Below are positions 1-59,500 of a stretch of 59,500 bases of DNA, one piece after another; positions within the stretch are counted from its first letter, which is position 1, and every line of letters starts with the position of its first letter. The notes under the pieces are model-generated. The model had not been told where the DNA came from and ran no database searches. It saw only the letters and a program-made list of their open reading frames with translations. Source of the DNA: a virus. Where the stretch lies: UHGV virus genome UHGV-0209830; one strand, given 5' to 3'. The position numbers were made by a program, and so were the translations under genes.

Positions 1-3000
1 TGTGGGGTTGTCGTAGCCGGAGCTGAAGACGCATAGCCCGCCATAGCCTGGCTGATTGCTAGAGACGGCTCCTGCTGAGGGGTGTTCGGTGATGGCGCTG
101 CAGATGAAAAGCCCTCCATAGCCTGGCTGATTGCTAGAGCCTGCTCCTGCTGGGGGGTTTTCGGTGCTGGCGCTGCAGATGAAAAGCCCGCCATAGCCTG
201 GCTGATTGCTAGAGCCTGCTCCTGCTGTGAAGTTTTCGGAGTAGAAGGGGATACTTGATCTCCCGGAAGTAGATCAATGATTTCTGTATCGTGATTAACA
301 GTGCGTTTTTGTTGTATGGCTGTTGCGATATCAGCCACTTGAGAAGCTTTTTTAAATCCAAAAGATTTACCGGTTAAGCCGGATATCTTTTCAGTAAGAG
401 CCTGATCCATTCCTTTCGCTTTTTCGGAAAGCGAAGATATAGAACCAAACGAAGTAGCCAACGCAAAATCCTTTACCAGGTCCAGACTTGTTCCAGCAAG
501 GCTGGTAGCCGCGCCGCCAAATAAATTACTTGCACCACTGATTCCGCTTTCATTTATTGCGATTAACCGCTCAAGCAAACTCGATGGAGAGCCGGTATTA
601 ACATCAGCGTTCTCTGGATTAATCGGTTGTGGTTGGTTACCTGTTTTTTGTGGCTTTTTGACTGCCTGGGCATGTTGTGCAACCTCAATTGGCTGTTGTG
701 TTGCTGTCGGAACGGCATTCAAAACTGGTTGAGCTGGAGATTTTCCATTAGCATATTTTACCTTGCGACCAACACTATATTGCGAATCGCGGGCAATTAG
801 CTGACCACCATTTTCTTTCTGAATTTTATTAATCCGCGCCAATGTTTCGTCAGAGAATTGTCCCTCCCATCGACCAGTGTTTGTGTTAAATGCTCCAAGT
901 GCGTTCTTAATGAACTCATTATTAACTGCCGGATTTCCGCCTTCTTTCGTCGCAATTGCACGAACTAATTGCGTCATAACCTCTGGTTTGCTGACATCTA
1001 TTTTTTCATTAGGCGATACACCAAGATATTTACTGACGTTATCAATATATTGGTTAGTATTGTTCTCATTTGGCGGTGCCCATTTTGAAATGATGCTGGA
1101 TACCGTCTGTAACTTCTGATATCCCGCTGCGGCACTGGTGCCGTTGTAATAGCTGGAAACCTGGTTTGCCAGTGCCCTGATCCCTTCTTCAGGTGTGTTA
1201 AATCGCGCAAAACGTTGTTCACCTTTTGCATTTGGCGATTCCAGCGTCGCCCCTTCCTGGTTGGCAAAAACAAGATTGCCGAGATTATTATTTCGGTAAT
1301 TGCGGTTTTTAGCGTTGCTGCCGCCAATATTCAGATCCGCTGCAATGGTGTTGTTGGCAGGTGAACTAAATTCAGTTGGAGAAGTATACCCGTGCTCACC
1401 AACTCCATCCTCGCCATTACGCCCACCTTGTAATTGTTCACCTAGAGAATGAATCGCATCGACAGTTTTTTTGGTGCCGTCTTCAACAGCTTTTTTTACT
1501 TGTTTCGTGTTTTCGTCAGTGGATAAAAATGTATCCTTAAGGCTACCAAAAACAGATTTGGTGACATCTACCGCGCCGTTAACACCACGAGCAATATCTC
1601 CGGTATCAAAATTCTGAAGTTTTTCACCTGCTCTTTCAAATCCTAGCGCAGAAATTCCTTTCCCTATCAAGTTCGTTGCGCCCGACACCAAGCCCCCCAT
1701 ATCGAGCACATTAGCTGTTGCGTAAGCCGTTTTTTGCTGTTCGGATACAGCATCATCGTCACTTAATCCAAAGGCTGCCTTTTGCGCATCTGTATCAGTG
1801 TAACCATCTATAGCGTCATATCCCGCCATAGCCAGCGATCCGATGATAGGGATAGCTCTTGCAGCTGTAGAAGCAGCTGATTTAACACCTATTTTTGCAG
1901 CACTTTTGAGGGCTACGGATTCGGTTTTTTTCTTTGCAACAGTTTCACCTGTTTTAACTGTGGCCTCTTCGGCAACAACACCTGCTGGCTTAACTGCCTT
2001 TGCTGTGTTTTTTGTTTCTTTAGCAATACCCTTAGATGCGTCGCTTGTGGTGCTGATGTCTTTGGCTTTACTAACCTTTGTTTTAACAGTCTTTGCAGCT
2101 CCGGCACCAGCTCCAGCAGCAGCGGTTCCGGCAGCGGCTTTTTCACCAACAGAAAGGGCTTTTTTCCCCAGATTGCGACCTTTCCTTTTCGGTTTGTTCC
2201 GTTTATTTTTACCAGCCTGATCGCCAATATTGATTTTATTTCTTCTGCTTGCTCGATTTCTCCAGAGATCACTTAAGCCGAACTTATTCCCAGAAGATAC
2301 TGATTTGCGTAGCTTAACTACTTCGTCGGAGACATTTTCCAGACCATCAATTATTTTGTTGTCATTGGTCTGAAGAATTTTTGTTTGCTCTTCTACTGCT
2401 TGTGCTGATTTTGTCTCAACAGCATTATTAAATGCTGTTGCAGAGGTTGCTTTTTGAGTATTAACCACCGCCGGATAAGTGATAGCTGGAGATGTCTCTT
2501 TCGAAGGTGAAGCCTCACCTTTCCCCTTTTCTACCCATTCTTTAAGAGATTCTGCTTTACCTGTGATCTCTTTAGTAATGTCGTACATGCCGCGAGCAGC
2601 CATCCACAACGGACCACCAGCGCCAACACCTGCGGCATCTGTTAAAGACTCTTCACTGGAAGACTGATTGCCATCTACCCCTATAATGGAGCCTAATTTC
2701 CGGAGGAAGCCTTCTTGTAGTTTGGCGTCGGCCTTATGTGCTTTCTGCCATTCTTTTTTTCTGGCTATATCTTCGTTGTTTTTCTGGGATACAAAGCGTC
2801 CGTTACTATCCCGAAGCGGTCCTTTTTGGCTTTGGGGGGATTGTGGTTCAAGAGGAGCAGAATTAGCGGCTACTGGCACAGAACCTTTCAACTTTTGGGC
2901 TGACTGGCGTGATGACGCAAAATGAACGCGCTCTGATGTGTTGGTTGCAACAATGAGACGTTCTTCTCCGTTGTTGATCAGCGTCCTCCCTTTTTTCATC

Positions 3001-3335
3001 GGAAGGCGTTTTATATATGGGTTAGCTTGGGTGTTCTTGGCATCATCAGAGACATAGGGTTCGCTTGCTATGAGTCTACGGGATAGTCTTTGACTTACTT
3101 TACCTTGATTTTCACCAAGTTGAGTTATAGACCCTCTACCAGAGAGAATGGCGTCTTTGATCTCAGCAAGAGCGTTAAGTTCGTTTGTGCTCGCCCCCTG
3201 AATAGCGTCAATTATTGCGATACGGTCTTTATTCTCTTTCAAAATAACCTCTCTTTTGCCAGCGGCGATCAACGTTTCCCGGCTTGAGCTTTGTATTTTT
3301 CTTCCAGGGCTTTTGACATATGGAGTGCTCGCCAT
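1..3335 (-). CDS. Large virion protein, 3' end outside window (over 1100 aa in window); tape-measure/injection (Sit-like) candidate
   Basis: Hand translation of minus strand from ATG near 3335 runs without stop to position 1; absent from ORF track because no stop in window; in-frame TGA just upstream of the ATG; C-terminal 25-aa tandem repeats. Confidence 0.6.
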   Translation of the reverse strand, partial: MASTPYVKSPGRKIQSSSRETLIAAGKREVILKENKDRIAIIDAIQGASTNELNALAEIKDAILSGRGSITQLGENQGKVSQRLSRRLIASEPYVSDDAKNTQANPYIKRLPMKKGRTLINNGEERLIVATNTSERVHFASSRQSAQKLKGSVPVAANSAPLEPQSPQSQKGPLRDSNGRFVSQKNNEDIARKKEWQKAHKADAKLQEGFLRKLGSIIGVDGNQSSSEESLTDAAGVGAGGPLWMAARGMYDITKEITGKAESLKEWVEKGKGEASPSKETSPAITYPAVVNTQKATSATAFNNAVETKSAQAVEEQTKILQTNDNKIIDGLENVSDEVVKLRKSVSSGNKFGLSDLWRNRASRRNKINIGDQAGKNKRNKPKRKGRNLGKKALSVGEKAAAGTAAAGAGAGAAKTVKTKVSKAKDISTTSDASKGIAKETKNTAKAVKPAGVVAEEATVKTGETVAKKKTESVALKSAAKIGVKSAASTAARAIPIIGSLAMAGYDAIDGYTDTDAQKAAFGLSDDDAVSEQQKTAYATANVLDMGGLVSGATNLIGKGISALGFERAGEKLQNFDTGDIARGVNGAVDVTKSVFGSLKDTFLSTDENTKQVKKAVEDGTKKTVDAIHSLGEQLQGGRNGEDGVGEHGYTSPTEFSSPANNTIAADLNIGGSNAKNRNYRNNNLGNLVFANQEGATLESPNAKGEQRFARFNTPEEGIRALANQVSSYYNGTSAAAGYQKLQTVSSIISKWAPPNENNTNQYIDNVSKYLGVSPNEKIDVSKPEVMTQLVRAIATKEGGNPAVNNEFIKNALGAFNTNTGRWEGQFSDETLARINKIQKENGGQLIARDSQYSVGRKVKYANGKSPAQPVLNAVPTATQQPIEVAQHAQAVKKPQKTGNQPQPINPENADVNTGSPSSLLERLIAINESGISGASNLFGGAATSLAGTSLDLVKDFALATSFGSISSLSEKAKGMDQALTEKISGLTGKSFGFKKASQVADIATAIQQKRTVNHDTEIIDLLPGDQVSPSTPKTSQQEQALAISQAMAGFSSAAPAPKTPQQEQALAISQAMEGFSSAAPSPNTPQQEPSLAISQAMAGYASSAPATTTP
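25..245. repeat. Tandem 75-bp direct repeats (about 3 units, phase 41/116/191), in-frame within the large virion gene
   Basis: Unit ccatagcctggctgattgctagag...gcgctgcagatgaaaagccc repeated; encodes repeats like PKTPQQEQALAISQAMAGFSSAAPA on minus strand. Confidence 0.8.
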
Positions 3336-3389
3336 TGTGGCAATTGTTCAACGTCACTAACGGGCTGATATCCATACAGAGTCAGGTTG

Positions 3390-4211
3390 TTAATAATGGT
3401 TAGCCATCCATTCAGATCTAATTGATGGGATAAACTCTCTATTGAGAAAGGGGACGTACAGTGTGGTTGTCACATCTGCACCCTCCTTAGCGTTTTTGCA
3501 ATGTTGCGGAGGCAGGATCAGTCGGCTTGAGCCTCTCTCAATAGACATTTTCAGGCCGTGGCGTAGGTCTTTTTGCATAAGCTGTATGCGAGCCACAAGC
3601 GGGGTAAATTCGGTTTCAAGCGCCATGCTTTCAATGATGTCAAAGCGTCGGTTAGCGGCCTGCGTGAAGTCCTCCGGATCGTCTTCAAGCGCCGTGCATA
3701 AAGCGAGTTCAGCAATTCGCATCCGTGCTACGCCAGCACTGTATTCGGGAGTTTTCATATCAGGAAGTGACGCTCGCATTCGTTCAAGGAGTTCCGCGCC
3801 TTTCCCGGTTAATGGTTTAAGTATCCAGTCAGTTGGTACTCCATTTACTGGTACGTTGGTTTTCACGTAAGGAGGTACAGTGAGTATTTCTACTGTTTGG
3901 GCCAGGTCGCTCAGGTTAATATCTGCATGATGCGTATTACCGCAGTGACTGCACTCATAGGAGTAGGTCATTACTGCATCGGGGCGCGAATTAACAAATA
4001 TCCACCAAAGAGCAGTTCTGCGGTCCTGAACTGTCCAGTTAGCACTGTCGTTAATTTCACCATCCTGCATAGAGTTAAGGTACTCTGTAGTCGTTGCCTC
4101 ATCTTCTGCCGGGTTCAGGTCAGAATATTTCAGCGCATCCTTCACGGTAGGGGCGTGGAACTGAATTTCTGTCTCAGGATGGGAAGGCAATGGGAATTTT
4201 GGAATGTTCAA
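3390..4211 (-). CDS. Hypothetical protein (273 aa)
   Basis: ORF track; TTG start as listed; between replicon and large virion gene. Confidence 0.5.
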   Translation of the reverse strand: MNIPKFPLPSHPETEIQFHAPTVKDALKYSDLNPAEDEATTTEYLNSMQDGEINDSANWTVQDRRTALWWIFVNSRPDAVMTYSYECSHCGNTHHADINLSDLAQTVEILTVPPYVKTNVPVNGVPTDWILKPLTGKGAELLERMRASLPDMKTPEYSAGVARMRIAELALCTALEDDPEDFTQAANRRFDIIESMALETEFTPLVARIQLMQKDLRHGLKMSIERGSSRLILPPQHCKNAKEGADVTTTLYVPFLNREFIPSIRSEWMANHY

Positions 4212-4339
4212 TTATTCCTCCGAAAAGCAGGTATCTGTTCATTTTCCAGAGGATAGGGAGTGTGTGATTTGCGATGGGGATTGAATGAAGATCTTTGCCG
4301 GTCGAGAAGCGATTATTGAGGGTGATTTTTACACCTTAA

Positions 4340-4450
4340 GTGACGCTACTCACATATCCACAGAGTATTTTTATAAACCTTTTTCCATTTTTAATCCTTT
4401 TTAGATCCTTTTTAGGCGTCGCTGGAGCCAGTAGTGGCGCGGGCTGTAGA
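4340..4450. promoter_or_regulatory. AT-rich origin region with DnaA-box-like atatccaca upstream of iterons
   Basis: AT-rich run with ccttttta repeats and 8/9 match to TTATNCACA immediately upstream of iteron array. Confidence 0.4.
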
Positions 4451-4457
4451 GGAGGCT

Positions 4458-4575
4458 GGTGTAAGATTTGCCCTCAATTAAATACGATCGGTGTAAGATT
4501 TGCCCTCAGAAGGTGTAAGATTTGCCCTCAAAAGGTGTAGTAATTGCCCTCAAAGTGGTGTAAAAATTGCCCTCA
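4458..4575. repeat. Origin iterons: five 19-bp direct repeats ggtgtaagatttgccctca (and variants) at about 22-32 bp phasing
   Basis: Copies near 4458, 4490, 4512, 4534, 4557 directly upstream of rep gene. Confidence 0.85.
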
Positions 4576-4599
4576 CCATTTGAAGGATCACACAGGGTT

Positions 4600-5355
4600 A
4601 TGAACAGAGCGGAATTAACAGCAAAAGCCGTCAGCCTGATTGAGTCAGCGACACCTATTAGTCGTAGTCTGGCACAAGCCAATGAGATCACGGAGGCTGC
4701 TTATCACCTGACTCGCGACCAAAAGCGACTGTTGTTTATTGTGGTGGGAAGACTTCGCTATGCTTCTAAGGATGGCGTTCTTGGTTCAGGTGCCTGTGAG
4801 TTGACGGTCAACGAATATGCAGAGATGTATAATTTGCCCTCTGCTGAAGCCAGCAAGGATATTCGTAAGGCCATTTCAGGGCTTAGCGAGAAGAAAGTTA
4901 CGATATATAACCCTGATGAATCGACCGAATCAGAAGACAGTTATGAGTCTTATCCCTGGATGATTAAGGATGCCTATTCACCACGGCGCGGGACTTACAT
5001 TATTCATCTTAATCCATATCTCATGCCGTTTTTTACTCTGCTTGATAAGAGATTCACAAGGCTGAATTTTACCGAAGTATCTCGCCTTACAAATCCTTAT
5101 TCTATGCGGCTTTATGAGTCCTTATGCCAGTACAGGAAGGATGATGGAAGCGGCTTTGCCATACTTGGCGTCGAATGGATGCGGGAGCGTTATGGGTTAC
5201 CAAAAAGCTATCAGCGGTATGCCGAATTTAAGAGAAGTTTTTTAACGAAGGCTGTAGCAGAGATTGAAAAAAATACAAAAATGAAAATAGTCTTCTCAGA
5301 GGTGACGGAAGGCGGCAAAGTTACCAGGATAAAATTTACCTATCAGCAGTCTTAA
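4600..5355 (+). CDS. repE: Replication initiator, F RepE-like (iteron-binding Rep)
   Basis: Recalled F RepE motifs conserved: EAAY..RDQKR, SAEASKDIR, ESYPWMIK, NPYLMPFF, NPYSMRLYESLCQYRK, LPKSYQRY; track ORF starts 4567 but ATG MNRAEL at 4600 lies after last iteron. Confidence 0.85.
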   Translation: MNRAELTAKAVSLIESATPISRSLAQANEITEAAYHLTRDQKRLLFIVVGRLRYASKDGVLGSGACELTVNEYAEMYNLPSAEASKDIRKAISGLSEKKVTIYNPDESTESEDSYESYPWMIKDAYSPRRGTYIIHLNPYLMPFFTLLDKRFTRLNFTEVSRLTNPYSMRLYESLCQYRKDDGSGFAILGVEWMRERYGLPKSYQRYAEFKRSFLTKAVAEIEKNTKMKIVFSEVTEGGKVTRIKFTYQQS

Positions 5356-5647
5356 GGGCAATTTTTACACCCCTCTCAAGGTGTAGAATTTGCCCTTAAC
5401 GATCGGCAATTGAGGGTAATTTTTACATCTTAATTGCATGTATCTTGTTATTAGCAAGTTGTGTTTTTATATAACGTATTGATATGTAAGGATTATGTAA
5501 AAATCGCCCTCAACCAATATCGTGCGTATCGTGCATTCTTATTGCGCTTTTTTATTATCATTCACTGTGTTAACTGATTGATATTATTGAAATATGTAAA
5601 GAATGCCTTCATTGCTGATGGATTGATGATGTAAAAAATGCCCTCAA
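5353..5647. repeat. Downstream iteron-like repeats in both orientations (incC-like copy-control array)
   Basis: taagggcaatttttacacc, ggtgtagaatttgccctta, tgagggtaatttttacatc, atgtaaaaatcgccctca, gatgtaaaaaatgccctca interspersed with AT-rich DNA. Confidence 0.7.
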
Positions 5648-5736
5648 CATTGCGCTACCTTCCCTACCCGCTATCGTTGAGGTCGTGGGTGCTGACGGGA
5701 AATGAGCAACCCTCCAGCACACATAATTAAAGCTAT

Positions 5737-6444
5737 TCAGAATTTGATCACTCCACTCACAGCCCCCTTTAACGCGCTTGTAGCCATGCCAGCGGCACCG
5801 TTGACCAAAGCAGAAACACCTGAGCCTGCGGATGTGTATTTCTGGAAAGTGATTGGATATGACAAGAACTCTGACACCTGGTCTCGTGAGCGGGTGATTT
5901 CCCCAAGTTGAGTGGGGAATACGCGCATTTCCTCTTCCAGTTCTTTACCGCCATCCTGAGTTACCCGGTAGAGCCGGATCTTCATTAGATATTCAGGAGG
6001 AAGGTTTATTGTTCCGTCCGGGTTTGTCACGCGGGAACGACGCTCTTTGAACCAGTTCATGATCTTGCCGTCTTCGGTATCCCTTACGGTCATCGTGACT
6101 GGTCCGGCGGTGACGTAGGTTGGCTTGCTGAACTCTACGCTACCTATCACCTTGTTTTCTGTCTCGATATTTCCGCTGCTGTAGGTGATATCCTTCACGA
6201 ACATATCGAAACCGTTCAGACCGTCCACTTCAACCGTCCACTGCCATCCCTGGGCGTAACGAATACGCATAGCGGCAGCAACAATATTTTTCCCGTAGGC
6301 AATATCGCTGCTGTAGTTCCCACTTACCCCGCCGCCGGATATTGCTTTATCCAGAATGTCGCTAATGAGGTTGCTGGTGAATGATTTTGTGTTAAATGAC
6401 AGTGCGGTGGTCAACGTTCTGCCAACGCTGCTGAAAATACTCAC
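5737..6444 (-). CDS. Hypothetical tail-associated protein (235 aa)
   Basis: ORF track; co-oriented in tail gene block. Confidence 0.45.
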   Translation of the reverse strand: MSIFSSVGRTLTTALSFNTKSFTSNLISDILDKAISGGGVSGNYSSDIAYGKNIVAAAMRIRYAQGWQWTVEVDGLNGFDMFVKDITYSSGNIETENKVIGSVEFSKPTYVTAGPVTMTVRDTEDGKIMNWFKERRSRVTNPDGTINLPPEYLMKIRLYRVTQDGGKELEEEMRVFPTQLGEITRSRDQVSEFLSYPITFQKYTSAGSGVSALVNGAAGMATSALKGAVSGVIKF

Positions 6445-6459
6445 TCTGCGCCTCCAGCG

Positions 6460-7020
6460 TTAAAAAATGGTAGCCCCCGGAATAATCGCCCGGTTTGAGG
6501 ACATTTTTTCTTCAATCTCCTGAACGCGGGCATATAACGTGGCTTCATCAGGTAGATCTGAGTAGTCAAATTTCCCGTCGATGGACGCTCGACGCTGGCG
6601 GGCGACATTTCTGACATTGATAAGCGCCTCCAGGTATTCTTCCAACATACCAATGATTGCAGGCGGCACTTGCCATTCGTCCAGTTTTCTGTCGCGGAGA
6701 TTAACCAGATACAGCATCCGAAAAGGCCATCGTTCTGAACCTGTCAGCTCTAATTCAATAAAGCCGGATAGTTCATCCGAATAGACCAAAAGGCCATTGC
6801 TGTCGGTGACGTGAACAAGGGATAGATAATCTTCCGGCAATGGGATTGCGGTGCCACCAGCTTTTTCGAGTTTTAGTGTCTTCACTACCCCGGCCCTGTC
6901 CTGATACGTGGTCAGCGCTTTAATCAGGAAGGCTTTCAGCGTGTCTTCTTCACGCACAAGCAGTGGGTTAAATCGCGTTTTAACGCTTTCTAATAATTCG
7001 GTTGGTGTCATCGTAGCCAC
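6460..7020 (-). CDS. Hypothetical tail-associated protein (186 aa)
   Basis: ORF track; tail gene block. Confidence 0.45.
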   Translation of the reverse strand: MATMTPTELLESVKTRFNPLLVREEDTLKAFLIKALTTYQDRAGVVKTLKLEKAGGTAIPLPEDYLSLVHVTDSNGLLVYSDELSGFIELELTGSERWPFRMLYLVNLRDRKLDEWQVPPAIIGMLEEYLEALINVRNVARQRRASIDGKFDYSDLPDEATLYARVQEIEEKMSSNRAIIPGATIF

Positions 7021-7065
7021 AACTCAAATTCAGAGGAAATCCCGTCCGGAAGGACGGGAAAGAGA

Positions 7066-7557
7066 TCACTCTACCCAGTTGTAAACAATACGCAGGGAAG
7101 GTTTCACGACTGCCGTTACGTCTTCGGAAGAGAAGTCCACGGCGTCGGAATACACTTTGCAGTGAGAGTAGGTACGAATCAGACCTTTGTGGTTGCCGCT
7201 GTTGGATTCAGCCGCCGCCTGGAAGGTGATATCAAGATACTCTTTGCCATAAACCATTTGTTTAACGGCTGCGAGTACATCCCCTTCGATTGTCTCAGAG
7301 CAGGTGACCTGGAACTCACCAGAGTTGCGCAATGGCCCGTGTTGGTTGAACTTCATGCCGCCGGGGGCATAATCCTCCACGTCTTCGCGTGTCATTTCCG
7401 GTAACTGAGTGGTACGAACAAGTACAGACAGTTTTTCGTAACCTTTAATAGTCATCCAGAATTCTGAACCAATAAGTTTTTCGCCTGCTGCCAGGTTTTT
7501 ATTAAACCGGGATTTCAGGAAGGCGATATCGGCTTTTGTATTTGCAAAACCGGACAT
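7066..7557 (-). CDS. Tail tube protein (T4 gp19-like)
   Basis: 163 aa, same length and C-terminal ..YNWVE pattern as recalled T4 gp19 (..DYWE); immediately downstream of sheath-like gene. Confidence 0.55.
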   Translation of the reverse strand: MSGFANTKADIAFLKSRFNKNLAAGEKLIGSEFWMTIKGYEKLSVLVRTTQLPEMTREDVEDYAPGGMKFNQHGPLRNSGEFQVTCSETIEGDVLAAVKQMVYGKEYLDITFQAAAESNSGNHKGLIRTYSHCKVYSDAVDFSSEDVTAVVKPSLRIVYNWVE

Positions 7558-7565
7558 AATTACTC

Positions 7566-8156
7566 CTACACAAAAACAGATGATATGTTGCTACGGTTAA
7601 TCGAGGTGTTTCCGCTGCATTGCAGGGTTACCGTGTTATGAGTGAAATAGCCTTCCGGTGTGCGCGGGGCGTCCAGTTGGTAACTCACGCTTTTGATAAC
7701 AACGTCGGTAAGGGCTATGTTCCTACCTATGTTTAACGTTACTGTCTCCGGGCGACGACCGAATGGCGCTACATTGTTCAGTTCCGGCGATTCCATCTTC
7801 AGCAATGCTGTAATGGCTGCGTTCACTTCAAGTTGCGCGTTCGTTGTCGCCATGAAATCAATTACCAGATTAAATTCAGGCGGTTGCTGACCTTCCCAAA
7901 CAAGCATTGAGTTGAAGAGGGTTTTTGTTGTTACGCCGGTTGCGGTCTGAAGCGTATCTGCAAGAGAGCCAGCCGCAGCGCTAATACCACCAAGCAAACC
8001 TCCTACTGACTGGTTTTCAAATGGTGATTGCCACATTGATGATAGTTCTGCGGTAGATCCTTCACCGATATAACCGACGACCATATCCTCTGAAGAGAGG
8101 ATATAAACCTTCATTAACGGACTTATTCCGTCAGGCATTATCGCGCCGCAAATCAA
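7566..8156 (-). CDS. Hypothetical virion protein (196 aa)
   Basis: ORF track; between sheath and tube genes. Confidence 0.45.
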   Translation of the reverse strand: MICGAIMPDGISPLMKVYILSSEDMVVGYIGEGSTAELSSMWQSPFENQSVGGLLGGISAAAGSLADTLQTATGVTTKTLFNSMLVWEGQQPPEFNLVIDFMATTNAQLEVNAAITALLKMESPELNNVAPFGRRPETVTLNIGRNIALTDVVIKSVSYQLDAPRTPEGYFTHNTVTLQCSGNTSINRSNISSVFV

Positions 8157-8205
8157 ACGCTATTTCTCCCTGGTAGAGGCCACCTTTGCAGGCGGCCTAT
8201 GTCAC

Positions 8206-8946
8206 TTACAAACCGCGTTTTTTGCGAATGCGCATTGATTTTTTGCGGTTGATATTCGCTACGGATGTATGTGCTTTGCGGCGTGCTTTTTTCAGCGCCT
8301 GTTTTTGCAATGACGTCATGCGGCGAGGACGCGGGCGTTTACGGATGATGGTAACCTTGCCATCACGAACCACTTTTTTACGTACCGCTTCCAGCATTGC
8401 GCTATCACCACCAGCAACGGTGTAAATGGCAATAGCTGTTTCCATCATGTCGGTGTCGCTTTCGGAAAGAGCGTCAAAAACACGTTCGGCAGCTGAGTCA
8501 TCTTCATCGTCGATCATTTCGGTTACATCGTCCTGATCAGCGCCAAGCGCAACAGCTGCATCAGCAAGAGCTGCGAGAGCATCGTTATAAGCATCGATTT
8601 GTTCATCGGTGAAATCGGTGCCTTCATCGATATCAGCCAGGCCAGCCATAGTGATTGCTAATGCATCAAATGAGTCAGCCTCCGGATCACCATCTTCAAC
8701 CCAACCAGCAAGCATGGACGCTGCCAGGCTGCGCATATCACCTTGTGCACGGGATTCAACCGCTTCCATCATCGCGGTTTCAATGTCGTCTTTGGGCTTT
8801 GGTTGAGTGTCCTTTCCTTTCTGTCCTGCGCTTTCCAGCATGGCGTTATCATTATTGTCCTGAGTGGATTTATCACCGCTTTCAAAGCAGCCAGAACCGA
8901 AAATCGCACGCATAAACGGATCAGCAGTATAATTTTTCATATTCAA
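8206..8946 (-). CDS. Acidic hypothetical virion protein with basic C-terminal tail (246 aa)
   Basis: ORF track; very D/E-rich with KR-rich C-terminus. Confidence 0.45.
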   Translation of the reverse strand: MNMKNYTADPFMRAIFGSGCFESGDKSTQDNNDNAMLESAGQKGKDTQPKPKDDIETAMMEAVESRAQGDMRSLAASMLAGWVEDGDPEADSFDALAITMAGLADIDEGTDFTDEQIDAYNDALAALADAAVALGADQDDVTEMIDDEDDSAAERVFDALSESDTDMMETAIAIYTVAGGDSAMLEAVRKKVVRDGKVTIIRKRPRPRRMTSLQKQALKKARRKAHTSVANINRKKSMRIRKKRGL

Positions 8947-8983
8947 ACCTCTCTCCCCCGCATCATTTAGCGGGGGTTATAAA

Positions 8984-10642
8984 TCAGCGCATCAGAATTG
9001 GCTTACCGACGATTCGGCGAGCTGTACCGGTCGGACAAACAGACCAGGCCACTTCCCACAGATCGATGTCCTTTTGGACAACCTGAACAACATATGGATC
9101 TTCACCCTGGGACTTGTCACGTGGAGTAACCAGCGCACCGGCTGCAACGTAACGGTCAAGCAATTCAGTCATTGCTTTCATTAGCGCTTCTTTGGTAATG
9201 CCATCCGGTTCGTGCTTAATCGCCTGAGCAACTTCGTAGAAATTGCGTGCGATAGCGTTCATCAGGGACGATACGTGCTGGAATCGCAGATAGTTGTTTT
9301 TGCTGTAAGTTGTTAAAGAGTCGTCAATGTAAACGGACCCGTCAGCAGCAACTGAAACTGGATTAATGCGCGCAAGAACGAACGCTTCACGATCAACTGC
9401 ACCGATATTTGGAATTCGGGCAATGTTCTGTCGTTCAATAATCGCGCGTGATATACCTGCCGGTGCGTAATGCCAACCACCAACATCCGGTACCAGCGCC
9501 ACTCCTTTTGCCTTCGCTACGAATGCGTCGCAGCTAATGCCATAGACGACATTCATTCCAGTGAAAGTATCTCGGCAGGAGAGCGGGAAGTAGTAACGGC
9601 TTGGTTGATGTGAGCCGCCAAAACTATGGCTTTTCGCTTCTGAAATAGCGTTTTCAGGTGTCTGGTTGCCCTTCAGGTCATAGAACATGTCTACGCGAAC
9701 ATCTTCAGCCAGCTTTTTGATTGCGGCTAAGGCGGATGCGTCATAACAACCCAATGACAGCAATGCGGTGTAATTAACCTCTGAAGCTTCGAGAACCTTT
9801 AATGCTTCCAGATAGTCTGCAGCGGCAATTTCGGACAGATTTCCATCAGTACCACCTTCAAAAGCCACATCCTCAAAAATGAGTTGAGCAGCGGATGCTT
9901 CTGCATTATCTGCCAGTACGGCACCAATGCGAGTGGACTGGCTTTCAAGCAGTGTCGGAATCCATGCTGGTTGGCCCATGTCGTTGGTGCCTTCTGGATT
10001 GAAAGACACCTGGTGGCTTTCCAGCACCTCAATGGACCCATCGGTTTGTTTTTCTTTCAGCGTCAGCGTAAAGAGTTTGCTTTCTTCATCATCGCGAGTT
10101 AGTGATAACGTGCGATTTTGAGATGCATCACCATCTTTGATGAAGAATAATGCCTTCTCTCCACCTTTAATCTGGGGCGTCTCTTTGGGTGTGAAGGTCA
10201 CTGATTGAGTCGTTGCAGTTGGAGCAACACCAACGCTTAATGTGTCACCTAGATTTGCTGTGGTTTCAGTAGGTTCAACGGAAAGTTCTTTGCTCGCCTT
10301 TGCCGCTTTTGCTTTGCCCACAACGGAAACAGAAATACCCGGCACCTTCATGTCTTTAGCGCAAACTCGAACGACATATCCAGAGCCGCCTTTTACTGCA
10401 CGCTCCACGTGGCGATATGGTTCAAATGCCGCGCCCAGGCGAGGGTGAATCGGTGAACCTAATACGCTTTGATAAGTCGTATCGTCAACTTTCAGTACCT
10501 TACCCGGTGCGCCACGACGCGATATTACAAGCCCAGCAAAGACGGATGCGCCACCGCTGGTATTGGTGAGGGTAGCGTCAGCATTTACTGACATTACAGC
10601 AACGCCAGCTGCCTGCCCTACCGAAAAACTAATCTTATTCAT
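8984..10642 (-). CDS. Putative contractile tail sheath protein (552 aa)
   Basis: Size, position upstream of tube gene, C-terminal region resembling sheath C-terminal domain pattern. Confidence 0.5.
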   Translation of the reverse strand: MNKISFSVGQAAGVAVMSVNADATLTNTSGGASVFAGLVISRRGAPGKVLKVDDTTYQSVLGSPIHPRLGAAFEPYRHVERAVKGGSGYVVRVCAKDMKVPGISVSVVGKAKAAKASKELSVEPTETTANLGDTLSVGVAPTATTQSVTFTPKETPQIKGGEKALFFIKDGDASQNRTLSLTRDDEESKLFTLTLKEKQTDGSIEVLESHQVSFNPEGTNDMGQPAWIPTLLESQSTRIGAVLADNAEASAAQLIFEDVAFEGGTDGNLSEIAAADYLEALKVLEASEVNYTALLSLGCYDASALAAIKKLAEDVRVDMFYDLKGNQTPENAISEAKSHSFGGSHQPSRYYFPLSCRDTFTGMNVVYGISCDAFVAKAKGVALVPDVGGWHYAPAGISRAIIERQNIARIPNIGAVDREAFVLARINPVSVAADGSVYIDDSLTTYSKNNYLRFQHVSSLMNAIARNFYEVAQAIKHEPDGITKEALMKAMTELLDRYVAAGALVTPRDKSQGEDPYVVQVVQKDIDLWEVAWSVCPTGTARRIVGKPILMR

Positions 10643-10709
10643 GCTGGTTCTTATCCTCTAAAGCGAGAGAACGAGGCAAGGCTGCCCACGGTTAATGGGC
10701 AGCCTCTGA

Positions 10710-10988
10710 TCAGGATTCGCTTACCGTGAAGGTATCGCCTACGGTTACTTCTTTCGTAGTTGGTTCAACACTGACGGTGCTTACGCTTTTATGTGCCTCC
10801 CTAACAGTGACTGTGCACTGTGCGGTTTTATTGCCGTCATTTGTTTTGATTGTCAGCACTGCCTCCCCGGCCTTAAGAGCGGTACATGTAGTGCCATCAA
10901 CCTGGACAATATCAGGGTGATCTGACTCAACAGTGAAAGATTTGTCTGTTGCGTCAGGTGGCGTGATAGTTACTTGAATGTTTGCCAT
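10710..10988 (-). CDS. Ig-like (Big_2-type) domain protein, possible decoration protein
   Basis: 92 aa beta-rich Ig-like sequence; good RBS aggag before ATG. Confidence 0.5.
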   Translation of the reverse strand: MANIQVTITPPDATDKSFTVESDHPDIVQVDGTTCTALKAGEAVLTIKTNDGNKTAQCTVTVREAHKSVSTVSVEPTTKEVTVGDTFTVSES

Positions 10989-11134
10989 TTTTTCTCCTGG
11001 ACGCCCCTTAATCAGGGGCGTGTTTTTGCCTTACTTCTGCTTTGTTTTTTTCTGTGCCTTTGAAGTGTTCGCGGCGATAGTTTCACCTTCATCTACGTCA
11101 AGTGACGTTGGTGATACCGACACGTTCGCCACCA

Positions 11135-12832
11135 TCACTTTTTTTCGTTAACCTTGCCTGTCAGCATGTCGATAGCACCTTCTTTGGCACGAGTCAGACG
11201 CAGGCGGGTGAAGTAGTTTTCACCGTTGCGAGGATGTACTTCGTTGATAGCACTGCCCCAGAGAGTGGTACGGTTAACGAGAGACGGATTGGTTTCGTGA
11301 ACGTAAGGGATTGCTGGGACTGCATCACCAGCAATCAGACCGGCTTTACCGATGCCTTCGCCACGCCCATAGAAGAAGATGTCATCCAGCCCGAAGTCAT
11401 ATCCCTGTGCCAGGAATTGCTCACAGACAGGTTGCGGCACTTCGTAAATACGAATCGTGCCAAACAGGGTGCCGATGTACTGTACATACGGCGACTGAAC
11501 GTAACCTGGTGCGATCTGGAAGTGCTGTGGAGGCAGAGAGCGCAGGAAGTTCGCGGCGTCACTACCAGCAAAGCCGCCACGAATACCCGTTGTCAGGGTA
11601 CGATTTGCCATTTCTTGAGACAGAGCGTTTACTGCGTGACGCAGGAGGCCGACCCAGGACTCATAGTTTTGAGCTTCCGGCAGAGCCACATCAAATTCAC
11701 GACCATAAACGGTATGGAATACCAGGGTGCGCAGACGCATGATGTCGGTTTCATGGGAGATCCAGTTACGCATCGCGGAGAACTGAAGTGCCGCTAATTC
11801 AAGGCCGTGCTCACGGCTTAAATCGGATGCGGACATTACCGTGTGTTCGGAAGCAAGTACGTACTGGGACGGACGAACTTCGTACTTACGCATAGCCTGG
11901 TTGATCACCGGAATCAGGCTTGGATTGCGCTCGATGTTAATTTCGACCTGAACAGCAATTTCAGTACCTACTGGCGGAGCCTGGGTAAATGTAATGTCAA
12001 TGACACCAGTGTCATAGGCAACTTTGGCAGTCGCTGAGAAAGTATTACCTTTGCTGTCTTTAGCATTGAAATAAAGGTTGCCATCGCCGTCGTCAACTTT
12101 GGACGGTTTGCGGTTGATCAGCAGTTTGTTATAACCAGCGCGAAGCGGGCAGGATTGTCCCTCAAATTGTTTGATGTTGAACTGGAAGGTTTTGGTGCTG
12201 CCATCCCCTTTAGTGGAAAGGGCATACAGGCGCTTCATTTGAGAATAAACACCAGCTGACTGCATATTCAGTTCGTCACCTTGGTTGAAGGTGCCGAATT
12301 TTGTGCCTGCTACGTTGACCAGTTCATAAATATTTGACTCGTCACGATCACAAGGAACAAAAGTACAGGCATCACTGGTAGCAGCGCCCAGAGAAGCAGG
12401 CAGAATTAGAGCAGCATATTGAGCAACTTTCATTACGCCGTCAGAGCTACGCATTGATTGCGCGACAGACTCAAACATTGCCTTACCCGTGCCTTCATGG
12501 GTATCACTGGCACATTCAGTCATCAGGCGTTCAAGAGCCAGGTGTGCGTTCGCCAGGATGTCACTTGCCGGGTAATGACCATGTTGACGTTTATACTCAT
12601 GCAGAGACATAGCCCACCCACCAGTGATCTGACGAGCGACCTCTGGATTTACGCCTTCAAACATAGGCACTTTCTGGATTGCTTTATCCAGGTTTTCCAT
12701 CATTACTGCCTGGTCAGCAATCATGTTGCCTGCTGCATCGGTGGTCGGATCGACGGTCATAGCCATGACGCTTGCCGCCCGATTCATAATCTCGCGCTCG
12801 CGATCACGAGCTGGCTGAATGTTTTTATTCAC
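11135..12832 (-). CDS. Putative major head protein precursor (565 aa); assignment tentative
   Basis: Large ORF heading the structural operon; GTG start; size compatible with the P1 major head precursor as I recall it. Confidence 0.4.
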   Translation of the reverse strand: MNKNIQPARDREREIMNRAASVMAMTVDPTTDAAGNMIADQAVMMENLDKAIQKVPMFEGVNPEVARQITGGWAMSLHEYKRQHGHYPASDILANAHLALERLMTECASDTHEGTGKAMFESVAQSMRSSDGVMKVAQYAALILPASLGAATSDACTFVPCDRDESNIYELVNVAGTKFGTFNQGDELNMQSAGVYSQMKRLYALSTKGDGSTKTFQFNIKQFEGQSCPLRAGYNKLLINRKPSKVDDGDGNLYFNAKDSKGNTFSATAKVAYDTGVIDITFTQAPPVGTEIAVQVEINIERNPSLIPVINQAMRKYEVRPSQYVLASEHTVMSASDLSREHGLELAALQFSAMRNWISHETDIMRLRTLVFHTVYGREFDVALPEAQNYESWVGLLRHAVNALSQEMANRTLTTGIRGGFAGSDAANFLRSLPPQHFQIAPGYVQSPYVQYIGTLFGTIRIYEVPQPVCEQFLAQGYDFGLDDIFFYGRGEGIGKAGLIAGDAVPAIPYVHETNPSLVNRTTLWGSAINEVHPRNGENYFTRLRLTRAKEGAIDMLTGKVNEKK

Positions 12833-12963
12833 GGTTAAGCCCTAAATTCGGGCGCGGCGTGAAGGTTCTTTTGACGGGCTAACAATACCTACTTTGTGAT
12901 TTAGTCAATAGTTTTAGTAAAATAAAATCTATTAACAGTCACGTTGTTATGTGATTTAATTTT

Positions 12964-12980
12964 AATTTTCTAACACAAAA
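12964..12980. promoter_or_regulatory. Operator-like motif copy (attttctaacacaaaat)
   Basis: Member of the dispersed TGTGTTAGAAAAT-like family, directly upstream of ORF at 12991. Confidence 0.45.
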
Positions 12981-12990
12981 TATTAGAGTT

Positions 12991-13383
12991 ATGGCGTATC
13001 GAATCTTTGTTTCGTATAAAAATGGCGCTAAGAGCCACTCTCTGAACACAACAAGTCGCTTTCTTGTTGAGGCGCAGTTGGCATCAATTCTTGCCGAAAG
13101 TGAGATACTCTCGCTCGCTGAACGGATCGTTATCCAGTTTTCTGGTAGAGATATACTCAATGTCCCCACCCTCACCCCGGCATCCGAAGTTATGGAATCA
13201 ATTAAATGGCCTGTATGCGGATGTCCTGCCAGGGTTGAAGAGCCGGTAACTGCAACGCTCTACATGCCGAAAGCTGTAAGAGATTGGCTTGCTATGGTTG
13301 GCAATGGGAAAGTCAGTGCTGGACTTCGCAAGTTAATTGAAATGGCAGATATTCCTGAGTTAAAAAATGCATGGCGACAATGA
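12991..13383 (+). CDS. Hypothetical protein (130 aa)
   Basis: ORF track; ATG start preceded by operator-like motif. Confidence 0.5.
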   Translation: MAYRIFVSYKNGAKSHSLNTTSRFLVEAQLASILAESEILSLAERIVIQFSGRDILNVPTLTPASEVMESIKWPVCGCPARVEEPVTATLYMPKAVRDWLAMVGNGKVSAGLRKLIEMADIPELKNAWRQ

Positions 13384-13399
13384 GTAAACAAGGGACAAA

Positions 13400-13858
13400 A
13401 TGAGTCACGTTAACCCCTCAAAAACACAATATCGCTTAATGCTGGCGATCGCGTCAGCTATACCAACCAGCCTGAATCCCCCGACAGGCTATCCCGCTGT
13501 TGTTGATGATTGTTTTCAGTATTACGGAGAAGACATCCTGAGCCAGTCAAAAGCGCTCAAGCAGTTATGTAAGGCAGGTATTCTTCACTGTATCGGAGAT
13601 CCGGACGATTTTGTTGTTATGCTGGCGGATCGTGACTCTTTTCTACTGTCCTGGAAAGCTGGTGCGCGCGAAGCACGTTTGGGGAATGGTATTGGTTACA
13701 TAGACTATAGCGATTGCCCGCTGGCATTTGCTGGTGGATATATGCATTGGCATGAGCGAAATAGGGGCCGTCAGCGTCAGTATCGTTTGAGTGACTTTAA
13801 CGTCTGTCACGGTTTCGAAGAAGCTGACAGCCAGGACATCTGGCTTCAGGAGCCTTGA
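13400..13858 (+). CDS. Hypothetical protein (152 aa)
   Basis: ORF track. Confidence 0.5.
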   Translation: MSHVNPSKTQYRLMLAIASAIPTSLNPPTGYPAVVDDCFQYYGEDILSQSKALKQLCKAGILHCIGDPDDFVVMLADRDSFLLSWKAGAREARLGNGIGYIDYSDCPLAFAGGYMHWHERNRGRQRQYRLSDFNVCHGFEEADSQDIWLQEP

Positions 13859-14154
13859 TCCCCCTTCCCTTCCCAAATCTCCCTGTTTTTTTGGTTATTC
13901 AGTGCGTTTCGTTGGTTGCATTCGTCGATCGTGCTGAATAACTGTTCAGCGTATGTCGGATACTTGTTTAACAGCACTGGCGTGTCTTCTGGCACTAAAC
14001 AAGGGGAGTAGTCAATCAGATTTGCCTGCGGCCTGCTGGTGGCTTCTACGGTAATTTTCACTGGCACGCTGGTTGATGGCTTTTGCCCGTTCCCGCTGCA
14101 TCCTGATAACGTCATCAGGCACACGTACATCGTTAATCCCAGCACGGCGTAACG
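13846..14154 (-). CDS. o-spanin (Rz1-like outer-membrane lipoprotein), overlapping the i-spanin gene
   Basis: Signal peptide with lipobox LSGC; starts inside and extends beyond the i-spanin ORF in another frame; track ORF 13846..14178 trimmed to internal Met. Confidence 0.6.
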   Translation of the reverse strand, partial: RYAVLGLTMYVCLMTLSGCSGNGQKPSTSVPVKITVEATSRPQANLIDYSPCLVPEDTPVLLNKYPTYAEQLFSTIDECNQRNALNNQKNREIWEGKGDQGS

Positions 14155-14470
14155 CATTTTCAAGACGAGTGATTTCATTCTGGCTTTCCTCCCGTTGTTT
14201 GATTAGGTTGGCATTCAGTTCTGCTGTTTTGCGTTGGTACTCCTTTTCCAGTGCTTTAATTCTTTCGTTTTCGGTCAGCATGGCTGAGCGAGCGTTCTCA
14301 CTTAACTGTAATGCTGTAGAAAGCGTGTTGTTCGTGCTTTCCAGTTGTGATTTTGAGTCTTCAAGCGATCGGACATACCTGATGTGTTCGATAACTGCCG
14401 TCGTTGTTCGGTAAATTCCAGAAATGGCTAAAAGAGCAATTACAATCAAAATTATCTTTTTCAAAACCAT
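14012..14470 (-). CDS. i-spanin (Rz-like)
   Basis: N-terminal TM helix, coiled-coil rich periplasmic part, overlapped by lipoprotein ORF. Confidence 0.65.
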   Translation of the reverse strand: MVLKKIILIVIALLAISGIYRTTTAVIEHIRYVRSLEDSKSQLESTNNTLSTALQLSENARSAMLTENERIKALEKEYQRKTAELNANLIKQREESQNEITRLENALRRAGINDVRVPDDVIRMQRERAKAINQRASENYRRSHQQAAGKSD

Positions 14471-14540
14471 CCTCTTCAGGTTTACTATTGGTGTTAAACA
14501 TGTACCAATTTACATCCTTTTGTGTTCCTAAGTGGTGTTG

Positions 14541-15344
14541 CTATTGTTCCTTTTTGGTGTTCTTTTGGAGCGCATCGATAACGCCTTGTGGCATGATTAA
14601 ACTGATTGCCGGACTCATTACTGCATCATCCAGTAGAGAACCAGTTAACGTGATGGCGACAGCGTTCTCTAAACCTTTGGTTGCCTGAGTGGTTGACGTT
14701 TTAATGCGACCTGTAAGGGCTACGACACTCTCACTTGCTGAGTTAATTTCGGAGAGTAAAACTTCGGCGGCTGTCACTGCTTCCCGTAGAGCATCAATTT
14801 CATCCTGAGTAATGACCGGAGCCTGAGCGCCCCCAGCACCACCCTGTCCACTATTGCTATCACCACCAGCACTTCCAGCAGCTTCTATTTTTGCGTTAAT
14901 GGCGTTCATGGCAGTTTTCAGAGCATCAAGTTTTAGCGCCGTCAATGCGTCCGTTAGAGATTGCGGAATGGAAACATTCCCCATCCCCTCAACAAGGGCG
15001 AAAGCAGGTATGGGGGCCAGCTCGTTACCTTTTACGTAGCATTCCCAGCCAATCTTCATCTGTAACAGCTCTGATGGCTTGGTGTATGGGGAAAGAGAAT
15101 CAGCCAGTAATGAAGACGCTTTGCTGGCCTCATTGAGCTGTTCAGAAAAGCCAAGCAATTGAGTAGTCCAGGCCGAAACAGAATCAGGATAGGTTTTATC
15201 GGCGTGAACTATTCCCTGTATGGCGCTGGCGAGTGATGAGGCTTTTACAGACGCTGCCCGGCTTATGGTTATAGATTCTGGTGTAGAGATACCGGCATCT
15301 GACAGAATTTTGAAGGCTTTAACTTCACCTATTGAATCAAGCAT
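14541..15344 (-). CDS. Hypothetical protein (about 267 aa)
   Basis: ORF track 14541..15443; likely start MLDSIGEV whose ATG overlaps the stop of the PAAR-like gene. Confidence 0.45.
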   Translation of the reverse strand: MLDSIGEVKAFKILSDAGISTPESITISRAASVKASSLASAIQGIVHADKTYPDSVSAWTTQLLGFSEQLNEASKASSLLADSLSPYTKPSELLQMKIGWECYVKGNELAPIPAFALVEGMGNVSIPQSLTDALTALKLDALKTAMNAINAKIEAAGSAGGDSNSGQGGAGGAQAPVITQDEIDALREAVTAAEVLLSEINSASESVVALTGRIKTSTTQATKGLENAVAITLTGSLLDDAVMSPAISLIMPQGVIDALQKNTKKEQ

Positions 15345-15628
15345 TATGCAACCTGAAAAATATCCTCGCCGTTGGCGATAACAGAACCACAAGAAAGCGG
15401 ATCGCCTACACAGACAACTCCCTTTCCACCTATCGAAAACCATACTCGCGTCGATACAGCTGCCCCTGGATGTGCACTGTTACCGTCAGTGTGACTGGGA
15501 AACATGGCACCATCTACAACAATTGGCTTACCGTTAACGGTGAACCAGGGAACAGTTTCAGCTACCAGTCGCGGCGGAAATCCTCCGTGACCAGAACAAA
15601 GGGTGTCGCTGGTGGCTATTGCGCTCAT
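15344..15628 (-). CDS. PAAR-like spike tip protein
   Basis: 94 aa with PAAR-type repeats (TVNGKPIVVDGA, CVGDPLSCGSVIANG). Confidence 0.55.
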   Translation of the reverse strand: MSAIATSDTLCSGHGGFPPRLVAETVPWFTVNGKPIVVDGAMFPSHTDGNSAHPGAAVSTRVWFSIGGKGVVCVGDPLSCGSVIANGEDIFQVA

Positions 15629-15699
15629 TCTTCACCTCCGGGTTATCCTCCTATTGTCATCACTTTGTTATTTCGTCATTCAAACTGAGAGTTAAATTT

Positions 15700-15800
15700 C
15701 GGAATATTTCTGTATTCTCACTTCATTCTCAAATAAATCTCACTGTCAGACCATAATTCATTGGGTGATTAAGGTATTCTCAAAATGAACTCAATAATCA
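15700..15800. repeat. parC-like centromere candidate: short attctca repeats upstream of parM
   Basis: attctca / atctcac copies at about 11-12 bp spacing directly upstream of parM. Confidence 0.35.
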
Positions 15801-15894
15801 CTCCTTTTTATCTCTTTTGGTGTGGATTTTTGGGTGCTTCTCTTTTAAAATTGCATTTTGGTTCTCAAATGTGTCTCAGAAGTGGAGCAAGAAG

Positions 15895-16851
15895 ATGCGC
15901 ATTTTTATCGATGATGGTTCAACCAATATCAAAATGCTGTGGGAGCACGACGGGGAAACTCGCACTCACATCAGCCCTAACAGCTTTAAGCGCGGATGGT
16001 CAGCAACATTTGGTGCTGGCAAGCCGTTTAACTATGTCATTGACGACGAAAAGTATTCGTATGATTTGATCTCGCCAGATGTTCTGCCGACGAATAACGT
16101 GGAATGGCAATACAGCCCGCTTAACGTCCTGGCTGTTCACCATGCCCTGCTGACAAGTGGCATTGAGCCGCAGGAAGTAGAAATTGTGGTCACGCTGCCT
16201 CTGGCGGAGTTTTACGACGACGACGCGCAATACAATCTCGATAACATCGAGCGCAAGAAAGCCAGTCTTATGCGCCCCGTCACGCTGAATAAAGGCAATG
16301 TGTTCACGATTAAGAAAGTTACGGTACGACCGGAGTCTATTCCGGCAGGAATTGGCCTGTGCGACAATCTGAACCCTGCCCATTCTGTTCTTATCGTCGA
16401 TTTGGGTGGAACTACCCTTGATGTTTCAATGGTCGCCGGGCAAATGACGGCAGTTTCCCGTGTTTTTGGCGATTCGAATCTTGGTGTATCACTGGTCACC
16501 AGGGAAGTAAGGCAAGCACTTGCAAGGGCCAATACCGAAACGTCAAATTACAATGTCGATCAGCTCATTATTAACCGCCACGATGAAGATTATCTGAACG
16601 ACAATATCAATGACCCATCAGCGATTGATGATGTGAAAAAGGCCATTGCCGCAAGCATTGACCGTTTGTGTACCCGCGTTCTTGATGTGATTGGCGACTT
16701 TAAAGGATATACGCATGTCATGGTGATCGGTGGTGGCGCACCGCTGGTGGCAGATGCAATTCGCGAGCAAGTTAATATTCGTGATGACCGTTTCTTCGTG
16801 GCGGATGACCCGCAACTTGCTCTTGTTCATGGCCTGAAAGCAATCGGTTAA
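15895..16851 (+). CDS. parM: ParM/StbA actin-like plasmid segregation ATPase
   Basis: Strong similarity to recalled R1 ParM (FIDDGSTNIK, HISPNSFK, ESIPAG, DLGGTTLD, GYTHVMVIGGGA); ATG at 15895 with RBS, track ORF over-extended upstream. Confidence 0.9.
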   Translation: MRIFIDDGSTNIKMLWEHDGETRTHISPNSFKRGWSATFGAGKPFNYVIDDEKYSYDLISPDVLPTNNVEWQYSPLNVLAVHHALLTSGIEPQEVEIVVTLPLAEFYDDDAQYNLDNIERKKASLMRPVTLNKGNVFTIKKVTVRPESIPAGIGLCDNLNPAHSVLIVDLGGTTLDVSMVAGQMTAVSRVFGDSNLGVSLVTREVRQALARANTETSNYNVDQLIINRHDEDYLNDNINDPSAIDDVKKAIAASIDRLCTRVLDVIGDFKGYTHVMVIGGGAPLVADAIREQVNIRDDRFFVADDPQLALVHGLKAIG

Positions 16852-16858
16852 CGAGGTA

Positions 16859-17203
16859 ATGTCCATGTCTCAGGAACGTAAGAAAGTGATGATTTATCTT
16901 CGCCCAGAGGCTTATGCCAATGAAAAGGCGGCGAGCGAGAAGATAAAAAAACATAGCGATATGGCAAGAACCGCATTGTTGGCAGGGCTTGCGCTGGGAG
17001 AAGTCGATAGCAGGCTTCCAGGATTACTGGCTTCCCTGCTGACCGAAGATAATAATCCGGAGCTGATCCGAAAAATGCTGGCATCCTTCCTGGAACTACC
17101 AGCTGCGGCTGAGGAGCGCCCTGCCTCCATTGAGCCAGCGAAGGAGCAAGTTGTTGCCAAAAGCGCGTCGGCGCGCAATCTGGCTGACTCTCTACCTGAT
17201 TGA
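16859..17203 (+). CDS. parR: ParR-like centromere-binding adaptor
   Basis: Small protein immediately after parM; RHH-like N-terminus; stop followed by terminator. Confidence 0.6.
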   Translation: MSMSQERKKVMIYLRPEAYANEKAASEKIKKHSDMARTALLAGLALGEVDSRLPGLLASLLTEDNNPELIRKMLASFLELPAAAEERPASIEPAKEQVVAKSASARNLADSLPD

Positions 17204-17221
17204 CAGAAGATGTGCTGGTTT

Positions 17222-17250
17222 AAGGCTGCAAATTGCAGCCTTTTTTATGC
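17222..17250 (+). terminator. Rho-independent terminator after parR
   Basis: ggctgcaaattgcagcc hairpin followed by tttttt. Confidence 0.7.
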
Positions 17251-17254
17251 CTTA

Positions 17255-17345
17255 ATGGTGCCTAATTGGTGTTAATCTGGCACCAGTTAGGTGCTGTTAT
17301 GGTGCAGTTTTGTATCTGGTTCCAATTTGGGGCTGATTTCGTGTT
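17255..17345. repeat. Centromere/operator-like repeat cluster upstream of parA (ggtgc, ggcacc, ggttccaatttgg, gtgttaaaca)
   Basis: Multiple short direct and inverted repeats between parR terminator and parA start. Confidence 0.4.
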
Positions 17346-17490
17346 AAACAGGATGCAATATAAGGTGTATTTGGTCTGATTGATGTTATACTTTGCCAAA
17401 CATTCATGACTCCATTATAGAGCCTGTCCCGCATCAAAAAGGCTCTTATCTGGAACCGTTTTGATACCAAAATCACACCGAGGAACGGAT

Positions 17491-18132
17491 ATGATTATAT
17501 TGGTAGCCAGCCAAAAAGGTGGCTGTGGCAAATCAACCACCAGCGTAAATATTTGTGCGGAGCTTGCCCGCGCAAATAAGGACGTAGTTCTACTTGATGC
17601 AGATAAGCAAGGAACATCTGCCCGTTGGGCATCGGACCGTAATGCGGCAGAGGTTTCTCCAGTAATTCATTGCGTCCAGAAGTTTGGGAATATTCGTGAA
17701 ACACTTCTTGATCTGGACAAGCGTTATGAATTTGTGGTTGTTGATACCGCTGGTCGTGATAGCAAAGAAATGCGCACCGGTATTACTGCGGCGGATGTTT
17801 TGCTTGTTCCATTCAGGCCATCTCAGCCAGATTTAGACACTCTGGCGCATTTTGTTGAAGTCTTTGAAGAGGCTTTGGATCTGATGCCTAATCCTAGCAT
17901 TAAGGCGTGCGCAGTCTTAACAATGGCCCCATCCAATCCGGTTGTGAATGAAGCCAATGAGGCCAAAGAGTACCTGGCTGAATATCCGCAACTGAAGTTG
18001 CTGAAAACCATCATTCGCGATCGCAAGGTTTACCGCGATTGTATGGCTGAAGGGAAGGGCGTTGTTGAGATGGACAACGGGAAAGCTAAAGGTGAAATCC
18101 AGATGTTGGTTAAGGAGTTATTAAGTGATTAA
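17491..18132 (+). CDS. parA: Small ParA-family partition ATPase (type Ib, ParF-like)
   Basis: Deviant Walker A KGGCGKST near N-terminus, about 213 aa from ATG at 17491 with RBS gaggaa. Confidence 0.85.
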   Translation: MIILVASQKGGCGKSTTSVNICAELARANKDVVLLDADKQGTSARWASDRNAAEVSPVIHCVQKFGNIRETLLDLDKRYEFVVVDTAGRDSKEMRTGITAADVLLVPFRPSQPDLDTLAHFVEVFEEALDLMPNPSIKACAVLTMAPSNPVVNEANEAKEYLAEYPQLKLLKTIIRDRKVYRDCMAEGKGVVEMDNGKAKGEIQMLVKELLSD

Positions 18133-18412
18133 GCCTCGTAAATCGGTAAAAGCCCCCGAAGTAAAAGACCTCGATCTTGAACGCCGAATTGAGGCTTTTG
18201 CCAGCAAAGCTGATTTGGTGCCGGGTGAGCAACCAGAAGACAACAAAGTGCTCGATAAGGACGCCCCACGTGATTTTAAATCCATTCGTGTTGGCTTCAA
18301 TGAATACGAGTACCAGGTACTTGATGCGTTAAGCAAAAAGCATAATCGCAGCAAATTGAATATGATCCGCCATGCTATCCTCATGTTAGCGGAGTCTGAG
18401 GAAGCAAAATAA
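18125..18412 (+). CDS. ParG-like small centromere-binding partner
   Basis: 95 aa, GTG start overlapping parA stop, helical C-terminal RHH-like region. Confidence 0.55.
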   Translation: MIKPRKSVKAPEVKDLDLERRIEAFASKADLVPGEQPEDNKVLDKDAPRDFKSIRVGFNEYEYQVLDALSKKHNRSKLNMIRHAILMLAESEEAK

Positions 18413-18680
18413 AGTCTTTCAGGGTGGTTTTAGAACTTAAAAAATCTTGAACCAAAGATGCACCAATACACTACTAATTTGGTGCACCTTTACATCCTTT
18501 TTGGTTCCAATTGTGTACCATTTGTCATTAATTTACTTATGCGCAAAAGTGGGCTTCATGAAAAAGCTCATTATTGAAATAACGATAGAAAGCAATTTCT
18601 AATCAACTAGTGGTTGTCAGCCTATTCGGCTTATAAGATCATACGCTGTTATACGTTTTTTACGCTTTGAGGAATCCACA

Positions 18681-20342
18681 ATGAGTGAGGCAGAAGCCCG
18701 CCCGACTAACTTTATTCGTCAGATCATCGATGAAGATCTGGCAAGTGGTAAGCACACCACAGTACATACCCGTTTCCCGCCGGAACCGAATGGCTATCTG
18801 CATATTGGTCATGCGAAATCTATCTGCCTGAACTTCGGGATCGCCCAGGACTATAAAGGCCAGTGCAACCTGCGTTTCGACGACACTAACCCGGTAAAAG
18901 AAGATATCGAGTACGTCGAGTCGATTAAAAACGACGTTGAATGGTTAGGTTTTCACTGGTCTGGTAACGTCCGTTACTCCTCCGATTATTTTGATCAGCT
19001 CCACGCCTATGCTGTTGAACTGATCAACAAAGGCCTGGCGTATGTTGACGAACTGACGCCGGAACAGATCCGCGAATACCGCGGCACCCTGACGCAGCCG
19101 GGTAAAAACAGCCCGTACCGCGATCGCAGCGTTGAAGAGAACCTGGCGCTGTTCGAAAAAATGCGTGCCGGTGGTTTTGAAGAAGGTAAAGCCTGCCTGC
19201 GTGCGAAAATCGACATGGCGTCGCCGTTTATCGTGATGCGCGATCCGGTGCTGTACCGCATTAAGTTTGCTGAACACCACCAGACTGGCAACAAGTGGTG
19301 CATCTACCCGATGTACGACTTCACCCACTGCATCAGCGATGCGCTGGAAGGTATTACGCACTCTCTGTGTACGCTTGAGTTCCAGGACAACCGTCGCCTG
19401 TACGACTGGGTGCTGGACAACATCACCATTCCTGTTCACCCGCGCCAGTACGAATTCTCGCGCCTGAATCTGGAATACACTGTGATGTCCAAGCGTAAGC
19501 TGAACCTGCTGGTGACCGACAAGCACGTTGAAGGCTGGGATGACCCGCGTATGCCGACCATTTCCGGTCTGCGTCGTCGTGGTTACACTGCGGCTTCTAT
19601 TCGTGAGTTCTGCAAACGCATCGGCGTGACCAAGCAGGACAACACCATTGAGATGGCGTCGCTGGAATCCTGCATCCGTGAAGATCTCAACGAAAACGCC
19701 CCGCGCGCAATGGCGGTTATCGATCCGGTGAAACTGGTTATCGAAAACTATCAGGGCGAAGGTGAAATGGTCACCATGCCGAACCATCCGAACAAACCGG
19801 AAATGGGTAGCCGCCAGGTGCCGTTTAGCGGTGAGATTTGGATCGATCGCGCCGATTTCCGCGAAGAAGCTAACAAGCAGTACAAACGTCTGGTGCTGGG
19901 TAAAGAAGTGCGTCTGCGTAATGCTTACGTCATTAAGGCAGAACGCGTCGAGAAAGATGCCGAAGGTAATATCACCACCATCTTCTGTACTTATGACGCC
20001 GACACCTTAAGCAAAGATCCGGCTGATGGTCGTAAAGTCAAAGGTGTTATTCACTGGGTGAGCGCGGCACATGCGCTGCCGGTTGAAATCCGTTTGTATG
20101 ACCGTCTGTTCAGCGTGCCTAACCCAGGTGCTGCGGATGATTTCCTGTCGGTGATTAACCCGGAATCGCTGGTGATCAAACAGGGCTTTGCTGAACCGTC
20201 GCTGAAAGATGCGGTTGCGGGTAAAGCATTCCAGTTTGAGCGTGAAGGTTATTTCTGCCTCGACAGCCGCCATTCCACGGCGGAAAAACCGGTATTTAAC
20301 CGCACCGTTGGGCTGCGTGATACCTGGGCGAAGTTAGGTTAA
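18681..20342 (+). CDS. glnS: Glutaminyl-tRNA synthetase
   Basis: Near-identical to recalled E. coli GlnRS; HIGH motif and VMSKR present; own leader and terminator. Confidence 0.97.
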
Positions 20343-20365
20343 TAGGTATTTCGCCACATAAAAAA

Positions 20366-20393
20366 GTAAACGCCGCTACTGCGGCGTTTTTTA
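20366..20393. terminator. Bidirectional rho-independent terminator between glnS and dam
   Basis: aaacgccgc-tact-gcggcgttt hairpin flanked by A-run and T-run. Confidence 0.75.
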
Positions 20394-21296
20394 CTTCATT
20401 ATTGCAATTATATCGTTAGCAACTACACGTGTTGACGCCTTGCAGGAAACCGACCGTCTGGCTGCCATATGATGTACTTTAAACCCGTTTCCTTCATATA
20501 GTTCACGGATGCTTGGCGCACCACTATTTGTAATCACTACCTTAGCGCCGCGCTGGTGGGCTTCCACCAATAGAGATACCAGCCGTTTCTGTTCGTCGAA
20601 ACGGAAGCTATTTCCTGAATAACTGGTAAACCCTTCTGTATCCGGCAGCGGTTCATACGGCGGATCGCAAAAAATCACATCGCCTTCACCAGCCGCCTCG
20701 ATGACGCCAGCAAAGTCACCTGATACAAAGGACGTGTTTTTGAGTACGTCATCAGCCAAAAATGCCTCCATCTCTGCATGTGGGAAGTAGGGCGCTTTGT
20801 ATTTGCCATACCCCACGTTGAACTCGCCATTTTGGTTGTACCGCGTTACGCCATTAAAACAGTGCCGATTAAGGTACAAAAAGGCGGCAGCATGATGTAG
20901 CTGGTCATACTTTCCTCTGTTAAATGCCTCACGCACTTCGAGGTAACCGTCAGCGTTGTTGTAATTTTGGAAAAAACTATATGACAGCGTGACGAGCGAA
21001 TGTCCTTCTCGCTGCAATGTCTGATAGAAGTTAATCAGGTCACCGTTAATATCATTAAGCAGGTTGTGGCGAAATCCTGCATTCGTAAATACAGAACCGC
21101 CACCAACGAACGGTTCTATTAACCGCTTGCCGTGTGGTAGATGCTCAAGCACTGTAGGCAACTCTGAGAATTTACCGCCTACCCATTTGAAGATCGGACG
21201 CTCATATTCATCCGGAGTCCGAATGGTGCGCATATAGCTAATTTCAGCCATCGTATCCTGTTTTTCTATGGCTATGCTTGCTATAGATTTACTCAT
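20391..21296 (-). CDS. dam: DNA adenine (N6) methyltransferase, Dam family
   Basis: KWVGGK, FVGGGSVF and DPPY motifs; track ORF 20391..21392 trimmed to MSKS start just after the upstream stop. Confidence 0.9.
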   Translation of the reverse strand: MSKSIASIAIEKQDTMAEISYMRTIRTPDEYERPIFKWVGGKFSELPTVLEHLPHGKRLIEPFVGGGSVFTNAGFRHNLLNDINGDLINFYQTLQREGHSLVTLSYSFFQNYNNADGYLEVREAFNRGKYDQLHHAAAFLYLNRHCFNGVTRYNQNGEFNVGYGKYKAPYFPHAEMEAFLADDVLKNTSFVSGDFAGVIEAAGEGDVIFCDPPYEPLPDTEGFTSYSGNSFRFDEQKRLVSLLVEAHQRGAKVVITNSGAPSIRELYEGNGFKVHHMAARRSVSCKASTRVVANDIIAIMK

Positions 21297-21969
21297 AGAG
21301 CACCCCCTTATTCGCTTCGAAAACTGCCTTTGCGAATCCATGTGGAGTAGCACTTCGAAAATTAGCCCTGTCAGGCCCTGGTGGCGCGGCATGGATTCTG
21401 TTATCTGGCTTGCCTAATGATTCGTCCATTAGGGCATCAGGCATGACAAAGCCCTGGCCGCTCCAGAGGCATGTTTTTTTGGTGTAGTTATCTTCCTGAC
21501 AATATGCAGTGAAGAAGTAAGGGTGAAAGATGTGATCTGGCTTACGCCAGAATGTCGATATTTTGCTGACCGGATTTTCAATCATGTACGGACAACCGAT
21601 CATCTTTGCAATGTCATAACACTGCCAGACAACCTGCATTGCTTTGAACTGGAAAACCGGATCTTTATTAGCCTTGTCCGAAAACCAGCGCGCGCCGGAA
21701 ACAGCCAGGTCAGTACACGGTGGGAACCCGGCCAGAAACACGATGCGCTGCAAATTCTTACGGAGAAAAGCGTATACTTCATCGCTATCGATGATCGCAC
21801 TAATACGCGTCAGAACGGCACCTGATTGCATCCGCTCGTCACTGGTCGATAAGTGCTGTGGATCGACGATAGCGGCATCGACACCGTATTCCAGCCAGGG
21901 GGCAACCATTGCCCCCGTAAAATCACACAGACTCACAACAAGCGGTCGGTTATTATCGTTCTGCTTCAC
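21289..21969 (-). CDS. Cytosine-C5 methyltransferase-like protein
   Basis: GFPPC motif (C5-MTase motif IV-like); track start overlaps rdgC and is probably over-extended; start uncertain. Confidence 0.55.
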   Translation of the reverse strand: MKQNDNNRPLVVSLCDFTGAMVAPWLEYGVDAAIVDPQHLSTSDERMQSGAVLTRISAIIDSDEVYAFLRKNLQRIVFLAGFPPCTDLAVSGARWFSDKANKDPVFQFKAMQVVWQCYDIAKMIGCPYMIENPVSKISTFWRKPDHIFHPYFFTAYCQEDNYTKKTCLWSGQGFVMPDALMDESLGKPDNRIHAAPPGPDRANFRSATPHGFAKAVFEANKGVLYE

Positions 21970-22858
21970 CGCCAATAGCCTCCACCAGCGCGTTAAACAG
22001 TGCAGATAATTCGCCCGTAAAGAGCACGAAATCAGCATCAAATCGTTGTGCTACATCCTCCCGGTCGATATCGTCGTTCTGGTCATAGAGATCATCACAG
22101 AATGTCAGGGCTTTGATACTCATATCATCGTTGACTCTGAACGACGCGCGGTCCATCCAGTTAATTGCAACGGTCGTAGCTACTTTCCCCGCCTCAATGT
22201 GAGACATAATCTCGTCGGACTGTAGATCAACTTTGTTGCAGCGAACGGCACCACCATTATCGAGCAGACCCTTTAATGTGGCGTCTTCACCTGCTGTAAA
22301 TCCGGCAGGGAAGCTTTTTTTAAACCACTCGGTCATTGTAATTTCCAGCGGTTCGCGTGGTGTGAATGGAATGACAGGCAGGCTACCGAGCGATTTTCGC
22401 AATAAAGCCAGCTGGTCCTCTGCCTTTTTGGCGCTGCTTGCCTCAACGAATACCAGATGGTTGCTGCGGTCGATCAGGATTTTTGCGAGTGATTTTCTCG
22501 TGAAAGCACGAGGAAGAAGAGAGTGAAGCACTTCATCCTTCAGCGAATCTTTTTCGGTCTTCTTCAGCTTTCTGTCTTGCTCTTCTTCAAGTTTCAGGAT
22601 TTTTTTCTGTAACTCTTCTTTGAGTACTTGAGAAGGCAGGATTTTTTCCTCTCGTTTATGCTGCATCAGAAGAAAACCCTGGTATTCATGGGTGAGGTTG
22701 TCGCCAAGAATTGGGGTCCAACCAGCTTTAGCCATATCCTGAGAACCGCATGGGGTAAACACAAACTTGCTAAGGGCTGCATTTACTACTGCGGTATCCC
22801 AGTTAACTTCGCGTGAAAGACGATAGATGAAGATATTTTTGAAAGCGACTGATCTCAT
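21953..22858 (-). CDS. rdgC: Recombination-associated protein RdgC
   Basis: YRLSRE, FTPCGSQDMAK, KKTEKDSLKDEVLHSLLPRAF, SAKKAEDQLALLRKSLGSLPV match recalled E. coli RdgC. Confidence 0.9.
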   Translation of the reverse strand: MRSVAFKNIFIYRLSREVNWDTAVVNAALSKFVFTPCGSQDMAKAGWTPILGDNLTHEYQGFLLMQHKREEKILPSQVLKEELQKKILKLEEEQDRKLKKTEKDSLKDEVLHSLLPRAFTRKSLAKILIDRSNHLVFVEASSAKKAEDQLALLRKSLGSLPVIPFTPREPLEITMTEWFKKSFPAGFTAGEDATLKGLLDNGGAVRCNKVDLQSDEIMSHIEAGKVATTVAINWMDRASFRVNDDMSIKALTFCDDLYDQNDDIDREDVAQRFDADFVLFTGELSALFNALVEAIGGEAER

Positions 22859-22868
22859 TTCTCACCAT

Positions 22869-22904
22869 TTGTGTTAGAAAATACGCGTTAATTATCTAAC
22901 ACAA
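22869..22904. promoter_or_regulatory. Palindromic operator-like site (tgtgttagaaaat-N-attatctaacaca) upstream of rdgC operon
   Basis: Inverted pair of the dispersed motif. Confidence 0.5.
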
Positions 22905-22917
22905 ATGGGTGCATTTT

Positions 22918-23571
22918 CTATCCTTTCTTGAAATCGAAGTTGCCAGCAGTGGCCTGAAAGGTTCCCCCTGCCTTGAAAGCTATGTCCCCGTTAGCGGTGA
23001 CAGCAATATTTTCCCCATTAACATTGATGTTGTTGGCTGATTTGACGTTAACACTCCCTCCTGCATTCACGATTACATCAGCCGGACCAATGATATATAT
23101 CTGCCCGGACTCATTCATGCCAATCCTTGAGCCTGCTGCCGTATTGGCAATTTCATAGCCGCCACCAGCAGTTCGTACTTCAAGAATATTGTTGCGGTGA
23201 ATAACGAAGTCTTTCGTTGCTGAGATTTGGGGGCGGGGAGGTGCTCCATCTACTTCCGGCGGCGTCCAGCCGCTACCATTGCCTGATGCCTCCGGCGCGA
23301 CGTTTGGAACTCCGCCAGGCGCATCCTGAGCCGCGCCAACTATCATTGGGCGTCTGGTGTCTATTCGACCGTTAACATCTAAATAAGGAAACTCTACCCA
23401 GACCAGGTCACCTTTGACTGTAGGTACAAAAGCGTTCCCGATGGGTAACAGGTATTCCGCCCAGGGTAGATCGTCATCAGGAACGCCATTCCAGTCAGGT
23501 AAAACACGGACTTGAGCACGCATAAGCCCTGCCGGGTGCACAGTTCCAACAATTTGCGCTCTACGCTTCAT
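22918..23571 (-). CDS. Baseplate central spike protein (gpV-like)
   Basis: N-terminal pattern VGTVHP..RAQVRV...P...LPWA.....G.....F.P.VGDLVWVEF typical of baseplate assembly protein V; Gly-rich C-terminal repeats. Confidence 0.65.
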   Translation of the reverse strand: MKRRAQIVGTVHPAGLMRAQVRVLPDWNGVPDDDLPWAEYLLPIGNAFVPTVKGDLVWVEFPYLDVNGRIDTRRPMIVGAAQDAPGGVPNVAPEASGNGSGWTPPEVDGAPPRPQISATKDFVIHRNNILEVRTAGGGYEIANTAAGSRIGMNESGQIYIIGPADVIVNAGGSVNVKSANNINVNGENIAVTANGDIAFKAGGTFQATAGNFDFKKG

Positions 23572-24548
23572 TTATTCGGCACTCCCAATATCATTCGTGT
23601 TGTGTAGCCTACGCGGTCCTCAAAGTGCGCAACATTTTTTACTATCAGCTTACGGGGCATTGATTCATCAATGCGGTTTTCCTGGTCATAGCGGTATACG
23701 ATAATCTCTATTACCATCCCCGGTTTTATATCAGGATTGCCTGCGACTTCTATATCCATTTTGGGGACGAGAGACAGCTGCATATTGCGAAGAGTTTCCA
23801 TATCAGAGTCGGATATATAACGCACTGGGAGTGAGCTATCGCCATATTCGACGTAGCCATCGGTCATGGAATACCCAACAAAACGATATTGATTCTTTGC
23901 TGTTGTCGCATGTTCCTGTTGGAGTAGGCGCATTTTGGACAAAGTGTATTCTGCTTTAGGGTTATTCCCCTCGTAGGTAAATGATGGCGTTTGCTTCATC
24001 AGATCAGCCAGGGTGTAAAAGTTAAATTCCCCCCGACATACCCAACACAATGCACCTTTGTCTCGCGCTATCTCCGAAAGCATTTTTGACGGTTTGTCAC
24101 CAGCATTCAGATGATATGTAACTGCGCGTTTTAGCACGCTGCTGGTAATTTTAAGTTTGCCGGAATATGCCTTGAATATAGCGTCTGGTGTTTTGTTGGT
24201 ATGTAAATTTGTGCGCGGGGAGGGGATCTTAAACCTGCGCACGTCTTCACTGACAGCAATAACGGTAACAACATCACCAGCCAGCATTGCAGACGTAACA
24301 AAGAAATCTGTTTTAAAAGTGCCAGCATTACCGTTTGGATCGCCCATTTCAGCCACCAGCGATGCACCGTATTTGGCTTTCCAGTCATCAATTACGGTGC
24401 CGGTAGCGTCATGAATTTCCAGTTTTAGCAAAGGGGCTTTGAGGCAGGTTTTTTCTACATATACTGCGGTAAAAATCCAGTCTCGTGGCACTTTGTTATC
24501 GTTAATGAGCACTGACTGTAGAAAATATTGTTGTAACTCCTGGGCCAC
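23568..24548 (-). CDS. Hypothetical baseplate-associated protein (326 aa)
   Basis: ORF track; overlaps neighbours by 4 bp in a baseplate operon. Confidence 0.5.
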   Translation of the reverse strand: MAQELQQYFLQSVLINDNKVPRDWIFTAVYVEKTCLKAPLLKLEIHDATGTVIDDWKAKYGASLVAEMGDPNGNAGTFKTDFFVTSAMLAGDVVTVIAVSEDVRRFKIPSPRTNLHTNKTPDAIFKAYSGKLKITSSVLKRAVTYHLNAGDKPSKMLSEIARDKGALCWVCRGEFNFYTLADLMKQTPSFTYEGNNPKAEYTLSKMRLLQQEHATTAKNQYRFVGYSMTDGYVEYGDSSLPVRYISDSDMETLRNMQLSLVPKMDIEVAGNPDIKPGMVIEIIVYRYDQENRIDESMPRKLIVKNVAHFEDRVGYTTRMILGVPNK

Positions 24549-24551
24549 TTA

Positions 24552-25319
24552 TCACCCCATAGATATCGAGGTTTCGGTAATAATACGTTTTGCGTCCAAC
24601 TCCCATGCTGTGATCACGTCTGCAATCACACTTATCGGCGCTTGTGTGGCATAAATACGCTCTTCTCCAATTGGTGCTGAAACATCCGTAAAGCCGACTT
24701 CTTTGGCATCCTGTATCGAGCAAATCAGCGGGACCGGGACACGAACAAGGTGAGTGGTTGCTTCAAATTGTGTACCTGTCATCAGGCGAAGCCGTGCGCC
24801 CAGCGAATTACACATCAGACTCATGGTCGCTTTATCAGTTGCCATTAACGTAACGTCATACGTCAGAATGGCCTGGGTGTATTCCAGTTCTGCTAAAGGC
24901 GTTCCGCTATCTGGTTCGCAAAAACTGGCTACTTTTTTGCGGTCAATCTGCTGATCATCGTTGATATAATTGATATCCATAGTGCGTGAGATATTGACCA
25001 GGGGGAGAGCATCCCGGTTAATGTTCTGGTTTTCAGGTTTTCTCCCTTGCCCGGCATTTGCGCGACGAACTGCTTTAAGAAACTCGATCGCATTGTCGAA
25101 ACGGGCCATATAGACACGCTCTGCTGGTGGACGATTCAGGAATGACGCAAAGCGTTTTTCTTCCGGCGCGGGGGCCACCAGTAAGATATCAGAAAAAATG
25201 TTGCTGATTAGCGTCGCAAACGCGTTATCCACGTTTTCAAAACCCGTGGTCTGGAATTTTCCTGTGCGTAAGGTTTGCCATTCACCGGTTCGCGCCAGGA
25301 GGGTTTTATTTGAAGTCAT
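24552..25319 (-). CDS. Hypothetical baseplate-associated protein (255 aa)
   Basis: ORF track; operon context. Confidence 0.5.
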   Translation of the reverse strand: MTSNKTLLARTGEWQTLRTGKFQTTGFENVDNAFATLISNIFSDILLVAPAPEEKRFASFLNRPPAERVYMARFDNAIEFLKAVRRANAGQGRKPENQNINRDALPLVNISRTMDINYINDDQQIDRKKVASFCEPDSGTPLAELEYTQAILTYDVTLMATDKATMSLMCNSLGARLRLMTGTQFEATTHLVRVPVPLICSIQDAKEVGFTDVSAPIGEERIYATQAPISVIADVITAWELDAKRIITETSISMG

Positions 25320-26149
25320 TCGATCACCCCGTTTTGAGTCGTATCAAAATTCCTGGCAGGTATGCAGTAGTAAAGCGAACCAACATGCTGTGTGCCGTAG
25401 CTAAAAATACGGTGCACGTACCACCAGCGGCGGGCTACGCCGTTTACCATCTCTTCATTCCATTCAAGAATTGAGCCGACGGGGACGTTATTTGCTGCAA
25501 TACGCAGAATCAGAACATCATCGGTTAAGCCATCCTGCTCACCGTCTGCGTCAATTGCATGGAAAGAGTCACGCCCGTCAGGGTTATCCAGCACATAAAC
25601 GATTTCAGGTTCCTGGTAAGTCAGTTCGCGTTGGTTGTTATCCAGTTCAGTGAATGACTCTTCTCCTGTTTCGTCGCTGACTACCCCATATGTGCCAACA
25701 TCTGGTCGATATAAGAGAGCCTGAAACGCGTCTGGGCTGGATTCAATAATCAGCATCCAGTCTGCGCGGATTTGGTCATTAAAGGCTTTATGCCCGTTAT
25801 AGCGTGCTTTTAACTGTGGAGTCGGTTCTCTGCCAGCCAGGGAAGGTGGAAGTATGGCTATATCTGATTCGCCAGCGTCCGGAGTAAGGCCACCGTTGCT
25901 ATCAGCAAAATTATCATGGCTATCAGCTTCGGCGGTGGATTGCTCTTCCAGAATGCTGAATGAATCCGGTCCGGCATTGCCATGTTCCGGCGCGCTTCCT
26001 GCATCCGCTTCAACCGTCGCTGGCGTTTCTCTCTGCGTGCTGTCATGTTCTGACTCCTTACTTGCCAGGTTTGCATCGTCAGCAAACCATTCGTCAAAAC
26101 GGCCCATAAGCATCCTCAAAGGTCGATTTATCAGGTATCGAGGGTGCAT
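25316..26149 (-). CDS. Hypothetical baseplate-associated protein (277 aa, start uncertain)
   Basis: ORF track; operon context. Confidence 0.45.
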   Translation of the reverse strand: MHPRYLINRPLRMLMGRFDEWFADDANLASKESEHDSTQRETPATVEADAGSAPEHGNAGPDSFSILEEQSTAEADSHDNFADSNGGLTPDAGESDIAILPPSLAGREPTPQLKARYNGHKAFNDQIRADWMLIIESSPDAFQALLYRPDVGTYGVVSDETGEESFTELDNNQRELTYQEPEIVYVLDNPDGRDSFHAIDADGEQDGLTDDVLILRIAANNVPVGSILEWNEEMVNGVARRWWYVHRIFSYGTQHVGSLYYCIPARNFDTTQNGVIE

Positions 26150-26252
26150 TATCTGGAGATTGTGATTTCAATTCATATCCCAGCATGGGACTAAAGTGCT
26201 TTACATTGTCCCATATTGGGACTACTCTGCTTACAGAGAAAAGGAATCTGTG

Positions 26253-26555
26253 ATGAAAATAATTTCGATAAAAACACTAAGGGATTTCTGGGCGAAGAAT
26301 CCCGATGCAGAACAGCCATTAAAGGCATGGGTTGATGAAGCAACAAAGGCTGACTGGAAAAATCCGGCTGAAATCAAAGAACAGTACCGGACAGCCAGCA
26401 TCCTTAAAAACAGGCGCGTGGTGTTCAATATTAAGGGAAATGATTACAGGTTAATTGTCGCAATTGCTTATCAGCGAGGATGGATGTTCGTTAAGTTTAT
26501 TGGAACACATAAGGAATACGATGCCATTGAAGCGGATACAATAGAACTGGAGTAA
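26253..26555 (+). CDS. higB: HigB-family mRNA interferase toxin
   Basis: VFNIKGNDYRLIVAI...FIGTHKEYDAI matches recalled HigB pattern; ATG at 26253 with RBS aaggaa. Confidence 0.8.
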   Translation: MKIISIKTLRDFWAKNPDAEQPLKAWVDEATKADWKNPAEIKEQYRTASILKNRRVVFNIKGNDYRLIVAIAYQRGWMFVKFIGTHKEYDAIEADTIELE

Positions 26556-26558
26556 ATC

Positions 26559-26918
26559 ATGAACATTAAACCTATCCGTACAGAACAAGATTATGAGGCC
26601 GCACTGCGTGCGGTCGAACCGATGTTCGATAACGAACCGGAAATGAACACACCGGAAGGCGATTTCTTTGAAATAATGTGCCTGCTCATTGAAGAGTACG
26701 AGAAAAAGCATTACCCAATTGAGCCACCATCACCTATTGAAGCCATTAAATTCCGTATGGAACAGCAAGGGCTGACCGTGAAGGATCTGGAACCGGCGAT
26801 TGGTAAGTCAAATCGTGTTTACGAAGTGCTAAATGGGACACGAAATTTAACGTTACCTATGATTCGTCGTTTACATTCCCAGTTTGGCATTCCTCTTGAA
26901 AGCCTGGTTGGTGTATGA
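26559..26918 (+). CDS. higA: HigA antitoxin (HTH, XRE-like)
   Basis: Immediately downstream of higB; C-terminal HTH segment. Confidence 0.75.
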   Translation: MNIKPIRTEQDYEAALRAVEPMFDNEPEMNTPEGDFFEIMCLLIEEYEKKHYPIEPPSPIEAIKFRMEQQGLTVKDLEPAIGKSNRVYEVLNGTRNLTLPMIRRLHSQFGIPLESLVGV

Positions 26919-26952
26919 GTTTGGCGGTCTGTATGACCGCCTTTGTTGTCAA

Positions 26953-28149
26953 TCAAGAACCTTTCTTCACGTACTCCATAAACATTTTTTCAGCTTGCTC
27001 AGGTGACGTTCCTGCCATGACCAGTGCATCAATGAACGCCTGCTTCTTCAGTGCGAACTGATCGGCAAGGCGTTGCTGAAGTTCCTTATTTTTCTGTTTC
27101 TCACGTTGCAAGGCCGCTTCTTTTGCAGCCGCCCGTTTTTTCTGTGCGTCTGACAACTTTCTGGCCCTGGTCAGCTGGTCACGTAGCTTGTCAATCTTCC
27201 CGTTGTCCTTTGCCAGTTTTGTACTTAAAGCGGCCTGGCGCTTCTGATAGAGCCTCCATTCGCGTTTGGCGGCTTCAACGTTCGTTTTACTGCTACGATT
27301 GCGATTAAACTCCTTCTCGTCTTCTTTTGAGAAGTGTTTAGTTGTACGGCGGCGATCGTCACCAAATGCAATTTGCGTTGCAGCCTTTTGTAGCGCACGA
27401 GCAATACTCATTTGCCAACTGGCGGACTGTAACCGCGTCATTGAGTGGATCACGTGTTTACAGGCGACGCCTTGCAGCTTCGGGTTGCGAACTTTTGGAT
27501 AGGCGTATTCTTTTGGCGGTGCCAGGGCAAAGTTACCCGCAGTGGCGATGTAACGATACCAGTATTGATGACGACCACAGTCACAATCGAAAGACACTCG
27601 CCCGGCGCACAGTGATTTAGTGATTTTGAGAGCTGATTTATCGTCTTCTGCGATGTCATCAACCATCTGATCCCATTCTTCAAAGCGTATCCGGACGATA
27701 TGGTGCTGGTGGACGGATATATCCGATGCTTCTACGCGGATATTAATCACATTGTGGCGAAGAGATACGGGGGTAGCTCTTTTGATACCAGATCCGTCAT
27801 CCACGGCGTTATTTGCACGCTTAATATCGATTGCCTGGCTGGATGCCACCAGCTGGGCGTATGTGATGCCAGCCGTCTTGCTGTCATATTTTTCGCGCGT
27901 TTTACTCCGTAGCTTTTCGAAACCTTTCAGGTCGTCTCGCGTGAAGAACGTGCCGCCTTTTTTCTTCCCTAACTTGAGAATATCTTCGGCGGATTTGTTC
28001 CTCAGTCTACCTGGCGTCAGCGTCCGGTGAGCTTGTCGGCGCTTACGGGTTTGTTCTTTCCTGATAATCTCGAATAAACGCGTGAAGTCCTTAGAGGACA
28101 GGCCGTCAGTGATATAGCGCCCGTCCTGTTTTTTCAGGAAATCAGGCAT
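26953..28149 (-). CDS. SWIM-type zinc-finger protein with coiled-coil C-terminus (398 aa)
   Basis: CDCGRHQYW...(32)...CKH pattern; KR/Q-rich coiled coil; function unknown. Confidence 0.5.
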   Translation of the reverse strand: MPDFLKKQDGRYITDGLSSKDFTRLFEIIRKEQTRKRRQAHRTLTPGRLRNKSAEDILKLGKKKGGTFFTRDDLKGFEKLRSKTREKYDSKTAGITYAQLVASSQAIDIKRANNAVDDGSGIKRATPVSLRHNVINIRVEASDISVHQHHIVRIRFEEWDQMVDDIAEDDKSALKITKSLCAGRVSFDCDCGRHQYWYRYIATAGNFALAPPKEYAYPKVRNPKLQGVACKHVIHSMTRLQSASWQMSIARALQKAATQIAFGDDRRRTTKHFSKEDEKEFNRNRSSKTNVEAAKREWRLYQKRQAALSTKLAKDNGKIDKLRDQLTRARKLSDAQKKRAAAKEAALQREKQKNKELQQRLADQFALKKQAFIDALVMAGTSPEQAEKMFMEYVKKGS

Positions 28150-28471
28150 TTTCTATCTCCGGTTCCGCGCTCGCGTAATCACGGATCTTGTTCCTCAGCC
28201 ATGCCACATCAGGAAGAGTTAACGTGGTCCCGGCGGGCATTTCTTCCATTTCTGACTCATGGCCCACCAGCACCCGGAATACCCAGCGCAAATCTGCATT
28301 GCCATACGCCCTGTAGGCTGCAAGGTCTGAACGATATACTTCATCAATCTTTATCGTGTACTGGAAATTATCAGAGTGATACTCCGATACCCGCTTAATC
28401 ATTTCCTGGTGAAACAGCGCACGAAAAATATCGTCTTCAATGTACCTATCGTCGAGTCTGCTATAGCCCAT
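28142..28471 (-). CDS. Hypothetical protein (109 aa)
   Basis: ORF track; start overlaps stop of next gene. Confidence 0.45.
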   Translation of the reverse strand: MGYSRLDDRYIEDDIFRALFHQEMIKRVSEYHSDNFQYTIKIDEVYRSDLAAYRAYGNADLRWVFRVLVGHESEMEEMPAGTTLTLPDVAWLRNKIRDYASAEPEIENA

Positions 28472-28664
28472 AACAAAGCCTCTCAGTCATAACCTGGGGG
28501 AAACTGTATGCAGGGTGTGAAATGCGAGAAACAGACAGGCCACCAGTTCAGGGGGATGTGGTTCATAAATCCCCTCACTGGTGACAAGTGACTTTCATTA
28601 ATCTTTATGCGGGGGCCAGCTTCATTTGCTGGCATTAGATTAAAAATTAAACGGAGTGAATGAC

Positions 28665-28802
28665 ATGGATGTTATCTTCGAATTATTAATGCTAATTGAT
28701 CTGTTTATGAACGCTTCATTGACCACGCAAATACTGGCGTCAATATTTTTGTTACTCTTCTACCTGGTATTGAGGGAGTTAACAAAGCTACTAATGTGAT
28801 CA
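28665..28802 (+). CDS. Small hydrophobic protein (about 45 aa) candidate
   Basis: ATG preceded by ggag RBS; not in track (under 60 aa); convergent with gene ending at 28800. Confidence 0.3.
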
Positions 28803-29453
28803 AAGTATCACGGTATCTTCATCAACTTCTTTCCCAGTCAGTGTCTTTGGCTGGGAGGTGCCTGCTTTAACTTTTTCATGCCCAATAATGGACAGGAACG
28901 AAGCGAGTATGCCTGTTTTTTGCTCTTTCTCGACTGTACCGGTCATCTGCTCTACGTAATCCGCACTGGCTACATTGTGGTATACGGTCGCGTAGCAACA
29001 CAGGATCATCAAAATATGCTCCGGCCTGATATCCTGCCAGTTCACCCGGTAGACTTCTTCTCCGTTACCGTTGTATTCGGTGTCAACGATGGAGTCAGGG
29101 ATTTCGAAAGCACCTTTGTTATTTTGCGGCAGGGATAATAGCTTCTGGAGTTTTAACTCTCTGTATCTTTCCATCCCGACGATGATTGCTGCTCTGCCAT
29201 CGGCATGACGGGTCTTGAGAGTCACCTGGCTTGCTCCGGTGCCAGCGGAGATCGTTGGCGTAATTTCGTCTACCAGTACCTTAAATTTGCTTTTCCGCAG
29301 GGCTGCTATAGCTGGAGGAATTTTTTGCTTTTGCTCCAATGCTGACGCGGGAAGGGGTTTTACTTCGTTAATAATGAGAGCACCGTCTTTCAGTATTGCA
29401 GTGAGCATTTGAGGCTTGCTGGTGGTCAGGCTGAATATTGCGATCTTTTCCAT
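28800..29453 (-). CDS. Hypothetical protein (about 217 aa)
   Basis: Track ORF 28800..29495 starts with GTG inside a hairpin; ATG MEKIAIF with RBS ggaggaagg is the more likely start. Confidence 0.5.
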   Translation of the reverse strand: MEKIAIFSLTTSKPQMLTAILKDGALIINEVKPLPASALEQKQKIPPAIAALRKSKFKVLVDEITPTISAGTGASQVTLKTRHADGRAAIIVGMERYRELKLQKLLSLPQNNKGAFEIPDSIVDTEYNGNGEEVYRVNWQDIRPEHILMILCCYATVYHNVASADYVEQMTGTVEKEQKTGILASFLSIIGHEKVKAGTSQPKTLTGKEVDEDTVIL

Positions 29454-29721
29454 TGTCCTTCCTCCACGGATGACGGATACAAAAAAAGGCCGCACATGGC
29501 GGCCTGCTTTGGCGTTATGACTCCCTACCGCGCTTCGGCTGAAAGTTAATCGTCAAAAGAACCTTCAACGGGAGCCGTTAGCGCGATGGATTATGTGCAG
29601 TTTGTGATTTCCAAAATAGTGTCAACCACTTTTGGTGGATTTTATTTTTTAACCGAAATTTGGCCTAAATCATGTTTATGTAGTTAATTGTTTTTATAAC
29701 ATAAAACTTCATTTTGTTTGC

Positions 29722-30345
29722 ATGAAGGATGGTGTAGTGAAGTTAAGGGCTTTAGGGGCCGCGCTCGCGGCTATGTTGGGATGCGTATCTGCTAATACTG
29801 CCAATGCAACTGCGTTACCTGCACAATTCAGGGCAGGGCAGCAGGTTATGAATAACGCTGGTGGAGATCATTCACAAGCGGCCATTATGGACTTTTGCAA
29901 GAGGGAGGGCATTCCATTACGGCCTGTTGGAACTCAGTTTATTGGTAAAACTGACTTTTGCGTTTTTGCATATACAGCATATCTGACGGACAAAGCTATA
30001 ACAAAAACAGGTTATTCAACCAAAGATACTCTTTCCAGATTAAGTCAGGGATGGCAGCAATTCGAAGTGTATCGCCAGCAAGGATTAGGTGAGTTATTGC
30101 AACCTCTTTTTATGCTTGCGTTGGTGCCAGAGGGGCAGCAATTTTTGGTTAAAAAGGGAATGCTTCGCCAAAGTGATATTGCCGGGTTCGATAGCATGAT
30201 GGCTTATGAGCGCAAACTAACCGAGCAGCGAAATAAAAAACCATCTGCTTCATGTGTGCAAAGTAAAACAGCAGAATACAGTGCAGTAGCCGGGCCTTTA
30301 GCCAAACAAATGGCAGAGCAATGGTGTAAAAAATACGGGCAATAA
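29722..30345 (+). CDS. Secreted/periplasmic hypothetical protein (207 aa)
   Basis: N-terminal signal peptide. Confidence 0.5.
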   Translation: MKDGVVKLRALGAALAAMLGCVSANTANATALPAQFRAGQQVMNNAGGDHSQAAIMDFCKREGIPLRPVGTQFIGKTDFCVFAYTAYLTDKAITKTGYSTKDTLSRLSQGWQQFEVYRQQGLGELLQPLFMLALVPEGQQFLVKKGMLRQSDIAGFDSMMAYERKLTEQRNKKPSASCVQSKTAEYSAVAGPLAKQMAEQWCKKYGQ

Positions 30346-30365
30346 GTTACGCAGCGGAGGCAGAA

Positions 30366-30758
30366 TTGAAAAGATTGGCTATTGCTTTACTGGCGTCTTT
30401 CCCTTTGATCGCGAGCGCCGGAAATTTACAAGTTAAGTGCGGTCGGTTTGATATAAAAATCTATCCAGATGCCATATTTCTGAATGGGAATAAGGTTGAT
30501 AACGCACACCGAAAAACTGAATCTGACGTAATGAGCTATGTGTTCCAGGAGTATGCGGAGATGGGGGGAACTTACACGCTGTACTCGCTGGATGTTCCTT
30601 CTCGCGGTGATATGACATTATCCCATCAATGGCAGAACGCCGATGGCGAAGCTCTGCGCGAGGTTAAAACAGAAAAATGTGGCACTTTCCATTCTTTTAA
30701 AGGGAAAGCGCCAAATGTTAAATCTGTGCTTGAAAAACAGCGCGCAGGTGAGCTTTAA
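30366..30758 (+). CDS. Secreted/periplasmic hypothetical protein (130 aa)
   Basis: Signal peptide MKRLAIALLASFPLIASA. Confidence 0.5.
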   Translation: MKRLAIALLASFPLIASAGNLQVKCGRFDIKIYPDAIFLNGNKVDNAHRKTESDVMSYVFQEYAEMGGTYTLYSLDVPSRGDMTLSHQWQNADGEALREVKTEKCGTFHSFKGKAPNVKSVLEKQRAGEL

Positions 30759-31145
30759 ACACCTTTAACCACGGAGATGCCGTTCCCTGCACGATAGCGG
30801 CGGGGAACGGAATTCTCCATCAGGTCACGAATTACTCCCGCCTCATGTAGTTCCACTGTTTCCCAGTATCTGTTTGTCACCAATTACGCCCCGTTCCGCC
30901 AGGGGAAGGTATGAACGAGCTTCTGCTTCGGTTGCAGCCATGACGCAGATATACAGGTGTTTTTGGCAGGAATAGAAACGCCAGATAAATTCAGAATGAG
31001 TTGGGGTGGGGATAGTAGCGATATTGGCAGCCTCCTTTGACTAAGTTAAGGAGCTACCGCGTGAGGTTCCAATTCCGGCACCCGTTTTTCTAAGGTGCCG
31101 TAGAAATATACCCCACGATAAGGCCAGGGCGCAAAAGTCAGTATT

Positions 31146-31313
31146 TTATGCTTTGGCGGATTTCTTCCGGGCTTGCTTGCAGGCGTAGGCCATTGCTTTA
31201 GCTTTCACTTCATCCAGCTTCCCGGTGATCACTTCTTTTCCGAGAGTGACAAACCAGTCATAGCAACCGCCAGTGATGTTCTGGATTTGAAAGTTGAGGT
31301 AGCGAACGGTCAT
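31146..31313 (-). CDS. Small basic protein candidate (55 aa)
   Basis: Hand-found ORF with ATG and SD-like ggggtg; below track size cutoff. Confidence 0.25.
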   Translation of the reverse strand: MTVRYLNFQIQNITGGCYDWFVTLGKEVITGKLDEVKAKAMAYACKQARKKSAKA

Positions 31314-31644
31314 TTTGACACCCCCAGCGCGAGTAAAGAATGCAGATTATCGCGTGAGTGGCGGACAACGAGTGACGGGAAAAGACAGTAGCTGTTCATA
31401 GTGTAGTGACTCCTTGCTTTCGGAGCCGCCATCGACTGTTCCACGGTCTGGTGGCGGCGCAATAAAGGCTGGAACACCGTGAGTCAACGGGGGCTTTTCA
31501 GCCACCTATATTGCGCCGCCATAGGTATGGCGGCGGCAATAATACGAAAAACTATACAGTTTGTCTCAAAAAGTTGACCGGTGTGCCAATCGGTAGTGAA
31601 TGTACATCGGAGAAATTTATAATTCAACTTAAAATGTTAGAAAA

Positions 31645-32262
31645 CTAATTCATCAATTCAATCGCCATCTGATACAACGTCATTTCATCAGCATTGTGCC
31701 GCCTGAAATCTGCTTTACCGCCTATTTTTCCATCAGCATGAACAGGAACCAACCAGGGGTATTGCTCGCGGATCTCTGCTGGCGCTGCGTGTTGATGGTG
31801 CCATTTACACAAAGGGAGGACGTATTTATGCGCGTTCTCTGCTGTTCTTCCGAAGATGTGGTGCAGGGATACCACAGGGCTATGCTGTCCGTGCATATGG
31901 CAGGCAATGCAGGGGAGAGCACCGATGGCAGTTTGTATCCGGCGCTCATCTGCTGTGAGTGTTCTGCCTTTCAGGCCGCGTGACGCGCGAGTTTTTTTGA
32001 CAGGAGCAGAAGCGGCCTTCTCTTTTCTTCGCTGTTCATATTGCTTCGCTTTTTCAATTTTCTTTTGCCGATATTCAGGCGATGCGGCTTTTTCTCGCGC
32101 ACGCTGCTGCTGGCGTTGAGCTTGCTGAAGACGCTTTGCCCTTTGTTCCTCCCGCCATTTCGGATCAGCCAGTTTTTGCAGGGCTTTTTGTGTCTGTTTC
32201 TCCCAATAGCTTTGCTTCATAGAAATACCCGGTTTGTCTACATAGCCGCTATGGTTGATCAA
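31645..32262 (-). CDS. HNH-type endonuclease with KR/Q-rich N-terminus (Ref-like candidate)
   Basis: C-terminal CIACHMHG...HH...CKWHH zinc/HNH-like motifs; disordered basic N-terminus; operator-like palindrome at its start, as for P1 ref. Confidence 0.4.
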   Translation of the reverse strand: MINHSGYVDKPGISMKQSYWEKQTQKALQKLADPKWREEQRAKRLQQAQRQQQRAREKAASPEYRQKKIEKAKQYEQRRKEKAASAPVKKTRASRGLKGRTLTADERRIQTAIGALPCIACHMHGQHSPVVSLHHIFGRTAENAHKYVLPLCKWHHQHAAPAEIREQYPWLVPVHADGKIGGKADFRRHNADEMTLYQMAIELMN

Positions 32263-32264
32263 AC

Positions 32265-32298
32265 ATGTTAGAAAATCAAAATTGATTTTCTAACACAA
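32265..32298. promoter_or_regulatory. Near-perfect palindromic operator-like site (gttagaaaatcaa-N-ttgattttctaac) in divergent promoter region
   Basis: Best palindromic copy of the dispersed motif. Confidence 0.55.
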
Positions 32299-32464
32299 AA
32301 TGAAGATACTTTTTTCAGACGCTATATCAGGAGGTCATGATGCTTGTCGCAATTAGTGCAATCCACCAGCAATCCGGTACAGAAATTGGGTTGCTATATG
32401 TCCTGTTTTTCACTGTCCTGGCGTTGTTTGAGCTGGGCATTGAACTCTTTGCTCTCATCAACTT

Positions 32465-33103
32465 TTGCGTAACGTTCCTGGGGAAACTTTGATGTCAAAA
32501 CGCATTATGAAAATTTACATCGCGGGGCCGATGACTGGTTATCCCGACTACAACCGCACAGCGTTTTTTTCGAAAGCAAAAGAGCTGATGGAGGTAGGGC
32601 ATATTGTTCTGAATCCGGCGCTGTTACCTGCTGGCCTCTGCGAGAGCGAATACATGGATATTTGCCTTGCAATGGTGCGTTCGGCTAATGCGGTCTATTT
32701 GCTCAAGGGGTGGGAGGAATCAGTTGGCGCTCGTGCAGAGCACGAGCTGGCTCAAAAGCTGGGGCTGAATGTAATTTATGAGTCACCAACCAACATTGAA
32801 TGCCAGGTTGCTCCGCATATTTACCGGGAACTGGTCAATGCACTGCGTGATATCGCTGCTGTATATCACGGCACAGAACAGCTTCGTGAGCGCTTAGCCC
32901 ATACCATTTCCTATTACCTTTCTTTATCTCATGAGCACAAGCTCCGCCAGAAGGTAATGATCAAATTTATCATGAGGTTATCGAAATCCCTGGCAAACGC
33001 CGATCCAAAGAATCCATTACCGAAAGAGGCAATGAATTACCTGAAGTCCTGCAACGTTGTTTCTGAAGATGGCGTTCTTTTGGTTAGAAGGAGTTCTGCG
33101 TGA
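32465..33103 (+). CDS. DUF4406-like (nucleoside 2-deoxyribosyltransferase-like fold) protein
   Basis: N-terminal MKIYIAGPMTG...NR.AF...A..L...G..V.NPA pattern; likely start at MSKRIM (about 32492). Confidence 0.45.
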   Translation: MRNVPGETLMSKRIMKIYIAGPMTGYPDYNRTAFFSKAKELMEVGHIVLNPALLPAGLCESEYMDICLAMVRSANAVYLLKGWEESVGARAEHELAQKLGLNVIYESPTNIECQVAPHIYRELVNALRDIAAVYHGTEQLRERLAHTISYYLSLSHEHKLRQKVMIKFIMRLSKSLANADPKNPLPKEAMNYLKSCNVVSEDGVLLVRRSSA

Positions 33104-33417
33104 GCTGGCGGGGATGGGGAAGGGCAGAAATCATGATACTCCGCCAGTGCGCCGGGACTATGACAGTCGAGGGTATTGGGAGACTGATCGGGCGTACCGG
33201 TGGTGCTGTCAGGACTAAAGCGCGGGAGTTGGGGATCAGCATGATTCTGAAAGGAGACTTTCATCCGTCAGCCAAATACCGGCAGAGCGATATAGAACTG
33301 GCACGGCAGCTTCATCAGTGTGGTGTTCCCCGCCGTGAGATCGCAGAAAAACTCGAAATGCCCCTGGGAATGATTAATCAGTACGTTTATTTCGAAAGGA
33401 GAGTGTATGAAGTCTGA
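33100..33417 (+). CDS. Small HTH DNA-binding protein
   Basis: Two HTH-like segments. Confidence 0.45.
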
Positions 33418-33763
33418 AGGTTTAACGCCCGCACAACTGGCAGAGCGTAACGCTGAATTACTCAGGATTACCCAGGAAAAAGCCTTCCACATACTCGAAC
33501 GATTAGAGACGCTCTCTACGGAGGAGGAGATATCCCCGGAGATGCTGGTTGAGTGCAGCCGTGTGATATTGCGTCGCAAGAACGACATCGCGCGGCTGAC
33601 ATCTGGCGCACTATCCGTATCAGCCAGTCCAACGCTTTATTGCAGCTTCTGCAACAAATCCCAGCACACCGTTAAAAAGTTAATTGCCGGGGACAACGCT
33701 TTCATATGCAACGAGTGCGTGAAAGATTGCAACAACATTATCCAGGAAGATCAAAGGGAATAA
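33407..33763 (+). CDS. Protein with C-terminal ClpX-type C4 zinc-binding domain
   Basis: [38 protein letters not shown] closely matches recalled E. coli ClpX N-terminal ZBD. Confidence 0.7.
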
Positions 33764-33765
33764 GC

Positions 33766-34461
33766 ATGAAATTTTCCAAATTTTCTGAGTTGGTGAATCG
33801 TATTTTGTCCAACAACCACAGCCATCGTCGCGATATGGATGTAACGATCGTTGTTCATTCGCCTGGCAGCATTGGTTCAACACCTTCAGTTGAGGTTCAG
33901 TCAATTCACGCTGGTTTTGATTGGGATTCCGGGAAAGTGCTGATTTTCCCAGCACAGCCACTGACCACGCTAACACCAGAACAGATTACTGATATTACTG
34001 ATAGTGTGCGCAAAGGTCAGTCCTGGCACGCATATCAGGAATACAAGAAGCATAAAGAGCAGTTGGAAAAATTATCGATTGAACTTGATGCCGCAAAACA
34101 GCGCATTGCAGAGCTGGAGGGTAATTGCGCGGCGCTGGCGGCGGAGAATGCGGGAATAAAGTCTGCAATTCCAGAATCACGGGATATTGAGGATGACAAT
34201 GACAATATGGATGACGTATCTCTCGCGGAAGACTTCGGGTTCAATCATGCAATAGAACGGATGAGGAGACAGATACCTGAAACGCCAACCACTGATGCTT
34301 TCCTGGCTGAAGTCCGGGCGCAGGGATTGGAGATGTTTGCACAGAAATGTAACTCAAAATCCGAACAGTCGCTTGCATCTGATATACGCGATAACTGGAA
34401 ACTACTCGGTGAACATGCAACTGACTTTGCCGATGAGCTTCGAAGAGGAAGCAGCAAGTGA
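33766..34461 (+). CDS. Hypothetical protein with coiled coil (about 231 aa)
   Basis: Track ORF 33706..34461 trimmed to MKFSKF; shares ETPTTDAFLAE motif with ORF 37345..38043. Confidence 0.45.
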   Translation: MKFSKFSELVNRILSNNHSHRRDMDVTIVVHSPGSIGSTPSVEVQSIHAGFDWDSGKVLIFPAQPLTTLTPEQITDITDSVRKGQSWHAYQEYKKHKEQLEKLSIELDAAKQRIAELEGNCAALAAENAGIKSAIPESRDIEDDNDNMDDVSLAEDFGFNHAIERMRRQIPETPTTDAFLAEVRAQGLEMFAQKCNSKSEQSLASDIRDNWKLLGEHATDFADELRRGSSK

Positions 34462-34733
34462 ATATCGACACGACAATAACGATCGATACGCTCCTGAATA
34501 CCGGTCTGGCGCTTCTCGGTTGGCTTTACATCATGTCCCGTACATGGCGATGGCTGGGTTCCATTTTCCTGAAACAGTGGAAAAAACGGCGCAAACAGGA
34601 ACTACGCCAGAAGGCATTAGAAGCGTTCTATGACGCATTTGAACTTGGCAGCATTGAACCAGGCACAACAGCGAGGATAGCGACAAAAGGCGACCTGATG
34701 ATAGTGATGTTCAGACAGGAGAAAACCAAATGA
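34458..34733 (+). CDS. Small membrane protein (91 aa)
   Basis: ORF track; hydrophobic segment. Confidence 0.4.
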   Translation: MNIDTTITIDTLLNTGLALLGWLYIMSRTWRWLGSIFLKQWKKRRKQELRQKALEAFYDAFELGSIEPGTTARIATKGDLMIVMFRQEKTK

Positions 34734-34954
34734 CAGAACAGACGATGACAAATCGCGAACTTGTTGATGCCGCGATTGAACTTGCTGGCGATTTTTATTC
34801 CATGATGGGGTACACGCATCGCCCAGGCTTCAAATATTGGGAGTCTCCGCACCCGCAAGAGCAACGGGTATTTCAAATGGCCTGCCGCGCTTTTGAAGTT
34901 ATTCGCGGTTCTGATGTGATGGACGCGGTTGCTGATTTGGAGGATGAAGAGTGA
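34730..34954 (+). CDS. Hypothetical protein (74 aa)
   Basis: ORF track; stop-start overlap with neighbours. Confidence 0.4.
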   Translation: MTEQTMTNRELVDAAIELAGDFYSMMGYTHRPGFKYWESPHPQEQRVFQMACRAFEVIRGSDVMDAVADLEDEE

Positions 34955-35262
34955 ACACAATTAAAGAAATGCCGGTAGAACGTGATGAATATGGCTGCTG
35001 GACACATCCGGAGTATGAAAAGTTTTGCGCAGGTCGTGAATATATATCCACTGAGGAATTTGACGCCTGGATGAAGGAAAATAATCTTCAGTGGACTATT
35101 CGCAGTATGGATGAAGATGATTTTAATCTGGACGCAGATGGTCCCGATATTGCCGCCTGGGAACCAGAGCGACCAGAGGGCGAAGGATGGTTTGTAGGCT
35201 CTATTCATGACACTGAAGATGGCCCGGTTTGTATCTGGCTGCGGGAGAAGGTTGCCGCATGA
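34951..35262 (+). CDS. Hypothetical protein (103 aa)
   Basis: ORF track. Confidence 0.4.
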
Positions 35263-35951
35263 ATCAGGCGCTGCATGAAGTGAATTTATATAGCCGTATT
35301 GATGGTTCAGGCTACAGAAACATATGGGTTGTTGGTGATTTGCACGGTTGCTGCACCCTACTTATGAATGAACTCCATCGTGTGGATTTTGACCCGACAC
35401 AGGATTTACTGATATCGGTTGGCGACCTTATCGATCGCGGCACCGAAAATGTTGAATGCCTGGAGCTATTGCAGATGCCCTGGTTTCGGTCGGTTATGGG
35501 AAACCACGAGCGATTAATGATCGATGCGTTAAGTCCCGCAGGCAATGTGAATAACTGGCTAATGAATGGCGGTCAATGGTTCTTCATGCTGGACACTGAT
35601 CAGGAAATATTAGCCAGGGCGCTGGTGGAGCTGGTAAAGCGTCTGCCCTATATCATTGAGCTGAACACCGGGCATGAAACTATCGTTATAGCCCATGCCG
35701 ACTATCCAGGTGGAGAGTACCAGTTCGGTAAGGAGGTGCCGCTTTTTGATGTTGTCTGGTCGCGCAGTCGCGTCGGTGATTCGATAGATGGCATTGGTGG
35801 AGAAATCACAGGCGCAGATCGCTTTATCTTTGGGCACACACCGGTACGAAGACCAAAAGCATACTGGAATCAGCACTACATAGACACGGGCGCGGTTTTT
35901 TGCGGAAATCTGACGCTAATGCAGGTGAAGGGAGGGCAGCTTAAAGTCTGA
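35259..35951 (+). CDS. Ser/Thr protein phosphatase (lambda-PPase-type metallophosphatase)
   Basis: GDLHG, GDLIDRG and GNHE motifs; track ORF 35229 trimmed to MNQALHEV. Confidence 0.8.
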
Positions 35952-35976
35952 TCAAATCATTTACGCACTCAAAAAC

Positions 35977-36010
35977 ACGTTAGAACGTTGATTTTAGTTT
36001 TCTAACATAC
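35977..36010. promoter_or_regulatory. Operator-like inverted pair upstream of ORF 36050
   Basis: gttagaacgttgattttagttttctaac. Confidence 0.45.
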
Positions 36011-36049
36011 TATTTTACCGCTCGGAACAAAACAGAGTCGGTATACATT

Positions 36050-37045
36050 ATGAGTGCAATAATCACACCTCATTTCGTAAACGGAGCTGGTGTGGCTGTC
36101 TTTCCGGTAGACAAGCCCACCAGCAACTACATTGGCGCAGGTCGCCGTTTCATTATCTCTCCACTTCCGCGCGAACAGGCTGAAAACACGCCAGATGGCG
36201 TAGTGGATCTGAACTATTCGCTGGTTGCCAACCAGTCTCTGAAAGCATTTTTTCAAAGCGAGCGCGTATTTAACGCATTAGGCGGTGAAGATTCGCTTGT
36301 TCATTGGGTAAGTTCCAATATCCACGATTGCCAGGCGCACGATAAGCGCGATTGCAGCCACCAGCTAACCACTCATTTCTATAACGGCTCTGCCGTTCGC
36401 CTGTGCTGGAAGCATGATGCGGAATACATGATGAAGGGGTACGGCAAGCTGGATGACCAGTTATCCCTGAATCGTGCCAACTGGGTTATGAACTGGGCTG
36501 CGAGCGAGTTAAAACTACCGCCAGAACGCGATCTGAGCATGGTTGAACTCACTTTTTGGGCCATTCGCCGGAATCTGAAAGACGAGCTGCCAGATGAAGC
36601 CGGTCGCATTGCATTTTGTCAGCCAAAACAGGAAATCCCTACCGGCACACTGAAAGAATCGGATATCACCTGGGAGCACAGCACCCGTGAGCTGGTGGAC
36701 ATAACCGCAGAACAGATCGTCAACCTGTCTGTAGATGAGGATTCCGGCCTGCTGTATATGCGCCGACCAAAAGCGGTCCTCGGTAAAAGCCCGGCTTATC
36801 TCCGGTTTGTGGTTTCTCGTCCGTGCATCGGATGCGGTGGCAAAGTTAACCACCCGTTCATGTACCGCGCCCGCTCGTTAAACGAACACGATCGCTGGGC
36901 CGTTCCTCTTTGCGATGAATGCGCCAGAAGCGCAGAAAACGATGTCCGGGCATGGGAAAAAGCACATGGCATACGCCTTTACGTAGCCGCCAACCAGCTT
37001 TTCGACTTCGCCATCGAGCGCGGAGTGATCACGTTCAATAACTGA
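36050..37045 (+). CDS. Hypothetical protein with C-terminal Cys-rich zinc-ribbon-like region (331 aa)
   Basis: ORF track; CIGCGG...CDEC. Confidence 0.5.
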   Translation: MSAIITPHFVNGAGVAVFPVDKPTSNYIGAGRRFIISPLPREQAENTPDGVVDLNYSLVANQSLKAFFQSERVFNALGGEDSLVHWVSSNIHDCQAHDKRDCSHQLTTHFYNGSAVRLCWKHDAEYMMKGYGKLDDQLSLNRANWVMNWAASELKLPPERDLSMVELTFWAIRRNLKDELPDEAGRIAFCQPKQEIPTGTLKESDITWEHSTRELVDITAEQIVNLSVDEDSGLLYMRRPKAVLGKSPAYLRFVVSRPCIGCGGKVNHPFMYRARSLNEHDRWAVPLCDECARSAENDVRAWEKAHGIRLYVAANQLFDFAIERGVITFNN

Positions 37046-37058
37046 TGGGAACAATGCA

Positions 37059-37358
37059 ATGAGTCAAGGTAATGGTGACGGAGCTGCAAAGTGCAGAATC
37101 TCCACTTGTTTGATTAATGACAAAAAAATAGAACCGTGCGCGGCGTTGGCACAATCCCTGGAGCAGGATGCTGAATACACGACGCGGAAAGGTCTGCTGA
37201 AATACAAAATCTATAACCATGAATTAATTCATTCACAAGACCTGATCATGCTGCGGTCAGGCGAGCTTTCTAAATCGCCGATTCGAATTTCATTTTGCCC
37301 GTTCTGTGGTGAAAGTCTGAAAACGTGGGAAGCGGAGGCAACCAGTGATCAAAATTAA
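37059..37358 (+). CDS. Hypothetical protein (99 aa)
   Basis: ORF track. Confidence 0.4.
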   Translation: MSQGNGDGAAKCRISTCLINDKKIEPCAALAQSLEQDAEYTTRKGLLKYKIYNHELIHSQDLIMLRSGELSKSPIRISFCPFCGESLKTWEAEATSDQN

Positions 37359-38043
37359 CTATCAAGAACTGCGCGAGGCGGCGGAACAGGCAACGCAAGA
37401 TGAATGGGTAGCATATATTTTGCCGGGTCATAACGGCATTTATCCTGCGCGCACGTCTGAGGGTAGGCATTGCGGATACTTTATTGACTGGCCTGGCATT
37501 GATGGACAAAGGAATGCTGGTGCTAATGCCCGTTATATCGCGGCTATCCCACCAAAAGTTGCGCTGGCACTCCTGGGCGAAATTAAGCGCCTGGAGGACA
37601 CAAATATTGATGCTATGTGCCGAATAGCACCGCTTGAGACTAAGCTCGCGGCTCTGGTGGCAGAGAACGCCGGGCTGAAACTCGCAATGGCTGTAACTCT
37701 TAATCATGTGTCGGTCACGGATGCAGGGCAGGCCGGAGTTGCTGCAATGATAATCAACGATGCTCTGCACCACAGCGAAACCCCAGCCACCGATGCTTTT
37801 CTGGCTGAAGGGAAGACTGAAGCACGCAAGGAAGGCGCTTATTTTGTGGCGAACAGAATGTTGGCAGCCTGGAAAGCTGGTTTTATTGATGATACTGCGA
37901 AGAACGCCGCGGATATTGCCCGGATGATCCTTACCTCTACTGAGTTTATGGCTAATGCGCCGGAAGGCGATTTTGATCGCTCATTCTCTGATGGCGTTCT
38001 CGAAGATATCGCCGAACAGCTTCGTAAAGGAGTCATCCAATGA
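37345..38043 (+). CDS. Ea22/Ead-like protein
   Basis: N-terminus MIKINYQELREAAEQA and coiled coil; paralogous to next ORF. Confidence 0.4.
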   Translation: MIKINYQELREAAEQATQDEWVAYILPGHNGIYPARTSEGRHCGYFIDWPGIDGQRNAGANARYIAAIPPKVALALLGEIKRLEDTNIDAMCRIAPLETKLAALVAENAGLKLAMAVTLNHVSVTDAGQAGVAAMIINDALHHSETPATDAFLAEGKTEARKEGAYFVANRMLAAWKAGFIDDTAKNAADIARMILTSTEFMANAPEGDFDRSFSDGVLEDIAEQLRKGVIQ

Positions 38044-38753
38044 GCAAGATTGATTATCAAAAGCTTCGTGAAATCGCTGAAAAAACAAAAATTGCTGGTG
38101 AAGCACCTGTAATGCCTTTCGATCAGCGAATTAATGCGCTTAACGATTTTATGAAGCACTTTTCGCCAGATATCGCGCTGGCATTGTTGGATGAATGGGA
38201 AAGAAACCAGCAATACATAAAACGCCGCGATCAGGAGAACGAGGATATTGCGCTAACGGTAGGGAAGCTGCGCGTTGAGCTGGAAGGCAAAGACAGCAAA
38301 ATAGCCAATCTTACCGCCGAACGCGATGCTCTTCGTGAAGGTGAGATGGGCGACGCTAGGCATAGCAACACACGGGCCGCAGCTGATATCTACTTCCAAC
38401 TGGTCGAGGAGTGCGAAATTCCTGCTGGCGGTTCTCTGGTCGAGTACGTTGACGATATGCGCGAGAAGCTGGAAGCCGCAGAGAAGCGCATTGCAGAACT
38501 GGAAAGCAACGAAGTCCGTGAAGTCGGAAATCAGTTTCTTGTTGTTCGCCATCCTGGGAAAACTCCTGTCATCAAGCACTGCACTGGTGACCTGGAAGAG
38601 TTTCTGCGGAAGTTAATCGAACAAGACCCGTTAGTAACTATCGACATCATTACGCATCGCTATTACGGGATTGGCGGTCAATGGGTTCAGGATGCAGTTG
38701 AGTATCTGCATATGATGTCTGACGCTGGCATTCGCATCAAAGGAGGTGAGTAA
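38040..38753 (+). CDS. Ea22/Ead-like protein
   Basis: N-terminus MSKIDYQKLREIAEK; coiled coil. Confidence 0.4.
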   Translation: MSKIDYQKLREIAEKTKIAGEAPVMPFDQRINALNDFMKHFSPDIALALLDEWERNQQYIKRRDQENEDIALTVGKLRVELEGKDSKIANLTAERDALREGEMGDARHSNTRAAADIYFQLVEECEIPAGGSLVEYVDDMREKLEAAEKRIAELESNEVREVGNQFLVVRHPGKTPVIKHCTGDLEEFLRKLIEQDPLVTIDIITHRYYGIGGQWVQDAVEYLHMMSDAGIRIKGGE

Positions 38754-39116
38754 TGCGTGTGGCATGTATCGGCTTGTTACCGTACCCGACTCGTTTTTGG
38801 GCTTCTGCGCTAATTGCAAAGCCGCATGTCCTGATGGCTGACAACATCATCCCGGCACCAAAGCGCCGCCATACCGGTATTGCATCGGCACGACGAGCAG
38901 CAAAGAAACGCAGGAGAGCAAAACGATGAAAAACCGTAAAGCAAAGATTCTGTTAGTTCGTAGAAACGCTCCTGGCGTCTGGCAGTGGGTGAGACTCAGC
39001 AACCGACGGGCGGGGTTAATGAAACATTACGGGATGATGGATTGTGGTTTTTGCAAAAAGCCCAGCGCGGCGCAAAACCGCTGGAAAAACCACTTGCGTA
39101 CTAAAGGAGAGTGATA

Positions 39117-39325
39117 TGGCTATTGCCGCAAGTTACACCATGCATCTCTATTGTGACTGCCGCCAGTGTACGGAAGGTGTATATCCAGTGCCAGACTTCG
39201 GAGAGTATATCGGCACGTCATGGGCTGGTTGTGCAAAAGAGGCGCGTAAGGATGGCTGGCGAATAAGCAAAGACAAAACACGTGCTTTTGCGCCTGGGCA
39301 TAAAGTTTTGAGGAGTAACAAATGA
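39117..39325 (+). CDS. Small Cys-containing hypothetical protein
   Basis: Internal ATG MAIAASYT of track ORF 39044..39325. Confidence 0.3.
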
Positions 39326-40023
39326 CCACTATTACCAGAGAACAAGCTCTGAAAATTATTGAGGCAGCCGATGAGGTTATTAGTGCGCTTGCCGGAACTA
39401 ACGAGGATGTTCACCCTGGTAGCGATAACATGCTACGCCTGTGGGATGACCTGAATGACCGTTACGCGCCGCCGGAAGTTGTGCGTGAGCTGGCACGGAT
39501 TGCACTGGCATCGCTGGAAGCAGAGCCTATTGGTGAAGTTTCAGAGAAGCGACACGGCCTTGTTATGGATGGAACGGTAGACCTTGGCGGGAAATCAACT
39601 TATCGCATCATTAAGGGAGAAAAAGCGATGAAGTTGTTGCCGTTGGGGACGAAGTTTTATATCGCACCGCCAGCGCCGGTAATACAGGCTGATGTCGCGC
39701 AAGCAATTGAAAATCTCAAGCAGAAATTAGTGGAATGCAATCGCTATAACTACTGCGCAGATGCAGTTAAGGGCGTCGAGGATGCCTGCCGCGCAGTCAT
39801 GCTTCAGTCCGGAAACTTTCGGGAAAGCGACGTTATTACACCAGATCATCATAAACAAGCCGAGAAAAGTGGCCTGGAAAGGTGTCACCTTGAGACGGCA
39901 TTAAACATTAAGCCGGGGCATACGCTTGGCATTATTGATGCACTATTGGTTCATAAGATGGCCAGGGCTTTATTGCCGCTGGTGGCTGAAAAGCATGAGG
40001 CGGACCATGCCAACGAAAGCTGA
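39322..40023 (+). CDS. Hypothetical protein (233 aa)
   Basis: ORF track. Confidence 0.5.
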   Translation: MTTITREQALKIIEAADEVISALAGTNEDVHPGSDNMLRLWDDLNDRYAPPEVVRELARIALASLEAEPIGEVSEKRHGLVMDGTVDLGGKSTYRIIKGEKAMKLLPLGTKFYIAPPAPVIQADVAQAIENLKQKLVECNRYNYCADAVKGVEDACRAVMLQSGNFRESDVITPDHHKQAEKSGLERCHLETALNIKPGHTLGIIDALLVHKMARALLPLVAEKHEADHANES

Positions 40024-40291
40024 ATTACAGGTGCGCGTAGATGAGCTTGAAAAAGAGAACGCGAGCCTCAAAAAAATGCTGTCGCGGGCGGAAAGGGAAT
40101 TATCAGGCAAATTATTGCCAGAAGAACTGCCACCAGCAGATATACCTGATCGAGTGTCCTGGTGGATGAAGTATTTCCGTGCACCGTGGGAGGCGTTTTG
40201 GTGCTACGACCATCGCAGATGGTGTGATGAACTTGATAGCAGTTTTCCCTACTTTGCGGAAGGGAACACCTGCCCTCAATGCAGGGGATAG
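40007..40291 (+). CDS. Hypothetical protein (about 94 aa)
   Basis: Internal ATG MPTKAELQ of track ORF 39926..40291. Confidence 0.3.
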   Translation: MPTKAELQVRVDELEKENASLKKMLSRAERELSGKLLPEELPPADIPDRVSWWMKYFRAPWEAFWCYDHRRWCDELDSSFPYFAEGNTCPQCRG

Positions 40292-40626
40292 CATTTGACG
40301 AAATCGATCACCCTATCCTGAACTTCAGAAAGAAGGTCTTTTTCACGCGCCAGGACGTCAGGATATTGACGTTCTGGCCTTACCAGATGCCGGAGCTTCC
40401 CATTAAGCAGAATGGCCTCAGAAAACACTTTTACGCTGTGCTTTATCCCCTCTGTTTCACTTTTCAGCGTCAAAATAAAGCGCAATTGCTTATTAGCCTG
40501 ATTCGGATTCAATACACGAATTTGCAGTTCGTCTATGCTGTTTCGCAATGGGATTGATGCCACCACACTGGTGCAGTCCCTGATTGTCTGAATTGAACGG
40601 CTAACATTGAGAACGTTATTGTGCAT
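40276..40626 (-). CDS. Hypothetical protein (116 aa)
   Basis: ORF track; opposite strand to neighbours. Confidence 0.4.
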   Translation of the reverse strand: MHNNVLNVSRSIQTIRDCTSVVASIPLRNSIDELQIRVLNPNQANKQLRFILTLKSETEGIKHSVKVFSEAILLNGKLRHLVRPERQYPDVLAREKDLLSEVQDRVIDFVKCYPLH

Positions 40627-40658
40627 GTGCCTGATCCACTAACTCCTGGAGGTTTCTT

Positions 40659-40910
40659 GTGTCAGATCGAAATATAGCAGCTAAAAGCCAGGAAGAGCGA
40701 GACAAGGTGAACGTAGACCTTGCCGCCAGCGGCGTTGCTTACAAAGAACGGCTGAATATACCTGTGATTGCAGAGCAGGTGGCCCGTGAGCAACCGGAAA
40801 ACCTGCGCGCCTATTTCATGGAACGGCTACGGCACTACCGGCAGTTAAGCCTCCAGTTGCCAAAAGGGAGCGATCCGGTGTATCAGAAAGAAGATATAGC
40901 CAAAAAATAA
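40659..40910 (+). CDS. hot: Hot, homolog of DNA polymerase III theta subunit (HolE-like)
   Basis: [43 protein letters not shown] matches recalled HolE; GTG start with ggagg RBS. Confidence 0.8.
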
Positions 40911-40969
40911 CGCACCACCAGGCGAGCGCAAAGCATCGCGCTATTGCACACTTCAAGCATCTTTAATGT

Positions 40970-40989
40970 ATACTGTATGAATAAACAGT
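40970..40989. promoter_or_regulatory. LexA box (SOS operator) upstream of humD
   Basis: tactgtatgaataaacagta fits CTGT-N8-ACAG consensus about 20 bp before humD. Confidence 0.75.
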
Positions 40990-41008
40990 ATCATTGAGGT
41001 AAAACGCT

Positions 41009-41398
41009 ATGGGCTTCCCTTCTCCTGCGGCGGATTATGTTGAAAGCCGAATTTCTCTTGATCAGCAACTAATCAGGCATCCATCAGCAACCTACTTCAT
41101 GCGGGCAGCTGATAGCCATCACCGTGAGGGAATATTGCAGGGTGCTTTGCTGGTGGTTGATTCCTCGCTTACTCCGGTTGATGGTTCTCTGCTTGTGTGC
41201 GCTATGGAGGGTGAATATCGCATAAAGAGATACAGGAAGTATCCGCGCCAGCACCTGGAGGATTTAAGCACCGGGAGGAAAGAGGCGTTACCAGTGGATG
41301 ACGATGGATGCACGGGGAGTAATGCTGTTTTTGGTGTGATCACTCATGTCATCAATGATGTCCGAAGTGGGGAATTTGATGATTGTCCGGTGATTTAA
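41009..41398 (+). CDS. humD: HumD (UmuD-like)
   Basis: UmuD-like sequence; LexA box upstream; hot and phd-doc on either side. Confidence 0.75.
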   Translation: MGFPSPAADYVESRISLDQQLIRHPSATYFMRAADSHHREGILQGALLVVDSSLTPVDGSLLVCAMEGEYRIKRYRKYPRQHLEDLSTGRKEALPVDDDGCTGSNAVFGVITHVINDVRSGEFDDCPVI

Positions 41399-41470
41399 GC
41401 TGCAAAGTGCTGGTGCTTTATACCTGTGAAGTTTATAGTTGTGTACACATAACAAGTACATGAGGTGTTT

Positions 41471-41692
41471 ATGCAATCCATTAACTTCCGTACCGCGCGC
41501 GGCAACCTTTCTGAAGTGCTCAACAATGTTGAAGCCGGGGAAGAGGTTGAAATCACCCGCAGAGGCCGAGAGCCAGCAGTAATTGTCAGCAAGGCTACTT
41601 TTGAAGCCTACAAAAAAGCGGCGCTGGATGCTGAATTTGCATCCCTGTTTGACACCCTGGACTCCACCAACAAGGAACTGGTTAACCGATAA
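41471..41692 (+). CDS. phd: Phd antitoxin
   Basis: [49 protein letters not shown] matches recalled P1 Phd; track starts 2 codons upstream at GTG. Confidence 0.9.
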
Positions 41693-42072
41693 TGAGGCAT
41701 ATATCACCGGAAGAACTTATTGCGCTTCATGATGCGAATATAAGCCGCTACGGCGGCCTGCCGGGAATGTCAGATCCGGGTAGGGCAGAGGCCATTATCG
41801 GGAGAGTTCAGGCCAGAGTTGCCTACGAAGAGATCACCGACCTTTTCGAAGTCTCCGCCACCTACCTGGTGGCTACGGCGAGAGGGCATATATTCAATGA
41901 TGCCAATAAGCGTACCGCGCTAAACAGTGCGCTGCTATTTCTACGCCGTAACGGTATACAGGTATATGATTCTCCCGTGCTGGTGGAACTTGCGGTGGGG
42001 GCCGCAACTGGTGAAATCCCCGTATCTTCAGTAGCGGAAAAACTACGTGAATTATTTGGTTCCAATATTTGA
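41692..42072 (+). CDS. doc: Doc toxin (Fic-fold)
   Basis: Overlaps phd stop; matches recalled P1 Doc with a divergent C-terminus. Confidence 0.9.
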
Positions 42073-42155
42073 AAAGAAGCCCGCTCAACCAGGCGGGCTT
42101 CCTACTATCACTCAATGATTTTTTCTGCTGTCAGCCAGCTAATTCGGTGATGTTT

Positions 42156-42956
42156 TTAGGCGTCAGCATCCTCCGCTACCTCTGCTTCAACATCAGCCAC
42201 GGCTTCATCGGACGGTTCTTCTTTGGCCTGCTCTGCAATCGCCGCACGGCATTTGGCCCTTGCTGTGGCGATTGCTTCAGCACGCACATCATCAGGAATC
42301 ATTGACGTGATATACATATCCAGTTCTTCGGCGCGGAACACTGTTTGGTCCAGATATTCGCGTAGCATCCAGGTAAATTCGAAATCACACGCGATAATCT
42401 CTGCGCTACCTTCTGCACCATTTGGGAAATGAATAAAAGCCTGTTTAGCCAAACCGATAACACGACATGCGGTTGCCAAAACAGCGGCAACCAGGTTTAC
42501 ATTTTCACACGCTACGGGCTGATTAACGCCGGAGATTACTCCATTTAACTGTCGGTTATATGGAAGGTAGTTTGAGATGCGTTCTACGCGCCATGTGCCA
42601 GTCAGGCTGCCATTCTTAAAGATAATTGGTGTAACGGATAGCCCAAGCTCGCGTATAAGTCGTTGCGCTATAGCAGGATCATTAAACATGTCTAATGCTA
42701 CACATTCGAAAGACTGTGCAAGGGTAAACAGTTCTTCCAGAGAGTAGTCTTTGCCCCTGGCGGTGATGTAACGATGAACGCCGCTTTCTGCATCACTCCA
42801 TATAGCTACGCCATGCTCTTCATTCAGCTCTTCATTAAAGCCGAGATACGTCATGATAGTACGTTCAATCGTGTCAAACGGCAGTGACATGTCGGCGTTA
42901 ACAGCCACCAGCAGGCCATTACGCAAGCGGTATTGAATTGCTTTAGTATTTTCCAC
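42156..42956 (-). CDS. Hypothetical protein (266 aa)
   Basis: ORF track. Confidence 0.5.
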   Translation of the reverse strand: MENTKAIQYRLRNGLLVAVNADMSLPFDTIERTIMTYLGFNEELNEEHGVAIWSDAESGVHRYITARGKDYSLEELFTLAQSFECVALDMFNDPAIAQRLIRELGLSVTPIIFKNGSLTGTWRVERISNYLPYNRQLNGVISGVNQPVACENVNLVAAVLATACRVIGLAKQAFIHFPNGAEGSAEIIACDFEFTWMLREYLDQTVFRAEELDMYITSMIPDDVRAEAIATARAKCRAAIAEQAKEEPSDEAVADVEAEVAEDADA

Positions 42957-42962
42957 GTTAAA

Positions 42963-43625
42963 TCACTCCACTACAAACCAGTCACATGCCAGCAAGTCGC
43001 CTACAGAAGGCAACCACGGAACAACTACACCTTGTGCATTTTTTAAGGCGAAATAAGCACCATACGGAACGAGATCGCCGGGGAAATATCCCTTAATGGC
43101 TTCCATTCGTGCCGGGTACTGTCCTTCAGGAACCAGCCAGCAGAATTGGTTTTCGCCGTTCCACCCGCGCCGGGCAACTTTCTTGCCATCCTTCAGCCAC
43201 ATCAGCGCGTCAGAAAAGTCGGCTGCTTCAAGGTCGATTTCTTCTTGTAGAGTAGCGATACCGCCAGCAGAAATAGTTACGTCCCTGGCTGTAATGAATG
43301 TCACCCCATTGTGACCTTCAATGCTGAGCGATACCCCATTTTCGGAGGCGTCGTTAACCCGGCTATAGCATTTTTCAAATGCTTTCTCTGGCACATAGAC
43401 CAGATAGCCATTTTCAGCAGTGACGAGATATCCTCCTATTTGCGGTCGGAATTTTTCCAAGAACACACCATCAACACGAAGCGCCATTCCTTTTGGCTCA
43501 ACGACTTCGATACTGCCAAAAATGGGCGCATAAGCTTTGCCGACAATAACAATATCTTTGATTTTCGATGCCCGAATGATGCTGTGGCATTTGTATTTGG
43601 GGAACACCTGAAAAGTGCTGACCAT
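42963..43625 (-). CDS. Hypothetical protein (220 aa); C-terminal W-rich domain
   Basis: ORF track; C-terminal WLKDGKKVARRGWNGENQFCWLV...DWFVV. Confidence 0.45.
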   Translation of the reverse strand: MVSTFQVFPKYKCHSIIRASKIKDIVIVGKAYAPIFGSIEVVEPKGMALRVDGVFLEKFRPQIGGYLVTAENGYLVYVPEKAFEKCYSRVNDASENGVSLSIEGHNGVTFITARDVTISAGGIATLQEEIDLEAADFSDALMWLKDGKKVARRGWNGENQFCWLVPEGQYPARMEAIKGYFPGDLVPYGAYFALKNAQGVVVPWLPSVGDLLACDWFVVE

Positions 43626-43639
43626 AATCCTTCCTCTAC

Positions 43640-44134
43640 TTAAAACTTTGCGTACTGAAGCGGTGTACGCTTGATTTCAACGCGGTCTTCCGATGTGCTA
43701 CCAAAGCCACCAGCGCCTCGCTCTGTTTCATCGAGTTCATCAACTTCTACCAGCGATACCGGTTCAACACGCTCAAAAATGCCTTGCATGACCGCCATTC
43801 CTGGCTTGAGGCAAACGCCTTCACCACCGGGATCTGTAATCAGTTTTGCCATGATTTCACCGCGATAATCGGAGTCGATAATTCCTACGCAGTTAGCCAG
43901 GCGAGTATGTTTTTTGCAGCCCAATCCGGAACGCGGATAGAGTTTCAGACACCAGCCGGGCGGGATCTCCATAGCCAGTCCGGTGTACACCCACCAGCTT
44001 GAGGAAATTGCACCATTGCTATCGACACATGGTTTTATTTCAACAGCCTCAAAATCCATCGCCGCCGATCCGGAGGTGGCATAAGCTGGAAGTTTTGCTG
44101 CCGGATGTAGGCGTTTCACTTTTACGTAAATCAT
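43640..44134 (-). CDS. dut: dUTP diphosphatase (dUTPase)
   Basis: RSGLG, GIIDSDYRGE, RGAGGFGSTS motifs. Confidence 0.85.
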   Translation of the reverse strand: MIYVKVKRLHPAAKLPAYATSGSAAMDFEAVEIKPCVDSNGAISSSWWVYTGLAMEIPPGWCLKLYPRSGLGCKKHTRLANCVGIIDSDYRGEIMAKLITDPGGEGVCLKPGMAVMQGIFERVEPVSLVEVDELDETERGAGGFGSTSEDRVEIKRTPLQYAKF

Positions 44135-44607
44135 TGTTTTTTAGCTCTCTGCGTGAAGGTGTAAACCCGACGTTTGATATGTGGAACGGTAGGAACAGGA
44201 ATACAGGAACTTTCAATAACTCCTTGCTCCTCCAGCGATCGCACCGCCCGCAAGAACTGCGACGTGTCGCCGCCAAACTGGCGGGCATAGGTGCTGCCGT
44301 TATGAAGTATTTGAGCTATTACCCGGGCTTTTGTCTGGCTGTCACGATATGCGAATAGCCGCACGGCCTCTTCTGGCGCAATCGATAACTGATAGCCTTT
44401 ACCGGCACGGTGTCGAATGAATCCATGCGCCAGTAGGTTTTTGAGTTCGTTACGAGTGCGAACAGATCCGTAATCCAGGAAGTGTGGATTGATAACGACT
44501 GGCTTAAACCATTCCGTAGGTGCTTTAGCTAATAGAGCTAACAGCTTCCCGGACAATCCTGGATAGGAAGACGGGTAACAATTCAGAGATGGGTAATAAG
44601 TTTTCAC
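44131..44607 (-). CDS. Hypothetical protein (158 aa)
   Basis: ORF track; 4-bp overlap operon. Confidence 0.45.
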   Translation of the reverse strand: MKTYYPSLNCYPSSYPGLSGKLLALLAKAPTEWFKPVVINPHFLDYGSVRTRNELKNLLAHGFIRHRAGKGYQLSIAPEEAVRLFAYRDSQTKARVIAQILHNGSTYARQFGGDTSQFLRAVRSLEEQGVIESSCIPVPTVPHIKRRVYTFTQRAKKQ

Positions 44608-44960
44608 CGACGCCCCCTTGCCGGATATCGACCTGCATTAGTATCCGGTGCAATAAAGCCGGTAGTGGGGCGAGTGAAAGCGAGATTAATCTTCTCGACC
44701 ATAGTGCGATAATTTTCCTGATAGTGGGCCAGGAGTTTTTCGGCGGCAATGATGGTTACTTTCCGGACGTAGCTTTCTGCTTCCTCCAGATTTCGCCAGT
44801 TTTTTTCGAGGGTAAACACAGGGACGGCCTCAAGCCCGGTCATGATGCCGAATACAACGACAGCATGACTGTTCTTAACACCAGCGGCGAAGGTTACGGT
44901 GTAACCATCCACCGTGAAGCGTCTTGATTCCGTGATTTGACTCTGCAAAGCACCCTCCAA
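44604..44960 (-). CDS. Hypothetical protein (118 aa)
   Basis: ORF track. Confidence 0.45.
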   Translation of the reverse strand: MEGALQSQITESRRFTVDGYTVTFAAGVKNSHAVVVFGIMTGLEAVPVFTLEKNWRNLEEAESYVRKVTIIAAEKLLAHYQENYRTMVEKINLAFTRPTTGFIAPDTNAGRYPARGRR

Positions 44961-45002
44961 AATAGGCGAGGGTACTTTACAGCAAAGATATCAATCTAAA
45001 AA

Positions 45003-45019
45003 GATGTGTTAGAAATTTA
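45003..45019. promoter_or_regulatory. Operator-like motif copy (gatgtgttagaaattta)
   Basis: Dispersed motif family, upstream of ORF starting 44960. Confidence 0.4.
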
Positions 45020-45021
45020 AT

Positions 45022-46050
45022 TTACGAATCCATCAAGCGGCTATTAGCCCCCACAGACACACCGCCACGGCGCAGATACCGCATAAGTGTTTCCGGTTTC
45101 TTCCAGGTTCCTTCCTGCATGATCTCCACCATAGACACCTGCTTTTCAGCCATATCAATAGCGGCCCCGACGCGTGCACTATGCCCGGTCCACGTCCGGT
45201 ATCTTCCTTTGTTTGGCGTAGCATCTCTTTTATTCAGCAACCCCCAGGCGTCGCTGAATATTTTCTCCATTGCAGGTGCAGTAAGGGGCGTTGTCGTAAT
45301 CCTGGCCTTATTGCTACGGTGTATCGGCGGGAACAGCACCGCGTCAGGATGTTCACGAAGCCCGGAAACATCCAGCCAGTCATTCAGCACAGCAGTAGTG
45401 CGACGGGAAAGCACCTTATCAAGCCCGGCGGCGGTCGTTATTGTCTTCGTGTGTGAAATATGTAGCGTGACAGTGTCACCTGTTTGGTCCAGATCTCCTA
45501 CACGAATACGCGAGATTTCCGACATACGCATCAGCGTATTGTATGCAACAAAGAGAAAAGCCCGGTTGCGCTGGTCCACCAGCCGTTCTGACCTGGACAG
45601 CAGGACGTCGAGCAGTTTCAGGTCGTCCCACCGCAACGGTATAGCCTGGCCTGTTCGCTCGCCTTTTTCCGTTGCCGCTTCACGCCGGATGCGCCGCATG
45701 GCCAGAGACACACTTTTATCGTCCGACAGCGGCGGGAGGCCACATTGCGAAAGCAGCATGTTAAGCATGGCATAGTGCTTATCAATGGTGGTCGAAGCCA
45801 GATCGGCATCATGCAACTGAAGAAAATACTCGCGGGCCATTTCTGGTGAGATCGGAAACCAGGCAAGCTGGCGAGCGTGACACCAGCGCGCCCAGGAATG
45901 AAACACCAACCGGAGGTCGCGCAGAGTATTCGGCGCATAAGCCCCCTGGTCATTCATGAACCGCATAAAGTTTTCTGCGGCTTCCTGGTACTCTTTGCCA
46001 ATGTTGCGCAGAAAACCACCGGAACTGCCAGAGATAATCAACTCACTCAT
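45022..46050 (-). CDS. cre: Cre-like tyrosine site-specific recombinase
   Basis: Roughly half-identical to recalled P1 Cre including WTGHSARVGAA.DMA and RIRV.D motifs. Confidence 0.85.
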   Translation of the reverse strand: MSELIISGSSGGFLRNIGKEYQEAAENFMRFMNDQGAYAPNTLRDLRLVFHSWARWCHARQLAWFPISPEMAREYFLQLHDADLASTTIDKHYAMLNMLLSQCGLPPLSDDKSVSLAMRRIRREAATEKGERTGQAIPLRWDDLKLLDVLLSRSERLVDQRNRAFLFVAYNTLMRMSEISRIRVGDLDQTGDTVTLHISHTKTITTAAGLDKVLSRRTTAVLNDWLDVSGLREHPDAVLFPPIHRSNKARITTTPLTAPAMEKIFSDAWGLLNKRDATPNKGRYRTWTGHSARVGAAIDMAEKQVSMVEIMQEGTWKKPETLMRYLRRGGVSVGANSRLMDS

Positions 46051-46201
46051 GGAACTATTTCACCTCTATATACAGATGACGCTACGCGAAAAATATAAAA
46101 ATGACAGGGTAGCTATAAGTTAATTTTCAAAATACAAGCCTTTGATTCGAAGCACGTATTTTCAGTGATGTCAATACTGTTCATCTACACATGATTATAG
46201 T

Positions 46202-46235
46202 CTAACTTTAAATAATGCCAATTATTTAAAGTTAT
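46202..46235. other. lox-like recombination site (13-bp inverted arms around 8-bp spacer)
   Basis: ctaactttaaata-atgccaat-tatttaaagttat; arms share TAACTT and TA with recalled loxP arm ATAACTTCGTATA; about 170 bp upstream of cre. Confidence 0.65.
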
Positions 46236-46415
46236 AAAATGCCGATTTTTTTGTAATCCATCATAGATTGATGATGGACAGTAACACGTTGCCTTCATGG
46301 TCTTTAATTTGCGAAGTGTGGTTTCAACGGTTGGTTTTCTAACGTTGATGACAAAAAAATCATAGTCCGATCCTTTACTCGCTCTGTTATTCGACATAAA
46401 TTTGTCATAGTAATT

Positions 46416-46432
46416 TTATGTTAGAAAACTAA
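46416..46432. promoter_or_regulatory. Operator-like motif copy upstream of ORF 46444
   Basis: ttatgttagaaaactaa. Confidence 0.4.
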
Positions 46433-46443
46433 ATCGCGTAGGA

Positions 46444-47484
46444 ATGATGAGTATGAAGTCGATCGAGAAAGAGTACAAACGGTTCCTGCAAACCGCAGAA
46501 CGGTGGAAAGAGCTGGTGGTCGCAAACTCTGTTTTCCATGATACCAGTTATGCTGGTGAGGAATTCCGCCATGTTGCATTAACGCATGACCAAAACATAT
46601 TAGAAGAAGCTGAAAAATGTCTTGCTGAATGGAAAGCCTTCGTTGACATGTGCCGCGATGCCGACGGCAAAGCGTCGAACATTGTTGAGTCCGTATATTC
46701 TCCGATCCCATTCATCATTGAGGACACCAATCAAAGCACGCATGTCGTTGTGCAAAGCGCTACAACAACACGTGCATTTACACGTGAACAATTGCTAAAA
46801 AAATACGACAAAATCATAAAGAAAAGCCTGAAAAATAGGGTTTTTTCTCAAATCGTAGGTGCTCTTGAAGAAGAACAGCGCTTCTTTGAAGCTGAGCCTG
46901 AAGGCGAGATCTACCGGGCGCGTAAAGAGGCATATACAGATGTTGTGCTGACAACAAACATCGAAGGCAGTAATGCCCTTTCTCGCTTTAGAGTTGGCGC
47001 ACATGGCGCATTGGTTTTCGCAAGACTACCGAAGACAACGATCCCCGTTGTCAATAATGTTGGTGAACGCCGGAGCATTACAATTTATTCTGGCGTCGAA
47101 TCGGTACCTTGCAGCCTTCTCGGCGATTTTAACTTATATCGTGTTCGTGACCTGGAAAAACACCAGCCAAGCTACGTTGCGAAGTCGTATATCTTAAGGA
47201 ACATCGATATTCGCAATGAAAGCCTTAAGCAGAAATCCGCTAAGATGCTGGAGGATGCCGATCCGGCTATTCGCCATATCATTGAGCGTAAGATACGCAC
47301 ATCACGTGAAGCAATGGCAAGGCTGGATAAAATGGATCTGGAATTGTTAGACGTAATGATGGCCTCTGGAGACGACCTGACCGGCATTAAACTGAATGAA
47401 GCTCGTAAAAAATACGGCAAAGCAATCGAAGAACGTTACGGATACACATTCCCCCAAACGCAGTACGCCGCGAAGCTCTGGTAA
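46444..47484 (+). CDS. Hypothetical protein (346 aa); candidate C1-type repressor by position only
   Basis: Between lox/cre and pacB, convergent with pacB, operator-like motif upstream; no sequence-level confirmation. Confidence 0.3.
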   Translation: MMSMKSIEKEYKRFLQTAERWKELVVANSVFHDTSYAGEEFRHVALTHDQNILEEAEKCLAEWKAFVDMCRDADGKASNIVESVYSPIPFIIEDTNQSTHVVVQSATTTRAFTREQLLKKYDKIIKKSLKNRVFSQIVGALEEEQRFFEAEPEGEIYRARKEAYTDVVLTTNIEGSNALSRFRVGAHGALVFARLPKTTIPVVNNVGERRSITIYSGVESVPCSLLGDFNLYRVRDLEKHQPSYVAKSYILRNIDIRNESLKQKSAKMLEDADPAIRHIIERKIRTSREAMARLDKMDLELLDVMMASGDDLTGIKLNEARKKYGKAIEERYGYTFPQTQYAAKLW

Positions 47485-47511
47485 TCACAACCGGCCCCGC
47501 ATCGCGGGGCT

Positions 47512-49020
47512 TTATATATCCAGATCCGGCATTTCGATATCCGCCAGAACCTGATCTCGGAAAGTTGCCATTTCGGCACCAATATCTTCATTAGCAGGCA
47601 CATAGTCCACCAGCATAGTGAAGCAGTAGGTATCCCATCGGTCAGGCGATTTGATGTTTAGCTTTTGCCGCATGTGCTCTTTGCGCATCATCGCCATTTT
47701 CCCTTCTTCATTCAGTAAAAAGGGGATTTTTGACGCTTGCTCTGCCGTTTTAGGGTCACTGTCTATCCGCATACGCCCTGACTTTATGGCATCACGCGCC
47801 ATGATATTTGCGTAGGCACGCTGATTAACAAATCGCTCCCTGTCTTTGTTCGCAAACATGGGTTTTCCCCACCGAATACGTACCGGGTTCGCACCACGAC
47901 GCACCAACTGCGCACACGTATCAGAACCAAAACCATCAGCATCAACCGCGATTGTTATATTCGGGTATTTTTCCGGCGTACATTCGTTATATATGAAGTC
48001 AGCAAAGGCCAATGGGTCCATAGTGCCAGGCATCTCCATTACCTTAAAGTTAACAACGCGCCGCTTATCCCTGTGACCTGATACCTTGCAGATGTTGAGG
48101 ACCGACTTATCTCGCCCATTACCAACGTCAGCCGTTGCCACCCATCCCCAGTTTTTCTCCAACAACACCTTGCGGCGAGCAGAGCGATCGCATTCATCAC
48201 GACCAAGCAAATAGCCGTTAATTTCTCGTGGGAACTGACCAAGCACCTTGACCATGTACTCAATAGAATCGCGCCCGCCATATTCCAGAAGCTTCTCCTT
48301 GATGAATTGTGGTGTGACGAACGGTGATTCTTCCGAGTTAAGAACAATTGCTGTCCAGATCCCTTTCGGGTTGTCTGGGGTTTTTGCTCGAGAATGGTGC
48401 GAATCGTAGAAATAACCACTTGGCCTTGTTGGCTGGGATAGCATCAACATCCGGTTATCTTCTTCAGTAAGAGCACCGGTCATTACGCCGATCGCCTTAT
48501 CAGATATACCAGATGCTTCATCCAGAATTAGAAGCAAATGTGCCGCGTGTTCCCCCGCCAGCGCTTCTTCGTTGCCGAGTCGATAACCTTTGCAGAGAAC
48601 TTCCCAAATCCCCTTACGGGAGCGCTCATAAAACATGGTGTCAGAGAGGACAAAATAGGTCTGCAACCACCCATGACGCTTAACTGCATTCGCCCAATAC
48701 TGTTTAACGTATTTGAATACGCCTGTTTTTACCTGGCCTATCTTGTTAGCAACAATGATGACACGGGCATCGGGGAACAGGATCATAAAAATCAACAGCA
48801 ACATCGCGGTAAGGGACGACTTCCCCGTTCCGTGTCCGGACGTGACGGTAGTCCTACTCCCCGTTTCCTGTACGGACTGAATGATCTGCTGCTGCTGCGG
48901 GGAGGGGAACATCCCAAAAATATCGACAACAGCCTGGGTAAAGTTGTAGCGGTATTTGATTACCATATCGCGCCAGCGTGGATCTCTGGTGACGCATTTA
49001 ACCTTGCGCCCGCCAGCCAT
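47512..49020 (-). CDS. pacB: Terminase large subunit (PacB-like)
   Basis: Walker A GHGTGKS, large-terminase size, directly downstream of pacA-like gene. Confidence 0.8.
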   Translation of the reverse strand: MAGGRKVKCVTRDPRWRDMVIKYRYNFTQAVVDIFGMFPSPQQQQIIQSVQETGSRTTVTSGHGTGKSSLTAMLLLIFMILFPDARVIIVANKIGQVKTGVFKYVKQYWANAVKRHGWLQTYFVLSDTMFYERSRKGIWEVLCKGYRLGNEEALAGEHAAHLLLILDEASGISDKAIGVMTGALTEEDNRMLMLSQPTRPSGYFYDSHHSRAKTPDNPKGIWTAIVLNSEESPFVTPQFIKEKLLEYGGRDSIEYMVKVLGQFPREINGYLLGRDECDRSARRKVLLEKNWGWVATADVGNGRDKSVLNICKVSGHRDKRRVVNFKVMEMPGTMDPLAFADFIYNECTPEKYPNITIAVDADGFGSDTCAQLVRRGANPVRIRWGKPMFANKDRERFVNQRAYANIMARDAIKSGRMRIDSDPKTAEQASKIPFLLNEEGKMAMMRKEHMRQKLNIKSPDRWDTYCFTMLVDYVPANEDIGAEMATFRDQVLADIEMPDLDI

Positions 49021-50384
49021 TAATCATCCTCCGGCGGTTCTATCGCGATATCATCATCTCCGGCGTCATACCCTGCATCAGATGCATCATAATCACCGTA
49101 AATTTCAGCCGTTGCCGAAGGGTCAATATCCAGCTCTTCGTCGTTGGCCTCGAATTCTCCAGCTTTACGCTCGCCATTGCGGTCATAATCTCCGCACCCC
49201 AATTCTTCAACAATGGTTGCCACATCCGCCCGGCGCTCTGCCAGCCATTGCGGATGGTTAGCCTGAAGCGTTGCAAACTCCCTTGCCTCTTTGTCCAGCT
49301 GTTCATCATCAACATCATTGACGTCAGAAACAGGTGGTTCGAGAAGAGTGATAGCTTTCGCCGCGCGCGCCGCGAGGATAGCCGGGACGCTGACCCCCTG
49401 GCGCTCGATGTATTCAGCAACACCGATATCATCCAGTTCCTCGCGCTCACGCATACGTATAGCGGCGGCGATAACTCTGGCTGCGCGTGCGTCAGCGCCA
49501 ATGCGATATTCAATCTCTTTGCCACGCTGTTCGGCCTGTAGGCGTGCTAATTCGAGTTTTTCTCTGGCCTCAGCCTCTTTGAATGCTTGCTGGCGAGCGC
49601 TCTGACGAAGCTTTTCATCCCCCTGTCGCAGCTTTTGTTCGGACTGATATATAGCTGCCAACCTACTGATAAAATCATTCATGTAGTAGGCCGCGTCACT
49701 GATTAGACCGAGAAGGCGCTGCCCAGGGTGCATTCCTTCTGGCTCTTTATCGCCCAGGGTGTCTATTTCCGCCTGTAGACGTTCGGCCTCCTGATCAACA
49801 ATGCTTTGATACTGAAGTGCGCGCTCTTGCGCCATTTGAATTGCTAACCGCAGGTGTTCTTCTGCGCCGTTCTTCATCATATCGCGAGCAACATTCGTAG
49901 TTGGCAATGTGGCACGCTGCACAGCACCGTCAGGGATCATTGCAGAAGATCCCTCAATTTTTGGGGCGCTTTTATCTTCTTCGGGGATCATTTTCGCCAT
50001 TTTTTCGCGCAATGATCTCCTGACGGATTCTTTTATCTCATTGTTATTATTTGAATTATTTTCATGATCCGAAGTTTTCTTTCTCGGCATACTTCGGAAA
50101 GAACCTGCGCCCTGCGAATTGTCAATTTCTGTAAATTTTGTTTTTTCTGCACCCTCTTCCTGCTTTTTTGTTGCTCTTCCTGCCCGTTTTTTTTCAGGTG
50201 ATTTGGTGCTTTTTTTTGTTGTCTTTACCTGCGACCGCACCTCATTTTTTTTCATATTGAGATGCTTTCTGGCTGTATTGAAGCTAAGGCCATGCTCCTC
50301 ACAGTATTCCTTTACAGTGATCCCTTTTTCTTCACGCAACGCTATAAAGCGGGCGCGGTGCTCCTCCCAATTAACCAGACTCAT
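49020..50384 (-). CDS. pacA: Terminase small subunit / pac-recognition protein (PacA-like)
   Basis: Synteny with pacB, acidic C-terminus, GATC cluster inside the gene. Confidence 0.55.
   Translation of the reverse strand: MSLVNWEEHRARFIALREEKGITVKEYCEEHGLSFNTARKHLNMKKNEVRSQVKTTKKSTKSPEKKRAGRATKKQEEGAEKTKFTEIDNSQGAGSFRSMPRKKTSDHENNSNNNNEIKESVRRSLREKMAKMIPEEDKSAPKIEGSSAMIPDGAVQRATLPTTNVARDMMKNGAEEHLRLAIQMAQERALQYQSIVDQEAERLQAEIDTLGDKEPEGMHPGQRLLGLISDAAYYMNDFISRLAAIYQSEQKLRQGDEKLRQSARQQAFKEAEAREKLELARLQAEQRGKEIEYRIGADARAARVIAAAIRMREREELDDIGVAEYIERQGVSVPAILAARAAKAITLLEPPVSDVNDVDDEQLDKEAREFATLQANHPQWLAERRADVATIVEELGCGDYDRNGERKAGEFEANDEELDIDPSATAEIYGDYDASDAGYDAGDDDIAIEPPEDD
49925..50075. other. 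Candidate pac site: five GATC-containing hexamers within about 135 bp inside pacA
   Basis: GATC at about 49935, 49948, 49986, 50014, 50066 in TGATC(C/T)-like contexts. Confidence 0.4.
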
Positions 50385-50773
50385 AAAGCAACACCACGCT
50401 TTTTAACGGCGGCATTCCACAGCTTATTCGCCATGTCCACCAGCTCTCGTTGCTCTTTTCGCGCCTGTTCGACTGATTTCCTGCTACAGTTTTTAACCAG
50501 TAAACTGCCGTATTCAGGGGTTCGCCCACGCACCTTGAACTGATATCCGTTCAGGCCATGCAACCAGTATTTTCGTGGGTAAACGCGATCATCAAGCTCA
50601 CAGATTGCCCTGCTTGAACGAACAAAATGACGAATGATGTTAGTTACACTTACTCGTGAGACATGGAGATGAGGGTATTTTTCTTTGGCGAGAATGGTAA
50701 TTTCAGTGACTGTCAGATAGCAGTCAGCCCTAATCATGATATCCGCAATTTCTGCGCTGCTGATTTGTTCCAT
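50381..50773 (-). CDS. Hypothetical protein (130 aa); Lpa-like late-promoter activator candidate by synteny
   Basis: Immediately upstream of pacA with operator-like palindrome upstream; no sequence-level confirmation. Confidence 0.35.
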   Translation of the reverse strand: MEQISSAEIADIMIRADCYLTVTEITILAKEKYPHLHVSRVSVTNIIRHFVRSSRAICELDDRVYPRKYWLHGLNGYQFKVRGRTPEYGSLLVKNCSRKSVEQARKEQRELVDMANKLWNAAVKKRGVAL

Positions 50774-50848
50774 TAATCCCCCGGGCAGGAAATGACCGAG
50801 GGGATGATAATGAGAATGTTAAAATTGTATAGACTGGCAAAAAGATGA

Positions 50849-50882
50849 TTGTATTAGAAAATTAATACTAAATATCTAACGC
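50849..50882. promoter_or_regulatory. Operator-like inverted pair upstream of Lpa-like gene
   Basis: ttgtattagaaaattaatactaaatatctaacgc. Confidence 0.45.
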
Positions 50883-51274
50883 TACCAGCGAGACAAACGA
50901 ACAACATGTTTCACTTTTGCGATCCACTTTCCGCGACAACTATTGATTACGGCCTGTGCCAGCTTCAAATTGGCTTCAAAATCAGCCTTACTACCATCTG
51001 ACTCCACCAGCATTCCGCCATCTATTTCTGGTAAACATAGATAATCCTGCTCAACCTGCAGCGGCATTGATGGCTCTCTGAATGGCGTTACTTGCTCTGC
51101 TTTCCAGCGAAAGCTAACCCTCATCCCCCTGGTGGTCATTACCAGATAGCCTGTTATAGTGCTTTTATGGCCCACATCAGTACGCGTGGCATTGCATGAC
51201 ACGATCTTACAGTTAGCGATAGACCACTCCATATTGGTGGCCTGTTGAGTGCTTAATTTGGTAGTCCCGTACAT
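50882..51274 (-). CDS. Hypothetical protein (130 aa)
   Basis: ORF track. Confidence 0.45.
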   Translation of the reverse strand: MYGTTKLSTQQATNMEWSIANCKIVSCNATRTDVGHKSTITGYLVMTTRGMRVSFRWKAEQVTPFREPSMPLQVEQDYLCLPEIDGGMLVESDGSKADFEANLKLAQAVINSCRGKWIAKVKHVVRLSRW

Positions 51275-51849
51275 CAGAAAGCCTCCCAGTCAGTCGCGAT
51301 AATATCCACACCAGTTGCAAACCAGTCTGTCTGCGCCTGTAAATCACCATTCATCATTACCAGGCGAGGCATCACCATCACATCGCACCCTTCCACAATA
51401 TCGAATGCCTCTTCCGGCAAGAATTCGAAGAGCTTTTCTTTGCTGCCAATGCTGCCACGGAACATCGATATATAGCTCCCTTTAGGCCATGATGTCCGCC
51501 GGGCATCAAGCCCTTTCATCATCCAGTAAAAAGCCGAGGAAAAAGGGATATTCTTTTTGCCAATGATTACATTATTCGCTTCTGTGTACTTCAGGAACTT
51601 AACTAACCTTACCATTGACTCGGATAACGCAACGTATGGCTCATGATTGATTGCTGACACGCTTACACCGTGCAATCCAACGCTTACCACTGTCATATCG
51701 CCGCTCTGTGCGGTTTCGATATTGACGCCTTTGCGAACTAATGAGGCGTAAAGTTCCTCTCGCTTTTGGGTCCAGCGTTCCCGCTTCCCTATGAAGTCAC
51801 TCAAAATGAGATCTTCTTCTGCATATGCGTTATCGTTCGCCATTAACAT
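51274..51849 (-). CDS. Hypothetical protein (191 aa)
   Basis: ORF track; strong RBS aaaaaggag. Confidence 0.5.
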   Translation of the reverse strand: MLMANDNAYAEEDLILSDFIGKRERWTQKREELYASLVRKGVNIETAQSGDMTVVSVGLHGVSVSAINHEPYVALSESMVRLVKFLKYTEANNVIIGKKNIPFSSAFYWMMKGLDARRTSWPKGSYISMFRGSIGSKEKLFEFLPEEAFDIVEGCDVMVMPRLVMMNGDLQAQTDWFATGVDIIATDWEAF

Positions 51850-51969
51850 AACGTCTCCTTTTTACACACGCGACCATCTCTCGGTTAAACCGATAGAGAT
51901 GTCGAAACTTCGTATTAATTAAGGGTTACAGCCTGAGCGGCTATATGATGAATTGAAAGGAGTTGTGGC

Positions 51970-51984
51970 GGTGGTGCCTCCACC
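51970..51984. other. Conserved-loop hairpin, copy A (ggtgg-tgcct-ccacc)
   Basis: One of three hairpins with identical loop and covarying stems. Confidence 0.5.
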
Positions 51985-52302
51985 TGCCAGGTTAGCCACT
52001 CCTGGCGACGTCACTTATCAGAACGTAGTGAATGAAAATGGCTTCGTCACGAGCGCATAGCCGCAATTACCACAACGGAAACGGCGCTCGCGTTAATTAA
52101 ACGCCTTTTCCTGTTGTGCGCCGTACTCTTCCGGCTGTCACACCGAATCGCCAGGGTGGTGAGTCCTCGGTCCGACGATATGAACGGGGCTTGCACATTC
52201 CGGCTACCTGGTTTGTTGCCTGAGCAAGGGGAAAAGGTAACCCCTTTAACGTCACCAGACCGCTAACGACGCATGTGCCATACGCCGTGTTACAACCAAA
52301 TA

Positions 52303-52378
52303 TGGTGGCCCCTACCGGACTTGAACCGGTGACCGTGCGATTATGAGTCGCCAGCTCTAACCACTGAGCTAAAGGGCC
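52303..52378 (-). tRNA. tRNA with CAT anticodon, tRNA-Ile2 (lysidine) type
   Basis: 76 nt cloverleaf with encoded CCA; anticodon loop CTCATAA; near-identical to recalled E. coli ileX; Met not excluded. Confidence 0.8.
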
Positions 52379-52532
52379 AGATTACTGTTAATTCCGCTTA
52401 CGCTTTTTGCCAGGACCGCGTAAGGCTTTTGCTGCTTGCTCGACCCCATATGCAACCACCAGCAGAAATAAAAATGTCCACCAAGGGTTCTTGTCGGCAA
52501 ACGTCCAAAATTCCATCATGTTCTCTATTTGG

Positions 52533-53360
52533 TTATTTCACCGGAACAAACGGTACAGCGGTATTACTGGTCATATACTGCGGTAGCGTTCCGTTCCATT
52601 TGTTGATCGCTTCCAACTCCATAACGCCGGGGTTCTGGCGCAGAGCTTCACCGCGTAAACGAATGGCATCAGCTTCAGCCTGGGCTTTTGTGCGAATGGC
52701 ATCGGCCTGTCCGGCAGCTTCTGCGCGCAGCATGTTGGCTTCTGCTTCGCGTTGCTTGACTTCCTGCTCGCGTTGCAGAGTTTTCTGGTTCGCCGTGACT
52801 TTGGCATTAATGCTGTCGATAACGGTTGGCGGGTACTCCGGCTTGCCCACATATGAGAGGCTCATTACCTGAATACCGATGGGCGTCATTTCTTCCTGGA
52901 TGTCTTTAAGAGCTGCATCCAGTAGTTCAGACTTGCCACCGTCGATAAATTTGTCGGTGGTCATTTTGCTGGCCAGTCGGTTAAGTGCGTCGGCAATCTT
53001 CTGGCGCAGGTCGGTGTCGGTAATGTCATCCACGCCTTTGCGGTAGGTCTGAAATACAGTTGTGACTTTTGCCGGATCAACCTTGTAAGCTACACCAATG
53101 TGGTAACCAATTGTTGTCCCGTCGCTCATTTGGAAGCTGAACGGATCATCATAGGTCTTCATTTGCTTAAAGGTCGGGAAGATATAAACTTCTGTGTTCC
53201 AGCCTGTCCAGTAGCGACCAACGCCAACTACTTCGCCGACACCTTTATCATCCCCCAGCTTATTTACTTTGATCCCTACATTGCCTGGTTCTACCCGGTC
53301 GCATCCGGTCAGACATAAAGAACCAAAAATAATCGCTGCACTAATCAACGTTTTTTTCAT
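52533..53360 (-). CDS. SPFH/band-7 domain lipoprotein
   Basis: Lipobox LTGC signal; SPFH-like core followed by A/E/Q-rich coiled coil. Confidence 0.55.
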   Translation of the reverse strand: MKKTLISAAIIFGSLCLTGCDRVEPGNVGIKVNKLGDDKGVGEVVGVGRYWTGWNTEVYIFPTFKQMKTYDDPFSFQMSDGTTIGYHIGVAYKVDPAKVTTVFQTYRKGVDDITDTDLRQKIADALNRLASKMTTDKFIDGGKSELLDAALKDIQEEMTPIGIQVMSLSYVGKPEYPPTVIDSINAKVTANQKTLQREQEVKQREAEANMLRAEAAGQADAIRTKAQAEADAIRLRGEALRQNPGVMELEAINKWNGTLPQYMTSNTAVPFVPVK

Positions 53361-53578
53361 TAATCAATTTCCTGGATTTTTTTGCGAAAAAAGACTACTG
53401 CAAAAGCCGGGTAAATGAGCGCGAGAAGGACTCCCAACAATACAAGTATTGTGCTGTCAGATGAGATCATATTTGGCAAAAGCCAAACATACAGAACCAT
53501 TGACACAATCAAACAGAGGACGACATAAATATATAGCCGCACCCATAGCGTTCGACATTTGTTCGGATTGTTCTGCAT
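53360..53578 (-). CDS. Small two-TM membrane protein (72 aa)
   Basis: ORF track; stop overlaps start of SPFH gene. Confidence 0.45.
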   Translation of the reverse strand: MQNNPNKCRTLWVRLYIYVVLCLIVSMVLYVWLLPNMISSDSTILVLLGVLLALIYPAFAVVFFRKKIQEID

Positions 53579-53618
53579 CCTCTCACTCCATTGTTTAACG
53601 AATAAAAAAGCTGCGGTG

Positions 53619-53633
53619 CCTGGTGCCTCCAGG
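53619..53633. other. Conserved-loop hairpin, copy B (cctgg-tgcct-ccagg)
   Basis: Same loop as copies A and C, stem covaries; about 45 bp upstream of small membrane gene. Confidence 0.5.
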
Positions 53634-53841
53634 TGACGTTAACCAGTTAACAATTAACGCCGGGATGTTTGATTTAACCACTAATAAGGATTGTTTTAAC
53701 TGTTCCGCGTGCGCTTAGCCGCATTCACCGCAATGGTAAGAGCACTTGGCTGGCTGGGCGGCGATGACGCCTGTACGCATTTGGTGATCCGGTTCTGCTT
53801 CCGGCATTCGCTTAATTAGCCAAATACTCTTAACGTTGCGC

Positions 53842-53928
53842 TGGCGGAGAGTAATGGAATCGAACCATCATCGCTTGCGCAATGGGACGGTTTTCAAGAC
53901 CGCTTGAGCACCATGCTCCCTACTCTCC
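53842..53928 (-). tRNA. Atypical type-II tRNA-like gene with TGA anticodon (tRNA-Ser(UGA)-like)
   Basis: 87 nt; acceptor GGAGAGT/ACTCTCC, G discriminator, CCA, T-loop TTCGATT, anticodon loop CTTGAAA; D-arm shortened and variable arm irregular. Confidence 0.45.
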
Positions 53929-54393
53929 GGCCGTTGTGGTGGCCGGTACTGAATCTCCGGCATACGGTGCAGCCAATTAGGACTACGGACGATCACCGCT
54001 CGCGAAAGGGAAGATTTGCGGCCGCATTTCCCTAACATCCAAGAAAGCTATCGCATCAGTCTGCGAATCCACCACAACGTTGAGAACACTGGTTGTCACG
54101 CTGCCTCGCGACCTTTATTCATAGATTGGGATATGACCCCGTTACGCCAATGTTCTCAACGTTGTAGTGCCGGTTACGGTTCCGGCCAGGCTTCTTCCTC
54201 AACGGGGTGTTCTCCATACGGACTACCGTTTATTGGTCGTTCCTGCGGTTTATGTTGTGAAGCCAGATGCTTATCTTCTGGTTGCTTCAAAGAGCTGCAC
54301 TTCATCACAACGGTAAGGGTACTTCGTAGGGATTCGAACCCTCTGCCAAGCTCGGCGATCTCCGACGTCGCAAAATACCCTTACCTGTTGTGT

Positions 54394-54469
54394 TGGTGCC
54401 GGTTAACGGACTCGAACCGCTGACATCCTGCTTACAAGGCAGGCGCTCTACCAACTGAGCTAAACCGGC
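54394..54469 (-). tRNA. tRNA-Thr (TGT anticodon)
   Basis: 76 nt cloverleaf, anticodon loop CTTGTAA, T-loop TTCGAGT, encoded CCA. Confidence 0.8.
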
Positions 54470-54471
54470 AT

Positions 54472-54547
54472 TGGCGATGGTGGATGGATTTGAACCATCG
54501 ACCCGTTGATTAACAGTCAACCGCTCTAACCGCTGAGCTACACCATC
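54472..54547 (-). tRNA. tRNA-Asn (GTT anticodon)
   Basis: 76 nt cloverleaf, anticodon loop CTGTTAA, T-loop TTCAAAT, encoded CCA. Confidence 0.8.
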
Positions 54548-55257
54548 ACTTGCCGGGTACGTCTCCGGCGAGGGCTTCCACCTCCGTATGCTTTTCGGCG
54601 CACCGCGCCCTGGCTGCAATTCGGTAACAGGGGATGCATAACCCTGGCTTCCAGCGTGATTAGCGCCTTCAGCATGACGGGATATACCCGTTGCAAGACA
54701 TTATCCCAGAAAGCCATTAACCAATGGCTGTTACGCGGGAGGGACGTAACAGGTAAGGGCGCTGACCAGAAAGACCTGACCCTTCTCATTCATCTGGTTA
54801 ATCACACCAGCGCCCTTGCCTGTTATGCCTCCCCGTTCCCTAATACACAGACGGGGACACTCTGCGGTCGATTTTTTGACGGGGGACGACTCATACCCCG
54901 TGGCGTCAGGCTTCTTAGGCCGCTACCATCATCAGATCATCGTTTGCATTTACTTTAATGGTCGGTTTCTAAACCGCCGCAAAGTCGCTAACCATGACGA
55001 AAACCCTAAAAAAGCCCACCCGAAGATGGGCAAATACGCTACGTATCACACAAGAAAGAAGCCGACTGCCTGAACTGGATTCACTTTCAAATGCCCGCTG
55101 AAAGGGATCACAAGTCGGCTTCTTTCTTGATGCGGCACTCTCTCCGCCCGTCACCGCTCTGTCTCGGTTGTCGCGTTTGCCACGCCAGCCATAACGAGGT
55201 TTAAAGTCTTTGCACGTTCCCATCACTCGACTGCCGTCTGAGGCTGTTCGTTGCAGC

Positions 55258-55272
55258 GGGGGTGCCTCCCCC
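55258..55272. other. Conserved-loop hairpin, copy C (ggggg-tgcct-ccccc)
   Basis: Same loop, third stem variant. Confidence 0.5.
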
Positions 55273-55755
55273 TGGGGATATCCCCGGCCTTACCCCATTC
55301 TTTCAAGACACAATGCAAGGCCACATCCGCATAGGTGCATTACCGCAACATTAAGGAGGCATAGGGCGGTTACCTTTTGCCCTGAGTCTCCTTAATGTTG
55401 AAGATGTGCATTGATGATTAGATGCAGCATGTACCGTTACTCTCTGCCGGACCATCATCAATGAACACCTTAAAAAGACCTTCCGTGGCTCAACATGGAC
55501 TGTCGTTTACTCCGCAAAGTGCTCTCTCTGAAACCACTTTCCGCACTAAACCTGCTGAACTTTGGCCTGCACGGTGCCAAAGCGTGCTCTTGCATTGCTA
55601 TACTTTTCTAACGCTTTAATTTGTTAAATGCTGGTGGGCGAACAATAACCAATAAGTGACTATCAAGCCCAGCAAGCGAAACGTGGGTGCCGCCCACCAG
55701 CAAGGAAAATTCTATGTTAAGTTACCTTCACAATCAATACGTTCGAATCGTAATT

Positions 55756-55774
55756 TTAGATTTCTAACACATTA
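55756..55774. promoter_or_regulatory. Operator-like motif copy at upstream edge of the RNA island
   Basis: ttagatttctaacacatta. Confidence 0.4.
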
Positions 55775-56995
55775 TTTCCCGTAAAGATCTTCTACACCCC
55801 CATTCTTCTTATCCCATTCGTTCGCCCATACCCGGCAAGCGTCAATGATTTCCTGACGACGATCTCCTTGCATGAACGGAATGCTTTCATGGAAACAGCT
55901 TGGAATGCAGGCCACACTGAATACAGTATCAAACTCCGTCTGCTTGATTGCCTCCAGCGTCTCCGGACGCATTTTTAATTCATCGATTGGCGCATCCTTA
56001 GAGTCCATAATCCGGCGATATAAGCGCGGAAAATCCGTCTCCAGGTACGCCATAATTTTATCTGCGAGACATTCGTCTATGTCGGTATTCCAGTCCTTTT
56101 CGAAGCCCGGCAGGCGATAGTAAAGCGGCGTTCCCCATACCGATGGGATCACATCCATCGTTAACAGGCGATTGGTTCTGATTTGTTGATGGTAATTAGC
56201 CGTCAGCAGTGCTTCGCCACGCTGCCCAGTTTCCGCAACCAGGCCGTGCGGATACTCATGGATGTAGGCAATGGCATCCCGCCCATCATACATAAGTGGA
56301 AATGTCTCTGGTCTTTGTCCCATGCCACAAGCACGGTTCAGATCGTGACCAAGCTGTGAGCACTCTCGCTTTAATGTTTCGATAATGCTCTGTGCTGTAG
56401 CCAACTTTTTACGCAGTGTGACGCCTTCGCCTTGATAATCAATGCATTGCTGATTGAGCTTGGTTAAACGCTCTTTTAGTTCCCGGCGCTCTCTTTTCAG
56501 CGTGCGGTTATCCTTCTCCGCAACATCCAGCCGCTTTGTCAGGCTGGGCGGATAGTCTTTTTTGTAACGGTTCAAATCGGCTTCGGCAGATTTACGCAGT
56601 GTATTTGCCTGTTCAAGACGCGCTTCCAGATTGCCGATCTCATTACGCATATTCACGGCAAATTGATTAACTGCATCACCCAGGCTTTCAACTGTCGCTG
56701 ATACGCCTGTGACTTGTGAAAAACGGATCAAGCCATCATTAACGGCTTGTTGGTATTCCTCAAACTGATCCACCAGCTTATTGTAATCAACTGCCCCATC
56801 ATCAAGCAGCTTGTTGATTTCCGCCACCAGGTTATCTGTAGTGGCAATGACACTCTCGTGCAGTCGCTTTGACAGGTCATCACCCGGATTCCGTTTCTGT
56901 ATAAGAGCGATTTGTGTGCGCAGCGTTTCAATTGCTGTCGAGATAATTTCCAGATTAGAAGTATCAGTGTGTTGACTCATTGCTGTTCCCGTCAC
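55772..56995 (-). CDS. Hypothetical protein with coiled coil (407 aa)
   Basis: ORF track; operator-like motif just upstream. Confidence 0.55.
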   Translation of the reverse strand: MTGTAMSQHTDTSNLEIISTAIETLRTQIALIQKRNPGDDLSKRLHESVIATTDNLVAEINKLLDDGAVDYNKLVDQFEEYQQAVNDGLIRFSQVTGVSATVESLGDAVNQFAVNMRNEIGNLEARLEQANTLRKSAEADLNRYKKDYPPSLTKRLDVAEKDNRTLKRERRELKERLTKLNQQCIDYQGEGVTLRKKLATAQSIIETLKRECSQLGHDLNRACGMGQRPETFPLMYDGRDAIAYIHEYPHGLVAETGQRGEALLTANYHQQIRTNRLLTMDVIPSVWGTPLYYRLPGFEKDWNTDIDECLADKIMAYLETDFPRLYRRIMDSKDAPIDELKMRPETLEAIKQTEFDTVFSVACIPSCFHESIPFMQGDRRQEIIDACRVWANEWDKKNGGVEDLYGK

Positions 56996-57005
56996 CTTGT
57001 TAAAT

Positions 57006-57022
57006 TAGTTTTCTAACATATT
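57006..57022. promoter_or_regulatory. Operator-like motif copy upstream of ORF 56995
   Basis: agttttctaacatattt. Confidence 0.4.
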
Positions 57023-57060
57023 TTATTAGTTTGATGACGGTATCGGAAGATGCAATAAAC

Positions 57061-57088
57061 AAAAAACCCGCTAATTGGCGGGTTTTTA
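57061..57088. terminator. Rho-independent terminator (bidirectional-type)
   Basis: aaaaaacccgc-taattg-gcgggttttt. Confidence 0.7.
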
Positions 57089-57093
57089 TGCAA

Positions 57094-57408
57094 TTACTGT
57101 GTTGCAGCCTCATAAATAAGATACGCGATAAATACAGGTACGATGGCCCATTGCAGCAATGAAAGTAGCCTCATTACTGTTATTGGGGTAACTCCATCCA
57201 CGTATTGTTTCTCTGACATTTTCCCTAACCAACTAACCGACAACAGTGCCGAGTTTTCACCCAATTCCAGCTCTCTGAGAGCTTCACGGATTAACGGCGC
57301 TGTCACAGCCTTAACCGGTGTGCTCAACGTGATACTCCGCGTCCTCCCCGCATCGTCAGCGAACGCCAGACTCACATAATATTTTTTGCTCAATGTACAA
57401 ACTCCCAA
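57094..57408 (-). CDS. Hypothetical protein with C-terminal TM helix (start uncertain)
   Basis: ORF track; possible shorter start at MSEKQY; followed by terminator. Confidence 0.35.
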   Translation of the reverse strand: MGVCTLSKKYYVSLAFADDAGRTRSITLSTPVKAVTAPLIREALRELELGENSALLSVSWLGKMSEKQYVDGVTPITVMRLLSLLQWAIVPVFIAYLIYEAATQ

Positions 57409-57590
57409 TCATCAGCGCTTGCACTTTCCGGGGTTATGTGAACCTTATCGCCAGTAACAATATTGCGAGCTTCAAAACTTCCATTGATACGTTTCGAGAT
57501 CTCAATACATAGAGCCTGTTGCCATGAGCGACGCCGAGCGATAGCATTAGTTCCTGCAGGGATAAGTTCAGCCACGTTAAGTAAACGCAA
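57390..57590 (-). CDS. Hypothetical small protein (66 aa)
   Basis: ORF track. Confidence 0.3.
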   Translation of the reverse strand: MRLLNVAELIPAGTNAIARRRSWQQALCIEISKRINGSFEARNIVTGDKVHITPESASADDWEFVH

Positions 57591-57604
57591 AACGATTTCT
57601 CCGT

Positions 57605-58048
57605 TTAATCAAGATTTACATATTCCGTGATAGCTTTTATGGCTTCATCGGCACTGCGCGCCTCAAAGCAGTAATAGCCTGCTTCCGTGAGGCGAGTCAT
57701 CCAGACGAGCTGTTCGGGAGTCAGACGGTTTCTCCCGTGCTTCATCTCAATGCGCATTCCGTGATACCCACCACGAGCAAGGTCAATAGAAAGGTCCGGA
57801 TAGCCCTTCTTCTGACCTTCTGCCACCATCTTAATGGCTGTCCTTTTGCCTCTCAGGCCGCCGTTCGGTGTTGAGTGTGTGTGCTCATACACGTATCGCA
57901 TGTTGCGATACAGCCAATCCAGAACGCGAACCTGTTCGTAATGTTCGTAATTCCGTTTTAATAAGTCAGGATTTCTTTCTAACTCTCTCAGTGCAGCAGC
58001 GTGCGGGGATATTTCAGAATACGCACTATGATGCCTGCGTCTTCGCAT
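57605..58048 (-). CDS. VRR-NUC domain nuclease
   Basis: GYPDLSIDL...GYHGMRIEMKHG...LTPEQLVWM pattern. Confidence 0.6.
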   Translation of the reverse strand: MRRRRHHSAYSEISPHAAALRELERNPDLLKRNYEHYEQVRVLDWLYRNMRYVYEHTHSTPNGGLRGKRTAIKMVAEGQKKGYPDLSIDLARGGYHGMRIEMKHGRNRLTPEQLVWMTRLTEAGYYCFEARSADEAIKAITEYVNLD

Positions 58049-58066
58049 CAGTTTTCTAACACAAAG
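58049..58066. promoter_or_regulatory. Operator-like motif copy abutting VRR-NUC start
   Basis: cagttttctaacacaaag. Confidence 0.4.
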
Positions 58067-58258
58067 TTCCTTAAATCATGAACACGATAATAACAAGATC
58101 GTTAGCTTTATCAAAATCGAGGGGAATACTACTAAAGAGATAGGTGAATGCAACAGGTCGGACTTGTTTTTAGAATAAATGGTGATGCGGGTCAACAAGC
58201 CGGGTAAATTGTATGTCATTTACCCAACTTGTTATTTTTAATGGTTTACTTTATCCGG

Positions 58259-58498
58259 TTAGTTAATTTCCGTAACCGCCTTGTCGATAGCAATCATCCA
58301 TCCTTCATAGGATAAATCATCAACAAGCCCCACCAGCTTATCGTCAGTGTGCGGAAAACAAATCCATCCCCATTTCGAAGGGTTTTCTATATGCCGCAGG
58401 GTAAATACTCGCTTATAACGGTGGTATTCAAGGGCGTATCCCTTCCCTTGTGAGTACGCTTTTAAGTCGTCGATCGTAAACCTACGATTCTTTCGCAT
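58259..58498 (-). CDS. Hypothetical protein (79 aa)
   Basis: ORF track. Confidence 0.4.
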   Translation of the reverse strand: MRKNRRFTIDDLKAYSQGKGYALEYHRYKRVFTLRHIENPSKWGWICFPHTDDKLVGLVDDLSYEGWMIAIDKAVTEIN

Positions 58499-58500
58499 GG

Positions 58501-58935
58501 CTACCCCACGATTCGATATTTCTCTATAGACTCGTCGTAACTTGTGTATACGTATGGCTCTGTATCATCAGCATAAAGCGCGACTTCCAGAGCATGAACA
58601 GGATTGTATACCGCGTCATTTTCCAGGCGATCGCTCGAATACAGATGCCCAGCCAAAACCGTAAGCGCCGGGCGACTCATTTTGTAGATCTCTGCCACAT
58701 CACTATCTACAACTTGTCCAAATGATATGTCGCCGCGCTCCAGCAATAACGTTTTAAGCGCAGGCCACCACGGCCCATAAAGGTGATAAAGCTGTGGATC
58801 TCGTTTCAGCCTTTCCACCATGCCATTCAGATATGCATCCAGAAATGCCTCTTCACTCCTGCCATTGAGCGCCTGCGGCAAAATGTCCTCAAGGTAGGAT
58901 TCCGTTGGTTTTACTGTGTCGATCAATGTTGTCAT
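58501..58935 (-). CDS. Hypothetical protein (144 aa)
   Basis: ORF track. Confidence 0.45.
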   Translation of the reverse strand: MTTLIDTVKPTESYLEDILPQALNGRSEEAFLDAYLNGMVERLKRDPQLYHLYGPWWPALKTLLLERGDISFGQVVDSDVAEIYKMSRPALTVLAGHLYSSDRLENDAVYNPVHALEVALYADDTEPYVYTSYDESIEKYRIVG

Positions 58936-58971
58936 TTTAATTCGGCCTCTTTCGAGGCCGCTCCATATCTG

Positions 58972-59487
58972 TTAAGCCGCCGCTTCAATGATTTTACGCA
59001 CTTCATCAATTGAATAGCGCGTCGATACCATCCAGGCCGGACGGTCAAAGTCCACATCGGCAACCGGGTTAACTTCGAAGTTCCAGAAACGCCCACCGAT
59101 TTTCTTGATGGCATCTTTTGCGTTGCGAATAGATGAAGATCCGGGCATATCTGCAATGAGATAAACAGCACCAGCGTCTTCACTTACGCTCCACCAGCGA
59201 CCGCGGACACGTGCTTTGGCGCGAATAGGCTTATCGTTTACCACGATAATGTAATCATCATTTGCTGCCTCGTCAGCCTTGTTCTCAGCAGCATCAGCCT
59301 GTTCTTCCCGTTCAGTCTTAGCCGCCGCAAGACGTTCAGCAATCTCTGACTCCGTAGCGCCACTATTTTTAAGCGACACAAAGTCATCCCACGTTGCAGA
59401 TTTCAGAGCATCAGGCAACTCTTCCACATACCCGCCCGCTTTTAAGGCGTTAGCATGGCGTATAGCCATCCCGACAAGACGATTCAA
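58972..59487 (-). CDS. Hypothetical protein, start uncertain (frame stays open to window edge)
   Basis: ORF track; no stop between 59487 and 59500 in frame. Confidence 0.4.
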   Translation of the reverse strand: MNRLVGMAIRHANALKAGGYVEELPDALKSATWDDFVSLKNSGATESEIAERLAAAKTEREEQADAAENKADEAANDDYIIVVNDKPIRAKARVRGRWWSVSEDAGAVYLIADMPGSSSIRNAKDAIKKIGGRFWNFEVNPVADVDFDRPAWMVSTRYSIDEVRKIIEAAA

Positions 59488-59500
59488 GCTATCTGCATCT

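Follow-up and report, generated by a model that had tools for sequence, protein, structure and literature searches.

A sit-like gene at the left edge of the window

The left end of the window, a 59,500-nucleotide viral sequence (UHGV-0209830), carries on its minus strand the 5′ part of a large sit-like gene with a pmgB-like gene directly upstream (Table 1). The initial annotation had described a frame open from about 3335 to the window edge, over more than 1100 codons, and had proposed that a stop or frameshift would overturn this reading. Exact translation from 3347 to window base 3 yields 1115 codons with neither. The first start codon in this frame is an ATG at 3335, and the encoded N-terminus, MASTPYVKSPGRK..., is that of the RefSeq-annotated homologues. 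As had also been noted, the ORF is missing from the ORF list; it runs off the window, and the list-making tool leaves out any ORF that is cut by the end of its source. Compared with the closest relative, approximately 315 codons are missing, leaving the first ~78% of the protein in the window. The corresponding “transglycosylase” CDS of the E. coli plasmid pEC213_2 is 4281 bp long and encodes a full protein of 1426 aa.

Table 1. Coordinates of the sit-like gene, its parts and the neighbouring gene in the window
Feature	Position	Strand	Basis and remarks
sit-like gene, 5′ part (tape-measure / injection muralytic protein)	1..3335	-	1111 codons from ATG; truncated by left window edge
N-terminal two-thirds, aa 41-617	1485..3215	-	P1/P7 Sit homology; mostly helical or disordered (predicted); presumed ruler
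Muralytic (lysozyme-like) domain, Enc34-endolysin type, aa 675-816	888..1313	-	phmmer against PDB and Foldseek of the AF2 model
Region between muralytic domain and array	234..887	-	Translation, multiple alignment around the insertion point, AF2 helices (low confidence)
75-bp (25-aa) in-frame tandem repeat array, partial	3..233	-	TRF, unit parse, alignment to relatives
pmgB-like gene, directly upstream of sit	3390..4211	-	PHROG 1854 “PmgB-like”, E=5e-134; same order in D6 and pEC213_2

The gene is almost certainly a sit homologue belonging to a D6-like (P1-group) phage-plasmid, or plasmid prophage, of E. coli. Its product gives a significant match to PHROG 7182, “tail injection transglycosylase” (E=0, 1856.9 bits; aa 32-1045 aligned to positions 1-1023 of the 1228-position profile), and the DNA is 99.1% identical to pEC213_2, the best complete E. 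coli record, and 88.7% identical to phage D6, where the homologue is annotated as “similar to P1 gene sit”. Both the PHROG match and the D6 annotation support the earlier proposal of a tape-measure or injection protein. D6 and pEC213_2 agree in the gene order gp16-bplA-pmgA-sit-pmgB, and the sit-like gene there sits in the tail/baseplate module beside pmgB and pmgA; in both elements pmgA and bplA are downstream of sit, on the side that falls outside the window. In P1, Sit is a virion protein that was assigned as the tape measure on the basis of size, composition and proteomics, and that carries a cell-wall-degrading (SLT) domain, while PmgB is a proposed chaperone of the tape measure (PMC9024508). 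P1 Sit is located in the tail/baseplate lumen, where cryo-EM does not resolve it (PMC12810830).

The closest named counterparts are D6 Sit (YP_009914717, “tail injection transglycosylase”) and the RefSeq “transglycosylase” proteins of D6-like E. coli, Salmonella and Shigella phage-plasmids, which represent the same gene, between pmgA and pmgB. D6 Sit shares the N-terminal region and the muralytic domain with the window protein. However, another allele of the last ~400 aa, 68% identical and with a 44-aa linker devoid of any repeat unit, is found in D6 and in many plasmids of Salmonella and E. coli, whereas the window carries the repeat-bearing allele.

Domain architecture

The protein is built of four parts: the N-terminal two-thirds, a muralytic domain, an array of 25-aa repeats, and a conserved C-terminal domain of ~270 aa that lies outside the window. 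The N-terminal part is homologous to the P1/P7 prototype. The full-length relative P0001 and P7 Sit are 26% identical in BLASTP, in an alignment of 602 columns (E=4e-32); a tblastn search with P7 sit as the target aligned aa 474-617 at 42.8%. P7 Sit also aligns with P0001 at the extreme C-terminal ~80 aa (E=0.003), whereas the middle, muralytic part does not align. AF2 places long helices in the N-terminal part, with pLDDT below 50 over most of that part. At more than 1111 aa in the window and 1426 aa in the relative, the protein is long; the AF2 run used a 1138-aa relative with a 31-sequence alignment, and its mean pLDDT of 48 makes the model trustworthy for the muralytic domain only.

A domain search of the central region, which the initial annotation had suggested, revealed the muralytic domain. 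Searches of Pfam and NCBIfam with the window protein gave no match, P0001 likewise has no Pfam match, and the domain was therefore named through a PDB sequence search, PHROGs and Foldseek. With phmmer, the PDB matches are 7q47_A “Endolysin” (E=1.1e-15, aa 675-804) and 9vvp_L Gp29 (2.5e-13). The AF2 model of the domain, at pLDDT 80-92, matches 7q47 in Foldseek (E=7e-7, probability 1.00, TM(target) 0.65), with no other significant match. Both sequence and fold thus resemble the catalytic domain of the Hafnia phage Enc34 endolysin (PDB 7Q47). The Enc34 enzyme is a free lysis enzyme, whereas the domain here is built into a protein exceeding 1400 aa and predicted to travel in the virion. We note that Enc34-type muralytic domains also occur in Chi-like endolysins and in the K1F-type internal virion protein gp16.

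P7 Sit, in contrast, has a Pfam SLT domain (PF01464, aa 748-857, E=6.6e-27), and no such lytic transglycosylase domain was found by Pfam in the window protein or in P0001. The RefSeq label “transglycosylase” lacks support for the window protein for this reason, and is inherited from P1 Sit, the muralytic domain here being, as judged from its sequence and fold, of a different (Enc34-endolysin) family. P1/P7 Sit nevertheless is the positional homologue in the tail/baseplate module, with homology over the N-terminal ~620 aa and the same predicted combination of a ruler with ejection-delivered muralytic activity.

Between the muralytic domain and the array lies a Pro/Gln-rich linker followed by a Gly/Ala/Ser-rich helical segment (SSLLERLIAINESG...KSFGFKKASQVADIATAIQQKR). 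This segment ends in a DLLPG junction, the point at which the array is inserted relative to D6.

The 25-residue repeat array

Tandem Repeats Finder reports a repeat at 35-239 with a period of 75 bp, 2.7 copies, 92% matches and a score of 347. Parsed into units, the array consists of unit 1 (233-159), unit 2 (158-84) and a diverged unit 3 (83-9), with a fourth unit beginning at the window edge, where bases 8-3 encode “TP”. The claim of at least three repeats deriving from 75-bp DNA repeats is therefore borne out. Pairwise identities among the three full units are 69/75, 61/75 and 60/75, far beyond chance given binomial probabilities of 1e-32 to 1e-21. The corresponding peptides are TSQQEQALAISQAMAGFSSAAPAPK, TPQQEQALAISQAMEGFSSAAPSPN and TPQQEPSLAISQAMAGYASSAPATT. 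Unit 3 of the window is unusually diverged, and exact 29-42-nt patterns taken from it matched nothing in genome, viral or metagenome contig collections.

The array contains no Trp, a single Phe and three Pro per unit. AF2 predicts one helix of 8-14 residues per unit with coil in between, at an array pLDDT of 30-55. The repeats had been described as C-terminal. This is correct within the window but does not hold for the full protein; in full-length relatives ~270 aa follow the array, which is located downstream of the muralytic region and upstream of the C-terminal domain.

The repeat unit is conserved beyond E. coli. A Nissabacter plasmid homologue that is 41% identical has six 25-aa units (TPLQEQIQAVYDAEHGKASAPAAPA), in which 12 of the 25 positions equal those of the E. 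coli unit, and we regard the repeat module as conserved because of this distant homologue. In relatives of the Nissabacter protein the unit is 41 aa long and occurs 2-3 times, its core, LQ(Q/E)NIQAVADA, being the same. Self-BLAST of homologues for internal repeats returned the identity match only, and self Smith-Waterman comparison was noisy owing to a lax gap penalty and was used as a pointer only, with repeats checked by eye, HMM and regular expression. No tandem repeat was found in the P7 sit region.

Copy number varies by whole units

The initial annotation had suggested that the repeat number could vary and that isolates be compared. In a survey using only the flanks of the array (95.4-100% identical), 57 complete E. 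coli plasmids were found to carry 1-17 units, always in frame, with a unimodal distribution and a mode of 5-6. These copy numbers are those of the deposited assemblies of complete plasmids. Array lengths always differ by multiples of 75 bp, with a few multiples of 9 bp in addition; DNA identity among the 75-bp units is 92-100%. Tandem Repeats Finder counts 6.7 copies in pEC213_2, 11.7 in Shigella CP058777 and 0 in D6.

The variation is clearest in three Ec-050 isolates, which come from one patient as far as the strain names alone indicate; we found no paper on them in the literature. Their sit CDSs measure 4581, 4431 and 4131 bp, corresponding to 11, 9 and 5 units, while the flanks are 100% identical and the plasmids differ in size by exactly the array difference. 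The unit orders, a-b-c-d-b-c-e-b-c-e-f, a-b-c-c-d-b-c-e-f and a-b-c-e-f, are related by whole-unit deletion or duplication. Copy number thus differs among near-identical genomes in register with the unit, as in a variable-number tandem repeat, and the array is, with near certainty, an in-frame minisatellite that gains and loses entire units in register. An on/off phase-variable contingency locus was also considered and was rejected because all observed variants keep the frame, the unit being 75 bp (3 x 25).

In sum, the repeat-bearing protein is of a known, Sit-type kind, and its repeat is notably unstable. We found no earlier description of the repeat in D6-like sit in the literature covered, the scope of which left out the D6 genome paper (Gilcrease & Casjens 2018), where it may have been mentioned.

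Comparison with other tape-measure proteins

Tape-measure proteins (TMPs) with variable repeat numbers have been described (PMC3271669, PMC13585406). The 11-aa aromatic-repeat TMPs of mycobacteriophages, TP901-1 and staphylococcal phages likewise have in-frame repeats whose number varies among related phages (PMC3271669, PMC5099701), and in TP901-1 removal of repeats shortens the tail proportionally (PMC5099701). The array in the window does not belong to this class as defined by Belcaid et al. 2011 (11 or 18 aa, Trp/Phe register). Its period, 25 aa here and 41 aa in some relatives, is neither 11 nor 18 aa, it has no Trp/Phe register markers but three prolines per unit, and its near-identical DNA units turn over among near-identical plasmids. 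Furthermore, and contrary to the central-ruler repeats of siphophage TMPs, the array follows the muralytic domain, in the TMP of a contractile-tail phage.

T5 pb2 and TM4 Tmp are similar in architecture, with a ruler and a muralytic domain toward the C-terminal part. Their muralytic domains are of other families than that of the window protein: pb2 has an M23-type peptidase, and TM4 has Rpf-like or other motifs. The T5 pb2 and TM4 tmp genes are not known to contain a hypervariable minisatellite. Both proteins have been cited as analogues of Sit (PMC9024508).

A possible role for the array

We consider it somewhat probable that the 25-aa array serves as a length-adjustable ruler or spacer. The initial annotation had supposed that the repeats could alter tail length or host interaction. 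The N-terminal two-thirds would be the ruler threaded through the tail tube, and the muralytic domain would digest peptidoglycan once the protein is expelled at infection. Each repeat unit may comprise a short helix of amphipathic character (QQEQALAISQAME) and, after it, a linker rich in proline (GFSSAAPAPKTP), as a low-confidence AF2 prediction suggests, and a string of such units would thus form a spacer of adjustable length inside the tail lumen. Units would be gained and lost through unequal homologous recombination or replication slippage, with each added unit lengthening the intraluminal protein. In other phages, TMP deletions and duplications alter tail length in proportion, and nearly every TMP residue counts toward tail length in TP901-1, lambda and T4 (PMC5099701). 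The most likely outcome of added units would consequently be a tail that grows in small steps, as the analogy with lambda gpH, T4 gp29 and TP901-1 TMP suggests, or else a changed reach from the muralytic domain to the C-terminal end domain during envelope penetration. Counting against a ruler, the array is downstream of the globular muralytic domain and outside the helical N-terminal part, where the ruler is usually placed. A continuous coiled coil is also hard to reconcile with three prolines in each unit.

The main competitor of a ruler or spacer is a neutral minisatellite in a disordered linker, which would drift by recombination or slippage, above all when tail genes are silent in the plasmid-prophage state, and affect neither tail nor infection. 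We give this explanation substantial weight, although we do not favour it. The tolerated range is broad and unimodal, extends to the D6-type alleles that lack the unit altogether, and is equally compatible with a functionally neutral linker; moreover, the array is Pro-rich with low pLDDT, and near-identical DNA units are expected for recent neutral turnover. On the other hand, the 25-aa period and the core motif are kept in a homologue from another Enterobacterales family, with the 41-aa variant in its relatives, and this conservation of the unit in distant homologues argues for selection on the peptide. The contribution of nearly all TMP residues to tail length in the three phages named above also speaks against neutrality.

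Two further explanations question the variation or its level. Short-read assemblers collapse 75-bp tandem repeats, and low copy numbers do cluster in protein records from short-read sources, so that the deposited differences might be errors in resolving a 0.1-1.3 kb array of constant true length. This is very unlikely. The records are complete circular plasmids with total lengths that lie apart by exact multiples of 75 bp, the orders of unit variants differ by clean whole-unit events, and independent entries for identical or sister strains give matching counts: WCHEC035148 has 4 units in both of its deposits, MLI108K1 and K2 have 17, AR_0118, AR_0119 and AR_0128 all have 6, and three Ec-050 isolates share 5. 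Even more improbable, to the point of being hardly credible, is a DNA-level element, either iteron- or centromere-like protein-binding sites of the plasmid or coding on the plus strand. The array does lie within 4.5 kb of the plasmid repA and its opposite strand has a stop-free frame, but the true iterons are 22-bp repeats at 4490-4575, beside repA, and D6 replicates without any unit. Also, the 75-bp units are always in frame with an ORF of more than 1100 codons, and distant homologues keep the unit as peptide, not as DNA; this conservation, together with a period that is a multiple of 3, argues for a protein-level rather than a DNA-level function. We therefore rejected the iteron or centromere reading and, likewise, a plus-strand gene (ORF 82-258), which is a by-product of the unit's stop-free frame.

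If the array does act as a ruler or spacer, it may also be a fast-mutating “dial”, with continual unit turnover during plasmid carriage yielding phage progeny that vary in tail length or in how far the muralytic and membrane-inserting parts reach across the envelope. We put this forward as a tentative and rather doubtful extension.

Implications

TMPs are the textbook molecular ruler, and fine-scale natural variation of a ruler within one phage lineage has rarely been documented. Among public complete genomes, near-identical backbones already carry alleles with 1-17 units, a series that amounts to a ready-made natural experiment on whether residues beyond the muralytic domain of a TMP count toward the length of a contractile tail, and on any effect on infection. 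In practical terms, because short-read assembly collapses the array, the sizes of D6-like phage-plasmids and their sit gene calls are unreliable in such data. Should the dial reading be true, virion geometry would show standing variation within a widespread phage-plasmid lineage, and the conserved 25/41-aa helix-plus-proline module of distant P1/D6-group elements would be the dial's dedicated building block.

A truncated sit gene in a D6-like phage-plasmid

Translation of the reverse complement of positions 1-3500 reveals a single open frame on the minus strand from 3347 to base 3 (1115 codons), with no stop or frameshift, in agreement with the initial annotation, which had proposed a frame of over 1100 codons open from about 3335 to the window edge. 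The frame's first start codon, an ATG, lies at 3335, and the resulting N-terminus, MASTPYVKSPGRK, is identical to that of RefSeq-annotated homologues. The gene is indeed absent from the mechanical ORF list, because ORFs running off the source are omitted there. Pfam and NCBIfam searches of the protein gave no match; PHROG 7182 ("tail injection transglycosylase") matches aa 32-1045 with E=0. Window positions 346-3400 share 88.7% identity with Escherichia phage D6, in which the aligned gene is annotated "tail injection transglycosylase, similar to P1 gene sit". The gene is a Sit homologue. By comparison with pEC213_2, the closest E. coli plasmid, whose full sit CDS measures 4281 bp (1426 aa), the window protein would lack about 315 C-terminal residues.

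In D6 the genes run gp16, bplA, pmgA, sit, pmgB, repA, tub, pmgC, and in the window sit is likewise neighboured by a PmgB-like gene, then a RepB-family initiator and a tail-tube gene; the sit region was found in 97 of 5426 complete E. coli genomes, on plasmids every time. We therefore find that the window is a D6-like (P1-group) phage-plasmid. The region matches 110 plasmids of ~90 kb from E. coli, Salmonella and Shigella, nearly all non-mobilizable, with pEC213_2 as the best match (99.1% identity).

Features of the window
Feature	Position	Strand	Remark
Repeat unit 1	233-159	minus	in-frame parse
Repeat unit 2	158-84	minus	in-frame parse
Repeat unit 3	83-9	minus	in-frame parse
Repeat unit 4, start only	8-3	minus	in-frame parse
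Muralytic domain	888-1313	minus	aa 675-816
PmgB-like, upstream neighbour of sit	3390-4211		E=5e-134
22-bp direct repeat	4490-4575		3.9 copies
RepB-family initiator (repA)	4567/4600-5355	plus	
Tail-tube gene (tub-like)	5737-6444		
tRNA cluster	52303-54547	minus	four tRNAs (ARAGORN)
21-bp direct repeat	52735-52776		2.0 copies

A 22-bp direct repeat, GGTGTAAGAATTGCCCTCAAAA, lies upstream of and overlaps the start of the RepB-family initiator, and its copies are probably iterons of the plasmid origin. They lie within the tail genes, between the pmgB-like and the tub-like one, an arrangement shared with phage D6, and the Ec-050-T20 plasmid carries the repeat too. In pEC213_2, a TnpB-family RNA-guided endonuclease gene (8674-9400 of that plasmid) directly follows repA, whereas in the window (~5356-5736 interval) and D6 repA is followed by the tub-like gene; the presence or absence of the TnpB gene is a backbone insertion polymorphism. 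The tRNA cluster comprises Met-CAT, Ser-TGA, Thr-TGT and Asn-GTT, three of which Rfam confirms at gathering score, the exception being tRNA-Ser at 53842-53928. The nearby 21-bp repeat, TTGACTTCCTGCTCGCGTTGC, may have arisen by chance.

A mosaic relative of P1 Sit

P1 Sit (1140 aa) has been detected in virions and assigned as the tape measure protein (TMP) by its size, helical N-terminal two-thirds and SLT domain, and P1 pmgB, just upstream of sit, has been proposed to encode its chaperone (PMC9024508). In a cryo-EM study from 2026, Sit is listed as the TMP within a 52-ring tube and baseplate but could not be resolved (PMC12810830).

P7 Sit (gene at L008 1867-5259) and a full-length relative of the window protein can be aligned at both ends, in the N-terminal ~600 aa (26% identity, E=4e-32) and the final ~80 aa (E=0.003), with no alignment of the muralytic part. 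In contrast to P7 Sit, which carries a Pfam SLT domain at aa 748-857, D6-type Sit has none. At aa 675-816 it instead matches the Enc34 endolysin catalytic domain (PDB 7Q47, E=1.1e-15), a type without a Pfam model, as opposed to the SLT of P7/P1 Sit. AF2 modelled this domain alone with confidence (pLDDT 80-92), and Foldseek returned 7Q47 as the sole significant match to the model (probability 1.00). Enc34-type domains also occur in Chi-like endolysins and in the K1F-type internal virion protein gp16. We therefore find that D6-type Sit is a mosaic relative of P1 Sit with a non-orthologous muralytic domain swapped in, and consequently that the database name "transglycosylase" is unverified for D6-type proteins.

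A 25-residue tandem array with unstable copy number

In full-length proteins the array is placed between "...TEIIDLLPGDQVSPSTPK" and "AAPVVTSGKRTITAPSDVQIYDNGYKV...", with ~270 conserved residues downstream, and the domain order of Sit is clear. In the window, Tandem Repeats Finder (TRF) reports a 75-bp period at 35-239 (2.7 copies, 92% matches, score 347). At least three repeats from 75-bp units had been claimed; three full units parse in frame and a fourth begins. Pairwise identities are 69/75, 61/75 and 60/75, with chance probabilities of 1e-32 to 1e-21. The opposite-strand ORF 82-258 was rejected as a gene, being merely a stop-free frame of the repeat unit. Unit 3, at the window edge, is unusually diverged: the first 100 nt hold 16 mismatches to the Ec-050-T0 plasmid, versus roughly 1% in the remaining 3300 nt. 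Its peptide, QQEPSLAISQAMAGYASSAPATT, was not found among 313 fetched homologues, nor its DNA as an exact match in three public sequence collections; it may be a degenerate unit, stem from recombination with a lineage not sampled so far, or reflect a downstream end of another kind.

Protein records form a graded series of 1, 2, 3, 4, 5 and 7 units, and TRF copy numbers are 6.7 for pEC213_2 and 11.7 for Shigella plasmid CP058777. All complete E. coli genomes were searched with a 1600-nt query built from the two unique flanks only, array length being the span of the two-piece match. As the initial annotation had suggested, copy number varies among isolates: counting the truncated terminal unit, the 57 plasmids with the repeat-type allele carry 1 to 17 units, with 3, 3, 2, 7, 11, 9, 5, 6, 4, 3 and 1 plasmids at 1 through 11 units, respectively, one at 14 and two at 17. 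Length differences are multiples of 75 bp, with a further 9 bp in four records, and the frame is intact throughout. WCHEC035148, deposited twice, has 4 units both times, MLI108K1 and K2 have 17 each, and AR_0118, AR_0119 and AR_0128 have 6 each; this agreement of independent records, each set from one strain or from sister strains, speaks against assembly noise. The array is therefore unstable in copy number while remaining in frame.

The Ec-050 strains, from human stool in Switzerland, capture such changes among plasmids whose 1600-nt array flanks are 100% identical. Plasmid sizes are 90446 bp (T0), 90296 bp (T5-MAC) and 89996 bp (T5-ESBL, T20-ESBL and T20-MAC), and the differences of 150 and 300 bp equal those of the array (sit CDS 4581, 4431 and 4131 bp; 10.7, 8.7 and 4.7 TRF copies, respectively). 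Unit order is a-b-c-d-b-c-e-b-c-e-f in T0, a-b-c-c-d-b-c-e-f in T5-MAC and a-b-c-e-f in T20. One in-register six-unit deletion suffices to derive T20 from T0, while two events, a deletion of three units and a duplication of one, account for T5-MAC. Within a single array 8 of 75 nucleotide columns vary, which fits frequent inter-unit recombination or slippage. Read from their names, the isolates would be serial samples from one patient; a literature search found no published description of them.

Conservation of the unit as a peptide

The unit pairs an amphipathic segment, QQEQALAISQAME, with a subsequent GFSSAAPAPKTP and contains three prolines. AF2 predicts, at low confidence (pLDDT 30-55), one helix of 8-14 residues per unit with coil between, and the amphipathic and proline-containing parts are in line with this predicted pattern. 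The Sit unit is distinct from the 11-aa Trp/Phe repeat class of siphophage TMPs (PMC3271669, PMC5099701).

HMMER against 1.84 billion representatives yielded 33 family members at E<=1e-30. One homologue, P0132 (1095 aa, 41% identical), from a 102-kb plasmid of Nissabacter sp. SGAir0207, bears six tandem 25-aa units, TPLQEQIQAVYDAEHGKASAPAAPA, immediately after the muralytic region; their period equals that of the E. coli unit, TPQQEQALAISQAMEGFSSAAPAPK, and 12 of 25 positions are identical. Its closest relatives have 2 or 3 copies of a 41-aa unit whose core, TLQ(Q/E)NIQAVADAQ, is common to the P0132 unit, and others have none. The repeat unit is thus conserved, and its sharing with P0132 and relatives indicates an old module kept as a peptide and amplified independently. 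In the family alignment, the position of the E. coli array is taken in the other lineages by a short variable linker (DLL...YDNGYKV).

More broadly, the post-muralytic region in this family is prone to internal duplications of diverse modules, seen in the Nissabacter-lineage homologues P0132, P0133 and P0271-P0273 and in the homologues P0125, P0128, P0131, P0138 and P0146. They include 25-aa (x6) and 41-aa (x2-3) units, to which close examination was limited, a ~28-aa duplication (P0125), a duplicated C-terminal domain of ~100 aa (P0131) and repeated "...NAEGLRHQ" modules.

Possible consequences of copy number

Like other TMPs, Sit would occupy the lumen of the tail, its C-terminal part close to the baseplate hub, and additional units would make the polypeptide inside the lumen longer. 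In lambda, T4 and TP901-1, TMP insertions and deletions shift tail length proportionally, and all but about 127 residues of the TP901-1 TMP count toward it (PMC5099701). By analogy, each 25-aa unit could add up to ~3.75 nm of tail at 1.5 Å per residue. Tube ring spacing is close to 3.75 nm, so that a unit could add up to about one ring. As each unit has three prolines and the array lies past the globular domain, the actual increment may be less than this or even zero. Another possibility is that the array governs the reach from the muralytic domain to the C-terminal end domain during envelope crossing.

The array could instead be a neutral, tolerated linker, a reading we regard as credible but rather improbable. 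At the end of the gene that holds the array, D6 and a large number of other plasmids have another allele (68% protein identity) with a 44-aa linker and no repeat unit. Conservation of the module as a peptide disfavours a purely DNA-level or purely accidental repeat. By analogy with the phages above, we lean slightly towards a real geometric effect of copy number.

The sit gene family is already known and annotated, and variable repeats in TMPs are known (PMC5099701, PMC13585406, PMC3271669). A literature search, with the D6 genome paper outside its reach, yielded no account of this particular minisatellite or of its dynamics within a lineage. The array copy numbers form a natural allelic series that is ready for experiments.

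Follow-up and report, generated by a model that had tools for sequence, protein, structure and literature searches.

The locus between pmgB and tub in the phage genome UHGV-0209830 raises the question of what kind of replicon it carries, whether this replicon is of the F or of the P1 type, and how it came to lie among tail genes. In the window, meaning the whole stretch of 59,500 nucleotides that was analysed, the replicon is bordered by the following features:

3390–4211, minus strand: pmgB homologue of 273 amino acids with a TTG start, left flank, outside the replicon (39% amino acid identity to P1 PmgB, E = 9e-70; counterpart D6 orf41, annotated as PmgB-like)
4212–4267, no strand: spacer upstream of pmgB, common to all three replicon variants, with the left exchange junction at its right end
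5737–6444, minus strand: tub (tail tube) homologue, right flank, outside the replicon (50% amino acid identity to P1 Tub, E = 2e-54; counterpart D6 orf43)

The sit gene lies to the left of pmgB on the minus strand, and the gene order sit-pmgB-rep-tub-pmgC-bplB-pmgG-21-22-23 agrees with the annotation of phage D6. The preliminary description of this DNA placed a replication module within the tail gene block with both flanks on the minus strand; this is confirmed by the gap between pmgB and tub, which is 14 bp in P1 versus 1.5 kb here. No convincing P1-type late (Lpa) promoter was found upstream of pmgB, where GCGTCACTT..TAAAAA is a poor match with the wrong spacing. A P1-like late promoter site precedes gene 23 (12926–12944). 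Two partition loci of StbA/ParM-like and short ParA-like types (15895–17200 and 17491–18409) are located about 10.5 kb from the replicon.

The feature is already known, because its Rep protein is 100% identical to that of the already annotated orf42 of phage D6, the rep gene of a published element, and no new kind of replication system is present here. The orf42 region of D6 is the same element, with rep between pmgB and tub in D6 too, and nothing substantive differs between the two replicons (98.6% nucleotide identity over a 1.6-kb region). The D6 record labels orf42 just as ‘similar to P1 gene repA?; pfam01051’ and annotates no origin or iteron features. The window belongs to the D6-like elements (P1g2 group), having a backbone near-identical to and syntenic with that of D6, and its partition and glnS genes are 96–99% identical to their D6 counterparts at the amino acid level. 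The closest matches to the window are plasmids of E. coli and Shigella (99.7–99.8%); altogether, plasmids of E. coli, Shigella and Salmonella match at up to 99.8% nucleotide identity and are about 80–97 kb in size (one record 216 kb). There are 111 matching PLSDB records, 108 of which are typed as non-mobilizable. The repB gene of pYU39_89, which is D6-like, has been described as ‘associated with iteron sequences’ (PMC6799933).

Judged by its sequence anatomy, the region 4268–5709 is a complete iteron replicon. It is very probably the theta-type, iteron-controlled replicon that maintains a D6-like phage-plasmid in its plasmid state. The following parts can be distinguished:

4268–5709, plus strand: exchangeable RepE-type module (origin, rep and downstream iteron array), colinear in 17 of 22 D6-like loci and without homology to locus L025 in the same slot
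4317–4335, minus strand: single inverted iteron, GGTGTAAAAATCACCCTCA, upstream of the DnaA box (position weight matrix (PWM) score 21.9; member of the inverted-repeat pairs I6–I11)
4354–4362, plus strand: DnaA box ATATCCACA, matching TTATCCACA at 8 of 9 positions; TATCCAC is invariant when four relatives and F ori2 are aligned
4363–4413, plus strand: AT-rich T-tract region, the presumed DNA-unwinding element (78.4% A+T versus 52% for the window)
4414–4457, plus strand: GC-rich spacer from the AT-rich region to the iterons (31.8% A+T), conserved in position in relatives and F
4458–4575, plus strand: origin array of five direct 19-bp iterons with a spacing of 32, 22, 22 and 23 bp
4600–5355, plus strand: rep, with its ATG at 4600, encoding a RepE-like initiator of the Rep3 family (251 amino acids, two winged-helix domains)
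4824–4842, plus strand: iteron-like GATGTATAATTTGCCCTCT inside the rep coding region, of uncertain significance (PWM score 18.6; 81% identity to the reference iteron)
5353–5646, both orientations: downstream control-type array of six iterons in the order − + − + + +, located by repeat search and PWM
5531–5557, plus strand: hairpin and T-run resembling a terminator, downstream of rep, from a consensus scan only
5686–5723, both orientations: inverted pair of P1 RepA-type (IncY) iteron-like sequences, TGGGTGCTGACGGG (plus) and TGTGTGCTGGAGGG (minus), whose 15-nt core is the exact P1 iteron consensus

Three of the five origin iterons (4458–4476, 4490–4508, 4512–4530, 4534–4552 and 4557–4575) are exact copies of GGTGTAAGATTTGCCCTCA. 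Allowing up to three mismatches, the iteron pattern has seven matches in the window, against 0.01 expected from shuffling. The five origin copies were used to build a PWM, which was scanned over the 59.5 kb with shuffled sequences as control; it gave 13 sites (shuffle mean 1.2), and all but one of these fall within the 1.3 kb between 4317 and 5646. The AT-rich region contains five (C/T)(C/A)TTTTT repeats and a GATC at 4404, and is alignable with the corresponding AT-rich stretch of F ori2 (TATTTTTATAA ... TTTTTAG). Only one good DnaA box is seen in the origin, preceded by a degenerate copy; F carries two boxes in tandem at this position. The downstream iterons are located at 5353–5371 (−), 5380–5398 (+), 5411–5429 (−), 5494–5512 (+), around 5593–5611 (+, a weaker copy) and 5628–5646 (+). 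The first of them overlaps the rep stop codon and forms with the second a 20-nt inverted repeat, the arms being 8 nt apart. This array resembles both incC of F and incA of P1. Direct repeats beside rep at intervals of about two helical turns, a DnaA box and an AT-rich region are the sequence features of an iteron-controlled theta replicon, and all are found. In comparison with the divergent RepE-type loci L029 and L034 the iterons are conserved and the spacers have diverged. Rfam gave no match in the replicon region. Every part named in the preliminary description (DnaA box, AT-rich region, five 19-bp iterons, initiator and a second array in mixed orientation) is therefore present, as listed, with small corrections: the inverted iteron at 4317–4335 and the iteron-like site at 4824–4842 had been missed, and comparison with relatives carrying other replicons moves the boundaries from the 4340 and 5700 given there to 4268 and 5709.

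Both domains of the initiator are recognized by Pfam, as Rep3_N (PF01051, WH1; E = 2.9e-29, 102.7 bits, cut-off 22.4) and Rep3_C (PF21205, WH2; E = 9e-16, 58.3 bits, cut-off 21.1). A phmmer search of PDB sequences matched chains of F RepE over residues 21–249 with E-values of 1e-73 to 4e-74. Identity to IncFIA RepE is 47–51%; tblastn with IncFIA repE genes as targets puts it at 50–51%. Among NCBIfam models, too, RepE ranks first, with a score of 280.6 against the equivalog NF010305 that lies below its cut-off of 342. The aligned counterpart of RepE R118 is an Asp. P1 RepA and the window's Rep both belong to the Rep3 superfamily, yet their pairwise BLASTP comparison is not significant (E = 0.057). 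With P1 RepA as the tblastn query there was no match in the window or in D6, and no P1-like phages were among the tblastn matches of Rep in the phage collection. Apart from orf42, the D6 record has no Rep3-type match. P1 RepA homology of the initiator was rejected on the BLASTP value and the empty tblastn searches, and the view that the initiator resembles F RepE and not P1 RepA, which had been put forward from the sequence at the start, is upheld. The identities of Rep to PLSDB proteins show a gap: 108 records are at 95% or above, one is at 60–80%, and the others, including IncFIA repE at about 50%, are below 60%. Relatives of Rep with 78% and 71% identity occupy other positions in contigs of other P1-related phage-plasmids, and those with 63% and 57% identity are on ordinary plasmids. 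‘F RepE-type’ denotes a relationship to F, not membership of IncFIA.

For the comparison with the ori2-repE-incC region of F, the IncFIA locus of pSFO157 was used as reference, a copy with two origin iterons. The parts come in the same order in both: a DnaA box and an AT-rich region, then direct iterons of 19 bp at intervals of about 22 bp, rep, and a downstream array. The two sequences align from the DnaA box through the AT-rich region, and the GC-rich spacer is likewise placed. The F iteron, TGTGACAAATTGCCCTCAG, is a determinant of specificity and incompatibility. Its right half, TTGCCCTCA, is identical in the window, whereas the left half has another sequence and one base fewer, reading TGTAA(G/A)A in the window and TGTGACAA in F (TGTAA versus TGTGACA where the left halves are compared). 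The F-type locus has an inverted-repeat operator, TGTGACAATCTAAAAAATTGTCACA, between the iterons and repE that the window lacks. An operator of this kind consists of iteron half-sites, overlaps the promoter of repE and is a target of RepE dimers; no such F-style operator was found by eye or with a repeat finder in the window or its four closest Rep relatives. The window has five origin iterons versus two in the pSFO157 copy, F usually being described with four, and its downstream iterons are in mixed orientation, whereas all five point in the same direction in the F-type copy examined. The sop and ccd genes are adjacent in F and pSFO157. The window has no adjacent sopABC or ccdAB, and its neighbour on the incC side is tub. 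With a sub-cut-off RepE score, no operator, no linked sop and a different iteron left half, the replicon is, on this comparison, not an F replicon proper.

With the oriR-repA-incA region of P1 the window shares a DnaA box, an AT-rich region and five origin iterons abutting the start of rep, which would carry the promoter, as well as a downstream control array in mixed orientation. It would also share with P1 its role, the low-copy maintenance of a prophage plasmid in a P1-related myovirus. The P1 iterons, GATGTGTGCTGGAGGGAAA, are unrelated to the iterons of the window's arrays, and the window origin has one GATC versus five GATC heptamers in P1. The sites differ too, the replicon lying between tub and pmgB in the window and beside gene 23 with parAB in P1; the partition genes are linked to the replicon in P1 and unlinked in the window. 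The replicon does not belong to the P1 RepA (IncY) type, as it has no RepA homologue and arrays that are RepE-like in type.

On the analogy of RepE from F and RepA from P1, monomers of Rep would bind the five origin iterons, and Rep and host DnaA, the latter at the neighbouring box, would jointly open the AT-rich region and allow DnaB to be loaded. On the same analogy, the downstream iterons may limit copy number through titration and through handcuffing to the origin. Partition would be provided in trans from the two unlinked loci at 15895–17200 and 17491–18409. Rep bound at the last origin iterons probably represses its own gene. The gap between the final iteron of the origin and the rep ATG is just 24 nt and holds no F-style operator, so that the rep promoter would have to overlap the last iterons. 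We infer this placement, since a sigma-70 consensus scan upstream of rep found no match there; an extended −10-like TGTAAAAAT in the last iteron is proposed as a promoter element. Wired in this manner, the rep promoter and iterons would be closer to P1 than to F.

It is very improbable that the locus is a bona fide F/IncFIA RepE replicon, that is, a captured piece of F, a cointegrate or an assembly chimera sharing the regulation and incompatibility of F. RepE is indeed the best match of the initiator among PDB sequences (E about 1e-73) and the best NCBIfam model, and F ori2 can be aligned with the DNA of the origin and with the right half of the iterons. However, the identity of 47–51% is set off by a clear gap and the score lies under the RepE equivalog cut-off, the inverted-repeat operator and the adjacent sopAB and ccd genes of pSFO157 are missing, the iteron left half is different and one base shorter, and MOB-suite types the replicon as rep_cluster_1704, not IncFIA. 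The sequenced D6 has the module at the same site, as do over 100 independent plasmids and viral contigs; it is therefore not a chimera. Hardly any probability attaches either to the idea that the locus is a relic that has lost its activity or an origin for the lytic phase, with some other function maintaining the prophage plasmid. A late morphogenesis operon is an odd location for a maintenance replicon, the partition genes are unlinked, and the slot does retain leftover iterons from other replicons. Against this, the rep reading frame is intact, and strong purifying selection on it is indicated by its 98.4% amino acid versus 91.3% nucleotide identity to L029 (pmgB and tub of the same sublineages being 81% and 76% identical in nucleotides). 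The iterons are conserved where the spacers diverge, no other Rep3 or P1 RepA-type initiator was found in D6, and wherever a relative lacks the RepE-type module, a different complete iteron replicon fills the slot. As to a lytic origin, D6-like elements have been reported with a separate lytic replication gene, repL (PMC6799933).

The relevant comparison for the origin of this arrangement is with the D6-like elements and not with P1, whose repA sits elsewhere. Among 22 D6-like viral contigs the tub|pmgB slot is occupied by a RepE-type replicon in 17, by a P1 RepA-type replicon in three and by a p0111-like replicon of the RepA family in two. The three alternative initiators have the same slot and orientation, in backbones with pmgB genes that are 90–99% identical. 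Comparing synteny with relatives, as the preliminary description suggested, located the insertion junctions at 4267/4268 and 5709/5710, by blastn against L025 (P1 RepA-type) and L030 (p0111-like) and a three-way alignment of the variants; on the left, blastn homology ends at 4267 with L025 and at 4270 with L030. Beside its own RepA-family gene, L030 keeps the last codons of a RepE-type rep and the downstream iterons. Alternative replicons in one slot and leftover iterons at the junctions therefore support, within the D6 lineage, the replacement of replicons by module exchange that had been suggested earlier from the initiator. Full-length examples in PLSDB number 94 of the RepE type, five of the P1 RepA type (and four more split across the record start) and two p0111-like, and MOB-suite assigns the three slot variants to three different, mutually unrelated rep clusters.

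The P1 RepA-type gene in the slot is 84% identical to P1 RepA; RepA proteins about 72–73% identical to that of P1 were experimentally IncY-incompatible with P1 (PMC10999674). The L030 variant is related to p0111, with about 77% nucleotide identity to the replicon of a P1-like plasmid. The name p0111 was rejected for the window's own replicon, p0111 being the alternative repA of P1-like elements and not related to the window's Rep. Alternation of IncY and p0111 at one site of a conserved P1-like backbone has been described (PMC9603915; PMC10879196), and it has been proposed that phage-plasmids exchange replicases to escape incompatibility (PMC10879196). The slot shows the same phenomenon, alternative iteron replicons at one backbone site, and differs in the D6-like backbone, the tub|pmgB site, the three alternatives (one of them RepE-like) and the leftover iterons at the junctions. 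Among the papers covered by the literature search, none was found that describes such alternation for D6-like elements.

The right exchange junction falls inside the P1-type pair at 5686–5723, where homology to the incA-side iteron of L025 starts. This orphan inverted pair contains the only P1-type iterons in the window, and no P1 RepA homologue was found to be encoded in the window or in D6. The pair is read as a leftover of a P1-type replicon. A role as terminator was rejected, there being no T-run after the hairpin. It is improbable that the pair is a working part, for instance a hairpin with a structural role or a decoy that titrates RepA made by IncY phage-plasmids in competition with the element. 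The pair is kept, with both arms changed, across the D6 sublineage (L026), its cognate RepA is not encoded in cis, and in L004 and L005, which carry the module with the 78%-identical Rep, three such palindromic pairs are each regularly interleaved with the module's own iterons in a 179-bp unit. However, L029 and L034 lack the pair yet keep every other iteron, and it lies exactly at the homology breakpoint against the P1-type variant, as expected of a recombination scar. In addition, what is known of P1 incA suggests that little RepA would be titrated by only two iterons on a low-copy element, and the hairpin, with no T-run, is not terminator-like. There is a small chance that tub|pmgB is a dedicated exchange hotspot, with recombination in or beside iteron arrays and orphan iterons kept as incompatibility determinants against competing phage-plasmids. 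The orphans that come under such a proposal are the P1-type pair, the RepE-type array in L030 and the interleaved double arrays in L004 and L005.

Module exchange in the D6 lineage most likely alters incompatibility specificity, which would permit coexistence with P1-type phage-plasmids. One precisely bounded slot with three replicon types is a clean natural example of a change of incompatibility group, and the leftovers show the direction of at least one swap. The slot is also a convenient system in which to ask whether P1-type competition drives replicon exchange. According to a 2025 preprint, the D6 replication gene is missing from common plasmid-typing databases. It is the replicon that decides with which other plasmids and phage-plasmids a D6-like element may share a cell, and how that element appears to typing tools.

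By its sequence, the region 4340-5700 contains a complete iteron-type plasmid replicon. Its parts and flanks are as follows (window coordinates).

3390-4211 (-): pmgB, 39% amino acid identity to P1
4317-4335, inverted: lone iteron upstream of the DnaA box
4354-4362: single DnaA box, ATATCCACA, 8/9 match
4363-4413: AT-rich stretch, 51 bp, 78% A+T, five T-tract repeats; the spacer 3' of it is 32% A+T
4458-4575, direct: five 19-bp origin iterons, start-to-start spacing 32/22/22/23 bp
4600 (ATG)-5355 (+): rep, encoding the 251-aa initiator Rep with both Rep3 winged-helix domains (Rep3_N E 2.9e-29, Rep3_C E 9e-16)
4824-4842: iteron-like sequence within rep, GATGTATAATTTGCCCTCT, PWM score 18.6
3' of rep: six downstream iterons, order - + - + + +
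5686-5699 (+): P1-type iteron-like arm, TGGGTGCTGACGGG
5710-5723 (-): P1-type iteron-like arm, TGTGTGCTGGAGGG, exact match to the P1 iteron core
5737-6444 (-): tub, 50% amino acid identity to P1

The DnaA box, AT-rich region and five 19-bp iterons of the preliminary description are all present (4354-4575), as is its second, mixed-orientation array, found as six copies 3' of rep; the lone inverted iteron and the iteron-like sequence within rep were absent from it. The sequence GGTGTAAGATTTGCCCTCA is exact in three of the five origin iterons, and the iteron pattern with up to three mismatches matches the window seven times against 0.01 expected from shuffles. A weight matrix made from the five copies at the origin gives 13 hits across the 59.5-kb window, 12 of them inside 4317-5646. 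An isolated match distant from the replicon (36051-36069, minus strand, GGTGTGATTATTGCACTCA, score 17.7) is at chance level (shuffle mean 1.2 hits). The first two downstream iterons make up a 20-nt inverted repeat, and the first of them overlaps the stop codon of rep.

Rep had been described as resembling F RepE and not P1 RepA, and this is borne out. In a phmmer search of all PDB sequences, residues 21-249 match F RepE chains (1REP, 2Z9O, 7UXY and others) at E 1e-73 to 4e-74, the next match being the R6K pi protein at 2e-6, whereas P1 RepA (NC_005856), itself a marginal Rep3 member, reaches only E 0.057 by BLASTP. The check for a closer likeness to P1 RepA therefore came out for F RepE, and tblastn with P1 RepA found no homologue in the window or in phage D6. 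Global identity between Rep and RepE is 47%. By tblastn of Rep against PLSDB, identity is at least 95% in 108 records, 60-80% in one and below 60% in all others, with IncFIA repE at 50-51%. The top NCBIfam model is the RepE equivalog; Rep scores 280.6 bits, under the cut-off of 342, and the RefSeq name is for this reason the generic 'RepB family'. The Asp in PWMIK-D-AYSP (Rep ~aa 124) aligns with RepE R118; several relatives have Arg or Lys at this position, and the divergent RepE-type locus L029 has Glu. R118 is the position of R118P, the change rendering RepE54 monomeric.

The homology to F also covers the origin DNA. When the window, four Rep relatives and the F-type ori2 of pSFO157 are aligned from the DnaA box to the first iteron, TATCCAC is invariant and is followed by TATTTTTA, T-tracts and a GC-rich spacer of conserved position. 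The right half of the F iteron, TTGCCCTCA, is the same as that of the window; its left half is TGTGACAA, whereas the window has TGTAA(G/A)A, one base shorter. In F an inverted-repeat operator (TGTGACAATCTAAAAAATTGTCACA) and promoter separate the iterons from repE. In contrast, there is no inverted half-site between iterons and rep in the window, and only 24 nt lie between the last iteron end and the ATG, from which we infer that the rep promoter must overlap the last iterons, as PrepA overlaps the iterons in the P1 annotation. The four closest Rep relatives share this iteron-to-rep arrangement. A consensus promoter scan returned no promoter at the last iterons or 5' of rep. No sop or ccd genes adjoin the replicon. 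It combines F-like sequences with P1-like wiring and is not a member of IncFIA.

The replicon sits, as originally noted, in the tail gene block with both flanks on the minus strand; these are pmgB and tub, whose P1 homologues are 14 bp apart. P1 repA is located elsewhere, with gene 23/parAB on one side and upfA on the other. With the pmgB protein as query, IMG/VR yielded 22 D6-like loci (pmgB 90-99% identical), with three types of initiator gene between tub and pmgB.

17/22 loci: RepE-type Rep, 98-100% amino acid identity to window Rep, no significant match to P1 RepA
3/22 loci (L024, L025, L028): 287-aa RepA-type gene, 84% to P1 RepA
2/22 loci (L030, L031): 294-aa RepA-family gene, 41% to P1 RepA

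Orientation is identical in all three variants. The DNA of the third shares ~77% identity with a replicon that adjoins parAB in a P1-like plasmid, and this variant is therefore called p0111-like. The same three variants occur in PLSDB (MOB-suite rep clusters 1704, 2221 and 2164).

The module interrupts a late operon that is continuous in P1 (pmgC-tub-pmgB-sit...). Between 4212 and 4345, 5' of pmgB, no convincing P1-type late promoter was found, the one poor match there overlapping the inverted iteron (4317-4335). Gene 23 is preceded, at 12926-12944, by a site that resembles a P1-type late promoter (ACGTGACTG-TTAA-TAGATT), and further candidates lie at 55709-55727 (-), 50694-50712 (-) and 28586-28604 (+). 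Partition is linked to rep in P1 and F but unlinked in the window, where two candidate loci, a StbA/ParM-like gene with partner (15895-17200) and a short ParA-like gene with partner (17491-18409), lie ~10.5 kb from the replicon and adjoin glnS (18681-20339).

Synteny with relatives places the junctions: in blastn against the P1-type variant, homology stops at 4267 and resumes at 5710. Directly past the left breakpoint, both the P1-type and the p0111-like variants open with AGATCC repeats and a TTATCCACA box like those of P1 oriR. The right breakpoint falls within an inverted pair of P1 RepA-type (IncY) iteron-like sequences (5686-5723), of which the TGTGTGCTGGAGGG arm is collinear with the iteron nearest to tub in L025, a P1-type locus. 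This pair, at the tub-side module edge, is an orphan, there being no RepA of its type in window or D6. The divergent loci L029 and L034 keep every RepE-type iteron, with divergent spacers, and have a 45-nt gap in place of the pair, which argues that it is not an intrinsic part of the module; we read it as a probable recombination scar of a P1-type replicon. In p0111-like L030 (3255-3529; also L031), the last RepE-type rep codons (…CAGCAGTCTTAA) and downstream iterons are retained as orphans between the locus's own iterons and tub, beside its own RepA-family gene. In this lineage a RepE-type module was displaced by a p0111-like one. Junctions and leftovers thus document module exchange directly, with the direction known for at least one swap, and the replicon replacement suggested in the preliminary description is supported by three variants in one slot.

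The Rep lineage also occurs elsewhere. A 78%-identical relative lies at a different site on a contig of 87 kb that has P1-like ddrB and darB-type genes. Where this module is carried (L004 8740-9300; also L005), the region 3' of rep holds three ~179-bp tandem units in which the two iteron families alternate regularly, each unit having two iterons of RepE type and one palindromic P1-type pair; the DnaA box is in turn preceded by further direct repeats of P1-like type (L004 7661-7740; also L005). A 71%-identical relative (L006, 8001-8759), on a distant 104-kb P1-related contig, adjoins a gene 23 homologue at about the position of P1 repA. Different 30-bp repeats (GCATAATGC.GCCCACC; 8845-9076) follow this rep, and a 380-aa HTH/metallophosphatase-like gene, also 3' of it, takes the place of P1 parAB. 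Ordinary plasmids, one of them from Nissabacter, carry the relatives at 63% and 57% identity.

The replicon is the known and already annotated one of phage D6 and D6-like plasmids. Escherichia phage D6 matches the region at 98.6% identity, and non-mobilizable plasmids from E. coli, Shigella and Salmonella, mostly of 80-97 kb, match it at up to 99.8% (111 matching PLSDB records, 94 of them over 80% or more of the 1.6-kb query); Rep is 100% identical to D6 orf42, an annotated gene. This analysis adds the exact boundaries, the F ori2 homology coupled to wiring of the P1 kind, and the finding that a single slot is polymorphic for three replicons, with leftover iterons at its junctions. Several observations point to a functional replicon. 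When the window is compared with L029, rep shows 91.3% nucleotide and 98.4% amino acid identity, against 81% and 76% nucleotide identity for pmgB and tub. Rep is the sole Rep3-type match in D6, and D6-like elements are reported to have a separate lytic repL (PMC6799933). The window also carries three tRNA genes on the minus strand (52306-52378, 54397-54469 and 54475-54547; Rfam, gathering threshold).

By analogy with RepE and P1 RepA, Rep monomers would bind the five origin iterons; they and host DnaA, bound at the neighbouring box, would open the T-rich region so that helicase can be loaded. Rep would repress its own promoter at the last iterons, and the six downstream iterons would hold copy number down through titration and handcuffing. 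That phage-plasmids swap replicases to evade incompatibility has been proposed before (PMC10879196; PMC9603915), and a whole-module swap would be expected to alter incompatibility specificity. A RepA ~72-73% identical to that of P1 is experimentally IncY-incompatible with P1 (PMC10999674). At 84% identity, L025-type elements therefore probably clash with P1, whereas RepE-type elements such as the present one probably do not.

Follow-up and report, generated by a model that had tools for sequence, protein, structure and literature searches.

A dispersed operator-like motif in a phage D6-like plasmid prophage probably forms the operator set of its C1 repressor

The 59,500-nucleotide virus genome UHGV-0209830 (the window, meaning the whole stretch analysed) carries copies of a short motif ahead of genes scattered along its length, and the question is what this motif does and which protein recognizes it. 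Judged from its sequence, the window is a phage D6-like, P1-related plasmid prophage. The D6 genome was reportedly described by Gilcrease and Casjens in 2018. The window was 93–98% identical to D6 (MF356679, AY753669) and collinear with it, from 41.6 kb through the record end to 12.8 kb, and was without the second icd/ant module of D6 (D6 72.3–75.4 kb). A D6 counterpart was present for every window site; no operators are annotated in these two D6 GenBank records.

With up to two mismatches, TGTGTTAGAAAAT was found 13 times in the window, compared to 2.06 matches expected and a shuffle maximum of 6. A weight matrix built from the motif matches, used with a site threshold of at least 12 bits and with dinucleotide shuffles as the control, gave 15 sites in the window (0.8 in the shuffles) and gained two weaker ones, at 29687–703 and 46330–46. 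The conserved core is asymmetric, about 16–17 bp wide, and reads TRTGTTAGAAAAYTAAA. All 11 loci at which the initial annotation had placed the motif exist (S1, S2, S4 to S7, S8b and S9 to S12 below), with coordinates accurate to a few bases, while a match of 8.7 bits at 13356–68, within orf52, appears fortuitous. Motif sites were much rarer in coding than in intergenic DNA: of the 20 in the annotated D6 genome, 18 are intergenic, and intergenic DNA makes up 10.2% of the sequence (P = 2e-16). That the copies arose by chance in AT-rich spacers, or are functionless remnants of a dispersed repeat, was considered since intergenic DNA is somewhat AT-richer (GC 0.436 versus 0.47 for the genome), but a shuffle restricted to intergenic DNA gave 0.36 sites against 17 observed, the core is kept while the flanks diverge, and homologous positions hold across lineages. 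The enrichment, the intergenic placement, the intergenic-only shuffle and the conservation upstream of c1 effectively refute this reading, which is vanishingly improbable.

The C1 immC master repressor network of P1 and P7, with its dispersed monovalent and bivalent operators, was reportedly described by Eliason and Sternberg in 1987. In P1, 22 asymmetric operators of 17 bp are scattered over the genome (PMC8546580), and C1 control of P1 ref, dmt, ssb, kilA and ban is experimental (PMC4713147). When P1 operator positions were taken from the annotated record AF234172 (Lobocka et al. 2004), window sites matched the positions of Oref, Omat, Odmt, Olpa, Oc1, OpmgR, O26 and Oban, and beyond the window D6 sites also matched OrepL and Orlf/Oc4. 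The layout is, as first proposed, that of P1, where C1 operators are numerous and scattered, and the P1 record, which lists both Oref and Olpa, bears out the remark that the ref and lpa sites fit genes that are C1-controlled in P1. The D6-type and P1 plasmid prophages, each of about 90 kb, encode homologous repressors and carry about 20 asymmetric sites that are about 17 bp long, some of them paired into palindromes, and they share operons and site positions at both ends of ref and at hrdC-dmt, lpa, c1, pmgR/S, pmgL/M, tRNA-tci and repL. With the TCTAA cores aligned, the orientation to the target gene agrees with that in P1 at most of the informative positions (lpa, ref 3′ end, isaA operon, pmgM and repL).

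The counterpart of P1 Odmt, which is upstream of uhr-hrdC-dmt, is the bivalent S2a/S2b (22870–22903; 18.0 and 23.7 bits), located 11 bp upstream of hrdC, encoding an RdgC-family protein, in the hrdC-dcm-dmt operon. S4, AATGTTAGAAAACTAAT (31633–31649, plus strand), overlaps the ref stop codon and scored 21.1 bits at the first scan, with the matrix as it stood before S4 joined it; its position and relative orientation are identical to those of P1 Omat, which overlaps the P1 ref 3′ end. The 34-bp bivalent S5a/S5b (32264–32297; 21.9 and 26.1 bits) lies in the divergent ref/orf88-ppp intergenic region and is the counterpart of Oref and, for the ppp operon, of Oppp. S7 (45005–45021, plus; 25.8 bits), 44 bp upstream of orf117 in the orf117-orf116-dut-orf114-isaA operon, resembles Ossb at the head of ssb-isaA. 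S8b, TATGTTAGAAAACTAAA (46417–46433, plus; 26.6 bits), is the positional counterpart of Oc1, and S9a/S9b (50850–50883; a strong site of 24.7 bits and a degenerate one of 8.6 bits), 76–93 bp upstream of lpa in the lpa-pacA-pacB operon, that of Olpa. S10 (55755–55771, minus; 25.4 bits) heads the minus-strand tRNA-Asn/tRNA-Thr/tRNA-Ser/tciAB/tRNA(CAT) operon and corresponds to Obanab, which heads tRNA-tci-ban in P1; downstream of S10 there is an uncertain extra site of 6.7 bits (55599–55615, minus), whose homologous D6 position, 8912–28, scores 14.2 bits. S11 (57004–57020, minus; 26.6 bits), 8 bp ahead of where pmgS starts, corresponds to OpmgRa/b, controlling pmgR-pmgS, and S12 (58047–58063, minus; 24.7 bits), overlapping the pmgM start codon, to O26 upstream of pmgL-pmgM.

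Three sites are without a P1 counterpart. S1 (12961–12977, minus; D6 54203–19) is a perfect consensus match of 28.0 bits in the spacer that separates capsid gene 23 from orf52, 13 bp ahead of the latter. S3 (29687–29703, minus), 18 bp upstream of a simB-like gene, is a weak and uncertain candidate of 14.5 bits (16.6 bits in D6, at 72197–213). S6 (35993–36009, minus; 26.6 bits) is 40 bp upstream of a pdcB-like DUF968 gene in an operon with pmgU as its last gene; the site is a pair in D6 (80707/80724).

In sequence, the sites are unlike the P1 consensus, as had been noted at the outset. The operator of the D6 type is TRTGTTAGAAAAYTAAA and that of P1 is ATTGCTCTAATAAATTT, and in a cross-scan each motif type was essentially limited to its own genome: D6-type sites numbered 20 in D6 with 1 marginal match in P1, and P1-type sites numbered 22 in P1 with 2–4 marginal matches in D6 and the window. 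A shared CTAA/TTAG core is visible, as the initial annotation had pointed out, but the likeness of the TTAGA cores was not significant against permuted matrices. The pairs are also arranged differently, being 34 bp long with outward-facing cores 21 bp apart here, and 28 bp long with inward-facing cores 13 bp apart in P1. The palindrome reported at 32265–98 is real, with two perfect 14-nt arms and a 2-nt gap, and 22865–22908 is an inverted pair whose 18-nt arms are 94% complementary. Two other claimed inverted pairs stood only in part, because the second half is degenerate in the window at 50849–82 (8.6 bits) and at 35977–36010 (below 6 bits).

Could the motif instead be a promoter element, either a host −10/−35-like box or a box for a phage activator or sigma factor such as those of Lpa-dependent late promoters? 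The 3′ part of several copies is the −10-like TAAAAT, and copies lie 8–97 bp ahead of start codons; over all sites the distance to the next start codon is −2 to 97 bp, except at 31633–49 (319 bp) and at 55755–71, where the first tRNA is about 1.2 kb away. However, about half of the copies face each way relative to the downstream gene, two loci are near-perfect palindromes, and one copy overlaps the ref 3′ end. The mixed orientation and the palindromic copies show that the motif is not a directional promoter element. In addition, P1-type late-promoter boxes, AAGTGACT-N4-6-TAnnnT, occur apart from the motif, at 12926–44, ahead of capsid gene 23, and at 28586–604; the separate retention of this P1 box indicates that Lpa specificity is unchanged while the motif has changed. 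The genes served are early-type, structural-gene operons are without the motif except for one copy between the divergent gene 23 and orf52, and the D6 annotation contains no sigma-factor gene. A promoter element is therefore most improbable. Predicted sigma-70 promoters adjoining the sites are weak and without clear overlap with them. One, TTGATT-17-TAGAAT, is just downstream of S10, and another, TTGATA-16-TGnTATTAT, is at 58114–58087, 25–50 bp upstream of the pmgM start and S12. At lpa and the tRNA operon, in contrast to P1, the site precedes the predicted −35. These promoter findings count against a C1 operator set.

The repressor had been called unidentified, which was incorrect, as the plus-strand gene at 46444–47484 (345 aa plus stop) encodes a C1-family protein. 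It carries Pfam PF27008 (Phage_P7_repressor_C1) and shares 99% identity with C1 as annotated in D6; with P1 C1 it is collinear, at 21% identity (hhalign probability 99.9%, E 2.3e-32). The D6-type protein is about 60 residues longer than P1 C1 and ends in a long helical C-terminal extension. S8b, 10 bp ahead of the c1 ATG, ranks among the strongest sites and is the proposed autoregulatory operator, which would be a further feature shared with P1. In a five-way alignment of c1-upstream regions (mean identity 58%), TGTTAGAAAA, within S8b, was the sole long invariant block. A weaker second site upstream of c1, S8a, AACGTTAGAAAACCAAC (46330–46346, minus), scores 12.5 bits, and 14.8 bits at D6 111–127; GGTTTTCTAA is common to the window, D6 and pK91. 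Upstream of lpa, the TTAG and TCTAA half-site cores were invariant in a four-way alignment, and in both alignments the cores were conserved and the flanks diverged.

Across relatives the site sequence tracks the C1 lineage. The motif is retained where C1 is 99%, 68%, 47% or 43% identical to that of the window. S6 has a perfect copy at the equivalent place in L012 (C1 43% identical), S7 is kept in pK91 and L012, and the Citrobacter plasmid has a lineage-specific motif at the S7 position. In Citrobacter and Leclercia phage-plasmids, whose C1 proteins are about 29–30% identical to that of the window and 49% identical to each other, scans found neither the D6 nor the P1 motif, and CCTTAGAAT occupies homologous positions; P1 (C1 21% identical) has ATTGCTCTAAT instead. 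This co-variation is not exclusive to C1 because the distant relatives have diverged genome-wide, so other regulators co-vary as well, and C1 is proposed as the binder from sequence. The sites might then be operators of another DNA-binding protein, a phage regulator or a host factor. Against this, they match positions bound by C1 in P1, a strong site precedes c1 itself, and the pK91 remnant, consisting of hot-to-dre and c1 only, keeps the motif before c1 and orf117. Occurrence of all three lineages in Enterobacteriaceae hosts argues against a host factor, and P1 and the window have the Lpa box in common while the motif is not shared. Another binder is thus unlikely.

Unexpectedly, the predicted structure of C1 (AF2 model, pLDDT 94.6) resembles the bacterial replication-terminator protein Tus, the reference being the E. 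coli replication fork trap (PDB 1ECR, 4XR0). Tus was the sole match in the PDB structure comparison, with TM-scores of only 0.39–0.46. Sequence similarity between C1 and Tus was not significant (hhalign about 5%), and Pfam Ter gave one match among 37 C1 family members, below cut-off (E 0.015). The operator, with its own centre shortened by 2 bp, resembles TerB (p about 0.02 versus composition-matched shuffles). These likenesses would suit C1-bound sites that block replication forks or helicases in a polar, Tus/Ter-like manner, besides or instead of repression. However, the equivalent of the Ter lock base G.C(6) is not conserved (A4/G1/T7), and Tus residues 96–146 are without a counterpart in the C1 model; this segment presumably carries the lock-pocket residues F140 and H144. 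Site orientations show no polarity switch along the D6 genome, and the known function of C1, by experiment in P1, is transcriptional repression, whereas Tus/Ter is a fork trap. A polar barrier is very unlikely. C1 may still read its asymmetric site via a Tus-like fold with long interdomain beta-strands.

The motif is therefore best explained, with a probability of roughly 80%, as the operator set of the D6-type C1 encoded at 46444–47484, which would hold early genes off; the earlier reading as an operator network stands, with the repressor now assigned to a gene in the window. That C1 is the binder and that binding means repression are what we infer. While the phage persists as a plasmid prophage, C1 would occupy about 12 loci of the window, and about 20 sites across D6 as a whole; every site is an asymmetric 16–17-bp TRTGTTAGAAAAYTAAA, and some are arranged as 34-bp head-to-head pairs. 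By binding beside early sigma-70 promoters, or a short way downstream of them, C1 would keep the ref, orf88-ppp, hrdC-dmt, dut-isaA, DUF968-pmgU, pmgM/pmgR/pmgS, tRNA-tci and lpa operons off. Lpa would in turn gate the late genes, and C1 would limit its own synthesis via the site 10 bp upstream of c1. No homologue of Coi or Lxc was detectable, and the P1 regulatory circuit is therefore not fully reproduced.

The C repressors of P2, P2 Hy dis and WPhi are related proteins whose operators have diverged, giving new immunity specificities, and Cluster A mycobacteriophages have many asymmetric ‘stoperator’ sites dispersed genome-wide, as here. P2-type and Cluster A repressors are helix-turn-helix proteins with folds unrelated to C1, and their site architecture and gene sets differ. 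The kind of system in the D6 lineage appears to be an expected one, and the site sequence that its C1 would recognize a new one.

By megablast, the window is a plasmid prophage similar to phage D6, a P1 relative. Local BLAST showed that D6 (MF356679) from position 41,579 to its end, followed by 1-12,795, is collinear with the window at 93-98% identity, and the gene names used for the window were transferred from the D6 annotation. A segment at window 29779-31070 has been replaced and stands in the place of D6 72288-75415. The second immI-like module of D6 (simB, orf80, pmgF, antirepressor and icd) is missing from the window; the replacement carries a 207-aa simB-like ORF and a 130-aa ORF whose N-terminus resembles a signal peptide. 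No c4 RNA was found in the whole window, in which the Rfam matches were tRNAs only. The Chi sequence (GCTGGTGG) is present in 43 copies on both strands of the 59.5 kb (for example at 13730, 14035, 55630 and 55694), compared to approximately 1.8 expected, and it also tops the over-represented 9-mer families in the related Citrobacter (L010) and Leclercia (L011) phage-plasmids.

The motif TGTGTTAGAAAAT, with at most 2 mismatches allowed, occurred 13 times in the window versus 2.06 times expected, and the largest count in the shuffles was 6. When the copies are aligned one way, they share 16-17 conserved positions (TRTGTTAGAAAAYTAAA) and internal symmetry is absent. A weight matrix identified 15 window sites at 12 bits or more, compared to 0.8 in dinucleotide shuffles. 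These include a strong independent site at 31633-49, which lay outside the set used for the first matrix, and the matrix also picks two weaker sites at 29687-703 and 46330-46. In the annotated D6 genome, 18 of the 20 sites that reached 12 bits are located within the intergenic 10.2% of the DNA (P = 2e-16), and the equal frequency inside coding regions that the initial annotation had named as counter-evidence was not observed. Because shuffling of the D6 intergenic DNA alone gave 0.36 sites versus the 17 observed, AT-rich spacers are an insufficient explanation of the motif. There are, then, at least 10 dispersed, asymmetric sites of approximately 17 bp, nearly all of them intergenic.

All 11 loci at which the initial annotation had placed this operator-like motif were recovered in the window, and the palindrome it described at 32265-98 is real, consisting of two perfect 14-nt arms with 2 nt between them. 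An 18-nt inverted pair with 94% complementarity was found at 22865-908. Of the further pairs proposed at 50850 and 35993, the sites themselves held up and the second halves proved degenerate in the window. The paired sites of the D6 type span 34 bp, with cores that are 21 bp apart and face outward, whereas those of P1 span 28 bp, with cores that are 13 bp apart and face inward.

Judged from the sequence comparisons, the motif probably marks the operators to which the D6-type C1 repressor binds, a reading to which we would give a probability of about 80%. P1 C1 binds to 22 dispersed, asymmetric 17-bp operators (PMC8546580), and the genes under its control in P1 include ref, dmt, ssb, kilA and ban (PMC4713147). 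For the comparison, 20 monovalent sites were extracted from the P1 record AF234172, which annotates the experimentally derived C1 operators as protein_bind features. The window and D6 sites head the same early operons as those of P1 (ref, the mat position, dmt, lpa, c1 and pmgR/S), and the correspondence also covers pmgL/M, ban/tRNA, repL and c4. The pair at 32264-97, in the divergent spacer between ref and orf88, is the counterpart of P1 Oref (and of Oppp for the ppp operon), while the site at 31633-49 overlaps the ref stop codon and corresponds to Omat, which is placed likewise in P1. The pair upstream of hrdC-dmt (22870-903) matches Odmt, the one upstream of lpa (50850-83) matches Olpa, and the two sites upstream of c1 (46330-46 and 46417-33) match the Oc1 cluster. 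Further counterparts are found upstream of pmgS (57004-20; OpmgRa/b) and at pmgM (58047-63; O26), and the site at the head of the operon ending in isaA (45005-21) resembles Ossb. Beyond the window, D6 carries a site upstream of repL (22465; OrepL) and another downstream of repL and upstream of icd-ant (21262; Orlf/Oc4). Three window sites, at gene 23/orf52, simB and a DUF968 gene, have no P1 counterpart. The agreement with the P1 operator positions, together with the enrichment of the motif, lends support to the operator network that had been proposed for this DNA. When the TTAGA cores are aligned, the orientation of the operator relative to the target gene appears to agree between the two phages at repL, pmgM, lpa, the isaA operon and the 3′ end of ref, and it appears to be opposite at the site downstream of repL.

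The site at 55755-71 lies at the head of the minus-strand tRNA-Asn/Thr/Ser-tciAB-tRNA(CAT) operon and is the counterpart of P1 Obanab; the order Asn, Thr, tciAB, tRNA(CAT) in D6 and the window parallels the P1 ban operon. An inverted pair of Chi sequences (55694/55630) is located just downstream of this site. ARAGORN and Rfam assigned every tRNA gene to the minus strand, both in the window (52303-52378, 53842-53928, 54394-54469 and 54472-54547) and in D6 (6084-6159, 7145-7231, 7697-7772 and 7775-7850), whereas the D6 record as displayed has three tRNAs on the plus strand. The fourth D6 gene, tRNA(CAT) at 6084-6159, is unannotated in that record.

The description of the repressor as unidentified in the initial annotation is not supported, as a C1-family protein is encoded by the ORF at 46444-47484. 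This protein is 99% identical to D6 C1, and its BLASTP match to P1 C1 (21% identity, E 3e-8) begins at residue 8 in each protein and is collinear from there. The domain PF27008 (Phage_P7_repressor_C1) is carried by all relatives of the window C1, an assignment that is a precomputed annotation of close relatives rather than a scan of the window protein. A profile of the 37-member family matched P1 C1 by hhalign with 99.9% probability (E 2.3e-32) over approximately 250 residues, and the D6-type C1 differs from P1 C1 in an additional helical C-terminal extension of approximately 95 residues. The family is small; a set of 1.8 billion proteins contained 58 of its clusters when grouped at 50% identity. 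The gene order is pacB-c1-rox-dre, so that a C1-family gene lies between pacB and the cre/dre-lox/rox genes. A near-consensus sigma-70 promoter directed toward dre (TTGGCA-16-TATAAT, 11 of 12 matches) is present at window 46221-46194 on the minus strand and overlaps the rox recombination site (46203-46234). The site at 46417-33, which is of the strongest class, is located 10 bp before the c1 ATG with a plausible promoter (TTTACT-17-TAAATT) just upstream, an arrangement that fits negative autoregulation. The accessory proteins of the P1 system, the antirepressor Coi and the corepressor Lxc/Bof, were not found; tblastn of the window and D6 for homologues of P1 Coi and Lxc gave only matches with E of 0.4 or higher, and such small, fast-evolving proteins could escape detection. 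In P1, lxc lies directly downstream of ulx (P1 9750-9998), and the corresponding position in D6 is occupied by the 86-aa orf13, which has no annotated function (window 58501-58935 and downstream). The best tblastn match of this position to Lxc had an E of 0.4 and was on the wrong strand, and no similarity was seen.

The sites do not fit the P1/P7 operator consensus ATTGCTCTAATAAATTT. The P1 weight matrix identified 22 sites in P1 and only marginal matches of 12-12.7 bits in the window (2) and in D6 (4). Since none of these matches falls at a locus of the D6-type motif, the D6 sites form a specificity class distinct from P1/P7 immC, and each of the two motifs is essentially restricted to its own genome. 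A gradient of C1 variants carried by plasmids was detected by tblastn. Where C1 is 68% (plasmid pK91), 47% or 43% identical, sites of the GTTAGAAAA type are kept at homologous positions. When these diverged spacers are aligned, the only long block that stays invariant upstream of c1 is the motif core, and upstream of lpa both half-site cores are invariant. Plasmid pK91 (NZ_CP029871, Salmonella Typhi) is a conjugative IncFIB multidrug-resistance plasmid that also carries a BREX system. Its D6-like phage remnant (L009 13977-20979) contains hot, humD, phd/doc, isaA, dut, dre and c1, with the C1 protein intact and two motif copies preserved.

In the syntenic Citrobacter and Leclercia phage-plasmids, C1 is only 29-30% identical to the window C1 (49% mutually), and scans of both for the D6 and P1 motifs found neither. 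A third dispersed motif, A..CCTTAGAAT, is instead present at the same positions as the D6 sites: on both sides of ref and upstream of rdgC/hrdC, c1 and the orf117-like operon. The sequence TTAGA is common to all three operator classes, and the best alignment of the D6 and P1 matrices superimposes it. However, similarity among the three matrices did not rise above column-permuted nulls, so the shared TTAGA is a lead only and homology is not demonstrated. The three C1 lineages, with operator positions kept and operator sequence changed, offer a tidy system for studying the evolution of immunity specificity. The Citrobacter and Leclercia plasmids also have clusters of GATC repeats (AGTGATCAC / TGATCA) near pacA and upstream of c1 (L010 16803-17081 and 9221-9412; L011 23835-23882 and 19806-19827), which bring to mind the pac site of P1, whose regulation involves Dam.

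Plausible sigma-70 promoters adjoin the sites at 46417-33, 55755-71 and 58047-63 in weak consensus scans, and a stricter promoter scan found none at 45005-21 or at the sites before c1. The site precedes the predicted -35 both at lpa and at the tRNA operon, and the promoter-operator geometry given by the consensus scans is weak and inconsistent overall, which counts as a weakness of the C1-operator reading. The initial annotation had raised the alternative that the copies are promoter elements of a phage sigma factor. A directional promoter element is disfavored, as the copies point either way relative to the genes downstream and some of them form palindromes; the same two features led to the rejection of an RNA-level element. 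The Lpa-dependent late promoters of P1 share AAGTGACTT-N4-TAnnAT, and P1-type boxes (AAGTGACT-N4-6-TAnnnT) occur in the window at 12926-12944 (-) and 28586-28604 (+). The former, upstream of capsid gene 23, corresponds to P1 LP23, and a third pattern match at 4723-4742 is inside an ORF. Because the window has its late-promoter boxes at places other than the motif, Lpa specificity appears to be conserved while the motif is not, and a late-promoter or sigma-factor element was rejected given this separate box and the mixed orientation. With only two convincing P1-consensus boxes in 59.5 kb, the late promoters of D6 may for the most part be unlike those of P1. A CRP-like TGTGA/TCACA site was rejected for its wrong spacing, and a pac-type GATC cluster was rejected because the window has none, with no more than 2 GATC per any 200 bp. 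With the operators of a D6-type C1 as the preferred reading, the D6 sites are a new specificity class in a well-known kind of system, one possibly noted already in the D6 genome paper (Gilcrease & Casjens 2018); full-text searches of other literature, made with the motif sequence and with D6 operators as the subject, returned nothing relevant.

A search of the PDB found no sequence relatives of C1. The C1 protein was modeled with AlphaFold2 from the 37-sequence family alignment, with no templates, and the resulting model has very high confidence (pLDDT 94.6, pTM 0.82). Foldseek returned four significant matches to this model, and all of them were Tus, the E. coli replication-terminator protein (E 5e-8 to 1.3e-6, probability 1.00, TM 0.39-0.46); the next match had an E of 0.17, and a fold search of BFVD gave no matches. 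Like Tus, the predicted C1 has two alpha/beta domains, which are connected through long interdomain beta-strands. The models suggest, tentatively and at somewhat less than even odds, that the C1 proteins of P1/D6-like phage-plasmids have the Tus fold, share ancestry with Tus and bind DNA in a Tus-like mode. At the sequence level, the window C1 had no match to PF05472 (Ter), and one of the 37 family members reached E 0.015, which is below the cut-off. The hhalign probability between C1 and Tus was approximately 5%, with a Tus profile that is shallow because the Tus homologues found are all at least 81% identical. The weak alignments share one register (Tus approximately 120-250 versus C1 approximately 55-180), and this register agrees with the order of secondary structures in the two models, namely helix, hairpin, helix, long strand, two helices, long strand and four short strands, with Tus residues 96-146 as an insertion that is absent from C1. 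Invariant residues R42, A106, R158 and R160 of C1 are located in strands 40-47, 100-113 and 156-172, while invariant P87 and P89 are just ahead of the short strand 90-93 and G188 is just ahead of strand 189-192.

The Ter sites bound by Tus are asymmetric, and through one of them, TerB, Tus represses the gene that encodes it (PMC8707476). In MG1655, TerB (TATGTT-GT-AACTAAA) is separated from the tus ATG by 11 bp, and the c1 site (TATGTT-AGAA-AACTAAA), oriented likewise, is separated from the c1 ATG by 10 bp. The operator matrix scored TerB at -3.2 bits ungapped and at 14.1 bits only with 2 columns removed; the latter score had p = 0.023 versus shuffled TerB and 0.0002 versus random window 23-mers. 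In the Ter core GTTGTAAC, the G.C(6) lock base is conserved. Because the equivalent operator base is unconserved, there is no sign of fork-trap function, and a Ter-like fork barrier was rejected as the role of the motif. If C1 does have the Tus fold, a single C1 protein would lay its long interdomain beta-strands in the major groove of the asymmetric operator, as Tus does on Ter. Among the papers covered by the literature search, none was found that connects Tus with C1.

The D6-group phage-plasmids are common in E. coli and Salmonella, with approximately 150 PLSDB plasmids carrying a C1 of the window type, and the operator set would define both their immunity specificity and their candidate early regulon. 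The operator finding alone is of modest interest, and the larger potential value lies in the predicted relationship between C1 and Tus. For P1 C1, a classic repressor of asymmetric sites, we know of neither a structure nor a mechanism of DNA binding, and to our knowledge the evolutionary source of Tus-Ter is open, the literature mentioning an unexplained "domestication". If the relationship is true, both the mechanism of C1 and the origin of Tus-Ter become directly testable. The enterobacterial Tus-Ter fork trap would then be related, through domestication, to the immunity repressor of a phage-plasmid and the operator of that repressor, and TerB, the site of Tus autorepression, would have remained as a relic of autoregulation by the repressor.

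Follow-up and report, generated by a model that had tools for sequence, protein, structure and literature searches.

Two intact partition systems stand in tandem in the region described here, and the short motifs which recur around them are most likely binding-site arrays (centromeres/operators) for the RHH protein of the second system. The DNA which we have analysed (the window, 59.5 kb) is a D6-like phage-plasmid of the P1 family; it matches phage D6 at 96.4% and it is represented in 123 plasmid records. The region is quite probably the segregation locus for the plasmid state of this element, with two independent partition machines and three RHH arrays. A type II system (parMR) and a type Ib system (parA and its RHH partner) lie side by side on one replicon, with 287 bp between them. 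Both operons are on the + strand with a terminator in between, and the ParR iterons (15714–15880) and the RHH arrays are found at separate places. The par gene content has already been annotated in D6, and the layout of the cis sites appears to be undescribed. The design is ordinary; its one modest departure is a third array (R1) at a distance. The features of the region are the following:

14487–14574, no strand assigned: R1, distal array of about 8 units at 11 bp, between the stop of an upfB-like gene and the start of an Rz-like spanin gene
15714–15880, + strand: parC-like iterons of ParMR, (A/G)TTCTCA and variants, in pairs and triplets at 11-bp steps
15895–16851, + strand: parM, actin-like segregation ATPase, 318 aa (Pfam StbA_N 1.6e-69, ParM C-terminal domain 1.8e-55)
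16865–17203, + strand: parR (stbB-type) adaptor, 112 aa, directly downstream of parM (PF10784 3.1e-11)
17222–17248, + strand: intrinsic terminator of the parMR operon, 9-bp stem AAGGCTGCA-AAT-TGCAGCCTT, then TTTTTT
17244–17481, no strand assigned: R2, long upstream array of about 13–20 units, in three in-phase sub-arrays (17254–17308, 17315–17345, 17416–17481)
17491–18132, + strand: small type Ib Walker ParA, 213 aa (Pfam AAA_31, MipZ, CbiA, ParA)
18125–18412, + strand: putative centromere-binding RHH partner, 95 aa, with a GTG start and an 8-nt overlap with the parA stop
18445–18532, no strand assigned: R3, array of about 8 units downstream of the operon, third in rank among the array loci of the window (score 24.2)
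18681–20342, + strand: glnS cargo gene, which adjoins the partition machinery and is not part of it

An earlier note on this DNA had proposed two different partition systems in tandem: a ParM/ParR operon with attctca repeats upstream, then a terminator, then a small ParA with an RHH partner. Gene matches and motif positions bear out this order. All four par genes are intact in 11 of the 11 sequences examined and are under strong purifying selection (dN/dS 0.02–0.18, with dS up to about 0.9). A frameshifted operon or one without its centromere, a case which the note had considered, is not seen: the genes are intact, and both systems have kept their cis sites.

The first operon has the genes and iterons of a type II ParMRC system (ParM, ParR and upstream iterons), with a putative binding of ParR to parC. 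ParM matches the ParM structures of plasmid R1 (4a62) over its full length (E 4e-111), and ParR matches the pB171 ParR structure 2jd3 (E 4e-7). The dN/dS values are 0.02–0.06 for parM and 0.06–0.18 for parR; the start of parR was placed 8 nt after GAGG, matching the annotation in relatives. Upstream of parM we have found at least seven units of TTCTCA type, grouped as 15714/15725/15736, 15776/15787 and 15861/15872. ATTCTCA itself is present at 15714, 15725 and 15776, with variants at 15736, 15787, 15861 and 15872. These iterons flank a conserved promoter-like block, TGTGGATT...TTTTAAAAT, at about 15822–15856. The TCTCA cores are conserved in an alignment of seven relatives, and copy-number indels of exactly 11 bp are found in L002 and L005. 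The terminator is identical in all seven aligned relatives and its flanks diverge. ParR is expected to occupy the 11-bp TTCTCA iterons which surround the parM promoter, and plasmid copies with bound ParR would be pushed apart by filaments of ParM; the terminator ends the operon.

The second operon is of type Ib: it has a small Walker ParA, an adaptor of predicted RHH fold with a flexible tail, and repeat arrays adjoining the operon, to which the adaptor putatively binds. The Walker A motif of ParA (KGGCGKS) is near the N-terminus and there is no N-terminal DNA-binding extension. This protein matches the ParF structure 4dzz (E 3e-18) and also NF041546 (E 2e-46, yet its 158 bits are below the curated cutoff of 180 bits); its gene has a dN/dS of 0.03. 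It would be translationally coupled to the 95-aa protein.

This partner is predicted to be RHH-like, as had been proposed earlier, by several tests which are individually weak and agree together. It has a basic N-terminal tail (MIKPRK), a helix at residues 16–29 and an RHH-like C-terminal domain, with a strand at about 52–58 and helices at 60–73 and 77–94. Residues 53–94 match an Arc-like repressor in PHROG (E 2.4e-4). In a profile search of solved structures CopG and HP0222 appear at E about 0.1, in register over the strand and the two helices. The protein of the window itself has no Pfam match; we have found 124 homologues, with Pfam matches to NikA-like in 22 of 72 and to RHH_1 in 19 of 72. 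A phmmer search against solved structures found nothing, and the short matches given by Foldseek (E>1) are RHH proteins. The AF2 model has a disordered tail and a two-helix C-terminal domain, at low confidence (pLDDT 59). The strand KSIRV.F is invariant among relatives.

Related short elements had been noted at three places, flanking the operons and between them. They are units of three arrays with degenerate GGTRCC-like cores phased at 11 bp, which reach further than the elements first noticed, to the limits listed above. Within the window GTGTTAAAC is found only at 14491 and 17341, and TTTACATCC only at 14509 and 18489; GGTTCCAAT is found at 17318, 18503 and two unrelated sites. TTGGTG is present at 14488, 14554, 17266 and 18479, and at 18461 on the minus strand. 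The units of R1 are ATTGGTGTTAA, ACATGTACCAA, TTTACATCCTT, TTGTGTTCCTA, AGTGGTGTTGC, TATTGTTCCTT, TTTGGTGTTCT and TTTGGAGCGCA; those of R3 are TCTTGAACCAA, AGATGCACCAA, TACACTACTAA, TTTGGTGCACC, TTTACATCCTT, TTTGGTTCCAA, TTGTGTACCAT and others. R2 spans a conserved promoter-like element, TTGATGTTATACT (17380–17392). The sharing of 9-mers exceeds that in 1000 dinucleotide shuffles for each pair of arrays: 8 vs 0.23 for R1 and R3 (P<0.001), 5 vs 0.24 for R1 and R2 (P=0.002) and 3 vs 0.29 for R2 and R3 (P=0.02).

We have also scanned with an independent matrix, for which the sole training set was the upstream array (only 11 units) of an unrelated homologue in an Aeromonas salmonicida plasmid (L010). 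The four best phased arrays which it finds in the 59.5 kb are R2, as two sub-arrays with the top two scores (38.6 and 28.1), R3 and R1. In shuffled windows the maximum array score has a mean of 20.2 and reaches 28.8 at the highest. The same three loci lead the ranking in 10 of 10 relatives, and the nearest plasmid (91 kb) has no comparable array outside them. Matches inside R2 are spaced only by 10–12, 21–23, 32–34 and 43–44 bp. The fraction of pair spacings at multiples of 11 bp is 0.36 inside the arrays vs 0.097 outside, where there is no periodicity. Among relatives the sequence between cores diverges, and the cores and their phase persist; this is the case for R2 in L002–L005.

Homologous RHH loci are found in other gammaproteobacteria (24 loci), in 21 of which a Walker-A ParA is directly upstream. 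Their best arrays are found on one or both sides of the operon, and at least 8 of the 24 have further arrays 0.3–2.2 kb away; such extra arrays immediately precede cassettes (toxin-antitoxin, methylase and others). There is no ParMR near L008, L009 and L010. It is thus with the ParA-RHH pair, and not with ParMR or glnS, that the arrays appear to be associated. Type Ib systems are known in which two or more arrays flank the operon (PMC7602700; PMC3074150; PMC3130281).

Since the three arrays rank at the top in the window and in relatives, and arrays of the same type flank homologous operons elsewhere, we infer that the three are cognate RHH sites and not scars. The earlier note had offered both possibilities, centromeres or operators on one side and junctions on the other, and the first is the better reading. 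All three arrays are best read as belonging to the type Ib ParA/RHH pair, with ParMR having its own, different iterons. RHH dimers would coat the degenerate GGTRCC-like cores, which are one helical turn (11 bp) apart, and, once coated, the arrays would both stimulate ParA-ATP on the nucleoid and follow it, as in pB171 par2, TP228 ParFG and pSM19035 delta/omega. R2, over the putative parA promoter, would act as operator plus centromere; R3 is just downstream of the ParA-RHH operon, and R1 is 2.9 kb away on the upstream side, where it separates upfB from the Rz-like spanin gene. RHH binding, the work of each array as centromere or operator and the contribution of R1 are what we infer from the sequence.

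A different reading, possible although we consider it doubtful, is that the arrays are mainly operators. An omega-like RHH regulator would repress parA, Rz/Rz1 to the left of R1 and perhaps glnS, and ParMRC would be chiefly responsible for segregation. The position of the arrays is consistent with it: R2 overlaps the promoter-like element upstream of parA, R1 is immediately upstream of the spanin start codon, R3 is upstream of glnS and the extra arrays in homologous loci precede cassettes. The three omega arrays of pSM19035 also overlap promoters, those of copS, delta and omega (PMC3074150). However, a scan for consensus promoters detected none of sigma-70-like type in R1 or R3. In relatives without glnS only a terminator and a convergent gene come after the R3-type arrays, so that these are not operators there. 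Furthermore, the two roles, operator and centromere, go together in the precedents and are not mutually exclusive (PMC3130281; PMC3074150).

It is also unlikely that only R2 and R3 are real type Ib cis sites, in the manner of pB171 parC1 and parC2, R1 being either a relic without function or a group of similar words which cluster by chance. The score of R1 in the window (21.1) is about the mean of the shuffled-window maxima, so that its support comes from relatives and from conservation. It is 2.9 kb off, with two phage genes and all of the ParMR operon in between, and it is partly coding, as it includes the last codons of upfB. This overlap with the upfB C-terminus, together with the spanin ribosome-binding region, could explain part of its conservation. 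On the other hand, R1 is kept in 121 plasmid records, and the equivalent spacer of P1 has no such array. R1 is among the top five arrays in 10 of 10 relatives, and it scores 28.8–34.5 in the diverged L004, L013 and L014, with changed spacers and unchanged cores. Its invariant columns are 21 of 42 in cores vs 6 of 33 in spacers (Fisher P=0.007). L011 has an exact 22-bp (two-unit) tandem duplication in it, and distal extra arrays are also present in the homologous loci mentioned above.

There is very little probability that either system is a redundant remnant in decay. Redundancy between paired partition systems has been seen on Shigella pINV, in which the deletion of one alone changes little (PMC6519299), but here the four genes are intact and selected at the dN/dS and dS values given above, and the cis sites of both systems vary by whole units only.

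In the sequences compared, glnS behaves as a separately variable cargo gene; it has been discussed as a moron (PMC6799933). It is absent in L004, L005, L006, L012 and L013. The breakpoint on its left coincides with the RHH stop codon, and in some lineages R3 thus travels with glnS. The relatives without glnS have at the same place an array of R3 type with a different sequence, followed by a terminator, with scores of 27–41. The region is mosaic, because par1 and par2 differ in their divergence history, and an exact 13-mer, TTTACATCCTTTT, is common to R1 and R3 and is found nowhere else in the window. All this would agree with the short elements being recombination scars, junctions left by the acquisition of a module with glnS, as had also been suggested. 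We consider this highly improbable: without glnS a phased array persists after the RHH gene with the same motif, phase and position; R1 is not at the edge of a module but in the upfB-Rz spacer of an operon (upfC-upfB-Rz-Rz1) which has the same gene order in P1; unrelated hosts without glnS also have arrays of this type beside homologous operons; and 11-bp phasing with cores conserved over spacers is not expected of scars.

The closest known systems are the double par locus of pB171 and the delta/omega system of pSM19035. In the E. coli plasmid pB171 a type II par1 (ParMR) also adjoins a type Ib par2 (ParA/ParB-RHH, with parC1 and parC2), and arrays are found on both sides of parAB (PMC7602700). 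The small ParA is 43% identical to the pB171-type ParA, the ParR proteins are related (the match to 2jd3 given above) and both RHH adaptors are small, about 91–95 aa, starting with MVKK or MIKPRK. However, the pB171 operons are divergent and share a central parC1 (PMC6519299; arrangement in L018), whereas here they are co-oriented, separated by a terminator and have separate cis sites. The adaptors have no detectable similarity (BLASTP E 2.3, hhalign probability 1%). The pB171 repeats (in L018) are different hexamers, in contrast with the 11-bp-phased GGTRCC cores, and the third array found here is 2.9 kb away, beyond the ParMR operon.

The pSM19035 (Inc18) system also has a small Walker ATPase and an RHH protein, omega, with an unstructured N-terminal tail. 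Its three short-repeat arrays are centromeres which overlap promoters of neighbouring maintenance genes (PMC3074150), and both the three arrays of the window and the arrays which bracket cassettes in homologous loci resemble this arrangement. We find three dispersed arrays as well, with R2 over a promoter-like element and none detected in R1 and R3. Omega, however, binds contiguous 7-bp heptads, WATCACW (PMC3074150), whereas the cores here are 11 bp apart; pSM19035 is a Firmicute plasmid and not an enterobacterial phage-plasmid, and the regulatory role is here only putative.

Other systems share single components. ParF of TP228 (ParF/ParG/parH) is the closest solved relative of the small ParA, but the parH boxes are ACTC tetramers at 8-bp steps, all of them upstream, and the 95-aa partner has no sequence match to ParG. 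ParMRC of plasmid R1 has a closely related ParM and 11-bp iterons around the promoter upstream of parM; the iterons differ in sequence and number, and ParR is only distantly related (PF10784 E 3e-11). The partition system of phage P1 likewise serves to keep a P1-family plasmid prophage stably inherited, and P1 shares the flanking phage genes upfC, upfB, Rz/Rz1, gene 23, hrdC and dmt. As had been noted, it uses a large ParA/ParB pair, with a type Ia parS system: ParA (398 aa) and ParB (333 aa) are beside repA, on the other side of upfB-Rz, where D6-like elements have neither. The D6-like elements place instead ParMR and the small ParA/RHH pair between upfC and dmt.

Escherichia phage D6 shares 96.4% identity with the queried segment, and 123 plasmid records from E. 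coli, Shigella and Salmonella share up to 99.7%, so that the window comes from a D6-like phage-plasmid of the P1 family. It contains a tandem double partition locus, of type II followed by type Ib. Its gene content is already annotated for D6: all four genes are labelled as partition or possible partition proteins in the D6 record. A study of the D6-like plasmid population treats parM, stbB and parA as one "partition system", with no analysis of cis sites (PMC6799933). The kind of locus is also known. [quoted passage not shown] The features of the region are the following:

13846–14178, minus strand: gene of a lipoprotein, Rz1-like o-spanin
14012–14470, minus strand: gene of an Rz-like i-spanin
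14487–14574: R1, array of 11-bp units
15703–15732, minus strand: sigma-70-like site TTGAGA-18-AATATT
15895–16851: parM
16865–17203: parR
17222–17242: terminator with a 9-bp stem
17244–17481: R2, three in-phase sub-arrays, extending to the parA ribosome-binding site
17491–18132, plus strand: small parA
18125–18412, plus strand: gene of the 95-aa putative RHH partner
18445–18532: R3, array of 11-bp units
18681–20342, plus strand: glnS

The description of the two operons in the earlier note was largely borne out. Pfam and solved relatives confirm ParM and ParR, the ATTCTCA-type repeats are present upstream of parM in 11-bp steps and the terminator follows parMR. In the second operon the 213-aa Walker ParA stands; the assignment of its partner to the RHH proteins is supported but not proven. 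Pfam gave no match with the 95-aa protein, nor did phmmer against solved structures; in NCBIfam there was only a RelB-like match (E 0.097). Foldseek with the protein model gave nothing below E = 1, its short matches being RHH proteins. The AF2 monomer, of low confidence, has a disordered basic tail, a helix at 16–29 and a two-helix C-terminal domain. Since direct assignment gave so little, we relied on homologues. An exhaustive profile search found 124 of them, with 55–130 aa; among the 72 which were aligned, the families matched are NikA-like for 22, RHH_1 for 19, and RHH_7, TraY and TacA for others. A profile search of solved structures gave CopG and HP0222 (E about 0.1), which align in register along the strand and the two helices, and residues 53–94 of the window protein match an Arc-like repressor PHROG (E 2.4e-4).

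In every relative the four partition genes are intact; their dN/dS is 0.02–0.18 at dS up to about 0.9, which argues against the possibility, raised earlier, that one operon is inactive. The ParR iterons differ by exact 11-bp units in two relatives (L002 and L005), and the TTCTCA iterons remain the putative natural parC of ParMR. An Rfam scan of 13500–19000 gave no match. The two operons recombine independently. In L002 and L003 the type II operon is nearly identical to that of the window (dS 0.05–0.13), whereas the type Ib operon of the same plasmids has a dS of at least 0.9; this contrast, found in window positions 15895–18412, indicates recombination between the operons, around the invariant terminator region 17222–17248. 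The sigma-70-like site overlaps the ParR iterons and is directed to the left, toward upfC, so that ParR might also repress the divergent upfC-upfB-spanin operon.

The short words which the earlier note had found on both sides of the operons and between them are all present; GTGTTAAAC and TTTACATCC are absent elsewhere in the 59.5 kb. Among the readings then offered, that of centromeres or operators appears to be the right one: we infer that the shared elements are units of three arrays of putative RHH-binding sites. In an 11-bp register the unit reads, with degeneracy, tttGGTGCcaa; its core resembles GGTRCC and is pseudo-palindromic. The arrays share more 9-mers than expected from dinucleotide shuffling: 8 against 0.23 for R1 and R3, 5 against 0.24 for R1 and R2, 3 against 0.29 for R2 and R3.

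In order to avoid circularity, the weight matrix was taken from a homologue: 11 units upstream of the ParA-RHH operon in an Aeromonas salmonicida plasmid without ParMR. The best four phased arrays of six units in the window are at 17244 (score 38.6), 17406 (28.1), 18457 (24.2) and 14499 (21.1); the maxima of block-shuffled windows have a mean of 20.2, a standard deviation of 2.6 and a highest value of 28.8. R2 (twice), R3 and R1 are the top arrays in all ten D6-like relatives examined. In the most diverged ones R1 scores 28.8–34.5 and R3 38–41. The matrix scan of the complete 91-kb nearest plasmid found no further array above background. Inside the arrays the matches are spaced by 10–12, 21–23, 32–34 or 43–44 bp only; no such periodicity of matches was found outside them. 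Neither R1 nor R3 yielded a promoter in a consensus scan. We rejected the copies of GGTTCCAAT at 31065 and 42058 as further arrays: they are unphased. One of them lies within a CDS. Three good cores (GGTTCC, GGCACC and GGTGCC) are also found within a CDS at 31065–31105; they are probably due to chance, because their spacing is out of 11-bp phase and the array scan did not flag them.

Conservation follows the units. In L002–L005 the sequence of R2 can barely be aligned, with the phased cores kept. In R1 the invariant columns are 21 of 42 in the cores and 6 of 33 in the spacers (P = 0.007). The R1 of another relative, L011, has an exact 22-bp tandem duplication, which corresponds to two units. 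In the RHH protein the strand that would contact DNA, KSIRV.F, does not differ between the D6-like variants, which fits the unchanged core motif.

ParR is likewise an RHH protein with 11-bp iterons, therefore it matters to which protein the arrays are assigned. Homologous ParA-RHH operons of Aeromonas, Arsenophonus and an enterobacterial plasmid have GGTACC-type units around them, and we found no ParMR near these operons. A wider search, with one genome per species and a 14-sequence alignment of RHH homologues, gave 24 further loci, in groups which include Rahnella, Serratia, Chimaeribacter, Kushneria, Hahella, Kangiella, Methylococcales and Pseudomonas. A Walker-A ParA gene is immediately upstream of the RHH gene in 21 of them. 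The best phased arrays adjoin the ParA-RHH pair, upstream and/or downstream. Arrays of the same type thus surround ParA-RHH operons even in plasmids without ParMR, for which reason we assign them to the type Ib pair and reject ParR as their binder. A cross-regulatory RHH operator is present in pB171. As a similar operator we considered the GGTGT/GGGTGC pair just upstream of parM (15819–15836); we rejected the pair for its lack of conservation in L002, L004 and L005 and for a score below the array match threshold in the matrix scan.

The other reading of the earlier note, in which the short elements are junctions of an acquired module with glnS, did not survive. Several relatives have no glnS, the exchange point being the RHH stop codon; at the position of R3 they retain a phased array of different sequence, followed by a terminator. 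R3 is therefore a putative partition site and glnS an independent cargo. In these relatives (L004–L006, L012 and L013) window positions 18413–20342 are replaced by about 1 kb of other sequence or a dam/dmt gene directly after the terminator. It has been stated that all D6-like genomes have glnS (PMC6799933), but we find it either present or absent. R1 is also off any module edge. The gene order of P1 is dmt-hrdC-uhr, upfC-upfB-Rz-Rz1-upfA, repA-parA-parB and gene 23; from this order and the spanin genes left of R1, we place R1 in the spacer between upfB and Rz, inside a conserved phage operon. No comparable array was found in that spacer of P1. The two overlapping spanin genes, previously called hypothetical, match the Rz-like spanin PHROG (E 2e-15 for the Rz-like and 2e-5 for the Rz1-like gene). 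They are positional counterparts of ppfA and mlp in P1; Rz and Rz1 are the names of these two genes in one P1 record.

At least 8 of the 24 homologous loci have additional strong arrays 0.3–2.2 kb away, so a distal array such as R1 is a habit of the family and not an oddity of the window. R1 may serve as an additional centromere, as an operator or in pairing with another array. In six GTDB contigs (L022, L025, L027, L030, L037 and L039) the cargo cassettes bracketed by strong extra arrays hold a C5 DNA methylase gene with an unknown ORF, genes for a GGDEF protein and for a fertility-inhibition protein (PFIN), and toxin-antitoxin pairs that are MazEF-like and VapBC-like. These arrays suggest a wider regulatory or organising role of the adaptor family, similar to that of omega. 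A much broader proposal, which we consider unlikely, is that the 95-aa protein is more than a local centromere binder. It would be one of an uncharacterised family of adaptors whose 11-bp-phased GGTRCC arrays are regularly spread over several sites around neighbouring cassettes; it would coat these arrays and possibly pair them, loop the locus, couple both partition machines and, as omega does, tie the expression of adjacent genes, including prophage lysis genes, to the state of the plasmid. The bracketed cassettes would then be here the whole ParMRC system and two phage tail genes, with the spanin lysis genes just past R1, and elsewhere toxin-antitoxin, restriction-modification and other genes.

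D6-like phage-plasmids are common in E. coli, Shigella and Salmonella, and their inheritance determinants have been named by homology only. The ParR iterons and the three putative adaptor arrays offer concrete targets for work on stability, incompatibility and curing. The 124 representatives place the adaptor itself in an RHH family of some size that is uncharacterised; its site grammar can be recognised, and a layout in several arrays recurs.

Arrays on both sides of a type Ib operon are known in pB171, pSM19035 and pESBL (PMC7602700); pSM19035 has three, which double as operators (PMC3074150). Two other plasmids offer comparison. An IncI-gamma/K1 plasmid (L007, NZ_LT985256.1) has a ParA 45% identical to that of the window, an unrelated partner of 100 aa and long arrays of the octamer CTTGTTAT flanking the operon (2330–2500 and 3427–3570), a layout of the pESBL type. 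The plasmid of Enterobacteriaceae bacterium Kacie_13 (L008, CP045667.1, 1–5890), unrelated to the window, has a large type Ia ParA/ParB and a small ParA/RHH of the window family, on opposite sides of a RepB replicon with ATCACGTT iterons. A pB171-type locus (L018) was recovered, whose ParR has exactly the 2jd3 sequence. The ParA of this locus and that of the window are 43% identical, but its CopG-family ParB has no detectable similarity to the 95-aa protein, its repeats are hexamers unlike the window units and its operons diverge around a shared region. The window locus would thus work like the pB171 double locus, outside that specific arrangement. The conceptual gain beyond the pB171 and pSM19035 paradigms is small, unless the distal array links partition with the control of phage genes.
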